Source: Chiloscyllium plagiosum
Lineage: Eukaryota
Direction: 5' to 3'
Assembly (NCBI RefSeq): GCF_004010195.1
Contig: NC_057757.1
Coordinates: forward strand, 2,735,813-2,789,647
DNA length: 53,835 bases
In this document: piece after piece, positions 1 to 53,835 of the stretch
How positions within the stretch are numbered: position 1 is the first letter of the stretch
Layout: every line of letters starts with the position of its first letter
The notes under the pieces: generated by a model
The model's database searches: none
Told to the model about the DNA's origin: nothing
What the model saw: only the letters and a program-made list of their open reading frames with translations
Made by a program: the position numbers and the translations under genes

Positions 1-352
1 TTTGGGGTTTACTCCAGTTTAATTTGGGGTTTATTTTGGGGTTTACTCCAGTTTAATTTGGGGTTTATTTTGGGGTTTACTCCAGTTTAATTTGGGGTTT
101 ATTTTGGGGTTTACTCCAGTTTAATTTGGGGTTTATTTTGGGGTTTACTCCAGTTTAATTTGGGGTTTATTTTGGGGTTTACTCCAGTTTAATTTGGGGT
201 TTATTTTGGGGTTTACTCCAGTTTAATTTGGGGTTTATTTTGGGGTTTACTCCAGTTTATTGTGGGGTTTATTTTGGGGTTTACTCCAGTTTAATTTGGG
301 GTTTATTTTGGGGTTTACTCCAGTTTAATTTGGGGTTTATTTTGGGGTTTAT
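1..352. repeat. 34-bp G/T-rich minisatellite, about 10 copies, continues off the left edge
   Basis: Unit TTTGGGGTTTACTCCAGTTTAATTTGGGGTTTAT; ACTCC recurs at 11, 45, 79 and onward. Confidence 0.95.
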
Positions 353-468
353 TCCCTGATGTCCCCCTTCCCCCCTCCAAAGGCCTGAAGCCAATCTCTG
401 AAACAAGGGCAATGCCCAATGAGAGCCCGACCCCTGACCCCTGACCCCCGACCCCTCCCCGGACTGAC

Positions 469-600
469 CTGAAGCGCAGGCCCCAAGCCTCCGGCTCCGG
501 CTCCAAAATGGCGCCGCAAAACAAATCTGCCCGACCACCTCACTCAGCCCCGGGACCGAGGGCGCTGAACCAAGGAATAAACCTCGCCTATTAAATAATC
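469..600 (-). promoter_or_regulatory. Putative promoter and non-coding first exon of an unidentified minus-strand gene
   Basis: CpG-rich patch; YY1-type AAAATGGCG at 505-513; minus-strand donor CTTCAG|GTCAGT with GT at 468-467. Confidence 0.5.
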
Positions 601-916
601 AGGTTGCAGCGCCCCACCGCTGTCCAGTGGCAATGGCCTAAAGTTTAGGGTGTTTGTTTCAAGTTTGGGTTTGAGTAGAACAGTAGCATTTATTGATCAC
701 AGATTGATTTACCAGCCGTGCAGAGGGCCTAGTGAGACACAAATCTAATACTGAAACCCCATAATGGTGACAGGATGGGTTTGGGGGCAGAAACCTTTAA
801 AATTTTAAGCAGGGTGACACAGAGACAAAAGTTCAGCAGGGTCTGGCAGTGTCTGTGAGAGAAAAGTTAAAAATCACACAACACCAGGGTTAGAGTCCAA
901 CAGGTTTATTTGGAAG

Positions 917-951
917 CACTAGCTTTCGGAGCGACGCTCCTTCGTCAGGTG
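917..951 (-). ncRNA. Minimal hammerhead ribozyme motif (family B)
   Basis: Minus strand reads CAC-CUGACGA-A-GGAGC-GUC-GCUCC-GAAA-GCUA-GUG: core boxes, stem II and stem I CAC/GUG. Confidence 0.75.
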
Positions 952-1381
952 GCTGTGGAGAATAAGATCGCAAGACACCACAAAAGTTTACAGTGTGATG
1001 AAACTGAAATTATATATTGAAAGAGACCTGGGCTGTTTGTTAAATTTCTCATCTTTCACAATGACCATGTTAGTTTTAGTTCTTTCCCAGAACTTTCTTA
1101 AAATTAACATTCTCAAGTGAACTTTAACAATAGGTGCCATGTCGGCCCAGATAATGTATTGAAGGTGTGAGCTTCCCTGCGTGAGGCTGTCTGTGCCCCA
1201 ATGGTCAGACTGATTCCACTCCAAAAAAGGGATTTACAGAATCTTACGTGGATTCATGCAGTTTTTGAGCAAAATAAAATGTAACTCTGCAATACAAATT
1301 CAACCCACAAACTTATATGTGTGTGTGTGTGGGGGGGGGGGGGGTGTCTGAATGTCTGTGAGAGGGTGTGTGAGTGTAGGT

Positions 1382-1890
1382 GTCGAGAGTGTGGTGCTTG
1401 AAAAGCACAGCAGGTCAGGCAGCATCTGAGGAGCAGGAGGATCGACGTTTCAGGCATAAGCCCTCCATCAGGAATAAGGCTTGTGGGTTGGGGCTGAGAA
1501 TTAAATGGGAGGGGTGTGGGGTTGGGGGGAGGTAGCTGGGAAAGTGATAGGTGAGGGAGAAGGTGATAGGTCAGAGGGAGCAGTGATGGACGGGGCCCGG
1601 AGGTTGGTGCCGAGTTGGAGGCTTGGGGGACTGATAATGTGGGGGGGGGGAAATGAGGAAGCTGCTGAAACCCACATTTATCCTGTGTGGTTGCAGGAAT
1701 ACGAGGCGTTCCTTCTCCAGGCATCGGGTAGGAACGGTTTAGCGGTGTAGGAGGAGGCCCAGGACCTGCATATCCTTGACGGAGTGGGAGTGGGAGTTGA
1801 AGTGTTCAGCCACGGGGCGGTGGGTGCAGGTGTCTCTGAAATGATTCACAAGAAGACAGCCTGTCTCTCTGATGTAGAGGAGACTTTGAG
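1382..1890 (-). mobile_element. Penelope-like element 3' fragment (family A)
   Basis: Similar to 49553-50030 and 10825-11280, which carry the RRLEEERLIFRLGTLQPHG tail; degenerate hammerhead at about 1441-1475. Confidence 0.75.
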
Positions 1891-2096
1891 CATATGAGAG
1901 AGAGCTTGTGTATGAGAGAGGGTCTACGTGAGTGTATGGGTCTGTAGGAGTGCGTGTGTGTGAATGAGAGAGAGAATGTGTAGTGCAATGGGGTCAACCT
2001 GTAGTGTGACATGAACCCAAGGTCCTAGTTGAGGCCATCCCCATGGGTACCGACCTTGGCTATCAGCCTCTGCTCGGCCATTTTGCTTTGTTGCCT

Positions 2097-2275
2097 GTGG
2101 AGAGAGAGAACAGAGTTAATGTTTCGGGTCCGGTGACCCTTCCTCGGAACCTGACCTGAAACGTTCACTCTGATTTCTCTCCACAGACGTTGCCAGACAA
2201 TGCTGAGCTTTTCCAGCGATTTCTGGTTTTGTCTCTGATTTACAGCATCTGCAGCTCTCTCGGTTTTTACTTTTT
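2097..2275. mobile_element. Short fold-back Penelope-derived element (family D) with a hammerhead remnant
   Basis: Minus strand 2115-2150 reads GUU-CCGAGGA-A-GGGUC-ACCG-GACCC-GAAAC-AUU-AAC; inverted arms; related pieces at about 19045-19125 and 19690-19790. Confidence 0.55.
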
Positions 2276-2409
2276 GGAAACGCAGGAAGGATGCTCCCGA
2301 CGGATTGGGGGAGTCCAGAAACAGGGAGAGGGTGGGGTCACAGTCTTCAGGACCGAGATGAGGAGAAATGTCTTCACCTGAAGAGTGTGGAAAATTTTGT
2401 TGTTCTGGG

Positions 2410-2670
2410 GGACACAGTTTCAAATCCTGCCAGGGCAGATGGTAGAATTCAGTAAAAAATCTGGAATTAAGAGTCTAAGGATGACCGTGAATCAATTATT
2501 GGAAAACCCCCATCTGGTTCACTGACGTCTTTACCTGGTCGGGCCTACACATAACTCCAGACCCAATGTGATTTGACCCTTAACAGCCCACCGGTCAATG
2601 GGGGAATGGGCAACAAATGCTGGGCCAGCCCGGGACACCCAAACCCCATGGATGAATTAAAATAAAAATT
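2410..2670 (+). mobile_element. Deu-domain SINE (SacSINE1/AmnSINE-like)
   Basis: CCCATCTGGTTCACT...TTACCTGGTCGGGCCTACACATAACTCCAGACCC core; related copies at about 25545-25815(-), 40860-41040(+), 48715-48810(+). Confidence 0.6.
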
Positions 2671-3364
2671 CTCTACCACAGAAAGTGGGTGAGACCAAAC
2701 ACTGAATGTCTTCAAGAAGGAGGCTGACACAGCGCTCAGAGCTAAAGGGTGTAGGGGAGAAAGCTGGGATAGGGGACTGAGTTGGATGATCATCTTGTGG
2801 CATGGGGTAGTAATGTCCCTCGTCTCTAGCCCAGGAGGCCTGTGTTCGAGGTCCATTTGGTGCTCCAGAGGTGTGTCTGAACAGACTGATCGAAAAAAGA
2901 TCAACTTTGAGATGCTGTTGTTACTTTCACACATAAACAGTGTGAAACTACCATGGCTTCAAGAGGTTATTTTGTCTTTTTTCTTGAAGAAAGGTTTTAA
3001 GACAGAGATACAGAGCTGTCTACTTGAATCCAGTAAACAGCTTGTGAGGCCTTGGGATTTTGTTTTTAGAAGCTGGAACAATAGAAGCAGCCTGAATGGG
3101 TGGGGTCAAGCTCTCTCAGAACCTGGATATTTTAGCTTCAGTTTTTCAGTGGCAGTTGCTGGGAGCTGGGAAGGTTTGGGAGCTGCAGCACATCTCTCCC
3201 TGCTCCTCTCTCTTTCTCTCCCTCTCCCTCTCAGAGTTTCCTCTTGATGGTTTTCCTCCTGGACTAGAGAATTGCCTATGTGACAATCTATTTTACTGAA
3301 TTTGCCATTGCCAAGGGTGCATTTATGGGATGTTACTCTATTGGAACAGTTACTGTTTCATCAT

Positions 3365-3945
3365 TAAATCAGACCCCATTGCATCATGGTAGCCCACAAA
3401 CCTACCAACACACTTAAACAGCGACTCATGAACCTAAAGGATCTATTAGATACTACAAGCAAAACTAACATCATTTATAAATTGCCATGCAAGAACAGTA
3501 AAAAAACACTAAATTGGACAAATAAGCAAGAACCTTGCCAGCAGGGTACACAAACACCAACTGGCCACAAAAGACACAACCCACTATCACTAGTTTCTAT
3601 ACATACAGACAAAGAAGGACACCACTTTCACCAGGACAACACACACATCCTAGGACAGGCGAAACAAAAACATGAACAAGAATTCTTAGAGGCATGGCAT
3701 TCTAACCAGAACTCCATCAATAAGCACATCGATTTAGACCCTATCTACCTTCTCTTGAAAGAAAAACCAGAAATGACATCACACACCTTAAGAAACTAAG
3801 ACCTATAAACAGAGAGGTGGGACATACCACCAGCACTTCACCAGAGACTCTCACTGATGATGTTACCTAGTCATGGTGACGAAACACCTGAAAATTAACC
3901 CTCCAGCTCAGCGAGCTAAGTTACAGGCTTAGCTACAAATCTTCT
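3365..3945 (+). mobile_element. Penelope-like element (family C, Penelope/Poseidon-like) GIY-YIG remnant
   Basis: ORF 3386-3799 contains NIIYKLPCK and EQEFLEAWHSNQNSINKHIDLDPIY; hammerhead motif follows at 3851-3891. Confidence 0.8.
3851..3891 (+). ncRNA. Minimal hammerhead motif (family C), cleavage triplet mutated
   Basis: UCA-CUGAUGA-U-GUUACC-UAGUCAU-GGUGAC-GAAAC-ACC-UGA; stem I UCA/UGA. Confidence 0.6.
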
Positions 3946-4269
3946 GTAGCTACAAAGTTATTCTGTTAACTTTTCCAACGGTCTGTTTCCGTGCTGTATA
4001 TCTCTATGACTCTATGTGCAGGCCAGGTGACTTGGCCATGCTAAATTGCCCATACTGTTAGGTGCGTTAGTTTGGGTGAGTTACTCTTCGGAGGGTTGGT
4101 TTGGACTTGTTAGGCCAAAGGGCCTGTTTCCACACTATAGGGAATCTAATCTAATTTTAAAAGAATACTGGAGATCACAGCGGGTCAGGCAGCATCTGTG
4201 GACAGAGAGCAAGCTAACATTTCGATTCCAGATGAGTCTTCAACTGTTTTCAGTTTCTGAACAGGATGT

Positions 4270-4680
4270 GGTTATGTTCCCTGGAGCGTCACAGGCTGAG
4301 GGGTGACCTTGTAGGGGTTTATAAAATCATGAGGGGCATGGATAGGGTGAATAGACAAAGTCTTTTCCCTGGGGTTGGGGAGTCCAGAACTAGAGGGCAT
4401 AGGTTTAAGGCAAGAGGGGAAAGATAAAGAAGAGACCTAAGGGGCAACTTTTCACACAGAGGGTGGTACGTGTATGGAATGAGCTGCCAGAGGAAGTGGT
4501 GGAGGCTGGTACAATTACAGCATTTAAAAGGGATCTGGATGGGTATATGAAAGGAAGGGCTTAGAGGGATAATGGACCAAGTGCTGGCAAATAGGACTAG
4601 ATTAATTTAGGATATCTGGTTGGCACGGACGTGTTTGATCGAAGGTTCTGTTTCTGTGCTGTACATCTCAATGTCTCTAT
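4270..4680 (+). mobile_element. CR1-type LINE 3' end (HER1-like)
   Basis: RLRGDL..VYKIMRGMDRV...SRTRGHRFK-type terminal coding sequence plus 3' UTR. Confidence 0.85.
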
Positions 4681-5637
4681 CCGAGAGGAACATACAAAGG
4701 CTGTAGGCTGCTTTGAGAATTGGTCAAACTGCAAACAGTCACTCAGTTGAGTGCTCGATGTTGGATTAACCTGATCGCGCCCGGGCAGCTGTCATGTCTG
4801 ATTGCAAGCTTGAAAGGTACTCGCTTTTCACAGAAACCTGACCACCGCTGACCGTGTGCTGCTCCCCACGGTGTGGGGAATCCCCAGGTTTAGGGACTAC
4901 CCCGTAAATGGATCCGAGGTATTCTGTTCAGACGTTTCGTAACGGTGTTTCGAATCACCAGGCATCCGGCTAAAGTGGAGAGGAGAGAAACCGCTCCCCC
5001 CTCGTTGACGGGGGTGGGGAATCAAGAACCAGAGAGTTGGAAGTAATTGGCAATAGCGGGTCCAGGGAAAGGTTTCTTTGTTCTGTCAGCGACATGGGGT
5101 TTGGAATGCGCCGTCTTGAGTGTGGAGAAGGCGGGGAGACTGAATTCAAGAGAGAGTTGGATTAGTGACTGAATCGGAAGATGGTGCAGGGCCGGGGGGG
5201 GAAGGAGAGCAAATCATTCCTGTCCAGTGCCAGGAGAGAAAATGGACTAAATGATCTGCTGTTCTGTATTGCGACTTTCCAGGACTCAGCACCATCGAAC
5301 TCAGGGCCTGTACACAAAGCAGACTGTACACAGGGGCAGTGGAGTTAAGTTTGGGGCCAGTGCAGATACAGCTGCATCGGGGCCATTTGATCCGGCAGGG
5401 ACTTGTGGGTGTCAGAGGAGGCACGATACAGCCAAAGAGGGGCAGCACTCGCTCACAGCAGCCGCAACAGCGAAGGGGACTTATGCCTGGTCACCACGCC
5501 CATGACAGAACATCTAACAGGGAGGACTGTAAAACTGGACACTATTACTTCACATTTCTGCTTTTATATTCTACGCTTTGGTTTACTTTAAGATGGGGCC
5601 AGAGTAGTAGTGACACTGTACAATACAATACAATACG

Positions 5638-5936
5638 TGGGTGGCACAGTGGTTAGCACTGCTGCCTCACAGCGCCAGAGACCCAGGTTCAATTCCCGCC
5701 TCAGGCGACTCTCTGTGTGAAGTTTGCACATTCTCCCCGCGTCTGCGTGGGTTTCCTCCGAGTGCTCCGGTTTTCTCCCACAGTTCAAAAAATGTGCATG
5801 TTAGGTGAATTGGCCATGCTAAATTGCCCGTAGTGTTAGGTGTAGGGGCATGGGGCTGGGTGGGTGCGCTTTGGCGGGTTGGTGTGGACTTGTTGGGCCG
5901 AAGGGCCTGTTTCCACACTGTAAGTAATCTAATCTA
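5638..5936 (+). mobile_element. Full-length tRNA-derived V-SINE (HE1-like)
   Basis: A box TGGCACAGTGG, B box GGTTCAATTCC, V-domain, (TAATC)n tail. Confidence 0.9.
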
Positions 5937-5967
5937 AAATACATGTGACAATAAATCAATCAAACCA

Positions 5968-6540
5968 AATAGATAGGGTGAACAGCAAAGGCTTTTTCCC
6001 CTAGGATGGGGCAAGTTCAAAATTAGGGAGCATATTTTTGAGGGGAGAAAGATTTAAACAGGACACGAGGGGCAACTTTTTTTAAAAACACAGTGGTTCG
6101 TGTGTGGAATCAACTTCCTGAGGATGTGGGTACGGTTACAACATTTTAAAAGACATTTAGATAAGTTCGTGAATAAGAAAGGTTTGGAGGGATATGGGTC
6201 AAGATTAGAGTGGTGCTGGAAAAGCACAGCAGGTCTGGCAGCATCCGAGGAGCAGGAGAATCGACGTTTTGGGCAAAAGCCCTTCATTAAGAATACAGCT
6301 CTATTCCTGATGAAGGGCTTTTGCCTGAGAACGTCGATTCTCCTGCTCCTCGGATGCTGCCTGACCTGCTGTGCTTTTCCAGCACCACTGTAATCTAGAA
6401 TCTGGTTTCCAGCATCTGCCATCTTCACTTTCACCTTGGAGGGACATGGGCCAGGAGCAGGCAGGTGGGATTGGTTTGGGATTATGGTCAGCATGGACTG
6501 GTTGGGCCGAAGGGTCTGTTTCGGTGCTGGATGACTCCAA
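5968..6540 (+). mobile_element. CR1-type LINE 3' end interrupted by a fold-back element
   Basis: Same 3' motifs as 4270-4680; split at 6202-6435. Confidence 0.8.
6202..6435. mobile_element. Fold-back mini Penelope-like element (family A) with 18-bp TSD
   Basis: About 95-bp inverted arms; TSD TTGGAGGGA(T/C)ATGGG(T/C)CA at 6184-6201 and 6436-6453; CTGATGA box at 6307. Confidence 0.85.
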
Positions 6541-8689
6541 ACCTCTCGGGCGGCAGACATATACTTGGCAGTTAGTGGGTAGGGTTGTCACAACATCACT
6601 TGGCTTTCAAAATGGAACTGGATGAACATTTGAAGGAGGGGGGGGGAGTTGCTGAGATAGAGGGAAGAGGAGGATTATAAATGGATGGCTCTTTGAGCAA
6701 GAGGTCATAGTTTCAGAGTAAAGGGGGCAGCAGATTTCAAACTGAGGAGGAGGAATTATTTCTGTCAAAGCCATGGAATTACACACACTCAGGGAATCGA
6801 CCCCAGGTCCCTGGCACTGTGAGGCAGCAGTGTGATCCACTTCGCCACCCAATCTTTGAAATACTTGAACCAAAGGGAACCCAAATGCAGGACACAATGT
6901 AGTCTGAAAATGATCCTTTATTATTCTGTTACATACTGAAGTACAAAACACATTCAAAATGAAGCAAATATAAATTTCAGGTGTATATAGAGGCAGGTGA
7001 CTATAAAAGTAGGAACTTACATGTGGATTGAGAACGGGCTCATCTGAGGTAGCAGAAACTGTGGCAGTGACCAAGTAGACAAACACGGCCGACATTAACT
7101 CAATGTGAGCACTTTGATTTGAAGACAGGATGTGGGAAGAGAACACAGTTACTGCCAGATGTGAGATATTTACCTCTTACCGACCTGTCTGCTCCTTCGT
7201 GAAGACCTGTGTGTGTGGGCGTGGGTGTAAGAGCCCTCAGAAAGTGTGTGTTACGGAATAGAAGGAAAACAAAAGTCAGGGGGCGTTTGCTAACACACCG
7301 ATTCCCCGGGACAGTGAGCTCCGGGTCAGGAATGACCATACAGCACTATCTTCAATGTTCCTTTACAGCCAGGGTAGGGCACCAGGGAAATCTATGTCCA
7401 CGCAGCACCCTCAGGCTAGGTTAGTGAGCTCCTCTGCTTCAGTTGGGAACTTAACCACTTGGAAAAGCTCATCGACAAAGTGGGCCCAGCAGTGGAGAGA
7501 GGGCACCTGAGGGCAGCAAGTTCGTGGGTCTGGTACAGGTGAGACGGTGGAGGGCTGGAGGTGTAGGTGTTGTTGGTGGGTCTGGTACAGGTGAGACGGT
7601 GGAGGGCTGGAGGTGTAGGTGTTGTTGTTGGGTCAGGTATCGATGTGATGGTGCTGGTCAGCCATTCAAAATGTCGAGGATTAACAGAAGGGTTCACCAC
7701 CCGTGTCATAACAATACTGTATTCAGTAGTATCCTGCATTAAGTAGATATTTAAATTATATTGGAGTGTGTACCTTACACTATAAAACATTAAACTATTT
7801 ACAATTACCCAAAACTAAAATTCTACAAGACAATTACACTCTAGAGTCTAAAATGACTTAAAATATACCACAGAATATATCTGACACTGTCTTTTTTAAA
7901 AATTTGCATTGATAAAGTCCATTTAAAGTAGCAAAACATTGCAAGGTGACTAAAAGGATATTATCAGGCAGTTTAATCCTGAGCCACAAAGGAATATTAG
8001 ACTAGAGATAAAAAGTTTGGCCATAGGTAAAAGTTTATGGTGTTTTCAAGGAGAAAGCAAAAGGTGAATACACGAGAGGTGTACAGAGTTCCAGAGTCTG
8101 GGTGTCAGCAGATGAACCAAGTAGTGTAACTTGATCTTTTAAATAAACTGTGCAAGTAGTAACATGCATCATTTGCTGAAGATCACAAAATATTACACTC
8201 AACTCACTTTTTCAATTGCTCTGAATTACTTTTTCAACAATAGCCTATACAGTTTCATCGTAAATAGTATTGGGAACTTGACACCATGCATTTTCTACTA
8301 AACTCACCATGAACTAGACTATTGGTTTGTGGCACAAGTGTATCCCAAAGGCAGATATTCCTAGATGGGAAGAAAAAGTAATTGTGATAAAAATACTTTG
8401 TATCATCAACTTTCATCTTTCTGTTTTGCAAAAAGGTCAATCAAACTTGTGTGGCTATCATTTGTAGCCAAATCCTGTGCTGTGAACTCAATGTTTCTTT
8501 TAATTAAAAGATAATTGTCAGTGTTTCATTAGTTTCTGAACAGATTTGACCAATAAAAGGGGGAAAAAAAATCCAGACAAGATGTGAAAGAAAATTAGTG
8601 TAGAGAAAACAAATTAGTGTCGAGAAAGAAATGCACAGATAGATTGGAGAATAACCAACTGAAATGTGTAGATACAAAAATCAAAAATA

Positions 8690-10800
8690 TACAGAGATTC
8701 ATAGAGTTGTCACAGTGCAGGTGGACATTCAGCCCATCATGCCTGCATCAGTTATGTGTGCATTTTAACTAAGTGCTTTTCCCCATAGCCAGGCACATTA
8801 TTTAATCAGAAACAATTGTCCAATATTCTATTCGATGGTTCTATAGAACCCACCTCCATCATACTTTCAACCACCGTATTCCACACCTTAACTACTGTGA
8901 AAATGTTTTCTCACCTTGCATTTACTTGTTTTGAAAAACACTTTTAAAATGTGCCCTCTGGCTCTTGATCCATTTAGGAGGGGGAGTGGTTTAAGCCTAT
9001 TCATTCTGTCCAGATTCTTCATGATTTTGCAAACCCCTCTTAGCTGTCTCTCCAAGGTAAAAACAGTACCAACTTCTTCAATCATTCCATAGAACTGAAA
9101 TGTTTCATCCTTGGAATCATTCTCATAAACCTCTTCTGCACTTCACCAATGTATTCACATCCTTCCTGTAGTATGGTACCCAGAACACTACACAATATTA
9201 CAGCTGACATCTAACCAGCGATTCACCAAATTTCAACATAAACACCCTGCTCTGAAACGGTGTCCCTATTTATGAAGCCGAGAATGTTCTATGCTTTATG
9301 AACAATTTTCTCTCGACATGTGCTTCTTACTTTCAAGGTCTTCTGTACTTATACACAGAGGTTGCACACTTTTTGTGCACACTTTTTAGAAAGTTACCCT
9401 TTCCAGGATGGCAGTGAAGTAGCAGGGCTGCTTGCAGGCTCTTGCCCAGGGCTCATCTGCTTCCATCTGCTTTCTTTCTTATTTTTTTCTTTTAATTCTG
9501 CTCTTTTTCTTTTGTTTTTCTTTTTTTAAAAATTTTAATTTTCTTTGGTGGGTTAGTTGGCAGTATCAGTATGGCAGTTAGTGTGCCATGCATTGAGTGG
9601 TGGCAGCTTCTCGACAATCGGAGATGGCAGAGGTAGCAGACGCTTGGTAGGATGGCAGCCTGACTTGGCAGCAGAGCCAGTGATTTCTGGTTTCAGAAGG
9701 CCCAGAGCAAGGACTCCTGGTGTTGGCCAGGTAGTGGCTGCCGCATGGAAGGCTGGGAGTGGGGATTCCTGGTGTCATCAAGGCAGCTGCGGAGCCAGGG
9801 AAATCTGAATGCAGTCATGGTAGGCCCAGAGCAGAGACTCCTGGTCATCTGCAAGGTAGCAGTGGCAGCGGCAACAGAGATTCCAAACGAATCCAAGTTT
9901 TTTTCATGGGACTACTAACTTGATCCCAAGTAATGGTTGCTAGAGGTTCTCCCACTTCGAAAGTTAAATTGACTGGTCATAAATGTTGTGTCAATGTTTT
10001 CAATTCTCCTTATTCCTCATGCACAACCGCCAGAATCCAGACAGATTCCAAAGATAACGGTCACTGCCTCTTCAATTTCCATTCTTGCTTCCTTCAATAT
10101 CCTTTAATGCATCTCATTGGTTTTGGTTTTGATAACTTTTGTAACAAATTCTTCTCATCAATTTTAAACACTTTAGTTATTCCTCCTCAGTCATTGTCAC
10201 CTGGGCACTATTTGCCATTTAGGTAAAGACAGATGCAAAGTGTTTATTTACTACCTCAGAATTTCTCTTCCCTCAAGGTGTCAATCCCTTTCCTGACTCT
10301 ATTCCTACTTGTACAATCCTTTTCTTACTGATATACTTTAAGACGATTCTGGGATTTTTAAAAAATGTTAGTTGCCAGCCTTTATTTATTGTGCCTCCTT
10401 GGCTTATGTTTGTTTTTCCAACTTCCTTCCGAACCATGTGAATTCAGTTTGGTTTGCAAATGTATTTACCATGCAACAATTCAATTTGTATTTCTTTTGT
10501 TATTTTCTAGGGAGTTCAGGATTTGCTTGTCCTACATTTTCTTTGAGGGAATACACCTTGACTGTATCCAAAGCAACTCCTCTTTGAGGGTAACCGGTTG
10601 TTCAGCCATTGTTCCTCCTGCCCGCCTTGGGTTCCAGTTGATCTGACCCAACTCTTGCCCCACTGAAGTCTGTTCTCTACCAGTTGTTCATTCTCATTCT
10701 GGATTGATCATTGTCATTTTCTACCATCTTCCTAAACCTGATCACTCACTTGATCCAAGTGGCTGACTTCATTCCCATAACTGGATCTACCTGCGGCTCT
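8690..10800 (-). mobile_element. Old, degraded CR1-type LINE remnants with a GC-richer insert at about 9410-9900
   Basis: ORF 8888-9085 LERQLRGVCKIMKNLDRMN...RARGHILKV resembles the CR1 ORF2 C-terminus. Confidence 0.55.
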
Positions 10801-10824
10801 TGTTGTAACACAGCTGTAAGAAAT

Positions 10825-12100
10825 TAGGAGAAAGTGAGGAGTGCAGATGGAGCTCAAAGTCAAGAGTGTAGTGTTGGACAAGCACGGCAGGTCAGGCAGC
10901 ATCCGAGCAGCAGGAGAATCGACATTTCAGGCACAGGTCCTTCATCAGGATGAAGCTTGTGGGTTGAGGCTGGGTTTGGAGGGGAAAGGTAGCTGGGAAA
11001 TTGATAGGTGTATGAAAGAGGGGGGAGAAGGTGATAAGTCAGAGGAGGGACTGGTCTGGAGGGCGGTGCGGAGCTGGAGGCTCGAGACTGGGATAATGTG
11101 GGGGAAGGGAAAATGGGGAAGCTGTTGAAACCCACATTTATCCCATGGGGTTGCAGGGTTCCAAGGCAGAATATGAGGTGGTGTTCTTCCTCCAGGCGTT
11201 AGGTGGTAATGGTTTGGCCTTGGAGGCGGCCCAGGACCTGCATGTCCTTGATGGAGTAGGCGGGGGAGTTGAAATGTTCAGCCCTCCGCGATCGTGGAGG
11301 GAGGCGGCCATCTGGGACTTTGAGGTGGAATTGGTCATCTGGGAACAGATTCGGCGAAGTTGGAGGACTTGGGAATAAGGGATGGCGTTTTCACGCGAGG
11401 TAGCTGTGGGAGTCAGTGGTCTTGTAGTATACATCTGTGGTTAGTCGGTCACCAGAGACAATGATGGAGAGGACCAGGAAGGGGAGGGAGGTTTCCAAGA
11501 TGGTCCAGGTGAACTTGAGGTCTGGGCGGAAGGTGTTGGTAAAGTTGATGTACAGTTCAACCTCCTTGTGGGAATACGAGGCGGCACTGATACAGTTAGT
11601 GTAGCAGAGGAACAGGTGGGGGTGGTGCCAGTGTAACTGGACTGTTCCACATATCCAACAAACAGGCAGACATAGCTGGGTCCTCTGCGGGAGCCCATGG
11701 CTACCTCTTTCATTTGGAGGAAGTGGGAGGATTGGAAGGAGAAGTTGTTGAAGGTGAGGACCAGTTCAGCCAGGTGGATGAGGGCATCGGTGGGAGGGTA
11801 CTAGTTGGGACAGCATGAGTGGAAGAAATGGAGGGCTTAGAGATTGATGTGTACAGGGACTGGATGCCCATGTGAAGACGGGGAAACGAAAATCTTGGAG
11901 GAGGTGAAGGGCATGTGTGCTGTCACAAATGTAGGTGGGGAGTTCCTGAGCTAAGGGGGACAGGACAGTGTCGAGGCAGGAAGAGAGGAGTTCAGTGGGA
12001 CAGGCGCAGGCTGAGACAATGGGTGGACTGGGGCAGTCAGGTTTTGAATATTCTGAAGGAGGTAGAATCAGGTAGTGTGGGGTTCACGGACAGGGAGGTT
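10825..12100 (-). mobile_element. Penelope-like element (family A), degraded RT plus endonuclease tail
   Basis: VAMGSRRGPSYVCLFVGYVEQS (RT motif) and AIPYSQVLQLRRICS; frameshifted. Confidence 0.85.
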
Positions 12101-12109
12101 GGAGACTGT

Positions 12110-12495
12110 GGATGTGCAGGAGAATTGACGTTTTGGGCATAAGCCCTTCATGAGACTTGAGGGTTGGGGCGGAGAGATAAATGGGAGGGGAGGTGGGGTT
12201 GGGGAGAAGGCAGCTGGGAAAGATATAGGTGGATTAATGCGAGGGAGAAGGTGATAGGTCAGAGGGGGGAAATGATGGTCAGGGGGGCGGTGTCGTGTTG
12301 GAGGCTTGGGACTGGGATAATGTGGGGGGGAGGGGAAATGAGGAAGCTGCTGAAATCCACATTGATCCCGTGTGGTTGCAGGGTCCCAAGGCGGAATATG
12401 AGGCGTTCCTCCTCCAGGCGTCGGGCGGTAACGGTTTGGTGGTGGAGGCGGCCCAGGGCCTGCTTGACGTTGACAGACTGGGAGGGGGAGTTGGG
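12110..12495 (-). mobile_element. Penelope-like element (family A) 3' fragment
   Basis: RRLEEERLIFRLGTLQPHGINVDFSSF. Confidence 0.85.
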
Positions 12496-12559
12496 TGCAG
12501 GTGTCAAAATGGCGCCAGCCTGTGGCAGTAGTTGAAACCTTTCACTGTTATTATTCACC

Positions 12560-13320
12560 GTAAAACGGAAGCGACAGTGAACCATTCAGTTCCAGTTTGC
12601 AACAAAATGAGTGGTATCCGAAACAGGCGGTGGTTAATGAGGCCAGGGCAAGTCAGTGTCACTCTTACTGGTCTAACAAACCAAATTCAGCTCCGACACC
12701 AAACTCATGGTATACTGTGGTGATTCCCACCCTCCTGTATGGCTCTGAGCTGGGGACTGTCTACAGCAGGGACCTCAAGGTGCTGGAGTGGTCCCACCAA
12801 CTCTACCTGCACAAGATCCTGGAAACCCACTGGGAAGACAGACACACCCACCCTAGCCTTCTCGACTCGGCCAACATCCCCAGCATCGAGGCACTGACCC
12901 CCTGCGGCCTCCCCTCCTTGATCGGCTGCGCTGGGCTGGGCACGTCACCCGTACGACCGACACTAGACTCCCCCAGCAGGTCCTCTCCTCCCAGCTCCAG
13001 CTGGGCAGGGGGAAGCGCCTGAGGGATACCCTCCAGGCATCGCTGGCCAAGTGCAGAATTCCCACGGCCACTCAGGAATCGATGACCCCCAAGACCGTCC
13101 AGAGTGAGGGAGGAGCATCCAGGAAGGCGTCCAGCACCTTCAGACGTGCCGTTGGGAATTAGCGGAAACCGGGCGGAAACAGTGGAAGGAACACGCTGTC
13201 ACCCACCCCCTTCCCATGACCACCACCTGTCCCCAGTATAACAGGGCCTGCGATAACTCCATCAGTCTGTACAGCCACCTACAGACTCACTCTGAGAGGG
13301 GAAGACAGTTATTCTCATCC
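12560..13320 (+). mobile_element. RTE-clade LINE 3' fragment
   Basis: VVIPTLLYGSE...HKILETHWEDR...IPSIEAL, LRWAGHV, and terminal CPQYNRAC...LYSHLQTH zinc-finger-like motif. Confidence 0.8.
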
Positions 13321-13339
13321 ATGACGAAAAATCAAAATA

Positions 13340-14055
13340 GAGCCTTGGGAAAAGTTGCTGGGCAGAGAGATCTGGGAGTGCAGGTCCATTGTACCCTGAA
13401 GGTTGCTGCACAGGTGGATAGAGTGGGCATATAGTATGCTAGCCTTCATTGGACGGGGTATTGAGTACAAGAGCTAGCAGGTCATGTTAAAATTGTACAA
13501 GACATTGGTTCGGCCGTGTTTAGAATCCTGTGTACAATCCTGTTCACCACATTACCAAAAGGATATGGGCGCTTTGGAGAGGGTGCAGGGAAGGTTTACG
13601 AGGATGTTGCCTGGTGTGGAAGGTGCTAGCTATGAAGAAGGGTTGAGTAGGTTAGGGTTAATTTCATTAGAAATAAAGGAGATTGGGGGGGGACCTGATT
13701 GAGGTTTACAAAATCATGAAGGGTATAGACAGGGTGGATAGAGACAAGTTTTTTCCCAGGGTGAGGGATTCAATAACGAGAGGTCACGTGTTCAAGGTGA
13801 GAGGATAGAAGTTTAAGGGGGGATACACGCGGAAAGTATTTTACACGGAGGGTGGTAGGTGCCTGGAAGGCGTTGCCAGCAGAGTTGGTAGAGGCAGGCA
13901 AGGTAGATTCATTTAAGGTGCGTCTGGACAGATGCATGAGTAGGTGGGGAGCGGAGGGATACAGATCCTTAGGAATTGGGCGATAGGTTTAGACAGTGGA
14001 TTTGGATCGGTTCAGGCTTGGAGGGCTGTTCCTGGGCTGTAAATTTTCTTTGTCC
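13340..14055 (+). mobile_element. CR1-type LINE 3' part
   Basis: MLKLYKTLVRPCLESCVQ...ALERVQGRFTRMLPG. Confidence 0.9.
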
Positions 14056-14887
14056 TTAATAAAAAGCCTGGGCAAATGAGGTATGTCAGGGGAGAGCAGT
14101 CTTTCCACAAATGCATTCCAATTGCTAGAATGGAACAGTGCAATTGTGTCTTCCTGCTCCTGGCTGACCAGGGATTCGGACAGAGCAGGGTCAGAGGGGT
14201 GTTGTCTCTCCCGTCAGAGACAGGCTCAACCAGTCGACTTGGAGGCGAAGGGGTTGGCTCACCTTCGGAGGAGAAGTCTGGCAGATGGACTCATTGGAGC
14301 TTTAGCAATATGAGGGGAGTGATCTTCCTGAAACACCGAGACACTGAGTGGGTTTGACAGGGTGATGGCGGCAGTGGAGTGGGGGGGGCAACTCCGGCCG
14401 GGGGAAGTGACGGAGAACTGGGCCTTCTATTTAAGACCGAGAGGAGGAGGAGGAACTTTGCCCCTCAGAGGGTCATTAGCGTTTGGAATTCTCTCTCTCC
14501 CAGAGAGCAGTGGAGGATGGCTCAGTGAATAGGCTCACGGCTATGTTAGAGAGATGTTGGGTTAACGAGTGTCAGCGTGTGGTTATGACAGGGCCAAGGC
14601 AGCAAAGCGAGGTCACGGCCACATTCAGATCAGACGTGGCTCTTACTGAACCATAGAGCAGGCTCAAGGGGGTTGAACAAGCTAACGCTGCTTCTGTTGT
14701 GTGGATGGACTGAGAGGAGGGAGATTTAAGTATCTTTCTCCCCTATCTCCCCAAAAGGTAGAGTCAGTGATGGCGGAGCAACCCTTTCTCCCTAATCCTG
14801 AAGACATTTCCAAAAAGAGATTTTTGTTTTTTGAGCGAGTGCCCAACAGGCTAAGCCACCTGGGATAGCTGACATTGAAGTTAACAG

Positions 14888-15100
14888 CTGGAAATGTGTT
14901 GCTGGAAAAGCGCAGCAGGTCAGGCAGCATCCAGGGAACAGGAGAATCAACGTTTCGGGCATAAGCCCTTCTTCAGGAAGAAGGGCTTATGCCCGAAACG
15001 TCGATTCTCCTGTTCCCTGGATGCTGCCTGACCTGCTGCGCTTTTCCAGCAACACATTTCCAGCTCTGATCTCCAGCATCTGCAGACCTCACTTTCTCCT
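14888..15100. mobile_element. Fold-back mini Penelope-like element (family A) with 15-bp TSD
   Basis: Near-perfect inverted arms of about 85 bp; TSD CATTGAAGTTAACAG at 14873-14887 and 15101-15115. Confidence 0.9.
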
Positions 15101-15239
15101 CATTGAAGTTAACAGACAAACCCTGCTGCAATGCAGCTGACTGCTACGTTCATTAATCTCAACACTCAGCCAACGTCAAATGGTACAACTTGGTAAAATC
15201 ATAAAAACGCAAAGACAAAAGGGCTGCTGACAGAGACTA

Positions 15240-15795
15240 GGAGCAACTTGTCTTGATGGTCAGAGGCTGGGAATCCTGCAGCGAGTAACTACCCACCTGA
15301 ATCCCCCCACCATCAAGAAGGTATAAGTCAGTGAGGGAATACTCCCCACTTGCCCCTGGATGGGAGAAGCTCGACACCATCCAGGGACAAAGCAACCCCC
15401 GCTTGATTGACATCATATCCCCCTCCCTCCCCCACCAGCGCTCAGTAACAGCAGTGTGTACCATCTACAAGATGCCATTCACCAAAGATCCTCAGGCAGC
15501 ACCTTCCAAACCCACGGCCGCTTCCATCGAGAGGGACGAGGGCAGCAGATACACAGGAACGTCACCCCGCTGCAAGTTCCCCTCTGCGCCACTCACCGCC
15601 CTGACTCGGAAATATATCGGCCGCTCTTTCCATGTCTCTGGGTCAGAATCCTGACATTGTGGGTCAACCCACAGCAGGTGGACTACAGCGGTTCAAGAAG
15701 GCAGCTCACCCCCCACCTTCTCAAGGGGGCAACTAGGAACGGGTAATAAATCATGGGCCCGGCCAGTGACGCTCACATCCCGTGAGAGAATTAAA
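15240..15795 (+). mobile_element. L2/CR1-superfamily LINE 3' fragment
   Basis: REYSPLA...KLDTIQ...SLPHQRSVTAVCTIYKM; related copies at about 22370-22610, 28160-28590(-), 46430-46900. Confidence 0.6.
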
Positions 15796-16919
15796 AAGGT
15801 GCTCATTCCTCACAATTGGGTCAAATGCTGGCAACTGGGACTGGATTAATTTAGGATATCTGGTCAGCATGGACGAGTTGGCCAGAAGGGTCTGTTTCTG
15901 TGCTGTATGACTAAGTTGACCAGCAGCTACAATTGCAAGTTGAAAAAGGCCGATTCCTAACGCATGATCCTTCAGCAACACTACAGAGCTTCTTAACAAC
16001 TGTATCATTTCACCGGAGAGAAGATAAACCAGCTGTGGTCTGACATCGATGTTATCAGTAGGACAGGAAACTGCACACTCTTCTCTCCCAGCCCTTTACA
16101 GACTCGGCTGGGGGTTTTTGGTCAATCCAGTCCAATCCTCTTCACAGTGCTGTTTGTGAAAGTTTCCTTGCCCATCGCACTTTGTGGACTGCTCCATTCG
16201 GTGGTGGTTGCCACTTGAATACAGCCAGTCAGAAAGTAACACACTCGCTCTTGAGTGATGCGTTACAGCTAAGGAGAAATGAGTCAGGCCCACAGCCCAG
16301 CAAGGGGGGGGGGCCGACACAGAGAAACCCTGGGCTAAACCTCTCAGGTTCAAATCCAACTCCCCCTCCCACCCACATCCCCTCCTCCCACACCATTCCC
16401 TTTTGGGAATTGAAAGTGAGTCTCAGGGACGGTGACCGCACGACAACCATCAGCGATTCTCACCTTGTTCCATTAGGTCCTTCAGGGGAATGAACACTGC
16501 CACCTTTAACCGCTTCTAGCCTACACATGACTCCAGGCCCCACAGCGACATGGAAATGACGGACAGGCAACAGATGCTGGCCTTTCCAACCACACCCATG
16601 GAGGAATCTTTGGAGAAAAATGGTTAATTTGCAAGTTGTGTCAACAGCAGCCACTCTCCACCGCCTTCCCAACAGAGGGGGCGTGCTGGCTGCTAATTCG
16701 GAGAATGAAGTTCAATTGAAAATGGGGATTTAGGACTGAGCTCCTGTTATCTGACCGAAAACCGCAACGGGTTCGATGAGTGTGGGCAGACAGACATCCT
16801 GCTGATTAGAAGTTTAATCAGAGAATTAACCACAGAATCCTGACTCAGTGGAAGCAGGCTATTTGGCCCACTGAGTAAACACCAACAAGCATCCCAACGA
16901 GACCCCACCCTCCCTATCC

Positions 16920-17450
16920 CCGCACATCCCTGGGCACTATGGGACAATTTAGCACGGCCAATCCACCCTAACCTGCACATCCCTGGGCACTATGGGACAA
17001 TTTAGCACGGCCAATCCACTCTGACCTGCACATCGCCGGGCACCATGGGACAATTTAGCATGGCCAATCCACCCTAACCTACACATCCCTGAGCATTATG
17101 GGACAATTTAGCACGGCCAATCCACCCTAACCTGCACTTCCCTGGACACTATGGGACAATTTAGCACGGCCAATCCACCCTAACCTGCACATCCCTGGAC
17201 ACTATGGGAAAATTTAGCATGGTCAATCCACCCTAACCTGCACATCCCTGGGCACTATGGGACAGTTTAGCACGGCCGGTTCATCTAACCTGCACATCTT
17301 TGGACTGTGGGAGGAAACTGGAGCACCCGGAGGAAACGCATGCAGACACCGGGAGAATGTGCAAACTCCACACAGAGTCACCCGAGACAGGAATCGCACC
17401 TGTGCCCTGGTGCCATGAGGCAGCAGTACTAACCACTGAACCACTGAGCT
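16920..17450 (-). repeat. V-SINE with internal 53-bp tandem array (about 7 units)
   Basis: Unit CATCCCTGGGCACTATGGGACAATTTAGCACGGCCAATCCACCCTAACCTGCA, followed by the SINE head at about 17300-17450. Confidence 0.9.
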
Positions 17451-17699
17451 GCACACTTGTTGAGGATTCCCTCTCAGGTTCAAATCCAACCACCCCAACC
17501 GCTCTTCCCACACAATTCCCTTTCGAGATTTGAAAGTGAGTCTCAGGGACGATGACTCCAGACGCAGAGCGACATAGAAATGAAGGACAGCAACAGATAC
17601 TGGCCTTTCAAACCACACTCATGCAAGAATCGATGAAAAGAGGTTGTGTCGCAAGTTCCGTCAACAGCAGCTACTCTTCACTCCATTCCCAAGTGAGGG

Positions 17700-18275
17700 G
17701 GGGGGGGGGTGGAGTCGCTGGACTCCAAACGTGGACTTGGCTTTCTGCTCACAGAGGCTGTCTGATTTTTGTTAAGGCCAGCAGAGTGAGGTTTATCAGC
17801 TTGGTCCGACAGTACAGTTGGTCTCAGAGCCCGCCCATGTCACAGAACGGAGGCTCTGCATGGTCTGGGGTAGCAGGAAACCAGGAGGGAATTTGGTGCA
17901 GGTCTCCTCGCGGATCGATACACCCAGCAGGAGTTGGTACAGCAACCTGGGAGCGTGAGGAAAACCAAGCTGCCAGAATTAAAATGGGGGGGGGGGGTGG
18001 AGTCGCCGGACTCCAAACGTGGACTTGGCTTTCTGCTCACAGAGGCTGTCTGATTTTTGTTAAGGCCAGCAGAGTGAGGTTTATCAGCTTGGTCCCACAG
18101 TACAGTTGGTCTCAGAGCCCGCCCATGTCACGGAACGGAGGCTCTGCATGGTCTGGGGTAGCAGGAAACCAGGAGGAAATTTGGTGCAGGTCTCCTCGCG
18201 GATCGATACACCCAGCAGGAGTTGGTTCAGCAACCTGGGAGCGTGAGGAAATCCAAGCTGCCAGAATTAAAATGG
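17700..18275. repeat. 288-bp direct tandem duplication downstream of the CNPY4 stop codon
   Basis: GGAGTCGC at 17711 and 17999; about 6 substitutions between copies; junction lies in a poly-G run. Confidence 0.9.
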
Positions 18276-18663
18276 ACGCTATAGCATCTTTAGCAGCTTC
18301 TCAAACTCCACACCAGATTGGAGAGACCCTAACCTGTATTACCAGGGAGGAGGAAAGGACAGGGTCCCCCATAAAAAGGAGCGTGCATGGTGTTTAAGTA
18401 TTAGAAAGATGGGTTATGTAGCAAGTTTAAAATCTGATCCGTTCTAGACTAGTGTCCTGTTGTGACCTATAAAGAGACAGAACATACTCGACCTTCTGTA
18501 GGCCCGAGAGTCAGGGTTCAAAGCCACGCCTTGCTTCCACACCCTGGGAGACTGCCGAGTATAAAACTGATAGCCTTTCCGATTACCATAGTCCAGTTTG
18601 GCACAGGCACACTTTTCCCAATTCCAGACGGGGTCCGGGAGGGATGAGCAACACCGCGCGAGG

Positions 18664-18812
18664 TCAGAGTTCAGCAGCGTCATGACGGGTCTCGTCACCC
18701 TCCGACCTGTCTCCTTCTCCGGGTTTGCCATCTGCCTGCGCGCCCCGCTCCTCCTCCTCCTGTCTCTCAGCTGCGTCGCCCTTGCGGCCTTTCCACACTT
18801 CGGTCAGGCACT
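18664..18812 (-). CDS. CNPY4: Canopy homolog 4, exon 6 (last coding exon; acidic tail ending HDAAEL*)
   Basis: Acceptor CTGCAG at 18818-18813; (E)CLTEVWKG matches the CNPY4 CLQETWTG motif; TGA at 18666-18664. Confidence 0.9.
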
Positions 18813-19125
18813 CTGCAGACCGGGAGGGAGAGATGGGGACGGTCAAGTGGGGGAACGGTTACGGCAGAGTGTGGGAGATACGAGACCTCAGCGTCACAGA
18901 AAGTGTGTGTGTGTGTATTGGGGGTGGGGGGGGGTGGGGTGGGGAAGAGCTGCCGCCTACAGGCTGACAGCTTCCTGGAAGTTTTAACCGTGTGACTGCA
19001 AGTGCACGTTTCCCCCCTCCACCTGCTCAAAGAGCCTTTTCGGTAAGAAACAAATTGCTGGAGAAACTCAGCAGGTCTGGCAGCACGTGCGGAGAGAAAG
19101 CGGACTTAACGTTTTGAGTCCAGCT

Positions 19126-19688
19126 GTAGAGTCATCCAGCATGGAAACAGACCCTTCAGCCCAACCAGTCTGTGCTAACCACAATCCCAAACTAAACTAG
19201 TGCCAGCTGCCTGCTCCTGGCCCGTATCCCTCCAAACCTTTCCTATTCATGAACTTATCCAAGTGTCTTTTAAATGGTGTATAACTGTCCCCTCATCCAC
19301 CACTTCCTCAGGAAGGTCATTTCACACACAGACACACAGAGACACTTTTACACTCTGTGTTAAAGGTTGCCCCACGTCCCTTTAAAATCTCTCTCCGCTC
19401 ACCTTGAAAATGTACCCCCTCGTCTTGAAGCCCCGCACCCTAGGGAAGACAGCTACCATTAACCCTCTCTAGGGTCACCCCCACCAACCTCCAACTCTCC
19501 GGTGAAGAAAGTCCCAGCCTATCCAGCCTCTCCGTGTAACCCAAACCCTCCATTCCCTGGGAAATCTCTTCTGAGCCCTCTCCAGTTTAATAATCTCCTC
19601 CCTATAACAGGGCGACCAGAACTGGATACAGTTCTCCAGAAGAGGCCTCACCAATGTCCTGTACAACCTCAACATCACGTCCCAACTC
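19126..19688 (-). mobile_element. CR1-type LINE 3' fragment
   Basis: MLRLYRTLVRPLLENCIQFWSP...KLERAQKRF. Confidence 0.85.
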
Positions 19689-20234
19689 TGAAGGATCACT
19701 GGACTCGAAACTTTAACTCTGCTTTCCTCCCACAGACCTGCTGAGTTTTTCCAGCATCTCTATTTCCGTTTCAGATCTCAGTTCTTTCTAATATTCTAGT
19801 CGTTTCTTCTTCATTGCATTGTAAAATAAATTACTTTAAAGTCTCTGATGAAGTGTCTTCTGGGGTGGCGGGATTGCTCCCAACAGCGTCCTAGCCGTGA
19901 ATCTTGTAACTGCTGGGCAGTCCAGGGCAAGAAAGGGAGCCTGGGGAGTGGGACTTCCAACTTTACAAGATAACTTTTTAAACTGGGATTTGTGTAAACC
20001 TGACAAGTGTGCGGGGAGAGTCACAGTAATCGAGAGCACTTTCCTTTACTATGGAAGGAGGTATTGATGGGGAGAAAAGGGATTGGTATCGTTTTTTAAA
20101 AAAATCAAAACAGACACAGTTGTTATAATAATGGCACCATCTCTCCCACACAATCACAAGAACGGCGGTCTCAATTAAACGTTTCCCAGGAGGGTTGGAA
20201 GCACCATCAATTGAAGGTTACCAATACAGAGAGT

Positions 20235-21305
20235 CCCTACAGTGTGGAAACAGGCCATTTGACCCAACAAGTCCACAATGACACTCCAAAGAGTAACCCA
20301 CCCAAACCCATTCTCCTACCCTATTACTCTACATTTATCTCTGACTAATGCACCTAACCCTCACATCCCTGGACACTATGGGACAATTTAGCACGGCCAA
20401 TCCCCCCTAACCTGCCCATCCCTGGGCACTATGGGACAATTTAGCATGGCCAATCCCCCCTAACCTGCCCATCCCTGGACACTATGGGACAATTTAGCAC
20501 GGCCAATCCCCCCTAACCTGCCCATCCCTGGGCACTATGGGGCAATTTAGCATGGCCAATCCACCCTGACCTGCACATCCCTGGACACTATGGGGTAATT
20601 TAGCACGGCCAATCCACCCTAACCTGCACATCCCTGGGCACTATGGGACAATTTAGCACGGCCAATCCACCCTAACCTGCACATCCCTGGGCACTATGGG
20701 ACAATTTAGCACGGCCAATCCACCCTAACCTGCACATCCCTGGGCACTATGGGACAATTTAGCACGGCCAATCCACCCTAACCTGCACATCCCTGGGCAC
20801 TATGGGACAATTTAGCACGGCCAATCCACCCTAACCTGCACATCCCTGGGCACTATGGGACAATTTAGCACGGCCAATCCACCCTAACCTGCACATCCCT
20901 GGGCACTATGGGACAATTTAGCACGGCCAATCCACCCTAACCTGCACATCCCTGGGCACTATGGGACAATTTAGCACGGCCGGTTCCCTAACCTGCACAC
21001 CCCTGGACACTATGGGACAATTTAGCACGGCCAATCCACCCTAACCTGTGCATCCTTTGGACTGTTGGGAGGAAACTGCAGCTCCCGAATTAGCACGGCC
21101 AATCCACCCTAACCTGTACATCCCTGGGCACTATGGGACAATTTAGCACGGCCAATCCACTCTAACCTGTGCATCCTTTGGACTGTTGGGAGGAAACTGC
21201 AGCTCCCGAAGGACTCCCCCGCAGACACAGGGGAGAATGTACAAACTCCACACAGACAGTCACCCTGGGTCCCTGGCGCTGTGAGGCAGTAGCGTTAACC
21301 ATCAG
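20235..21305 (-). repeat. V-SINE with a large internal 53-bp tandem array (about 14 units)
   Basis: SINE tail 20235-20360, array about 20360-21170, head about 21180-21305. Confidence 0.9.
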
Positions 21306-21809
21306 AGGACACACTGCTTCCATGAATAGGAAGAGGCAGAGCATAAAAGCCATAGGTTATGCTAAACCCTTGGCCGAATTACAGGCTCCGTTCCAGCAAT
21401 CGTTACATTTGTATTCAATCTTTGGGCGGACTTGTGGGAGTTTTCGAGGGGCAGACATTGGGTAATGTAGAGGAGATGCTGGAAGGAAGTGACATGGGGG
21501 GGGCATTGATTGCCCGGAGAAGGGGCTGAGGATTGTCTGTGTCTACGTCTCCCTCTCCCTCCCACCCTTCGCGCTGGGCTCAAGCAGGATCTGGTATCTA
21601 GTGGCGGTCTGAGCCAAGGGGTTTAATCCTTGGAGTGGGACGGGCAGGAGCCAGCTACAACTTGCAGCTGACTCTCTGACCTGCGCAGATGAGAACTGAG
21701 GGAACTGTCTCACAGGGAGGGATTTAGGGGCCCGAACTGAGGAGGGAAGGGCGGGCTGCTTTAAAAACCCAAAACCAAGAAGAAACCCGACCCCGCGGCA
21801 CAGACTAAC

Positions 21810-21927
21810 CTTGATTGTTTGTCTCCAGCACGTGGGACATGCAGAGAAACCGCTCCAGATCCAGGTCCTGGTGGTGGAAGTACCAATCCTCCACGACCTC
21901 CTCGTACTGCTCCAGCATCTTCTCACA
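21810..21927 (-). CDS. CNPY4: Canopy homolog 4, exon 5 (118 nt)
   Basis: CEKMLEQYEEVVEDWYFHHQDLDLERFLCMSHVLETNNQ; CAG acceptor, G|GTTAGT donor. Confidence 0.95.
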
Positions 21928-23223
21928 CTGAGAGAAGGAACACCCACAGATGTTGGGCTGGCTTGGGTCGAATTGCGCTGGACAGTGTTCCATTATAAAT
22001 GCAATGCTCAACTTTTTTTTTTCGAGATTGAAACCTCTGCCCTCGTTTTCCTGCCCCACCCCTTCTCGATGGCTCGCTTTCTTCTCTCGATATTCCCCCC
22101 CCCCCCCCGCCTTTCTGCTTTCATAACACGATCGATCACCATCCGCGCACCTCCTCTGGGTGGGTTTTCTCCGGGTGCTCTGGTTTCCTCCCACAGTCCA
22201 AAGATATACGGGTCAGGCGAATTGGCCATGTTAAATTGCCCGTAGTTAGGTGCAGGGGTAAATGTAGGGGAATGGGTCTGGGTAAGTGCGCTTCAGCGGG
22301 TCGGTGTGGACTTGTTGGGCCGAAGGGCCTGTTTCCACACTATAAGTAATCATAGAAAGCATGGGAACTCAACCATCTGCAAATTTCCCTCCAAGCCATA
22401 CACTCTCCTGATTTAGAAATATATCGGCATTCCTTCTGTATCAATGGATCAAAGTCCCAGATTTCCATTCCTAACAGCACAGTGGCTGCCCCTACTCATC
22501 AAGCACTGCAGCAGTTCAAGAGGCAGCTCACCAACATTTCCTCGAGGGAATTCAGGGTTGGACAACAAATGCTGCTCTATACAGTGACATTCACATCACA
22601 TGAACGAATATATTTTAAAAAGTAGTTTACACATGCACTCGTGCTGTTATACCCATGGCTCATTTTTAACTTGTACTGTGCCCAAATTACATATGTTTGG
22701 TTCAAGGTATCATCATAGTACACATTATATCAAAGGTTTATTTCATTAAACCAACATTGTGGGCACAATGTGCATTTTAAATTTATGATACGTATCCGTG
22801 TATATGTTCAATGAATACAGATGAGTTTATTCTGCACATTGTTATTTTTGTAGTATTCACATCAGTTATATAGATTGATAAATTCTTGATGTCACAAGGA
22901 ATTAAGGGCTACGGGGAGAATGCGGGTAAGTGGAGTTGAAATGCCCATCAGCCATGATTGAATGGCGGAGTGGACTCGATGGGCCGAATGGCCTCATTTC
23001 CGCTCCTATGTCTTATGGTCTAAGTCCCTAACTCTGCCCCTACGTCTGGTGCGAAGGACCCCGATCAGAGTGCTGGCACTGGGAGGGAGGGGGAAAGCCC
23101 AGGGTCACACGTAAAGATCAGTTGGCGGCTCCAGGCTCCGCTAACACCTTCAGTGAACGGCTGCTGATAACAGACGCAGAGGGGTGGACAAACAATGCAG
23201 TCCAGCAGAGGGGCCAGGCTTAC

Positions 23224-23346
23224 CTGCTTTTTCAGATCCGTCACCTCAGCCGAGGGCTCATCCCACATTTCGAACGGGAGTCCCAGCTCCACCTTGACTC
23301 CTTTGCTCACCAGGTTCTTCAGGGTCATCATTGTCTCACTGGTTCC
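23224..23346 (-). CDS. CNPY4: Canopy homolog 4, exon 4 (123 nt)
   Basis: GTSETMMTLKNLVSKGVKVELGLPFEMWDEPSAEVTDLKKQ; TCTCAG acceptor, CAG|GTAAGC donor. Confidence 0.95.
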
Positions 23347-24149
23347 CTGAGAGAAAACAAACCAGAACTAAATACGCTGCAGGCTCTCAGCACAGAGCCT
23401 GCCGTCACCTTCCTCCTGCTACTGACTGGCGAGGCCTCCTCTGGAGCACTCTGTCCGTTTCTGGTCTCCCTGTTACCGGAAGGATAGGATTAAACTGGAG
23501 AGGGCTCAGAAGAGATTTACCAGGATGTTGCCGGGTATGGAAGGTTTGGGTTATAAGGAGAGGCTGGATTGGCCGGGACTTTATCCACTGGAGTGCAGGA
23601 GGTTCAGGGGTGACTTTATAGAGGTTTATAAAATCATGAGGGGTATAAACAAGGTGCCTTTTCCCCAGGGTGGAGGAGTTCAAGACTAGGGCCCATATTT
23701 TTAGAGTGAGAGAAGAAAGATTTCAAACAGACACGAGAGCTGACCATTTTTTTTTACATAGAGTGGTGTGTGTGTGTGTAATGAACTTTGAGCAAGTGGT
23801 GGATATAGGGACAGCTTAAAAGCCATATGGAGAAAGACAAGGTTTGGAGGGAGATGGGCCGTGTTGGTGTTAGGGAACAGAACTAGAACAGGCATAGTGG
23901 GGGGGGAGGCACTCCAACAGCTCTGCATCAGGGAGGGAATAGGTGAGCAAGAGCTCAGAGAGGTGGGTTTGAAGGGGTATCAGAGGGGCAAGAGACACAG
24001 GTGAGAGGGATTGCTTCAGCAGCTTAGGGCTCAGAAAGCTGAACATTCGAATACCCCCACGGCAAATTGTGGAAGTTGAATCCAATAAAACTCTGGAATT
24101 AAGAATATAAGGATGGCCATGATTATTGGGAGAAAGAGAGGACTGCAGA

Positions 24150-25290
24150 TAGAGTCACAGAGATGTACAGCATGGAAACAGACCCTTCGGCCCAACCCGT
24201 CCATGCTGATCAGATATCCTAACCTAATCTGGTCCCATTTGCCAGCACCTGACCCATATCCCTCCAAACCCTTCCTATTCATATACCCATCCAAATGCCT
24301 CTTCAATGTTGTAATTGTACCAGCCCCCTCATAATTTTGTAAACCTCTATAAGGTCACCCCTCAGCCTCCGACGCTCCAGGGAAAACAGCCCCAGCCTGT
24401 TCAGCCTCTCCCTGTAGCTCAGATCCTCCAACCCTGGCAGCATCCTTGTAAATCTTTCCTGAACCCTTTCAAGTTTCATAACATCTTTCTGATAGGAAGC
24501 AGAGCAGAGTCAAAAGGTGTGGTGCTGGGAAAGCACAGCCGGTCAGTCAGCATCCAAGGAGCAGGAGAACCGATGTTTCCTGGTGAAGAGCTTATGCCTG
24601 AAACGTCAATTCTCCTGTTCCTCGGATGCTGCCTGACCTGCTGTGCTTTCCCAGCAACACATTTTTTGACCATGATTATTGAGAAAAACTGAAGCGGTTC
24701 ATTCGGAGAAGGAAATCTGCCATCGTTACCCTCTGGGCAATTGGGATGGACAATAATGTGGGCCCAGCCAGCGACACAGAGATCCTGAGGGTGAATAAAT
24801 GTAATCAATGGGTTGCATATAATTAAAACCAGAGACCAGAATTGACAGGGGAGGCGTGGGGCTGGAGGGCCCTGGGATATGGAGTGTACCACAAGAGGGT
24901 GGGGAGTTTAACACCAGCGTGTTACTTAACACAAGAGCTGCTGTAGGTCATTGAGCATAGGCAACTGGTCGTATGGAGACCACGGAGTCATGATCATACA
25001 GCACGGAAACAGACCCTTCGGCCCAACTCGTCCATGCTGACCAGGTCCCCTAAACTGAACGTGTTCCGTTTGCCTGCGTTTGGCCCCTATCCCTCTAAAC
25101 CTTGCTTTTCCATGTACCTGTCCAAATGCCTTTTAAATGTCATAATTGTACCGGCCTCCACCACTTCCTCTGACAGCTCATTCCATACACGCACCACCCG
25201 CTGAGTGAAAAAGTTGCCCCTTAGGTCCCTTTCCCCTCTCACCTTAAACCTAAGGCCTCTAGTTCTGGACTCCCTCCCCACCCCTGGTGG
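24150..25290 (-). mobile_element. Cluster of CR1-type LINE 3' ends with a fold-back element at about 24505-24668
   Basis: FKRHLDGYMNRKGLEGYG and ESRTRGLRFKVRGE motifs. Confidence 0.75.
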
Positions 25291-26022
25291 AAAAGACTTT
25301 ATTCTGCACTCAGTCATATTGATGGAGGAGGTGATGAGTTTTATCATCAGTAAAAGTACATCCACATTCACCAACAGCACACCAAGTTTTAAAAAATTCA
25401 TTGACAGAAAGGGATTCCAGGTGAAGGGCTTATGCCCGGAACGTTGATTCCCCTGCTCCTCGGATGCTGCCTGACCTGCTGTCCTTTTCCAGCACCACAC
25501 TCTCGACTCTGATCTCCAGCATCTGCGTTTCTTGGAGTTGCTGGCCATCCCTAATTGCCCAGAGGGCTGTGCAGAGCCAGCCACGTTGCTGTGGGTCTGG
25601 AGTCACTTGTAGGCCAGACCAGGTCAGGATGGCGGTTTCCTGGGCGTGAGTGAACCAACAACTGACGACACGTGTCCGTCATTGGACTCTTAATCCCAGA
25701 ATTGTTTTTTTTGGTGAATTCAAATTCCACCTCCTGCCGTGGCGAGAGTCGAACCCAGGTGCTGCGGGAGTTTACCTGGGTCGCTGGATTAACGGTCCAG
25801 CAATCACTAGGCCATCGCCCCTCCCATGCAGGTTCAGAATCTGACTGAGTAGAGTTGTTCTGTTCCTGTGGTGACCCCTGCTGTACAAAAACCGCTCAAT
25901 ACAAATATACTCAAAGTGGTGCTGATGTAACCCCGTTAACTTCAAAAGTTGGTGTTTTAGAAAAAGCATTCCCAATTCGCATTAACGGAAGATGCGTTAT
26001 AGCTGAACTACCTGTAGTTAGG

Positions 26023-27128
26023 TGCAGTCGGGTCTGATATAACGTGACAGTCCCATTCTCGTGCGATCTCGCATTATAAGAAAATCGCGCAATAGCCATG
26101 CCATTTAAACTAATGGGTGGTGTCACGGTGGTTAGCACTGCTGCCTCACAGCGCCAGGCACACGGGTTCAATTCCAGCCTCGGGCGACTGTCTGTGTGGA
26201 GTTTGCACGTTCTCTGTCTGTGTGGGTTTGTTCCTACAGTTCAAAAATGTGCAGGTTAGGGTGGATTGGCCATGCTGAATTGCCCCATAGTGTTCTGGGA
26301 GTGTCCGTTAGGGTGGATTGGCCATGCTGAATTGCTCCATAGTGTGACAGTCCCATTCTCGTGCGATCTCGCATTATAAGAAAATCGCGCAATAGCCATG
26401 CCATTTAAACTAATGGGTGGTGTCACGGTGGTTAGCACTGCTGCCTCACAGCGCCAGGCACACGGGTTCAATTCCAGCCTCGGGCGACTGTCTGTGTGGA
26501 GTTTGCACGTTCTCTGTCTGTGTGGGTTTGTTCCTACAGTTCAAAAATGTGCAGGTTTGGGTGGATTGGCCGTGTTGAATTGCCCCATAGTGTTCTGGGA
26601 GTGTCCGTTTGGGTGGATTGGCTATGCTGAATTGCTCCATAGTGTTCAGGGAGTGTCCGTTAGGGTGGATTGGCCGTGCTGAATTGCCCCATAGTGTTCA
26701 GGGAGTGTCCGTTTAGGGTGGATTGGCCGTGCTGAATTGCCCCATAGTGTTCAGGGAGTGTCCGTTTGGGCAATTCAGCACGGCCAATCCACCCTAAATG
26801 GACACTCCCTGAACACTATGGGGCAATTCAGCACGGCCAATCCACCCTTAGTGTTCAGGGACGTGCCAGTTAAGTGCATTAGTCAGAAGGAAATATAGGT
26901 TAGGGGGAATGGGTCTGGGCAGGTTACTCTTCGGAGGGTCGGTGTGGACTTGTTGGGCCGAAGGGGCCTGTTTCCACACTGTAGGGATTCTATTCTGATG
27001 GGGGTGGAATCGCATTATAGCCAGTACAGGCAAGGAAAGCTCACATTCTGCAAATAATGGTTTAAACTCTTCAATCACATTAAAGCCAATTCATGTTGAA
27101 GAGACACATTATAGCAGAACCCAGTGTA
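26023..27128. mobile_element. Tigger/pogo-like MITE interrupted by a duplicated V-SINE and SINE-derived array
   Basis: TIR-like CAGTCGGGTCTGATATAACG (about 26025) versus CATTATAGCAGAACCCAGTGTA (about 27107-27128); SINE heads at 26116 and 26416. Confidence 0.45.
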
Positions 27129-27750
27129 CCAGCTCATTAAAGCACATTGGCACCATCAGCTGGACAATACAGGAGTGTGCAGCAGCAGCAGCAGCCACAC
27201 TGTGTCGAGGGTTACAGAGGGGCTAGGATGGGTCTGTTTCCCTTAACAGGGGATGGGCTGTAGATTTCAAATGATCAGGAGAATGATCAAAAGGAAGAAC
27301 TTCGCTTTCTCCCCACACAGAGGCTCTCAAGTCGCTGCCTGAAAGGGTTAGCGAAGGTGGAAATCCTTGACACATTTTGGGAATGTAGCTCCGATGCCTT
27401 GAGCTGTAAGGATACAGGCCGAACGCTGCAAGGTGGGTTTGAGCTGGCGATGTGGCTGGTGTGGGCTGAGTGGCCTCCTCCTGTGCTGTAAACAGCTGTG
27501 CGATCAGGCCAGGATTCAGAGTCAAAGCAAGGCTGCTCCAAAGAAGGAACAAACGTTGACTCTGCTTTCTCTCTCTCTCTGTGCACAGAACCTGTTGAGT
27601 TTCTCTGGCGCTTTCCAGTACCCTCAGTGCCTAGTGGGACTAACAGCGCTAACAAAACAGCGCAGCCAACTTCAGACCGGGGACAGGCACAGGGGCGAAC
27701 TGAAGGCTGCTGCTCGATCTAATGTTAACTTTGTGAAAAGGCACTTCTAC

Positions 27751-27847
27751 CTTTGCATAGCGCAAGCTCCCGGGTCGCTCGGCGTGTACGTTGTATTGCA
27801 GAATTCTCTCACAGATGTTATCCATGGCATCAGCTAGCCGGGTCTCC
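27751..27847 (-). CDS. CNPY4: Canopy homolog 4, exon 3 (97 nt; not in the ORF track)
   Basis: (S)ETRLADAMDNICERILQYNVHAERPGSLRYAK; TTAG acceptor, AAG|GTAGAA donor; phases fit exons 2 and 4. Confidence 0.95.
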
Positions 27848-28631
27848 CTAACAGATGGGGATGGGGTTGGGGGAGGGAATAGAAGGGAGGGTGGGGTGAG
27901 AGAAGAGAAAGAATCAGTCAGTCGCAGTGAGCAAATTCACTTCAAGCTGACAACTCGGGGCCATTTGACTGCAACCAGAAGGCAATCGTTGTTTCCCTCT
28001 GACTTTGGCTAACTTGAATACTTGTTCTGAGCTGTTCTCTGTCTCTCTCTCTCTGTGTCTGTCTGACACTCTCTCTCTTCTCCCCACCTCCCAAAATGTC
28101 TCTTCTCAGACTCTGAAGACTAACAATGCTCAGAAAGAAAAACAGCATTTATTGCCCCATGGGAAGGTGAGTGGCGGCAGCAGGGGGAGGGGTGTGTGTG
28201 TGTGTGTGTGCGCTCCCTTCTTGAACTATCACTGTCCCGTGTGGTTTTGGGACACCCACACAGTGCCTTTAGGGATTCTGACCCATTGACACTGTAGGAA
28301 CGGTCGATATATTTCCAAGTCTGGATGGCGAGTGGTTTGGAGGTGAACTTGCAAGGGGTGGTGTTCCCATGTATCTGCTGCCCTTGTCCTTCTTGGTGGA
28401 AGTGGTCATGAGTTTGGAAGGTGCTACCTGAGGAACTTTGGTGAGTTGCATCTTGTAGGTGGTACACACTGCTGCTACTGAGCGTTGGTGGGGGAGGGAG
28501 GGGATGTGGTGCCAATCAAGCGGGGGCTTGATTGGTGTCGAGTTTCTCGAGTGTTGTTGGGGCTGCATCCATTCCTTCACACTCCTGACCGGTGTCTCAT
28601 TACAGAGCAGAGCAGCTCCTGCATATATAGT

Positions 28632-28943
28632 GGGCGGCACGGTGGCACAGTGGTTAGCACTGCTGCCTCACAGCGCCAGAGACCCGGGTTCANNNNNNNN
28701 NNNNNNNNGTGGAGTTTGCACATTCTCCCCGTGTCTGTGTGGGTATCCTCCGGGTGTTCCGTTTTTCCTCCCACAGTCCAAAGATGTGCAGGTCAGGTGA
28801 ATTGGCCATGCTAAATTGTCCGTAGTGTTAGGTAAGGGGTAAATGTAGGGGTATGGGTGGTTTGCGCTTCGGCGGGTCGGTGTGGACTTGTTGGGCCGAA
28901 GGGCCTGTTTCCACACTGTAAAGTAATCTAATCTAATCTAATC
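28632..28943 (+). mobile_element. Full-length V-SINE (HE1-like), containing a 16-N gap
   Basis: GGGCGGCACGGTGGCACAGTGG head and (TAATC)n tail. Confidence 0.9.
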
Positions 28944-29215
28944 ACTGAGCAAATCCCTGTGTATATTGAAGAAATTTCTCCTCCTCCTCAGTCCAGCAGC
29001 CTGAGATGACAACCCCCAGTCCCTGTGCTCTAGATCACACACAGCCCGCAGTAAGTATCCATTCGTCAAGGCCAGGAATCTGACAGGGAATGAACCGCAG
29101 CCTGGGGAAGGTGTTCCAGGGAATTCAGACAGTGAAGGGAGGTTGTTAGCGGGAAACCGGGAACAAAGCAGAAACCATGAGTGGGCCGCCGAATGGATGA
29201 TTGCGCAGCACTTAC

Positions 29216-29342
29216 GACGTGTTGTACTTGATCTTTCGCTTGCGTTTCCCATTGTCCAGCACTTCTCCGAGCTCCAACACCTCCTTGGAACGTTTCGTCT
29301 TGTCTAGAGCAGACTGCAGCTCCAGTGTGAGAAACTTGCACA
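29216..29342 (-). CDS. CNPY4: Canopy homolog 4, exon 2 (127 nt)
   Basis: VCKFLTLELQSALDKTKRSKEVLELGEVLDNGKRKRKIKYNTS; AAG acceptor, TC|GTAAGT donor. Confidence 0.95.
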
Positions 29343-32289
29343 CTTCACACCAGACACACACACACAGACAGAACAACGTGAAAGAGTTAGGTGCTACGCA
29401 GTAGAAAGGTTTCAGTTTGATTTTTCTCCCCCCCCCCGCCAATGTCTTGCTTATGGCTTAGAAATACACGCCAGCTGTGCACCCAGTGCTGCCACGGGCC
29501 AAACCAGTGCCTCTGCCAACATGAGAAACGTCACTGGCCTCCCCAGCACCCTGTACAGCAGCAGTAGGCACCTTCGAACCTGCCCTGCCGCTCAATAAGG
29601 ACATGGCTGATCTTTTCATGGCCTCGGCTCCACTCACCCACCTGCTCACCCTAACCCTTAATTCCTTCACTGTTCAAAACAAAAAAAATCTGTCTTTGCC
29701 TTAGAAACATTCAACGGGGGTAGCCTCAACTGCTTCCCTGGGCAGGGAATTCCACAGATTCACAACCCTCTGGGGGAAAGACGTTCCTCCTCAACTCAGT
29801 CCCAAATCTGCTCCCCACTTATTTTGAGGCTATGCCCCTGTAATGGAAAATTAACAAATTTAACATTTACTGTGAAACCTGAAAGAGAATGCTTTTCTAA
29901 ATTTAATGCTGTGCTGAGTGTTGCAGCCAGGAGACAGCTTGTCTCTGTTTGAACTCTGTAAACATTCAACTTGACCTCGCGACGGTCAAATTCAGTGAAA
30001 GCTGAGGAAAGCATAAGAACAGCTATGTCCACGACCAGGGGATGAGAAAATAACAACTTAACTTTTCCCAGTCTTTGCCTTTGAGAGCGTGATAAGAATG
30101 GTATAAGAAGAGTGTCTGAATTATGCTCAAGTGCCCTTTACATGAGGCAGCTGGCTGAATGTATTGGGTCGGTTCTTCAGAATCTGAATAAAGATCTTTT
30201 CTTTGCTCTTGCTAACAGTCGAGTCGAGTTGATTTAATCTCCACGACACCTCCTATTTCTAGTTTCTCCCGCCAGTGGAAACAACCTCCCTGCTTCTCTC
30301 TTCTCTGTTCCTTTTATCATTTTACACATTTCTATAAGATTAGCTTTTAAATTTCAATCAGTATAGGCTTATTTACTGTTGCCACAGTACAGTGAAACGT
30401 TTTGTTCTGCGAGCAGTACAAACAGATCATAACACACAAAGACAAACAGATGATAGGGTGATGGAACATGGTGAGGCGTACAGAGTTACGGCTGCACCGG
30501 CAGTAGATAAAAAGATCAACATTGTAAATTTCAAATCTAAAGTCCAATGGGAAGCATCTGTTCCTGAATCTGCTGGTATGGGTGTTTAAGCTTTTGTATC
30601 ATCTGGCTGATGGGAGAGCGTATAACCAGGGTGGGAGGGGTCTTTGATGATGTTGGTTGCCTTTTTGCCAATCTTTCCTCCTAAGCCAACCCTCTCAACT
30701 CCAGAATCGACCGAGTGAACTTCCTCTGCATCCCCTCCAATGCCAGGACATCATTTCTCAGTAAGGAGACCAAGACTGCACACAGTACTCCAGCTGTGGC
30801 CTCACCAACACCCTATACAGCTGCAACATAACCTCCCTGTTTATAAACCCCATCCCTCCAGTGAGGATCTGAAACCTGAATACAGGCTGAGGTAACTAGT
30901 TGTTGTCAGGAACAACCGCGTAACAGATGTTCTTAATAACTTAGGCGGCAATAAAATGGCTTCTCAATGCAAATAACATGACAAAATGGCTGCATGGCTG
31001 CAAAGTGACAATTCTGCTAAAAGCTGCATAAAATGGTTTTTAAGTCTACTATAGCTTCATAAGTGACTAACCACAGTCTGCTTCAATAGAGATCAGCAGA
31101 CAATGCTCCCTTTACAGCATAGAAATAACTAGACTAGATAAGACATCACTGGCAATCCTAACTGACCTTCAGGTACAGGTGCAATGGCTCAGTTAGTGAG
31201 ATAAGGGTGGCCTGAGTGTTGGAAAACAAAGTTGGTTTCCAGGAAATATCACTGGACCAAGTAACTGTCAAATAAAGCGATACTGATCGGTAACTGTTTG
31301 AATATACTATGCAATCATGGCCTGTACCCTTCTTTAAGGAAAGTCTAAAAATGTCTTTGTTTTAAGCCATGTGTGTAGCTTCTCCAAGGAATACGAAAGT
31401 GTATAGCCTCTGTGTTTGTGGACGCTCTGTGCCCAGCTGTATGAAGAAACAAAGAGAAGGACCAGACCAATTGCGAGTCCTTATTGACCAATCACGGAAC
31501 AGAGAGACTGCCCCCCCCCGCCCCGCGAATCCAGATCTTCACGGGGAGATGGTGAAGCTGATCGATGAGGGTAGAGCAGTGGATGTTGTCTATAATGGAT
31601 TTTAGTAAGGCTTTCAACAAGGTCCCTCAATGGTAGGTCCTTCACTAGCAATGAAGGATGATAGTCCCTTTGCCTTCTTCATGACCTGCCGCACCTGCAA
31701 ACCAACATTTTGAGGCAACGGTCAGTTAAAATCTAGACGGTCCCGCTCCTGTCTTGGAAGGCTCGCTTTCCGTCTACATCAAAGTTTAGTGCAATGTAGG
31801 CTTGACAGACAAGGCCAGGGATTCGTTGACCCTGAAAGAAGTGGCTTGTCAGGCCATCTACTGTTAGCCAGGCAGAGTAAAGCAGACCGGCCAACGATGA
31901 CAGCTTGCCTTCCCTGAAGGACAGGAGTAAACCAGGTGGGTTTGTAACAACAGTAGCATGGCCTTTGGCTTCATCATCAAGACCATCTTTCAGTGCCACG
32001 GTCTGCCAACCACCACCAGTGTAAAAGCAGTGAAAGAAAAGTAATGGAAACAAAACACTGGAGATCACAGCGGGTCAGGCAGCATCCAGGGAGAGACAGC
32101 AAGCTAATGTTGAGCCTCGTTGACTCAGAGTTGACGTGAAGGTTCATTTCCAGATGTTTTGTCACCCTGCTTCACCTGAAGAGACAGTTTCGGCCCATGG
32201 ATGGCGAGCAGGGAGGCGGTGAAGGGGCAGCTGTGGTAGCCCCTGCAGATACATGGGAAGGTGTAAAGAAAGGTGGGCCAAAGGGGTTC

Positions 32290-32400
32290 TTGTGGTACAG
32301 TGCTAGTGTCCTTACCTCTAGGGCAGGAGGGCCAATTTCAAGTCTCACTTGCACCTGAGGCGTATGATAACATCCCTGAAAAGGTTGACTAAAAAAATAT
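32290..32400 (+). mobile_element. Short tRNA-derived SINE (second family)
   Basis: GTGGTACAGTGCTAGTGTCC...TTCAAGTCTC; similar copies at about 2797-2900, 37180-37280, 47938-48045. Confidence 0.55.
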
Positions 32401-33227
32401 GAAAAGTGATATTTGGACTTGAATGCACTTGTCCTCCATTTTTAAGTGCACAAGGCAACTGGAAGGACTGTACGGGTCACAACGAGGAGTCCATTGTAAA
32501 GTGTATGACTTCAACCTCAGGCGACTGTGTGGAGTTTGCACATTCTCCCACATGTCTGTGTGGGTTTCCTCCAGGTGCTCTGGTTTCCTCCCACAGTCCA
32601 AAGATGTGCAGGTTAGGGTGGATTGGCCGTGCTGAATTGTCCCATAGTGCCCAGGGATGTGCAGGTTAGGGTGGGTTGGCCGTGCTTATTTGTCCCATAG
32701 TGCCCAGGGATGTGCAGGTTAGGGTGGATTGGTCAGGGGAAATATAAAAGTAATAGAAATACATCTGGGTGGAATACTCTCCAGAGGGTTGGTGTGGACT
32801 TGTTGGGCCAAATGGCCTGTTTCCACACTGTAGCGTTTCTATGACTTGGATCAGTCAGTTTTGCTGCTTCGTTCAGAACGTTGGGAATTAAACCCAAGTC
32901 TTCAGAACATTTGCCAAAACCTCTGGATTAAGATGCAATTCCTCTTAAAACTCAACCACTGAATCAACACAGCTTCTCCAAAGACATACCTTTCTTTGAG
33001 ATTTTTATTCAAACTACAACAACGCAGTACTCAATCCTGAGGTCCCAAATTTCCTTGTAGAGTTATACAACACGGAAACAGACCCTTCAGCTCCACTCGT
33101 CCATGTCGACCGAATACCCTAAACTAACTTAGTCCCCGTTTACCAGCAATCTATCCATCTAAACCCTTCCTATTTCAGTTAAAAATCACACATCATCAGG
33201 TTATAGTCCAACAGGTTTAATTGGAAG

Positions 33228-33262
33228 CACTAGCTTTCGGAGCAACGCTCCTTCATCAGGTG
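33228..33262 (-). ncRNA. Minimal hammerhead ribozyme motif (family B)
   Basis: CAC-CUGAUGA-A-GGAGC-GUU-GCUCC-GAAA-GCUA-GUG. Confidence 0.75.
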
Positions 33263-35597
33263 GTAGCAGAGGGCTCAATCCTAACACAGAATTTATAGCA
33301 AAAATTTACAGTGTGAGGTAATTGAAATTATATATTGAAAAATTGATTGTCTGTTGAGTCTTTCATCTGTTTGAATACCGTGATAGTTTCACTTCTTTCA
33401 TGTGTAAATCACAAAACTTTTTATTAAAAAGTTGCATTCTCAGGTTAGCTGTTAACAATGGTGATAGCTAGACAATACGTTGAAGGTGTTAGCCCCCTGT
33501 GTTCTCTGTCTATGCCATGATGTTTAGATTGATTCTAATCTAAAAAGTGAGATAACAGAGTTTTACATGAATTCATGCAGTTTTTGAGCAAAGTACAATG
33601 TAACCCTGCAAGTACAAATTCACCCCACAAAATATATGTGTGCATGTGGGTCTTTGTCTGTGACTGTGTGTTCTTGTCAAGGTTTGGGGGTTGTGAGTGT
33701 GAGAAAGTGTATGTGTGTGTGTAGCAAGTGTAGAGTGTCTTAAGTCTGTGAGGGGGTGTATGTGTGAGTGTGTGTCTGTAAGGGTGTGTGCGCGCGTCTG
33801 TGTATATGTGTGTCCGTGTGTATAGGAGTGTCTGTGTGTGTGTAGGAGTGTCTGTGTGTGTGCGCAGTGCAATGGTGATCACCTGCAATGTGATATGAAC
33901 CCAAGGTCCCGGTTGAGGCCCTCCCTATGGGTACCGAACTTAGCTATCAGCCTCTGCTCGGCCACTTTTCGCTGCTGCCTGTCCCGAAGTCCACCTTGGA
34001 GGATGGTCACCTGAAGGTCCGAGGCTGAATGTCCTGAACCACTGAAGTGTTCCCCAACTGGGAGGGAACCCTCCTGTCTGTTGATTGTTGTGCGGTGCCC
34101 ATTCATCTGTTGTCGTGGCCTTTGCTCGGTTCCCCCAATGTACCATGCCTCTGGGCATCCTTGCCTGCAACGTATAAGATAGACAACGTTGGCTGAGTCA
34201 CATGAGTACCTGCCATATACAAGGTGGGAGGTGTCCCCACATGTAATGGTAGTATCTACGTCCACACTCTGACACTTCTTGCAGTGCCTACCGTGACAGG
34301 GTTGTATGGAGTTGTCCTGAGAGCTGGGCAGTTCGCTACAAACAATGATCTGTTTGAGGTTTCGCAGTTGTTTAAAGACAAGTAGTGGATGTGTGGGGAA
34401 GGTCTTGGCGAGTGCTCATCCTCATTGATAATGTGTTGCAGGGCACGAAGAACATGGTGTAATTTTTCAGTGCCTGGGACGTACTGAACAACGAAGGGTA
34501 CCCTGTCAGTTGCAGCACGTGTCTGGCTCTTGAGGAGGTCATTACTGTTCCTTGCTGTGGCACGTCGGAAATGGCAGTCGATGAGTTGAGCATCGTACCC
34601 AATTCTTGTGAGGTCATCCTTGAGTACTTCCAGGTGTCCATCATGTTCCTCCTCCTCTGAGCAGATCCGGTGTATGCGTAGGGCTTGTCCATAGGGAATG
34701 GCTGTTTTAATATGTTTTGGGTGGAAGCTGGAGAACTATAGCATTGGGAGGGTGTCTGTGGGTTTGCGGTAGAGTGTGGTGCTGAGGTTTCCGTCCTTGA
34801 TGGAGACGCAGGTGTACATTGGGGAAACCGAGCAAAGGCTGTGACAACGGATGAATGGGCACCGCACAACCACCAACAGACAGGAGGGTTCCCTCCCAGT
34901 TGGGGAACACTTCAGTGGTCCAGGACATTCAGCCTCAGACCTTCAGGTGACCATCCTCCAAGGTGGACTTCGGGACAGGCAGCAGAGGAAAGTGGCCGAG
35001 CAAAGGCTGATAGCTAAGTTCGGTACCCATAGGGAGGGCCTCAACCGGGACCTTGGGTTCATATCACATTGCAGGTGATCACCATTGCATTGCGCACACA
35101 CACACACCCTTTCAGACACACACTCGCACGTACACCCCCTCACAGACTTAAGACAATCTACACACACACACTTTCTCACACTCACAACCCCCAATCCAGA
35201 CAGACAAAGACCCACATGCACACATATATTTTGTGGGGTGAATTTGTACTTGCAGGGTTACATTGTACTTTGCTCAAAAACGGCATGAATTCATGTAAAA
35301 CTCCGTTTTCTCACTTTTTAGATTAGAATCAATCTAAACATCATGGCATAGACAGAGAACACAGGGGGCCAACACCTTCAACGTATTGTCTAGCTATCAC
35401 TCATTATTAACAGCTAACCCGAGAACGCAACTTTTTAAAAAAAGGTTTTGTGATTTACACATGAAAGAAGTGGAACTATCACGGTATTCTAACAGATGAA
35501 AGACTTAACAGACAATCAATTTTTCAATGTATAATTTCAGTTGCATCACTGTAAATTTTTGCTATAAATTCTGTGTGATGATCGAGCCCTCCACTAT

Positions 35598-35632
35598 CAC
35601 CTGATGAAGGAGTGTTGCTCCGAAAGCTAGTG
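35598..35632 (+). ncRNA. Minimal hammerhead ribozyme motif (family B)
   Basis: CAC-CUGAUGA-A-GGAGU-GUU-GCUCC-GAAA-GCUA-GUG. Confidence 0.75.
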
Positions 35633-35784
35633 TGCTTCCAATTAAACCTGTTGGACTATAAGCTGGTGTTGTGAGATTTTTTTAAACTTTATGCTCCCCA
35701 GTCCAACACCAGCATCTCCAAATTGTGCTTCCTATTCACATACCCACCCAGACGCCTTTTAAAGATGTTGTCATTGCACCGAGC

Positions 35785-36102
35785 TTAGATTAGATTACTT
35801 ACAGTGTGGAAACAGGCCCTTCGGCCCAACACGTACACACCGACCCGCCGAAGAGCAACCCACCCAGACCCATTCCCCTACATTTACCCCTTCACCTAAC
35901 ACTACGGGCAATTTAGCGTGGCCAATTCACCCAACCTGCACATTTGTAGACTGTGGGAGGAAACCCGAGCACCCGGAGGAAACCCACGCAGACACGGGGA
36001 GAATGTGCAAACTCCACACTGAGGGTTATAGATGCCGGAGGCGGGATTTGAACCCGGGTCTCTGGCGCTGTGAGGCAGCAGCGCTAACCACCGTGCCACC
36101 AC
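35785..36102 (-). mobile_element. Full-length V-SINE (HE1-like)
   Basis: Reverse complement of the 5638-5936 type. Confidence 0.9.
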
Positions 36103-36509
36103 TTTCCTTCACGAGAGCTGAGAAACAAAAGCAACCCAGGCCGCTCGCCCCATCCTGGCAGTGCCAGCCCATTGTCCAGTGCCACCAGCCCCTTCCCTTT
36201 CTGTCTCCCCCAGGAAGTGGGTAATATTTTACTTTGGGATAACATGCCCAATCCAGCTCACACAAGGTTGGGAGAGAGGGGAAAAGAGGGGCAGATAAAG
36301 GGAGACACCAGTTGGCCAACATGGGGAGGTTGGCTCTTGCCCCATGGACCGCCGCCATCTTGGATGCCCAGTTGCTATGGGCAACCAGGTCTGACCTTCC
36401 CAACCCCCTCCCATCCCCTCCCCCAACAGACTTTCCACCGTCCCCCAAATATCAAGATCTGCTCAATGGCGCGGGGGCGGGAGGGGTTAGGAGAGCCTCT
36501 CCCCTTTAC

Positions 36510-36603
36510 CTTCGCACTTGGTGGGCAGCCTCTCCCCCTCCTCCTCCGCTGCCGCACTGCCAGCGAGCAGCGGGACAAAGAGCAAGAGCAACGGTCGCAG
36601 CAT
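36510..36603 (-). CDS. CNPY4: Canopy homolog 4, exon 1 (signal peptide)
   Basis: MLRPLLLLFVPLLAGSAAAEEEGERLPTKCE with G|GTAAAG donor; spliced CDS totals 708 nt (235 aa plus stop) and resembles human CNPY4 (ERLPSKCEVCK). Confidence 0.95.
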
Positions 36604-36609
36604 CACCCC

Positions 36610-37170
36610 CACCACCGTCCGCGGAGCCCGGCTCGAGCGTGCGGGCCAGCAGCCAATCACGCGGACCCGCCTCCCCGCGCGCCGCCCGCTCCGGCCAATC
36701 AGGCGAAGGCCTGGCCCGCGTGGGCACCGCAGCGGCCTGTCACGGAGACGCGTCCCCACGTGGGGGTGCCGCCCCCAGCCAACCAAAGCCACACGTGGGG
36801 CGCCGCCCCCAGCCATTCATAGCCACACGTGGGGCACCGCCCCCAAACAACCTTCAGCTAATCACAGCGCCACGTCCTCACATGAAGCTCCCGCCCCTTT
36901 AACTAAACGAGCAAGCGCGCCCCGTCGAGTGGCGGCGGTTCCAGCCAATCAGATGCGTCGTCCGCCCCCATGTCTGATCCCTTCAGCCAATTAGGATGTG
37001 GGTCGCGCCCCCAAGTGATACCCAACCACTTCAGCCAATCATGGGGGCACGTCCTGAGGGTGTCCCTCCAGATCCTAACCAATCACGCCGGCTTCTCGCC
37101 GTATGTGCACCGCCCAGTGTCCACTCTCGGCTCCCCATTGGCTGCTGCTCTAATTTGAACTTCCCGCCCG
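36610..37170 (-). promoter_or_regulatory. CNPY4 CpG-island promoter with multiple CCAAT, GC and CACGTG boxes
   Basis: CCAAT at about 36653, 36695, 36945, 36988, 37035, 37079; CACGTG at 36757, 36792, 36826. Confidence 0.8.
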
Positions 37171-37464
37171 TGACTGCATGTGGTAGTGACCCTACCTCTG
37201 GGCCAGGGGCTTGAGTTCAAGTCTCAGCTGGTGCAGAGAGGGCAAGAACACCTCCAGGATAGTCAATAAGGAAATATCTAAAAACTGGCTCCTTCCAAAA
37301 GTCCTCATTCCTCATGGTCTCGTGCTTTCTCCAGCATTCATAATAATCACAGCTGACTCTCCCTCTCATTGCACCAACAATCTCCATGATCCCTTTAGCT
37401 TTGTGGTGTCAGTTGGCTCAGTGGGCTGAACGCCTGGTTTCTGACATGGTGTATTAGGTTAAAG

Positions 37465-37641
37465 CTTAAAAATGTATTGCTGGAAAAGCGCAGCAGGTCA
37501 GGCAGCATCAAAGGAGAAGGAGAACCGACGTTTCGGGCATAAGATTCTCCTTCTCCTCTGATGCTGCCTGACCTGATGCGCTTTTCCAGCAACACATTTT
37601 TAAGCTCTGATCTCCAGCATCTGCGGTCCTCACTTTCTCCT
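37465..37641. mobile_element. Fold-back mini Penelope-like element with 15-bp TSD
   Basis: TSD TGTATTAGGTTAAAG at 37450-37464 and 37642-37656. Confidence 0.85.
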
Positions 37642-38412
37642 TGTATTAGGTTAAAGTCAATAATTTCTTGCTTTCGGAGCGAGGCTGCTTCATCAGGTAG
37701 CTCTGAAACACAGTGCTTCCAAATAAGCCTGGTAGACTATAACCTGGTGTTCTGTGATTTTTAACTTTGTCCACCCCAGTCCAACACCAGCACCTCCACA
37801 TCATCAATAATTTCTGCCAGTGGCCTGTGGGTTTCAGCTGGGCTACCCCACTCAGTTAGGTCTCCAGTTCCTGATGCAGGGCTATGCCCGAAACGTTGAT
37901 TCTCCTGCACCTCAGATGCTGCCTGACCTGCTGTGCCTTTCCAGCACCACACTCTCGACTTAGTTCTCTAGTGGGCCCTGGAACAGGGCAATGAGCCTGT
38001 GGCTGTTCTGAGGTGCTGGTGATACAGCAAGATGGTGACTCTATTCCTCTGAGGCAGGGGTCTATGGTCAGTCAGCCCACCTCTTCCAGGTCTTGCTGGT
38101 GTAATCTCTCCTCCTCCTGTTACCCACCCTTCAGATCTCCCCATCACCAGTTCCTCATCCCAAAATTTACTAGCTGGGTGAGATGCTTTGCTGACGGTCA
38201 GTGTGGACCCGACGGGCTGAATGACCATGCTGTCAGGTTTCTACCAAGACCTCTCTGGGGCTGACGTCTAATCTGAGGAGCGAGGTGGCTTTTTAATTAG
38301 TAATGGGCGAGATGGGGATCAGGACAGGAAAGTGGCTGAGATGAGATTGTCCGGAGTGGTGCAATCGGCTGGAGCTGGGCTAAAAAGCCTCGTCATGGTT
38401 GTTGTTTTGAAG

Positions 38413-38539
38413 CTGAAAATGTGTTGCTGGAAAAGCGCAGCAGGTCAGGCAGCATCCACGGACTGCTGACCTGCTGCGCTTTTCCAGCAACACGTTTTCA
38501 GCTCTGATCTCCAGCATCTGCAGCCCTCACTTTCTCCTC
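38413..38539. mobile_element. Fold-back mini Penelope-like element with 12-bp TSD
   Basis: TSD GTTGTTTTGAAG at 38401-38412 and 38540-38551. Confidence 0.85.
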
Positions 38540-38699
38540 GTTGTTTTGAAGGCAGGCTGTTTGTGGGACTATATTTTGCCTCGTGTGGGGTTTGTTCAGT
38601 ATTTGATGCACGCTTTGGTGAGAGGGAGTACAGCTGAAGCTCGTGCGCCAGGCCCTTCCACTTGCAGATCTATATCCAACCGAGGGCCATTTCATGAAA

Positions 38700-38867
38700 G
38701 GAGGAGAAAGTGAGGTCCGCAGATGCTGGAGATCAGAGCTGAAAATGTGTTGCTGGAAAAGCACAGCAGGTCAGCAGTCCTGAAGAAGGGCTTATGCCCT
38801 AAACGTCGATTCTCCTGTTCCCTGGATGCTGCCTGACCTGCTGCGCTTCTCCAGCAACACATTTTCA
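38700..38867. mobile_element. Fold-back mini Penelope-like element (tail on the left) with 14-bp TSD
   Basis: TSD GCCATTTCATGAAA at 38686-38699 and 38868-38881. Confidence 0.85.
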
Positions 38868-38899
38868 GCCATTTCATGAAACCCAAACATTCACCCCTT

Positions 38900-39400
38900 C
38901 CCTGCCATCCGCACCCGCCGCCGGTCGGAGCGGGAATGAGTGGGGAACGCGCGGGGTGAGGGTATTAAAAGGTCACGTGCTCAGGGGGTGGGGCCACGCG
39001 GCGTACCAGCCAATCGGCGATGGGACTGGAGGCCACGTGCGGGGAGGGACGTGTCGGGCGCGTGTGAGCCAATCGGGACCGGGGCGTCGGTGACGTCGGC
39101 ATCTCGGCCAATCGGAGGGGGGCGGGAGTCACGTGTCGCGGCCCAGGCCTGAGGAGCTGGAGGCAGAGGCAGGGGACAGGGCTTGGCGCTGGAGGCCGGC
39201 TACAGCCGCAGGGGTGGGGAGAGAGACACGGGCACACACCGAGAGGGAGGGAGAGGGGCACACCGGCATACACCGCGCGGGGAGCCGCCTGGAGCCCGGA
39301 CTCGGGAGGGCAGACACACACAAGATGGCGCCTGGTGGAGGGGTCAGGGTCTGAGACACACACACACACACAGGGAGGGGGTGAGGGTGAGTGAGTGGGT
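38900..39400 (+). promoter_or_regulatory. Probable TAF6 CpG-island promoter and non-coding first exon
   Basis: Three CCAATCGG boxes (about 39010, 39069, 39108); GTCACGTG E-boxes; CRE-like TGACGTCG; GC box; YY1-type CAAGATGGCG at 39321-39330; candidate GTGAGT donors at about 39387-39396. Confidence 0.7.
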
Positions 39401-39480
39401 GAGGTGGGAGGGAGAGGGGAGGGGAGGGAGTGAGGGAGGGGAGAAGGAGGGGAGGTGGGTGAGGGAGGGGTTGGGAGAGG

Positions 39481-40366
39481 NNNNNNNNNNNNNNNNNNNN
39501 NNNNNNNNNNNNNNNNNNNNNNNNNNNNNNNNNNNNNNNNNNNNNNNNNNNNNNNNNNNNNNNNNNNNNNNNNNNNNNNNNNNNNNNNNNNNNNNNNNNN
39601 NNNNNNNNNNNNNNNNNNNNNNNNNNNNNNNNNNNNNNNNNNNNNNNNNNNNNNNNNNNNNNNNNNNNNNNNNNNNNNNNNNNNNNNNNNNNNNNNNNNN
39701 NNNNNNNNNNNNNNNNNNNNNNNNNNNNNNNNNNNNNNNNNNNNNNNNNNNNNNNNNNNNNNNNNNNNNNNNNNNNNNNNNNNNNNNNNNNNNNNNNNNN
39801 NNNNNNNNNNNNNNNNNNNNNNNNNNNNNNNNNNNNNNNNNNNNNNNNNNNNNNNNNNNNNNNNNNNNNNNNNNNNNNNNNNNNNNNNNNNNNNNNNNNN
39901 NNNNNNNNNNNNNNNNNNNNNNNNNNNNNNNNNNNNNNNNNNNNNNNNNNNNNNNNNNNNNNNNNNNNNNNNNNNNNNNNNNNNNNNNNNNNNNNNNNNN
40001 NNNNNNNNNNNNNNNNNNNNNNNNNNNNNNNNNNNNNNNNNNNNNNNNNNNNNNNNNNNNNNNNNNNNNNNNNNNNNNNNNNNNNNNNNNNNNNNNNNNN
40101 NNNNNNNNNNNNNNNNNNNNNNNNNNNNNNNNNNNNNNNNNNNNNNNNNNNNNNNNNNNNNNNNNNNNNNNNNNNNNNNNNNNNNNNNNNNNNNNNNNNN
40201 NNNNNNNNNNNNNNNNNNNNNNNNNNNNNNNNNNNNNNNNNNNNNNNNNNNNNNNNNNNNNNNNNNNNNNNNNNNNNNNNNNNNNNNNNNNNNNNNNNNN
40301 NNNNNNNNNNNNNNNNNNNNNNNNNNNNNNNNNNNNNNNNNNNNNNNNNNNNNNNNNNNNNNNNNN
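39481..40366. other. Assembly gap (886 N)
   Basis: Run of N. Confidence 1.
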
Positions 40367-41421
40367 CCCCCCCCCCCAGCTGAGATCCTCCTCCACCCAG
40401 CTCTCCCTCCTCGAGCAGTATAATAAAAAAAAGCCGAATGCTGTGCACTCCGGAAATCGGAAAACACAAACAGAAATTGCTGGAGAACCTCGGCAGAGTC
40501 TGCCAGTGGTTGCAGAGAGTGAAACCGAGTTAACATCTTTTCCTTCTTTCTCCATTCCACTCCCAAGCTAATTATCCCTCATGTCAAGGGAGAGGGGGGT
40601 CTGGGGAGGGTGACGTGGAGGTAACCGTGAATTAATAGACTCCTTTCCTATCAGCATCCCTGGGAGGGGACACGTGTTGTCGAATCTTTGGCCGTTTTAT
40701 GTATGGGGAGTTTTGTATCTGTAATCCTTGCAGCAGGCGTTGGTGGATGCTGGAGTTATATCTCCCCTTCTTAGGGGAAGAATCGAGTGCTTGTTTAAAG
40801 ATAGAAGACGGGATTGAAAAGAATTTCTTCTGAGCGTTGCGTTTCTTATTGTCACAAAAACCCGACAGGGAAGGAAATCTGCTGCCCTTACCCAGTCTGG
40901 CCTACACGTGACTCCAGACACACAGCACTGTGGCTGACTCCTAACTGAAATGGTCTAGCAAGCCGCTCAGTTGAAGGGGGTGAGGGGATAAATGCTGGCC
41001 TTGCTACCAACGCCCACTTCCCGTGTATGAATAAAGAATTGTCTGGTTTTGTGCTACCTCCTGGACTGTACGAAGGCACTGGCTCCAAGTGAAATACTGC
41101 GGGCGCTGGGAATGAGAAGCGACCAGCAGGTCAGGCAGCCCCGGTGGAGCGAGGAGGGGGACTGGCAAATGTTTGCCTTCCCCCAGAAACGTTTCACCCT
41201 GCTTTGCGGAGGGCTGGCTGATCGTTTCGGGCCGAGCATGCGCCAAAATGCCGGTTCTGTCCGAGCCGTAGTATCAGCTCCGGTTCTTTGGGAGCGGGAA
41301 TGGTTCTCGCCCCGTGAGCGCCGCATGGTGCGGATGTGTTGGTGGCCCTGAAGAGCGCCTTGATTCATTGTCTTTCCCCCCCCCCCTCTGTCTGCTGTAG
41401 GGTGGATGATGGGAGGTGAGC

Positions 41422-41577
41422 ATGGCCAATGAGAAGAAACTGAAGATTAGCAACACGCTGCTTCCCACCGAGTCGATGAAAGTGATCGCCGAATCCATAG
41501 GAATCTCCCAGCTTTCGGAGGAAACTTGCCAAAGCTTGACTGAGGAGGTCAGCTACAGGATCAAAGAGCTGGCCCAG
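41422..41577 (+). CDS. TAF6: TAF6 first coding exon (histone-fold N-terminus)
   Basis: [52 protein letters not shown]; acceptor AG at 41399-41400, CAG|GTGAGC donor. Confidence 0.95.
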
Positions 41578-44225
41578 GTGAGCTTCCCTCTGTTTTAAGC
41601 GCATTTCTGTCTCACTACCCTGTGTTTGCGAGCGTGCATGCGCCGTGCTTGTGTGCTTGCCCCGTGTTTGTGCACGTGTGTTTTTTTGCAGTGTTTTAGT
41701 CAGCTGTCGCATCACAGAGAAGAGACCCTTTGAGTCTCCATCCCACTATCTACACTAGTCCCACTTCCTCATGAGGGGCTCCTGCCTGAGACGTCGATCC
41801 TCCTGCTCCTCAGATGCTGACCTGCTGTATTTTTCCAGCACCACTCTAATCTTGATTCTGATCTCCAGCAGTCCTCACTTTCGCCAAAGCCTTGAATGTT
41901 GTCTTACCCCCAGTGCTCATCCCGTTGCAAGCCTAATCCCTGATGAAGGGCTTATGCCCGAGACGTCGATCCTCCTGCGCCTCAGATGCTGCCTGACCGG
42001 CTGTGCTTTTCCAGCACCACACTCTCGACCCCTCCCATTGCAGTAAAACTTTGTTTTTATTAGCACCTTTTGAACAGGCACCCTTGAAACACTGGCAAAA
42101 ATCATACACCTCTTGTTTCATGAAGTTCGCTGTATTATTCAATCCAATTATTACACGTTTTAAAATTAATCTATCTTGCTGTAAATGTCCTCATTCAATC
42201 AAGCGACCACTCAAGTTGATTTAATTTCGAGTCACTTTCTCCTCAAATGCCACCATCTCTGAGTAGTCAGGCGAGGGTGAGAGTTAGAAGGCTCTCTGTC
42301 AGTAGGTTTTATTTAAGGTGAAGTTGCATTCTTATTTAAGAGATCTATGCTGTAAACAAAGTGTAACAGTGATGTGCACACCCCCTGCATTATGTTTCTG
42401 TTAGTTAGTGAGTGTTTTTACACGTGGACTCTTGGTTATCCACTCCCGGTCCCATAGTTACTGGATAATAAAAAATCCGCTGCAGTTTTATTTCAAACTG
42501 TTGTGAGGTTTCCTGTCTCAACTACCCTTCAGGGCAGTGCGCTCCAGACCCCTGCTACCCTCTGGGTGAGAAAGGTTATCCTGAAATCCCCTGAAAACCA
42601 CCTGTCTTTCACTGTAAGTCCTGCCTCTGTCTTGTGTGGGTGTATATGTACCATCCTGCACTTGTCTGGTTGTGCGGGATCGAGAGTGTGGCGCTGGAAA
42701 AGCACAGCAAATCAGGCAGCAACGGAGGAGCAGGAGAATCGCTGTTTCGTGCATAAGCCTTTCCTGATGAAGGGTCGACGTAACAAGGAATACGAGCGTC
42801 TCTTACCTCAAAGGAGCCAGAACTTGCATTTGCACAGCGCCTGTAATAACATAGTGAAACGCTCGAAGGAGCAGAATTGGACTAAATTTGACTTTGCCCA
42901 CTTAAGGACGAGGAGCACTGGAGGCGTGATGCTGTTAGAGGCAGAATGATAGGAATCGAGAGGCCAGAATAGGTGGAGTTTGGTCATCACTGAGGGCTGT
43001 GGGAGGTCACATAGAAAGGGAGAGTCCAAGCCCTTGGTGTATGTGCGTGAGCGTTAAACTGTTGGTGATGACAGGCTTTCTCCATCAGTCGTTGACCTGC
43101 TGCAGTCCTGTGTGCTATAGGGACACCCACTCAGCGCCGTTAGCGAGGGAGTTCCTGGATTCTGACTCACTGACGCTGAAGCAACGTCGGATACGTTTCC
43201 AAGTCGGGATGGTGAGGGGGCTCGGAGGGGAACTTGCAGGGGGCTGGTGTCCCTGTGTATCTGCTGCCCTCCTCTCTCTCTCTATGTGCTAGAGGTCCCA
43301 GGTTTGGAAAGCTGCAGTCAGAGGAGCCTTATTGAATTTCAGCAGGTGCACCTTGGAGCTAAGGAGCCGAGGGCACAGCCTGAGAATAATGAACGGAGAG
43401 AAGGAGAAACATCTTCAGCCAGAGAGTGGGGAATCGATGCAATTCCCTGCCACTGAAGGCTGTGGAAGCCAGGTCACTGGGTATATTTAAGACGGAGATA
43501 GATAGGTTTCTGGGTATCAAGGGGTTTGAGGGTTATGGGAGAATGGGGTTGAGAAACGTATCAACTATGATTGAATGGCGGGGCAGACTCGATGGGCTGA
43601 ATGGCCTAGTTTCTGCTCCTACGTCTTGTAGATGGCCTGCAGTGCCGCTGCTGAGTGTTGGTGAATGTTAAAGCTGGTCGATGGGGGCTGAATCCAGCGT
43701 CTGAGTTAACTTGCCTTTCACACGTTCTGTCATTCCAGTTTCAGACGGGCCTTACCAGGGAGCTGGACGTGGCCCGTCTGGCTAAAGGGATTGAGGGGTA
43801 CGCAGAGAAAGTGGGAGTGGGATACTGAGGTTGCATGGTCAGCCATGTTTGTGTTGCATGGTGGGGCAGGCTGGAAGGGCTGAATGGCCTACTCCTGCAT
43901 CCGTTTTCAATGTTAACTCTGTACCGGAGGTGGGGGGGGGGCTAATGGGAGGATAGGAAAATCTCGTGTGGTGCTGGAAAAGCACAGCAGGTCAGGCAGC
44001 ATCCGAGGAGCAGGAGGATCGACGTTTCGGCCATAAGCCCTTCCCTGACGAAGCTCCTGTTCCTCGGATGCTGCCTGGCCTGCTGTGCTTTTCCAGCACC
44101 ACACTCTTGACTCTGATCTCCAGCACCTCACTTACTCCCGATGGGATAACCAGCACTGGGGAGTCCTCATGGCCCGGTTAAAGGGGCCTTTTTATCGAAT
44201 GTGGTTTTTGTGTCTCCCCACTCAG

Positions 44226-44312
44226 GATGCCCTGAAGTACATGTACCATGGCAAACGGAAGAAGCTAACGACGGTGGACATCGACTGTGCTCTGAAGCTG
44301 AAAAATGTGGAG
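44226..44312 (+). CDS. TAF6: TAF6 second coding exon (87 nt)
   Basis: [32 protein letters not shown] acceptor, GAG|GTTTGC donor. Confidence 0.95.
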
Positions 44313-44898
44313 GTTTGCCAATCCCCTACATCCCTTCCCACTGCTTAACCACCCCCCTCACCCCAAACTAAGGAGAAACGATTTACCCAGGTATTAGGGC
44401 CTTTGATCTCAGAGTGTAGCTGGGGACAGGGTGGGATGGTGAGGCTGATGCTCATCATCGCGTTAATGCCTTGGCGACCGAGGGTGCAAATGCTGCTGGA
44501 GGGATTTAAACAAACGCAACAGAATCTCACATTAAAACCTCACCAAGGTGATCCCGGCCATCACCGATTGCTAGTAAAAAGCAGCACCCCTTCCCCCCCC
44601 CCCCCCCCCCCCCCTCCCCTGCAGATCTCCTTTTGGGGGTGGGGGGGGGAAACCTGCCATCTTTATCCAGTCTGCCTTCCATGGGGCTCCACGCTGACCC
44701 AAAGCAGCCCAGGCACGCCACTCCGTGGATACTGACAAATACTGGCCATATCAGCACTCCCCAGGTAGAAAATAGGATGAAGATCCACGGTGAGAGGCTT
44801 CAGTCTCAGGCTGTGAAGGAGGCTGTCTAATTCCTCCGGCCTGCCTCAGGGTTTGGAGAGAGCTAGGCCTTGACCTTTCTTTTCCTTGTCACGAGTAC

Positions 44899-46255
44899 GG
44901 GGCGGCATGGCGGCTCAGTGGTTAGCGCTGCTGACTCACAGCGCCAGGGACGCGGGTTCAATCCCACCCTCGGGTGACTGGCTGCATGGATTCTCCAGTG
45001 TCTGCGTGGGTTTCCTCCAGATACTCCGGTTTCCTCCCACAGTCCAAACATGTCCAAGTTAGGGTGGATTGGCCGTGCTAAGTGTCCCATAGTGTCCAGG
45101 GATGTGCAGGTTAGTGTGAATTGGCCGTGCTAAATTGTCCCATAGTGCCCAGGGATGTGCAGGTTAGTGTGAATTGGCCGTGCTAAATTGTCCCATAGTG
45201 CCCAGGGATGTGCAGGTTAGTGTGAATTGGCCGTGCTAAATTGTCCCATAGTGCCCAGGGATGTGCAGGTTAGTGTGAATTGGCCGTGCTAAATTGTCCC
45301 ATAGTGCCCAGGGATGTGCAGGTTAGTGTGAATTGGCCGTGCTAAATTGTCCCATAGTGCCCAGGGATGTGCAGGTTAGTGTGAATTGGCCGTGCTAAAT
45401 TGTCCCATAGTGCCCAGGGATGTGCAGGTTAGTGTGAATTGGCCGTGCTAAATTGTCCCATAGTGCCCAGGGATGTGCAGGTTAGTGTGAATTGGCCGTG
45501 CTAAATTGTCCCATAGTGCCCAGGGATGTGCAGGTTAGTGTGAATTGGCCGTGCTAAATTGTCCCATAGTGTCCAGGGATGTGCAGGTTAGTGTGAATTG
45601 GCCGTGCTAAATTGTCCCATAGTGTCCAGGGATGTGCAGGTTAGTGTNNNNNNNNNNNNNNNNNNNNNNNNNNNNNNNNNNNNNNNNNNNNNNNNNNNNN
45701 NNNNNNNNNNNNNNNNNNNNNNNNNNNNNNNNNNNNNNNNNNNNNNNNNNNNNNNNNNNNNNNNNNNNNNNNNNNNNNNNNNNNNNNNNNNNNNNNNNNN
45801 NNNNNNNNNNNNNNNNNNNNNNNNNNNNNNNNNNNNNNNNNNNNNNNNNNNNNNNNNNNNNNNNNNNNNNNNNNNNNNNNNNNNNNNNNNNNNNNNNNNN
45901 NNNNNNNNNNNNNNNNNNNNNNNNNNNNNNNNNNNNNNNNNNNNNNNNNNNNNNNNNNNNNNNNNNNNNNNNNNNNNNNNNNNNNNNNNNNNNNNNNNNN
46001 NNNNNNNNNNNNNNNNNNNNNNNNNNNNNNNNNNNNNNNNNNNNNNNNNNNNNNNNNNNNNNNNNNNNNNNNNNNNNNNNNNNNNNNNNNNCGTGCTAAA
46101 TTGTCCCATAGTACCCAGGGGTGTGCAGGTTATGGTGGATTGGCCATGGGAAATGCCGGGGTAGGGCGGTGGGTCTGGATGGGATGGTCTGCAGAAGGTC
46201 AGTGTTGACTCAGTGGACCAAATGGGCAGCTTCCACTCTGTAGGAATTCTATTCT
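44899..46255 (+). repeat. V-SINE with internal 53-bp array spanning a 444-N gap (45648-46091)
   Basis: At least 10 units of GGATGTGCAGGTTAGTGTGAATTGGCCGTGCTAAATTGTCCCATAGTGCCCAG. Confidence 0.9.
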
Positions 46256-47630
46256 ATCCTCTTTATATAATTGTGCTCATGAATGCCCCGCTGGAATCTT
46301 CCTCCACCTCTGTTTGTGGTGGCGTGTTCCAGATCCTGATAACTCCAAATTAAAAGAACAGTTTCGTGCCCTCTGCGCCATCAAACAGAAGGTTCTAAAA
46401 CGCTGTGTGCTCTGCGTATCTGTGGGAATGCCACTATCTGCAAGGCACAAGTCACGAGTGTCATGGAATATTCCCCATTTGCCCTGGAAAGGTGCAGCTC
46501 CAGCAACACCGGAAGATTGACACGATCTGGAGCTAAGCAAGGCCTGCTTAATTGGCAGCATATCCGCCACTTTCAAAGCTCCCCCTCCCCATTACCAATG
46601 GGCACTCGCAGCACTGTGTCCCATCTACAAGATGCACTGCAGCAATTTGCCAGGGCTTCTCAGACAGCACCTTCCATACCCACGACCTCTACCATCGAGA
46701 AGGACCAGGGCAGCCAATATGTGGGAACGTCAACCCCTGCACGTTCCCCACTCCCCATCCCGACTTGGAAATATATCGGCAGTTCCCTCAGCGTGGCTGG
46801 GTCAGGATCCTGAAACCCCCTCCCTAACGGCACTGTGTGGGTGTCCTTACACCACATGGGACTGCGGCGGTTCCAGAGGGAAGCTCACCCCCCCCCACCC
46901 CACCCTCTGTCAATAAAAAATAAACGCTGGGCAGTCCATTGATGTGGAAATTCCAAGCCAGCTGAATGCGCAAGCTCCTCCATTAATTTTCCCATTGATC
47001 TGCTCTTGAGAATAATCCCAGACTGTCCGATCTCTCCACAGCAGCTGGAGTCTATCATAAAGTCATACAGTACGGAAACAGACCGTTCGGCCCAGCCCGT
47101 CCATGCTAACCAGGTTGCCAAAGCTGATCCAGTCCCATTTGCCAGTATTTGGCCCATATATCCCTAAACCCTTCCTATTCATATAAGATGTGCAGGTTAG
47201 GATGGATTAGCCATTCTAAATTGCCCATAGTGTTAGGTGCATTAGTCAGAGGGAAATGGGCCTGGATGGGTTACTCTTCAGAGGGTCGGTGTGGGCTGAA
47301 GGGCCTGTTTCCACACTGCAGGGAATCTAATCTAATCATATACCCATCCAGATGCCTTTTAACTGCTGTAACTGTACCAGCCTCCACCTCTTCCTCTGGC
47401 AGCTCATTCCATACACGCACCACCCTCTATGTGAAAAAGTTCCCCCTCAGGTCCTTTATAAAGCTGTCCCCTTCATACAGAGGGCATAGCTTAATCATCT
47501 GCCACAATCCCTGGTATAGAGACGCCAAGGCAAACAGGTTTATTGAAGGTGGAGGGGACAGGGTGATTAACAATGGCAGGGCCCCCTGAACCCTAACTCT
47601 AACCCTATAACCAGCTGCCTCTCTCTGCAG

Positions 47631-47784
47631 CCGCTGTACGGGTTCCACGCCCAGGAGTTCATTCCCTTCCGGTACGCCAGCGGGGGTGGGCGCGAGCTCC
47701 ACTTCTACGAGGAGAAGGAGGTGGACCTCAGCGACATCATCAACACGCCCCTCCCGCGGGTGCCGTTGGACGTCTGTCTCAAAG
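47631..47784 (+). CDS. TAF6: TAF6 third coding exon (154 nt)
   Basis: [56 protein letters not shown] acceptor, G|GTAAAC donor. Confidence 0.97.
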
Positions 47785-48282
47785 GTAAACAGTGAGCCCT
47801 CGTCTCAAACCCTCCCTGTCAACCCCCCCCCCCCCCTCCTGTGGGCCCTCTGGAAAGGACCAGGCTAACGCTGCAGCGTCAGATAACACCAACAAATCCG
47901 TCACTTTGTAAATGCGGAGTTTGCGTCACGAGGGCTCTTCGTGGCGCAGTGGTAGTGTCCCTATCCCTGAGCCAGGAGGCTTGGCTTCAGGTTCCACCTG
48001 CTGTCAAGGCGCGTTTGAGCTTTTCTAAGTACGTTGATTTAAAAAAAACCAAATGCCATGGTGTTGCTGAGAGAGGAGACTTGCTGTTAAATGTGTTTTG
48101 TCTTGCACACTTCAGGATAGGTACAAGAATGCAACTTCTCACAGGGAACATCAGTTTACACAGCCCTCGGTGCTGAACAGTTACCCTGTCCACACTCTGG
48201 ATGGTTGGGGCATTGTCACAGAGATTACATCATCCCCCTTTTGTTCAGTACTTCTACTGTGCACTTTCTGCAGCAATATCCC

Positions 48283-48590
48283 TGGGGTGGCACGGTGGCT
48301 CAGTGGTTGGCACTGCTGCCTCACAGCGCCAGGGACCCGGGTTCGATACCAGCCTTGGGGGACCGTCTGTGTGCTGTGTGGAGTTTGCACATTCTCCCCG
48401 TGTCTGCTTGGGTTTCCTCCCACAGTCCAAAGATGTGCAGGTTAGGGTGGATTGGCTGTGCTAAATTTCCCACGAGGTGCATTAGTCAGGGGTAAATATG
48501 GGGGATGGGTCTGGTGGGTCACTCTTCGGAGGGTCGGTATGGACTTGTTGGGCCGAAGGGCCTGTTTCCACACTGTAGGGAATCTAATCA
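48283..48590 (+). mobile_element. V-SINE (HE1-like)
   Basis: tRNA-like head, V-domain, GAATCTAATC tail. Confidence 0.85.
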
Positions 48591-49118
48591 TTCTGACCGA
48601 TTTGGCATTCTTGCGTCTGTCCCAGTGGGTGTGAGAGGAAACCCCATGGCAACCATTTATTAATAGTTTAATAGGGAATGAACAGCTGCAATTAAAATAT
48701 CTGTGCTGTTCTCTGGTACCCATCTGGGGGGAGAAGAATCTGCTGTCCTAACCCCTACCTGGTTTGCATGTGACTCCAGACCCACGGCCAACATGAGTGC
48801 CTGTGACCCCCCCGGGATAGCGTCACAAAGTGTGGCGCTGGAAAAGCTCAGCTGGTCAGGCCGTATCCGCGGAGCAGGAGAGTTCAGGCATAAGCAGGTC
48901 ATCAGGAATCTGAGATAGCAGCCTAGCAAGCTGCTCAGCTGTAGGTAGCTCTCTGACAGCCGTTTGTGGTGAGTGAGGGGTGGGTAACGACTGGTGCCCT
49001 TGCAGCTCAAGGTAGTGGGGGTGGGGGATGGAGGGGTTGGAGTGTGGGTGCAGTTGGAGGATGGAATTTAATTGAGTGTAACTGTCAATCTCTCTCTCTC
49101 TCTCTCTTTGCTTCTCAG

Positions 49119-49175
49119 CTCACTGGCTCAGTATAGAGGGAATCCAACCTGCCATCCCAGAGAATCCACCGCCCG
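49119..49175 (+). CDS. TAF6: TAF6 fourth coding exon (57 nt); downstream exons not found in the window
   Basis: (A)[18 protein letters not shown]; long pyrimidine tract plus CAG acceptor, G|GTAAGC donor. Confidence 0.97.
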
Positions 49176-49552
49176 GTAAGCTTCGGCAATGTCTGCTGTC
49201 TCATTTCTGATCCCAACGGTGTTCCACAGGGATATATACTGTCTCCATTTCTGTCTGTAATCAGTGATCTAGATGAAAACGTAGAAGGCCTGGTTAGTGT
49301 GTTTGCAGATGGCGCCAAGGTTGGTGGTACAGTGGGCAGGGAAGAACAGTATCCAGGATTACAAAGTCATCATGACCAGTTGGGTTAATGGGCGGAGGAG
49401 TGGCGAATGGAGTTTAATTTGGATAAATGGGAGGGCAGAACTTACCCAATTAAAAGTAGGGTTCTGGGGAGTGTTGTACAACAGAAAGACCTGGGGATTG
49501 AGGTACATAGTTATTTGAAATTTACATTATAGTAGACATCGGTTAAGAAGAT

Positions 49553-50030
49553 GTCAAGAGTGTGTTGCTGGAAAAGTACAGCAGGTCTGGCAGCATCCGA
49601 GGAGCAGGAGGATTGACATTTCGGGCATATTCCCTTCATCAGGAATGAGGCTCCTGGGCCAGGGGCTGAGAGATAAATGGGGAGGGGGTGGGGATACGAT
49701 GGGAGGTAGCTGAGAAAGCGATAGGTGGATGAAGGTGAGGGAGGAATTGGTAGGTCAAAGGGGGCAGTGATGGACGGGTCCGGAGGGCGGTGCTGAGTTG
49801 GAGGCTTGGGACTGGGATAATATGGGGGGGAGGGGAAATGAGGAAGCTGCTGAAATCCACATTGATCCCGTGTGGTTGCAGGGTCCCAAGGCGGAATATG
49901 AGGCGTTCCTCCTCCAGGCGTCGGGCGGTAGCGGTTTGGCGGGGGAGGAGGCCCAGGACCTGCATGTCCTTGACGGAGTGGGAGGGGGGTGTTGAAGTGT
50001 TCAGCCACAGGGCAGTGGGGTTGGTGGGCG
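49553..50030 (-). mobile_element. Penelope-like element (family A) 3' end
   Basis: PVAEHFN...MQVLGLL...RRLEEERLIFRLGTLQPHGINVDF; hammerhead remnant at about 49611-49645. Confidence 0.85.
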
Positions 50031-50319
50031 TGAAGCCTCATTGAAGAAGTTGTCCTTCTCTCTCTAGAAAAAAAAGACTTTCTCCTAGCTGGTTACAAAG
50101 ATGTTTAGTACATTTGCCTTCATTGCTCCTACCTGTTGAGATGGTGGTGTTGGACCAGGGTGGGCAAGGCCAGAAGTCTCATAACGCCAACAGGTTTATT
50201 TGAAATCACCTGAGGAAAGGGCAGTACTCTGAAAGCTTGTGATTTCAAGTAAACCTATTGGACTGTAACCTGGTGTTGTCAGACCTGTTGAGTATAGGTG
50301 TGTATCCAATTCTGTCCAG

Positions 50320-50528
50320 ATTAGAGTGGTGCTGGAAATGCACAGCAGGTCAGGCAACATCCGAGGAGCAGGAGAATTGACGTTTCTGCCTCTATTCCTG
50401 ATGAAGGGCTTTTGCCCGAAACGTTGATTCTCCTGCTCCTCGGATGCTGCCTGACCTGCTGTGCTTTTCCAGCACCACTCTAATCTAGACTCTGGTTTCC
50501 AGCATCTGCAGTCCTTGTTTTTACCCAG
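50320..50528. mobile_element. Fold-back mini Penelope-like element with 15-bp TSD and hammerhead core
   Basis: TSD TCCAATTCTGTCCAG at 50305-50319 and 50529-50543; CUGAUGA-A-GGGC-UUUU-GCCC-GAAAC-GUU at 50398-50425. Confidence 0.9.
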
Positions 50529-50656
50529 TCCAATTCTGTCCAGCCATGCGATAGGAAGGATATTATTATACTGAAGAGGGTTCAAGGTTTGTGCGAAGAT
50601 TTGTAGCTCGGGTGCTCGTTGTTGTGGTTCTGTTCGCCGAGCTGGGAATTTGTGTT

Positions 50657-50696
50657 GCAGACGTTTCGTCCCCTGTCTAGGTGACATCCTCAGTGC
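50657..50696 (-). ncRNA. Minimal hammerhead ribozyme motif (family C) with GUC cleavage triplet
   Basis: GCA-CUGAGGA-U-GUCACC-UAGACA-GGGGAC-GAAAC-GUC-UGC; stem I GCA/UGC. Confidence 0.75.
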
Positions 50697-50858
50697 TTGG
50701 GAGCCTCCTGTGAAGTGCTTCTGTGATCTTTCCTCCGGCAAGATCTTCCTGAAGAGGGTTCAGAAAAGATTTACCGGGATGTTGCCTGGGTATGGAGGGG
50801 TTGGGTTATATGGAGAGGCTGGGACTCTATTTCACTGGAGCACGGGAAGTTTAGGGGC

Positions 50859-51358
50859 NNNNNNNNNNNNNNNNNNNNNNNNNNNNNNNNNNNNNNNNNN
50901 NNNNNNNNNNNNNNNNNNNNNNNNNNNNNNNNNNNNNNNNNNNNNNNNNNNNNNNNNNNNNNNNNNNNNNNNNNNNNNNNNNNNNNNNNNNNNNNNNNNN
51001 NNNNNNNNNNNNNNNNNNNNNNNNNNNNNNNNNNNNNNNNNNNNNNNNNNNNNNNNNNNNNNNNNNNNNNNNNNNNNNNNNNNNNNNNNNNNNNNNNNNN
51101 NNNNNNNNNNNNNNNNNNNNNNNNNNNNNNNNNNNNNNNNNNNNNNNNNNNNNNNNNNNNNNNNNNNNNNNNNNNNNNNNNNNNNNNNNNNNNNNNNNNN
51201 NNNNNNNNNNNNNNNNNNNNNNNNNNNNNNNNNNNNNNNNNNNNNNNNNNNNNNNNNNNNNNNNNNNNNNNNNNNNNNNNNNNNNNNNNNNNNNNNNNNN
51301 NNNNNNNNNNNNNNNNNNNNNNNNNNNNNNNNNNNNNNNNNNNNNNNNNNNNNNNNNN
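50859..51358. other. Exactly 500-N gap, likely an arbitrary scaffolding join
   Basis: Round fixed length, unlike the 886, 444 and 16 N gaps; gene content is incompatible across it. Confidence 0.85.
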
Positions 51359-51436
51359 GAAACGGAAATGGAAGATCCCAGCGTAGTCCCCCGGTCGCTT
51401 CGGATCCCATTCCTGACCCCCATGATCCGGGATCAC
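51359..51436 (-). CDS. Calpain-5/6-like exon, truncated by the gap
   Basis: CCGCAG acceptor then VIPDHGGQEWDPKRPGDYAGIFHFRF, matching the CAPN5/CAPN6 protease-domain motif QEWDP...YAGIFHF. Confidence 0.93.
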
Positions 51437-51596
51437 CTGCGGGAATATTTCCAGACGGTCAACCCCAGCCACCACCTCGGAAACCTACACCCAGACAACC
51501 GGTCCCCACCCCTCGGTGATCATCATGGCTCCCACACGGGATCCCGAACCCGACAGACCCCGAAACCCGGATCTCTGGTGTTCCCCATGGACTGCA

Positions 51597-51900
51597 CCCC
51601 TGTCCTGGGAGTGTTTGATGGGGTATAGTGTAGAGGGAGTTTTACTCTGTATCTAACCCGTGCTGTCCCTGTTCTGGGAGTGTTTGATGGGGACAGTGTA
51701 GAGGGAGCTTTACTCTGTATCTAACCCCCTGCTGTCCCTGTCTTGGGAGTGTTTGATGGGGGACAGTGTAGAGGGAGCATTACTCTGTATCTAACCCCAT
51801 GCTGTCCCTGTCCTGGGGAGTGTTTGATGGGGGACAGTGTAGAGGGAGCTTTACTCTGTATATAACCCCGTGCTGTCCCTGTCCTGGGAGTGTTTGATGA
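51597..51900. repeat. About 70-bp minisatellite (about 4.4 copies) in the calpain intron
   Basis: GGGAGTGTTTGATG recurs at about 51607, 51676, 51745, 51816, 51886. Confidence 0.9.
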
Positions 51901-51999
51901 GGATAATTTGTCGGATTAGTGTATCTGTCCGTAACCTTACCCTCCCCCACACCCTTACCCCCCCGGTGGAGGGGAAGAATGACACGGAAAGTTCCGGAC

Positions 52000-52131
52000 C
52001 TTTTTCCATAGCGAGGGCTCTGTTGCCAGGCAGGAACAGGCCGCCACAAACCAGCAGTTTCCCAGACTCCCCTGGTTCAGATCCTGCGAGCTGATCCCAT
52101 CCACGAACAACCGGGGATCCTCGCAGAGTTC
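52000..52131 (-). CDS. Calpain-5/6-like exon carrying the catalytic cysteine (132 nt; not in the ORF track)
   Basis: [50 protein letters not shown] acceptor, AAG|GTCCGG donor; phase 0 into the next exon; Cys codon at 52056-52054. Confidence 0.95.
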
Positions 52132-52994
52132 CTGTGGGGAAGAACGGGGTCAGAGGTCACGCGGTTCAGGTGGTCAAGACGGCCGGATCGAGACACCGGG
52201 GAGCGGTAGGCCCCAGGCTTCCAGCAATGAAGCCTTTCCCGTTAGGCCCGCTCCCGTCAGGACGCGATTACAAGAGTGCCAAAACACAAACACGCAAAAC
52301 GAACAAGCTCCGCAAGACAGTCAGCAAAAGCCGATTGGCATTTGCGTTGCCGGTGAGAACGCGGGGGATCTCCCGTCACCAACAACAGCAAATTTAAAAC
52401 AAAACTTCCCAGCAGCCTCTTCTTCGGGCAGAGAACCTGCATTTCTGTAGCGCCTTCCCTGCCACCTCACTTTGACAGCCTGACAGAGCGTCATGGGCAG
52501 CTATCCGAATTCGGCGCCAGCTGGGCAAGCAGTCGCTGACAGGGGTTGGGGGGGGGGGGGTCACAAAATGGCTCCCAGGCTTTGGTGATCGGGGTAGGGG
52601 GGGGTGCGGGTAAAGGGTGGGGGAGTGGAGGGAGGGTGTTAACTACCCTTCCCCCTTTCAGAGAACCATCCGAGGGACCTTTACCCTGCCTCGGTATGGC
52701 ACCATCGGCAGTGCGGCACCAACCCTCGACCGGCCCAGTAGAAATGGTGGCAAACAGTAGTTTGATAGCGGGGTGAGAGAGAGCTGCTCTTCTGCCCTCT
52801 GCTCGTCAGGACCACATGCAAGAATGCCAAATTCCCAATCCGCCATATTGTGACAGGATGAAAGGGTTCCGATTGGTTGGCTGGTGGTGTCTGATTGGCC
52901 GAGGCGTCGCCATGGAGAACACAACTATGGGCCCAGTTCTCCCGTGACTCAGAAGGAGGCAAACGCGGGCCCCTTGTGTAAGAAACACTGCTTC

Positions 52995-53762
52995 TTTGAA
53001 CTCCTTGAAAGTGGAGTCGCAGGTAGATAGGATAGTGAAGGCAGCGTTTGGTATGCTTTCCTTTATTGGTCAGAGTAGATTAGATTTAGATTACCTACAG
53101 TGTGGAAACAGGCCCTTCGGCCCAACAAGTCCACTCCGACCCGCCGAAGCGAAACCCACCCATACCCCTACATTTACCCCTTATATTGCATGCAATTCCG
53201 GTCTCCTTCCTATCGGAAAGATGTTGGGAATCTTGAAAGGGTTCTGTAGAGATTTACAAGGATGTTGCCAGGGTTGGAGGATTTGAGCTACAGGGAGAGG
53301 CTCAACAGACTGGGGCTGCTTTCCCTGGTGCGTTGGAGGCTGAGGGGTGACCTTACAGAGGTTTATAAAATCATGAGCGGCGTGGATAGGATAAATAGAC
53401 AAGGCCTTTTCCCTGGCGTCGGGGAGTCCAGAACTAGAGGGCACAGGTTTAGGGTGAGAGGGGAAAGATATAAAAGAGACCTAAGGGGCAGCTTTTCACA
53501 CAGAGGGTGGTACGTGAATGGAATGAGCTGCCAGAGGAAGTGGTGGAGGCTGGTACAATTACAGCGTTTAAGAGGCATTTGGATGGGTATATGAACAGGA
53601 AGGGTTTGGAGGGATATGGGCCGGGTGCTGGCTGGTGGGACTACATTGGGTTGGGATATCTGGTCAGCATGGACGGGTTGGGCCGAAGGGTCTGTTTCCA
53701 TGCTGTACATCTCTATGACTCTATGACTATGTGAGGGACATGGATAGGGTGAATAGACAAGG
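52995..53762 (+). mobile_element. CR1-type LINE 3' part with an inserted SINE tail (about 53078-53183, minus)
   Basis: MLPGLEDLSYRERLNRLGL...RLRGDLTEVYKIM...SRTRGHRFRVRGE; (CTATGA)n tail. Confidence 0.9.
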
Positions 53763-53835
53763 TTGGAAATGTGTTGCTGGAAAAGCGCAGCAGGTCAGGC
53801 AGCATCCAAGGAACAGGAGAATCGACGTTTCGGGC

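Follow-up and report, generated by a model that had tools for sequence, protein, structure and literature searches.

Dispersed copies of Penelope-like elements with minimal hammerhead ribozymes suggest that capped, uncut RNA was their template

Minimal hammerhead motifs of the kind treated here are already known. According to the accessible text of PMC4209133, those found in the pseudo-long terminal repeats (pLTRs) of metazoan Penelope-like elements (PLEs) resemble ours in being of type I without a true stem III, in their palindrome at positions 15.2-16.2, in the extra base before stem II and the G10.1-C11.1 pair, and in the presence of several families per genome. As here, they occur mostly as solo copies or opposite-strand pairs, and they number in the thousands in fish, coelacanth and frog; the comparison differs in the stems, which have 2-3 bp (stem I) and 4-6 bp (stem II) in our motifs. 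The same text names no cartilaginous fish and maps neither 5' ends, start site nor poly(A) site. The transposition cycle of PLEs is only partly worked out, and the role of the hammerhead in endonuclease-positive PLEs has been called unclear (PMC8557442).

The window, that is, the whole stretch of 53,835 nt of Chiloscyllium plagiosum DNA analyzed, contains real hammerhead motifs. A descriptor scan with at most one core mismatch and a stem I of at least 2 bp found 13, against a mean of 0.17 in 12 dinucleotide shuffles, and a perfect CUGANGA/GAAA core with a NUH site was present in seven motifs of the window and in no shuffle. A motif was found on the implied strand at all the coordinates quoted in an earlier sequence-only reading, although at its ten named sites sequence inspection and the descriptor scan separated five intact motifs (917-951, 33228-33262, 35598-35632, 50395-50428 and 50657-50696) from five decayed ones (2115-2150, 3851-3891, 6307, 10918-10951 and 41940). 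Two more intact cores had escaped it (14946-14979, minus strand, and 50207-50241, plus strand), while the stem I pairs that it assigned to each family and the ACGU/AGCU palindromes were seen as described. The Rfam comparison that it had proposed gave no confirmation: the 33 covariance-model matches at E values up to 10 were hairpin look-alikes, with no hammerhead family among them. The features of the window are as follows.

917..951, minus: intact minimal hammerhead of family B within a long 3' fragment, AATAAA downstream (inspection, descriptor scan)
1441..1474, minus: family A hammerhead, decayed, A9 to G (descriptor scan)
2115..2150, minus: family D hammerhead, decayed, U4 to C and palindrome lost (inspection, descriptor scan)
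3368..3796, plus: remnant of the family C endonuclease C-terminus, which from its motifs we take to be Poseidon-like (no Pfam match)
3851..3891, plus: family C hammerhead, decayed, U16.1 to C (inspection, descriptor scan)
6304..6338, plus: family A hammerhead, decayed by one base inserted in GAAA (inspection); one arm of a short head-to-head pair in which both arms start at -36
10918..10951, minus: family A hammerhead, decayed, palindrome lost and stem II mismatched (inspection)
14946..14979, minus: family A hammerhead, intact core, within a short head-to-head pair (descriptor scan)
21808..36610, minus: host CNPY4-like gene, DUF3456 in four exons; intron 1 at about 29350-36510
33181..34152, minus: left arm of a family B head-to-head insertion within intron 1 of CNPY4, same sense as the gene
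33228..33262, minus: family B hammerhead, intact (descriptor scan)
33882..34735, minus: frameshifted remnant of the family B ORF end, with thumb, C-X4-C-XX-C linker (Neptune type) and GIY-YIG-like endonuclease
34804..35681, plus: family B right arm, antisense to CNPY4
35563..35568, plus: TATAAA, at -67 from the cut site, its first T 30 nt upstream of the putative start
35593, plus: position -37, putative transcription start, from 5' ends of short copies elsewhere
35598..35632, plus: intact hammerhead of family B, with the cut predicted between 35629 and 35630
35641..35646, plus: poly(A) signal, here ATTAAA but AATAAA in other copies
35659..35660, plus: family B poly(A) addition site (+30), from RNA reads mapped onto this copy; GU-rich tract downstream
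37665-37699, minus: decayed motif (descriptor scan)
37868-37900, plus: decayed motif (descriptor scan)
38777-38810, plus: decayed motif (descriptor scan)
41422..49175, plus: host TAF6 5' exons; an intron runs on from 49176
41937..41970, plus: family A hammerhead, decayed (GAGA), in a TAF6 intron (inspection)
49612..50037, minus: family A 3' fragment with endonuclease C-terminus remnant and decayed hammerhead (49612-49645)
50207..50241, plus: older family B variant, intact core and weak stem II, sense in the TAF6 intron
50395..50428, plus: family A hammerhead, intact core, sense in the TAF6 intron, its own antisense arm upstream
50657..50696, minus: family C hammerhead, intact (descriptor scan); from an ATG where stem II begins, a reading frame stays open through the tail

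A single head-to-head insertion in CNPY4 intron 1 accounts for the motifs at 33228 and 35598, one in each arm; the arms are 94.6% identical over 874 nt.

Their sequences support identification of the window motifs with the published minimal type I hammerheads of PLE terminal repeats. The earlier proposal of family-specific stem I pairing holds, in that stems I and II covary between families. In 12 rows from families A, C and D, 94% of the cells were paired against 58% after shuffling, and six of seven stem I/II pairs had changed on both sides; these rows had been selected by a pairing filter and the three family B rows left out, so the score is inflated. Among 223 motifs, a sample rich in family B, 200 carried an AGCT or ACGT palindrome and the first stem II pair was G-C in 193 and G-T in 28. 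Because the core is invariant and the stems covary across families, the fold appears to be under selection. Stem III is out of reach for a monomer, the active dimer is predicted to be 1.9-4.9 kcal/mol less stable than two monomers, and the lowest-energy fold is predicted to be a non-active one, more stable than the dimer. Cut ends were seen neither in genomic copies nor in RNA reads, which does not amount to missing cleavage, since cut RNA could be degraded, circularized or too short to sequence.

The best explanation for the motifs is that they belong to the terminal repeats of at least four families of PLE retrotransposons, now dispersed as truncated copies and head-to-head pairs. PLE identity is indicated by the reverse transcriptase (RT) ORF upstream of the motif, which in family B matched RVT_1 (E value of 1.3e-8) and in relatives carries both RT and GIY-YIG domains (PF00078 and PF01541). 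The GIY-YIG endonuclease in the window fragments was unscored by Pfam, the RT/endonuclease motifs of families A and C were recognized by eye, and a search for a family D ORF found none. The structure of endonuclease-positive PLEs, a pLTR with an optional tail of 30-40 bp and an inverted truncated copy, is apparent in the repeat-ORF junction, in inverted copies (96 of 139 copies are in head-to-head pairs) and in two classes of 3' end in family B (85 and 47 of 137 copies). The motif does lie at PLE 3' ends, as the sequence-only reading had it, but the same repeat also heads the ORF: at locus L173 the hammerhead repeat continues into an ORF start that shares 42% identity with the first 93 residues (1-93) of a full-length relative. 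A CX2-5CxxC linker between RT and endonuclease, the mark of the Neptune clade as defined in PMC8557442, is present in families A and B, which would make them Neptune-type, with Nematis as another possible placement. Family C has its ATG frame at stem II; a linker-free protein and an ORF starting in the hammerhead are marks of Penelope/Poseidon. A 1,542-aa frame on C101887 was rejected as an ORF once gap letters were discounted, and the copies recovered include no full-length element. A non-LTR retrozyme was rejected in view of the lack of any same-family direct tandem among the intact motifs in the window.

The 5'-end counts, taken for families A, B and C, led us to reject the cut site as the 5' end of copies: in families A and B, short copies begin just upstream of stem I. 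In family A, 79 of 177 5' ends fell at -38 to -28 and three at the cut site (5.0 expected from neighboring positions), counts that were drawn from about 1.2 Mb and not from an unbiased genome-wide junction sample. In family B, 17 of 48 fell at -38 to -31 and none at the cut site. A second copy set gave 26 of 102 (at -38 to -36) and none. No 5' peak was seen among 31 copies of family C, and part of the family A peak may stem from stem microhomology and from the 11-copy reference panel. Family B copies started with an extra G in 13 of 14 cases, seven of eight at first and then six of six in loci that were retrieved once the prediction had been made (P = 3e-4), and nine of ten copies without palindromic joins had it as well. 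An extra G has been described as the mark of an RNA cap (PMC11702581), and that of family B is likely a copied cap; the signal was weak in family A (5/10). Long family B copies have TATAAA 30 nt upstream of the start in 75 of 90 cases. A T stands in front of 16 of the 17 copies that start at -36, for which we have no explanation.

RNA reads came from one sample, possibly of a related species, of which 2% was read. They placed the family B poly(A) site 30 nt past the cut site (399 plus 466, or 865, of 2,828 reads), and read depth in this sample showed no step at the cut site. A poly(A) signal is present in 110 of 137 family B copies, and A-rich sequence downstream of the poly(A) site in 0 of 164. 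Some RNA reads through the site (depth of about 175 versus 1,300). The read listing has no position where many molecules begin, the start at -37 being inferred. No joint for an intron that would remove the family B poly(A) signal was listed in the reads, and L1-like priming at a poly(A) tail is rejected, as 0 of 137 copies end at +30. In the family B repeat, TATA lies at -67 and the hammerhead spans -32 to +3; the poly(A) signal follows at +12 and the poly(A) site at +30, copies end at about +55 and +95, and the ORF starts at about +100. This layout is shown for family B only, because family A has no poly(A) end among the loose ends listed, where no cut end appears either.

We favor, with a probability of about 0.68 for the whole model, that the copies were made from capped RNA that the ribozyme had not cut. 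RNA polymerase II would start at -37. The element RT, priming within the tail that belongs to the 5' repeat, would run off the cap and so leave copies of 90-140 bp that bear an extra G. Head-to-head pairs would form when both nicked DNA ends serve as primers and the two resulting cDNAs are joined, while long copies would derive from RNA that continues beyond the poly(A) site. Selection would maintain the ribozyme in active elements, where cutting would require a protein-assisted dimer and would be a minor or regulatory step, and intronic copies would be passengers. The two 3' end classes match the internal start sites and the use of uncut RNA that the accessible text of PMC11167929 reports in vitro.

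One rival is a strong-stop cycle with strand transfer, as in retroviruses, with short copies as failed strong-stop cDNAs and long copies as products of a jump from the cap to the 3' repeat (-37 to +30). Such RNA would have a terminal redundancy of 67 nt. Polyadenylated RNA ends at +30 without the tail, whereas long copies share the ends at +55 or +95 with short ones (42 and 25 of 70 long, 43 and 22 of 67 short), and 0 of 137 copies end at +30 with poly(A). We consider it improbable all the same, given that the cap-derived G at -38 is absent from 68 long copies (0/68), that 49 long copies show unbroken linkage from one side of the repeat to the other (r2 up to 0.8) and that read-through at about 175 versus 1,300 suffices for long copies. 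The stronger form, in which the pLTR of Neptune-type elements is a true U3-R-U5 with a cycle like that of a primitive retrovirus and a cap-copying strong-stop jump, appears equally doubtful. In it, reverse transcription would begin near the 5' end, the many short copies would be strong-stop products that integrated with no jump, and stem I pairing would let each family pick out its own RNA ends alone. Rolling-circle copying (discussed in PMC4209133), with the repeats cut as a dimer and the unit RNA circularized and copied for more than one round, would leave short copies as a by-product; it would explain the invariant core with covarying stems, the absence of a 5' end at +1, which circles would not leave, and the tandem repeat-ORF junction. 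It predicts neither the -37 peak nor the extra G, many RNAs are uncut and polyadenylated, and catalytic mutants leave in vitro insertion unaffected in the data accessible from PMC11167929, all of which makes it unlikely in our view. Slightly less probable still is that the 5' peak reflects RT stopping on the upstream side of a 3'-repeat hammerhead that is folded or bound by protein. In both families A and B the peak does coincide with the stem I edge and is several bases wide, and many joins use microhomology; a stop would leave unexplained the TATA box at canonical distance and a G absent from the template, and stalling would be expected on entry into the fold and not after exit.

The sequence-only reading had also placed intact sense copies in CNPY4 intron 1 and in a TAF6 intron, correctly, and had suggested that they could cut host pre-mRNA. 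Both copies have intact cores in sense orientation, but cleavage seems very unlikely and found no support. Across eight genes, sense-strand copies numbered 66 of 139 overall, 18 of 39 intact and 6 of 13 solo intact, low-powered counts that give no sign of sense depletion or of strand bias among intact copies. Both motifs are predicted to be sequestered by antisense arms: 34 of the 35 nt of 33228..33262 would pair with the arm in the pre-mRNA, and at 50395..50428 the predicted fold with the arm gives the stem I closing pair a probability of 0.0. A monomer cannot form stem III, the motifs at 50207 and 50395 belong to different families and cannot pair in dimer register, no compatible same-strand partner lies nearby, and even dimers cleave little according to the accessible part of PMC4209133. 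The family B motif has 12,070 exact copies. Any effect on the host is more likely to come from the poly(A) signal, which works in about 12,000 or more copies of this family, than from ribozyme cleavage.

For the elements themselves, thousands of fossil copies record which RNA ends were copied, and they point to capped, uncut RNA. In family B they put the ribozyme between a likely start and the poly(A) site, in a segment that is repeated at both transcript ends, a layout that provides exact coordinates for read-through, circle and strand-transfer models. A literature search, with most subscription papers outside it, found no prior report of this layout. In the retroviral U3-R-U5 LTR, from which minus-strand strong-stop DNA is made, the promoter comes first, followed by the start site, the poly(A) site and the RT start. 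Family B follows the same order, but it has neither tRNA primer nor integrase, and the two strand-transfer tests were negative. Non-LTR retrozymes (bioRxiv 10.64898/2026.07.22.740005, accessible part) likewise have PLE-derived type I hammerheads, in one chondrichthyan, but as tandem arrays instead of dispersed single or head-to-head copies. The Poseidon element PAc of Anolis, as far as the accessible text of PMC11167929 describes it, is similar in its two internal RT start sites that make the tail, in the nicking and extension of both strands, in uncut RNA as main template, in the lack of reads ending at the cut and in an ORF beginning at stem II, where family C has an ATG frame. It differs from families A and B, which have a Neptune-type linker, and from the ORF of B, which starts about 100 nt after the cut; the words "polyadenyl" and "template switch" are absent from that text. 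The PLE units of Adineta vaga (PMC3846280, accessible part) share with ours head-to-head arms, junction palindromes, solo pLTRs and a predicted TATA box plus initiator in the pLTR. The palindromes were explained there by self-priming on an antisense template, while the extra G found here favors capped sense RNA.

A descriptor for the minimal type I hammerhead recovered 13 motifs with at most one core mismatch in the window (mean of 12 shuffles, 0.17), and seven motifs had a perfect core (0 in the shuffles). The motif was present at each coordinate named in the sequence-only reading. Of the ten sites listed there, five are intact and five have a defective core or palindrome. Rfam, which had been suggested as a check, did not detect the window hammerheads. 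The descriptor scan gave two further intact cores:

14946-14979, unnamed intact hammerhead core
50207-50241, unnamed intact hammerhead core

An exact pattern for family B had 12,070 matches in the 3.56-Gb genome (control pattern, 0). A fifth hammerhead type, with stem I GTC/GAC and a short stem II loop, was seen at another genomic locus (L149:153-185).

The family B hammerhead lies about 620 nt 3' of the end of an ORF bearing a C-X4-C-XX-C linker and GIY-YIG-like motifs. Longer copies match RVT_1 (E 1.3e-8), and relatives carry RT and GIY-YIG, the closest named protein match being from a bamboo shark (90% over one fifth of the query). This type of linker, found also in family A, is a mark of Neptune or Nematis according to an excerpt of PMC8557442. 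Family C, with an endonuclease end unlike those of A and B, has an ATG frame opening at stem II, like the Anolis Poseidon element (PMC11167929, in excerpt), and we infer that it is Poseidon; no ORF was found in family D. Some turtle and shark gene models labelled as host proteins (P0006-P0008, P0056, P0070, P0077) hold pieces of the element ORF and are either annotation errors or exonised copies. At L173, a family B repeat with its tail (the optional stretch beyond the repeat where copies end) leads into the beginning of an ORF, which shares 42% identity with a full-length relative (its residues 1-93), indicating that a hammerhead also stands at the head of the element RNA. Family B copies have two end sites (85 and 47 of 137), as do families A and C, and a tail signature with two ends has been linked to internal RT starts (PMC11167929, in excerpt). 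Head-to-head pairs comprised 96 of 139 copies in eight genes.

Stem I had been described as differing by family while staying paired. Twelve natural copies from families A, C and D were preselected by a pairing filter, with three family B rows omitted after being shifted by the aligner; 94% of their stem cells were paired versus 58% when shuffled, and six of seven stem pairs changed compensatorily on both sides. The covariation pattern is confirmed, with its strength overstated because of the filter and the omitted rows. Stem III cannot close in the monomer; in the dimer, stem I is formed between two RNAs. Pairing counts were 3/4/3 for a family with itself (2/4/2 in A) and poor between different families, apart from partial matches between the two C subfamilies, and the family-specific stems may serve as a recognition code.

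Copies were located via their tails and then extended upstream against long natural copies, with positions counted from the predicted cut site. In family A, 79 of 177 5' ends fell within -38 to -28 (7.2 per base), and three copies started at the cut, versus 5.0 expected from neighbouring positions. Of 48 unselected family B copies, 17 had their start within -38 to -31, and the cut site was never a start. A further 60 loci, selected because they hold one intact hammerhead, contributed 102 copies, of which 26 had their 5' end at -38 to -36; another 19 began between -31 and +27, and the cut site was the start of none of these. The 5'-end counts covered families A, B and C, and the 31 family C copies showed no peak.

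TATAAA was present in 75 of 90 long family B copies. Its first T lay at -67 in 43 copies; in another 24 it lay at -69, probably because a 2-base indel at the cut site shifts the count. The A at -37 (window 35593) stands 30 bases on from a first T at -67, in a pyrimidine context resembling an initiator. A G precedes this A in seven of eight family B copies beginning there, and in 6/6 loci retrieved after the prediction was made (p 3e-4); the template base at that position is C in 66 of 68 long copies. Once four palindromic joins, classified by eye, were set aside, the extra G was found in 9/10 (p 5e-5). At full-length L1 junctions, an extra G has been ascribed to the cap (PMC11702581, in excerpt). 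Two counts speak against a cap origin: family A had the extra G in 5/10, and at -36 the base before the start was T in 16 of 17, an excess for which microhomology accounts in part. Three family B loci (L009, L192, L193) have perfect palindromic joins with one central base unpaired, the structure that annealing between two cap-copied cDNA ends would leave. The GCA/TGC subfamily of family C (e.g., the L123-L124 and L134 regions) has TATAAA about 87 nt upstream of the cut site, and one copy begins at -58, the predicted start.

In one poly(A) single-cell RNA run, of which 2% was read and which is possibly from a related species, 2,828 reads fell on the family B repeat, favouring one strand by about ten to one. 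Poly(A) was attached after 35658 in 399 reads and after 35661 in a further 466, a single site at +30, 13 bases past ATTAAA; read depth dropped past it from about 1,300 to 175, and showed no step at the cut site in this run. Mixed variant letters suggest that many loci contribute, but the 399 reads may stem from few. The poly(A) signal is kept in 110 of 137 family B copies, and the 20 bases past the site are GU-rich in 164/164 and A-rich in 0/164, making internal priming unlikely. Family A reads fell on both strands; their depth showed no step at the cut site, and none of the loose ends listed carried poly(A). Cleaved hammerhead products could go undetected in such libraries.

In family B, TATA comes first, followed by the copy starts, the hammerhead, the poly(A) signal, the poly(A) site, the tail ends and the start of the ORF. 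We propose that Pol II would initiate at -37 and that RT, priming within the 5'-repeat tail, would run off the cap to give the short copies (90 to 140 bp), two run-off cDNAs from opposite nicks joining into head-to-head pairs, with long copies derived from read-through RNA. A retrovirus-like mechanism, in which the cDNA at the cap jumps to the 3' repeat, would be compatible too, since the polyadenylated RNA lacks the tail whereas long copies have it, but the extra G is kept in 0/68 long copies and markers are linked across the repeat in 49; a jump inside one RNA, with the extra base then removed, is a possible variant. The ribozyme is conserved, yet the ends of the copied RNA would not be set by it.

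Host exons were located on the minus strand for CNPY4 and on the plus strand for TAF6. The hammerheads at 33228-33262 (minus) and 35598-35632 (plus), in CNPY4 intron 1, belong to a single insertion whose two arms share 94.6% identity over 874 nt. The predicted pre-mRNA fold pairs 34 of the 35 bases of the hammerhead at 33228-33262 with the antisense arm, the first of the two arms to be transcribed; for the family A hammerhead at 50395 in a TAF6 intron, 13 of 34 bases are predicted to pair with an upstream antisense arm, with a stem I probability of 0.0. Across 777 kb of eight spectrin-repeat genes, a sample able to exclude strong bias only, 66 of 139 copies were in sense (18/39 intact; 6/13 solo intact). 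The idea that sense copies cleave host pre-mRNA is not supported, given this lack of strand bias and the predicted pairing to antisense arms.

The sense arm in CNPY4 intron 1 retains an intact ATTAAA (33216-33221, minus) together with the site downstream of it, and could serve as an intronic poly(A) site, although the antisense arm may mask it. Pairing of the inverted arms (33181-35681) would give the CNPY4 pre-mRNA a long double-stranded stretch, which may be subject to A-to-I editing. At 50186-50241, an antisense arm stops exactly at the cut site and has three bases in common with the sense-arm stem I. Such a junction is rare and could reflect either cleavage or stem I microhomology. TAF6 C-terminal domain exons (G000:C48:2815429-2816600), about 26 kb past the right end of the window, are on the minus strand, whereas the window has the 5' exons on the plus strand; the probable reason is wrong contig orientation beyond the gap at 50859-51358, or else a second copy. 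Other repeats were as follows:

16813-17430, 20252-21216, 26200-26850, 32529-32850 and 44974-45647, both strands, 53-bp tandem arrays from a tRNA-headed SINE body, up to about 14 units
1-408, 34-bp tandem array
26039-26638, direct duplication of a SINE head, 300 bp, 98% identity

No earlier report of a cap G or a ribozyme-adjacent poly(A) site was found in the literature covered, outside which lay most subscription papers and all supplements. The added family B anatomy makes ribozyme function testable. Penelope-like repeats with minimal hammerheads, in several families and with solo copies and opposite-strand pairs, are known (PMC4209133), and tails, inverted arms and a predicted TATA and initiator have been described (PMC3846280, PMC8557442), while Drosophila Penelope has an internal promoter without TATA (PMC2377424; all four in excerpt). 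The predicted dimer is 1.9 to 4.9 kcal/mol less stable than two monomers, in agreement with the low hammerhead activity in the excerpt of PMC4209133.

Follow-up and report, generated by a model that had tools for sequence, protein, structure and literature searches.

Short fold-back insertions made of the 3' end of a Penelope-like element in the shark Chiloscyllium plagiosum, and their probable origin

How can a retroelement leave behind insertions of only 127-234 bp that consist of two inverted copies of its own end, enclosed by target site duplications (TSDs)? The question is raised by a stretch of Chiloscyllium plagiosum DNA (NC_057757.1 of assembly GCF_004010195.1, positions 2,735,813-2,789,647, forward strand), the whole 53,835 nt of which we call the window. 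An initial annotation had listed at least six such fold-backs and had explained them as extremely truncated retrotranspositions of a Penelope-like element (PLE), each independent and with priming on both strands of the target, or, alternatively, as retrozyme-like RNAs. All six were found in place (bounds include the TSDs):

6184..6453, + strand: fold-back 6202-6435, subfamily A3; 39-nt tail on the right side; TSD of 18 bp with 2 mismatches (6184-6201 / 6436-6453)
14873..15115, + strand: fold-back 14888-15100, subfamily A2; 37-nt tail; TSD of 15 bp, exact (14873-14887 / 15101-15115)
37450..37656, + strand: fold-back 37465-37641, subfamily A2; 37-nt tail; TSD of 15 bp, exact
38401..38551, + strand: fold-back 38413-38539, subfamily A2; 38-nt tail; TSD of 12 bp, exact
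38686..38881, - strand: fold-back 38700-38867, subfamily A2; 40-nt tail at the left; TSD of 14 bp, exact (38686-38699 / 38868-38881)
50305..50543, + strand: fold-back 50320-50528, subfamily A3; 44-nt tail; TSD of 15 bp, exact

Anatomy of the fold-backs

The arms are copies of the 3' end of one PLE family (A): a minimal type I hammerhead, a terminus of about 60 nt and, optionally, a tail of 37-44 nt. They are joined at their 5'-truncated ends, their 3' ends face outward and a TSD stands on both sides. The asymmetric tail of 35-45 nt described in the annotation was present on one side in each of the six, its length shifting with the assignment of a 2-nt microhomology; at the tail-less end a 2-nt microhomology between target and template was seen in 5/6. 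The TSDs proved as clear as had been claimed, five of them being exact, at 12-15 bp. Among 1500 random pseudo-elements in the window (tandem arrays included), an exact flanking repeat of at least 12 occurred in 15, and one of at least 18 with at most 2 mismatches in 24. All six elements form long hairpins (z from -9.7 to -24.2), with none of 200 shuffles equally stable in each case, in agreement with the proposal that they would yield long RNA hairpins if transcribed. The two arms of one element always belonged to the same subfamily (6/6), and in 7 of 16 fold-back arms the best match within the window was the partner arm. Further copies of family A lie in the window together with an insertion of a second PLE family (B):

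43960..44140, + strand: fold-back absent from the earlier list, subfamily A1; shortened tail; three-part junction
24509..24670, unstranded: older fold-back absent from the earlier list; arms identical at 56 of 65 positions
10827..12109, - strand: longer broken family-A copy, with a reverse transcriptase (RT) region at 12109-11288
1378..1830, - strand: longer tail-less family-A copy, ORF end and terminus; degenerate 15-bp TSD
49549..50095, - strand: longer tail-less family-A copy; degenerate 14-bp TSD
33177..35727, unstranded: family-B insertion of 2.5 kb with head-to-head arms

Many copies of the element 3' end are single-arm. A clear TSD was sought at 43960-44140 and none was seen. With the 1378-1830 copy as coordinate reference and positions given relative to the predicted ribozyme cut site, the arms of 24509-24670 reach -8 and -31 with a 3-nt overlap, and neither a TSD nor a clear tail was found there.

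Examination of the inner junctions showed that both arms of 6202-6435 stop at about -33 to -36, leaving a loop of nearly nil, and that in 14888-15100 the tail-less arm reaches about -31 and the tail arm starts from about -26 (a by-eye reading of a quasi-palindromic centre); the centres of both elements are near-perfect palindromes. The tail-less arm reaches -17 in 37465-37641, where the tail arm starts from +1, the predicted cut site, with a 1-nt overlap, and -8 in 50320-50528, where the tail arm starts from about -38. In 38413-38539 the arms run to +12 and from +22/+26, the entire element lying 3' of the hammerhead, and in 38700-38867 they run to -30 and from +22/+26, a single arm reaching the hammerhead. 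The statement that most junctions lie in or near the hammerhead is therefore correct for four elements (6202, 14888, 37465 and 50320), but not for 38413 and for one arm only of 38700. The arm reaching further in is the tail-less one in four elements (14888, 37465, 38413 and 38700) and the tail arm in one, the two being equal in the remaining one; the longer arm usually ends at the ribozyme 5' edge. We rejected the idea that junctions sit at the ribozyme cut site, as a start at +1 was found in 1 of 16 fold-back arms.

An intact hammerhead core is predicted by descriptor match in 2 of 12 arms, in different elements and never two on one strand (14976-14949, - strand, in 14888-15100; 50398-50425, + strand, in 50320-50528). 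Rfam returned no hammerhead match up to E=1, its 15 matches being all under the gathering score and mostly microRNA models on the hairpins, and no strong stem-loop was found at the RT start sites (single-arm folds, z 0.17 and -1.75).

Each element had been credited with an internal junction of its own. This holds for the tail-less arms, whose inner junctions differ among the six, but not for the tail arms of 38413 and 38700, which begin at the same base and carry the same small deletion, absent from the other 24 aligned arms; the supposed independence of every insertion is in question for this pair. The two elements lie 160 bp apart in inverted orientation, and 9 nt of the tail match body positions +16 to +24 in inverted orientation, next to the point where both elements turn.

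Link to a reverse transcriptase and traces in reads

A protein with the Pfam RVT_1 domain above cut-off (P0001) matched 12109-11288 by tblastn with E = 2.7e-52. After this RT region the 10827-12109 copy continues with an internal deletion, a C-terminal ORF remnant, the 3' UTR, hammerhead, terminus and tail. By way of this copy, the terminus of the fold-back arms is physically linked to a PLE-type RT, the label being based on the RT plus the remaining features. Neither a GIY-YIG motif nor a Pfam match to it was found in family A, where only a remnant of the C-terminal end of the ORF is left; the CX2-5CxxC linker region, a feature of the Neptune clade, was absent from family-A copies, and a Cys-rich stretch was seen in family B. 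For a piece of family B the first Atlas hit was a GIY-YIG look-alike (score 0.96, family on 23% of members). Pfam found nothing relevant in 12 ORF pieces of the window (one entered twice), the first homologue search yielded no homologue among 53 candidates, and scans with the terminus pattern found no locus in either viral or metagenome contigs. The family-B arms (33177-34152 and 34804-35688) are identical at 831 of 983 positions; only the right arm is extended, and a TSD remnant of 9 bp is left. Two B-type minis have the same head-to-head build. The build of the fold-backs thus recurs at 2.5 kb in family B, which serves as an internal control.

Empty sites had been proposed as a check on the TSDs. 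In a related species (organism B) 38700-38867 is absent from both runs compared, and the site measures 28 and 29 letters; 23 and 24 are expected with a single TSD copy and 37 and 38 with two, against 205 and 206 in the window. By length, and within 5 letters, the flanks of 38700 are a true TSD made by insertion into a formerly empty site; this test, an empty site with one copy, covers 38700 only. It gave no such result for 37465 (left end present) and 38413 (both ends present), both sites being filled in organism B. As 38413 is present there and 38700 absent, 38413 is the older of the two.

The element has a very high copy number, of the order of 100,000 ends, and 98 in 100 reads run on unlike the window stretch. 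Arm depth rises to 3.8-5.5 million. In DNA run X5 four different fold-back junctions, one with apparently non-templated letters, stood at a depth of 347-402 against about 11-13 for the flanks, which is about 30x single-copy depth. We rejected these junctions as proof that whole units are copied, since an unrelated 1394-nt contig with no element match was equally deep (418 in X5). None of the 15 joints listed was dominant; among them were head-to-tail joints, from the tail end to a -30 start, in 3/3 DNA runs (6-13 contigs per run, depth 110-196). In the 2 in 100 of the poly(A) single-cell RNA run X21 that was read, 0 reads had such joints, a run of this kind being unable to reveal circular RNA, and in 226 RNA reads the tail continues onward (loose end behind 37641). 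As a possible trace of A-to-I editing, A>G plus T>C made up 152 of 508 changed places in X21 against 74 of 335 in X5 (Fisher p 0.014), an excess that falls to p 0.44 against transversions only, in reads from many other copies.

Double priming as the probable mechanism, and its alternatives

We consider it probable, at roughly two chances in three, that one integration event of a PLE with an endonuclease, primed by both target strands, produced each of the non-coding fold-backs. This was one of the two origins first proposed, and it fits both the anatomy and the in-vitro result of PMC11167929. An RT-GIY-YIG protein, probably dimeric, would nick the two target strands 10-18 nt apart, and each 3'-OH would prime cDNA on the element RNA, one at a distal start site, giving the tail arm, and the other about 38 nt upstream, giving the tail-less arm, this second priming often being aided by 2 nt shared with the end of the target. 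Both cDNAs would halt early, at 40-140 nt; the longer would usually stop shortly beyond the hammerhead 5' edge, most likely for want of template, the RNA starting at that point. Head-to-head joining of their 3' ends at a microhomology of 0-3 nt, followed by gap filling, would yield hairpin DNA and a TSD. We infer that the fold-backs are dead-on-arrival by-products rather than self-propagating elements. A tail-less arm longer on the inside, as in 4/6, is expected from two separate cDNAs, and the RNA reads running past the tail are consistent with internal initiation. In vitro, the PLE protein of PAc cuts both strands and extends them, the tail is the distance between two RT starts and a dimer is predicted (PMC11167929), and the standard PLE insertion comprises an inverted 5'-truncated copy, a 30-40-bp tail and a TSD (PMC8557442, PMC3846280).

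Several observations count against double priming. The in-vitro work of PMC11167929 used an element of the Poseidon clade and does not demonstrate that both primings occur in one event; PMC3846280 favours self-priming, with an antisense strand as template. The empty site, judged by length, differs from the prediction by 5 letters, the likeness of the arms could stem from later conversion inside the hairpin, and family A itself lacks a detected GIY-YIG motif. Some fold-back junctions recur at about 30x single-copy depth, and the tail-arm start and deletion common to 38413 and 38700 are not explained by independent formation alone.

A MITE has a fixed short TSD, symmetric terminal inverted repeats and a uniform interior. 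The fold-backs would suit a cut-and-paste DNA element of this kind in being short, very numerous, flanked by TSDs and built of long inverted arms, but their TSDs vary from 12 to 18 bp, a one-sided tail lies outside the inverted arms, the inner ends vary, the arms are a retroelement 3' end and many copies are single-arm. The variable TSD length and asymmetric ends refute this highly improbable origin, and its dismissal in the initial annotation is upheld. The other origin first proposed, a retrozyme-like RNA, is very unlikely; the template would here be a small circle or tandem that spans some 130-140 nt from the 5' edge of the hammerhead to the end of the tail, and one turn of copying would give the -30 boundary. 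Circular templates are proposed in PMC4209133, non-LTR retrozymes are reported from the sole chondrichthyan sampled (bioRxiv 10.64898/2026.07.22.740005) and the head-to-tail joints would suit them, yet template jumping yields identical joints, these were absent from the RNA reads covered in X21, some 5' ends extend into the element's own upstream sequence (41928), none of the window arms runs on into a tail, and the intact cores are too few. A retrozyme would need two or more units in a row on one strand, all with a complete hammerhead, and no such arrangement was found.

Snap-back self-priming, in which a short inverted match lets a cDNA, or an antisense template, turn back on itself and be copied into the second arm, the endonuclease resolving the intermediate to leave a tail on one side, would be the same known PLE class by another chemistry. 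We regard it as unlikely, even though PMC3846280 argues for self-priming from palindromic junctions, PMC8557442 attributes the tail to endonuclease resolution, and the palindromic centres of 6202 and 14888, the subfamily and private variants common to both arms and the 9-nt inverted match beside the 38413/38700 turn all speak for it. A cDNA begun at the tail must give a longer inner tail arm, whereas the tail arm is shorter in 4/6; one begun at the tail-less end is unable to supply a tail, which in vitro equals the stretch that separates the two RT start sites (PMC11167929). Mobilisation in trans of transcribed hairpin RNA by the PLE protein, regenerating the parent junction and founding a small non-autonomous family, is more unlikely still. 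It would account for the junction common to 38413 and 38700 despite their different TSDs and ages, and for the four deep junctions in X5, but these lie about 10,000-fold below arm depth and could all be contained in one amplified segment, as the unmatched contig indicates; local conversion or a junction hot spot is possible for so close and inverted a pair, and precise outer ends require two primings. More tentative than double priming as such, and doubtful overall, is an extended form in which the stubs are in-vivo snapshots of PLE-specific double priming and transcribed hairpins are double-primed again, a subset spreading non-autonomously. A dimeric RT-endonuclease would start at both internal sites of one RNA near its 5' end, and both cDNAs would run off at the hammerhead front edge before being sealed head to head; the complementary cDNAs of a re-primed hairpin would anneal and rebuild the parent junction with exact ends. 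This re-priming is suggested by the 38413/38700 junction and the ~30x junctions.

Relation to known systems and meaning

The fold-backs are the shortest form of the known PLE footprint of an inverted copy with a one-sided tail; the architecture is not new and is mostly ordinary. The L1 retrotransposon offers a parallel in twin priming, where a further cDNA is primed from the other target strand and an inversion joined by microhomology results inside the TSD. L1 inversions copy adjoining, non-overlapping parts of the RNA, whereas both fold-back arms copy the same stretch, so that strand displacement or two RNAs would be needed.

That standard footprint (PMC8557442, PMC3846280) had been overlooked in the initial annotation, which lowers the novelty. 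Complex EN+ PLE insertions described in those papers share the head-to-head truncated inverted copy, the one-sided tail, the TSD, the hammerhead in the terminal repeat and the palindromic junctions; here, in contrast, the arms are only 40-140 nt and without an ORF, the copy number is far higher, and the TSD is 12-18 bp against 8-10 bp in rotifer examples (PMC3846280; PMC8557442). Two RT starts with a 30-40-nt tail between them, two-strand cutting and extension and a predicted dimer are shared with PAc, the Poseidon of Anolis, which belongs to a different family and whose primer and start site are without homology, unlike the 2-nt match seen here in 5/6; no PAc transcripts were found that stop at the cut site of the hammerhead, and head-to-head products lay outside that study (PMC11167929). 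The core boxes, the extra base before helix II, the G-C closing pair and the palindromic 15.2-16.2 without loop 3 agree with the metazoan PLE min-HHR, in whose description motif pairs 100-700 bp apart on opposite strands are mentioned, but helix II has only 4 bp here and the core is lost or mutated in most arms (PMC4209133). Metazoan non-LTR retrozymes are likewise short, non-coding, hammerhead-related and PLE-derived, but form head-to-tail tandems with a type I hammerhead per unit and circular RNAs (PMC7761336; bioRxiv 10.64898/2026.07.22.740005), whereas a fold-back joins its arms head to head and has no more than one intact core. In the literature covered, which included few subscription papers, none was devoted to minimal shark fold-backs or to PLE twin priming, and PMC8557442 calls the formation of PLE inverted repeats and tails unresolved.

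Being abundant, minimal and datable, with readable stagger, starts and junctions, these products are well suited for testing double priming against self-priming, and the junction, stagger and tail statistics of some 100,000 ends could discriminate between published models of PLE integration. The fold-backs could be misannotated as MITEs or as microRNA precursors, as the sub-threshold Rfam matches illustrate, and they constitute a large potential source of long double-stranded RNA.

Fold-back insertions and their target sites

The six fold-back insertions of the initial annotation, whose arms come from a Penelope-like element (PLE, here family A), were all recovered where it had placed them (see table), each with flanking direct repeats (TSDs) of 12-18 bp, an extra 37-44 nt (the tail) on a single arm and a long predicted hairpin (z -9.7 to -24.2), as had been claimed. 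The TSDs are not due to chance, because random pseudo-elements of equal size in the same window were rarely flanked by such repeats (exact repeats of at least 12 in 15 of 1500; at least 18 with up to 2 mismatches in 24 of 1500). In five of the six the end of the TSD matches the element's own continuation at the tail-less end by 2 nt, so that the true stagger is possibly up to 2 nt shorter. The fold-backs depart from the definition of a MITE, in agreement with the view that they are not cut-and-paste elements of that kind.

Fold-backs and related mini-elements in the window. Arm positions are inner ends counted from the predicted hammerhead cut site (14888, 6202, 50320 and 43960 refined by eye); elements are named by start.
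6202-6435, family A: TSD 18 bp with 2 mismatches; tail-less arm -33 to -36, tail arm -36
14888-15100, family A: exact TSD 15 bp; tail-less arm -31, tail arm -26
37465-37641, family A: exact TSD 15 bp; tail-less arm -17, tail arm +1
38413-38539, family A: exact TSD 12 bp; tail-less arm +12, tail arm +22 to +26
38700-38867, family A: exact TSD 14 bp; tail-less arm -30, tail arm +22 to +26
50320-50528, family A: exact TSD 15 bp; tail-less arm -8, tail arm -38
43960-44140, further family A fold-back: no clear TSD; tail-less arm -21, three-part junction including a piece from -29
24509-24670, further family A fold-back: no clear TSD; arms -8 and -31
37669-37803 (37657-37815 with flanks), family B mini-element adjoining 37465: exact TSD 12 bp
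50141-50282 (50131-50292 with flanks), B-related fold-back mini-element just upstream of 50320: exact TSD 10 bp

Alignment of 26 arms yielded three subfamilies, and each of the six elements has both arms from one of them. An arm of subfamily A2 that breaks off where the window stops (53764-53835) is probably another fold-back, and an apparent single arm ending in a short inverted hammerhead piece (42680-42780) may be one with its second arm deleted.

Comparison of positions 36900-39400, covering three of the six elements, with three sets of contigs and a single RNA run provided the empty orthologous site that had been sought as a test of the TSDs. In a related species, one contig per run covers 38518-38699 and picks up again at 38905 or 38906; the intervening stretch has 28 and 29 letters, where 205 and 206 are expected from the window, 23 and 24 from one TSD copy and 37 and 38 from two. 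Judged by length, this is an empty site for 38700, 5 letters longer than one TSD copy predicts; our guess for the excess is that the pyrimidine-rich flank slipped by 5 nt. Contigs of that species enter 38413 from either side and 37465 from the left, and these two elements are therefore older than 38700, whose right end is present in another C. plagiosum sample. Summed depth on the arms reached 3.8-5.5 million in one DNA run (X5) versus about 11-13 on the flanks, which, summed depth being no copy number, gives only an order of magnitude of 100,000 ends. The fold-back feature is real and abundant. A 1394-nt contig at 39170-39340 (depth 418 in X5 versus about 12 for single-copy flanks) marks a multi-copy segment adjoining a GC-rich, promoter-like stretch.

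Other repeats include 53-bp tandem arrays (16813-17430, 20252-21216, 26039-26848, 32529-32846 and 44974-45647) that lie within a SINE-like repeat headed by a tRNA-like portion, with both orientations represented, and, at the start of the window (1-408), a 34-bp tandem array.

Identity of the arms and the inner junctions

The fold-back terminus also ends longer minus-strand copies at 1378, 10827 and 49549, of which the 10827 copy has it in continuity with a broken RT region. Sixty residues of this region matched two uncharacterised bamboo-shark proteins (2 of 15 candidates; E 1.8e-19 and 6.2e-18), both with Pfam RVT_1 above cut-off, and the homologous database protein P0001 aligned back to 12109-11288 (E 2.7e-52). 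No GIY-YIG motif of family A was found in the window; for an ORF piece of family B, the second PLE family here, the first Atlas hit was a GIY-YIG cluster. A minimal-hammerhead descriptor built from features described in PMC4209133 gave six matches in the window, two of them within the six elements; an Rfam search of the window did not recognise the motif as a hammerhead. The ribozyme sets the sense strand, so that the arms meet where they are 5'-truncated, with the 3' ends outward and the tail on only one. The assignment of the fold-backs to PLE integration products is secure, and their architecture is a known PLE kind: an adjoining inverted 5'-truncated copy with a 30-40-bp tail at one end is called PLE-typical in PMC8557442, PMC3846280 describes such units with 8-10-bp TSDs, and PMC8969392 lists identical traits for curators. 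A literature search covering few subscription journals and no supplements returned no paper devoted to minimal fold-backs or PLE twin priming.

At 10827-12493 on the minus strand, a partial tandem has a truncated family A end (12493-12116) that directly adjoins an RT fragment, beyond which come an internal deletion and then a terminus with tail; a TSD looked for there was not found.

The annotation held that the inner junctions differ and mostly fall in or near the hammerhead. The inner ends do vary, with arm overlaps of 0-3 nt, but 38413 and 38700 share their tail-arm start, both 3' of the cut site. Placement of junctions at the cut site was rejected, as only 1 of 16 arms starts there. In six of eight fold-backs the inner end of the longer arm falls between -29 and -40, and all six short copies with a single arm stop at -31 to -42 (placements of 41765 and 42680 being loose); because the hammerhead core begins at -28, this limit is the front edge of the ribozyme. 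In four of the six elements it is the tail-less arm that reaches further inward. Among 15 genome-wide joints listed of 2205 (some uncounted), four different fold-back junctions had depths of 347-402 in X5, none dominant.

Probable priming from both target strands and its rivals

According to PMC11167929, a purified PLE protein, for which dimerisation is predicted, cuts both target strands, extends them and starts reverse transcription at two internal sites whose distance equals the tail; the reaction requires RNA downstream of these sites, and ribozyme cleavage is dispensable. In the light of that account, the simplest reading of the fold-back anatomy is two short cDNAs joined by microhomology. 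Each cDNA would have its own nick and its own start site, on a template RNA that would begin just before the hammerhead, the longer cDNA running off the template's 5' end. We consider such double priming likely (roughly two chances in three). The annotation's truncated retrotransposition primed from both strands fits the anatomy and these in-vitro data, but independent formation would not by itself explain the common junction of 38413 and 38700. The 226 RNA reads running beyond the tail end, with partly shared sequence (agreement 0.48), are in line with internal initiation. All six tails end in a pyrimidine tract; where RNA reads are longer, AG comes next, and the sequence resembles a 3' splice site.

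The main rival, preferred in PMC3846280, is that self-priming makes the inverted arm; tail-first self-priming, however, predicts a longer tail arm, and this prediction fails in four of the six. The annotation's alternative of a retrozyme-like RNA does not fit, as retrozymes require same-strand tandem hammerheads (PMC7761336; bioRxiv 10.64898/2026.07.22.740005), which the fold-backs lack. Joints linking the end of the tail to -30 in head-to-tail order occurred in all three DNA runs (depth 110-196) and in no RNA read among the 2 in 100 of run X21 that were read; such joints are expected both from template jumping and from a circular template. Low-depth joints 37640>38778 and 38538>38778, from tail end to hammerhead 5' edge in both species, raise the possibility that the genome contains short tandem, retrozyme-like units at other places.

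The opposed elements 38413 and 38700 lie 160 bp apart and differ in age, yet their tail arms have an identical starting base and an identical small deletion, which none of the 24 remaining arms in the alignment has. The two might descend from one fold-back source or have been converted locally, or the junction might be a hot spot created where 9 nt of the tail match body positions +16 to +24 in inverted orientation. Some fold-backs could have been copied as units, given fold-back junctions at about 30x, but the 1394-nt contig outside the elements reaches depth 418 in that same run, X5.

Family B as internal control

The 2.5-kb family B element at 33177-35727 has a like build (arms identical at 831 of 983 positions, a one-sided extension and a 9-bp TSD remnant), as do the mini-elements 37669-37803 and 50141-50282, the latter with its extension on the left and an intact hammerhead core at 50210-50238. 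In 37669-37803 the inverted piece is the hammerhead only (37667-37698), without overlap with a sense piece starting near the cut site, and this element more closely resembles the classical form of twin priming, in which the pieces do not overlap. The like build in family B indicates that the pattern is a property of PLE integration rather than of one special element, and the fold-backs are useful as a test set for that process.
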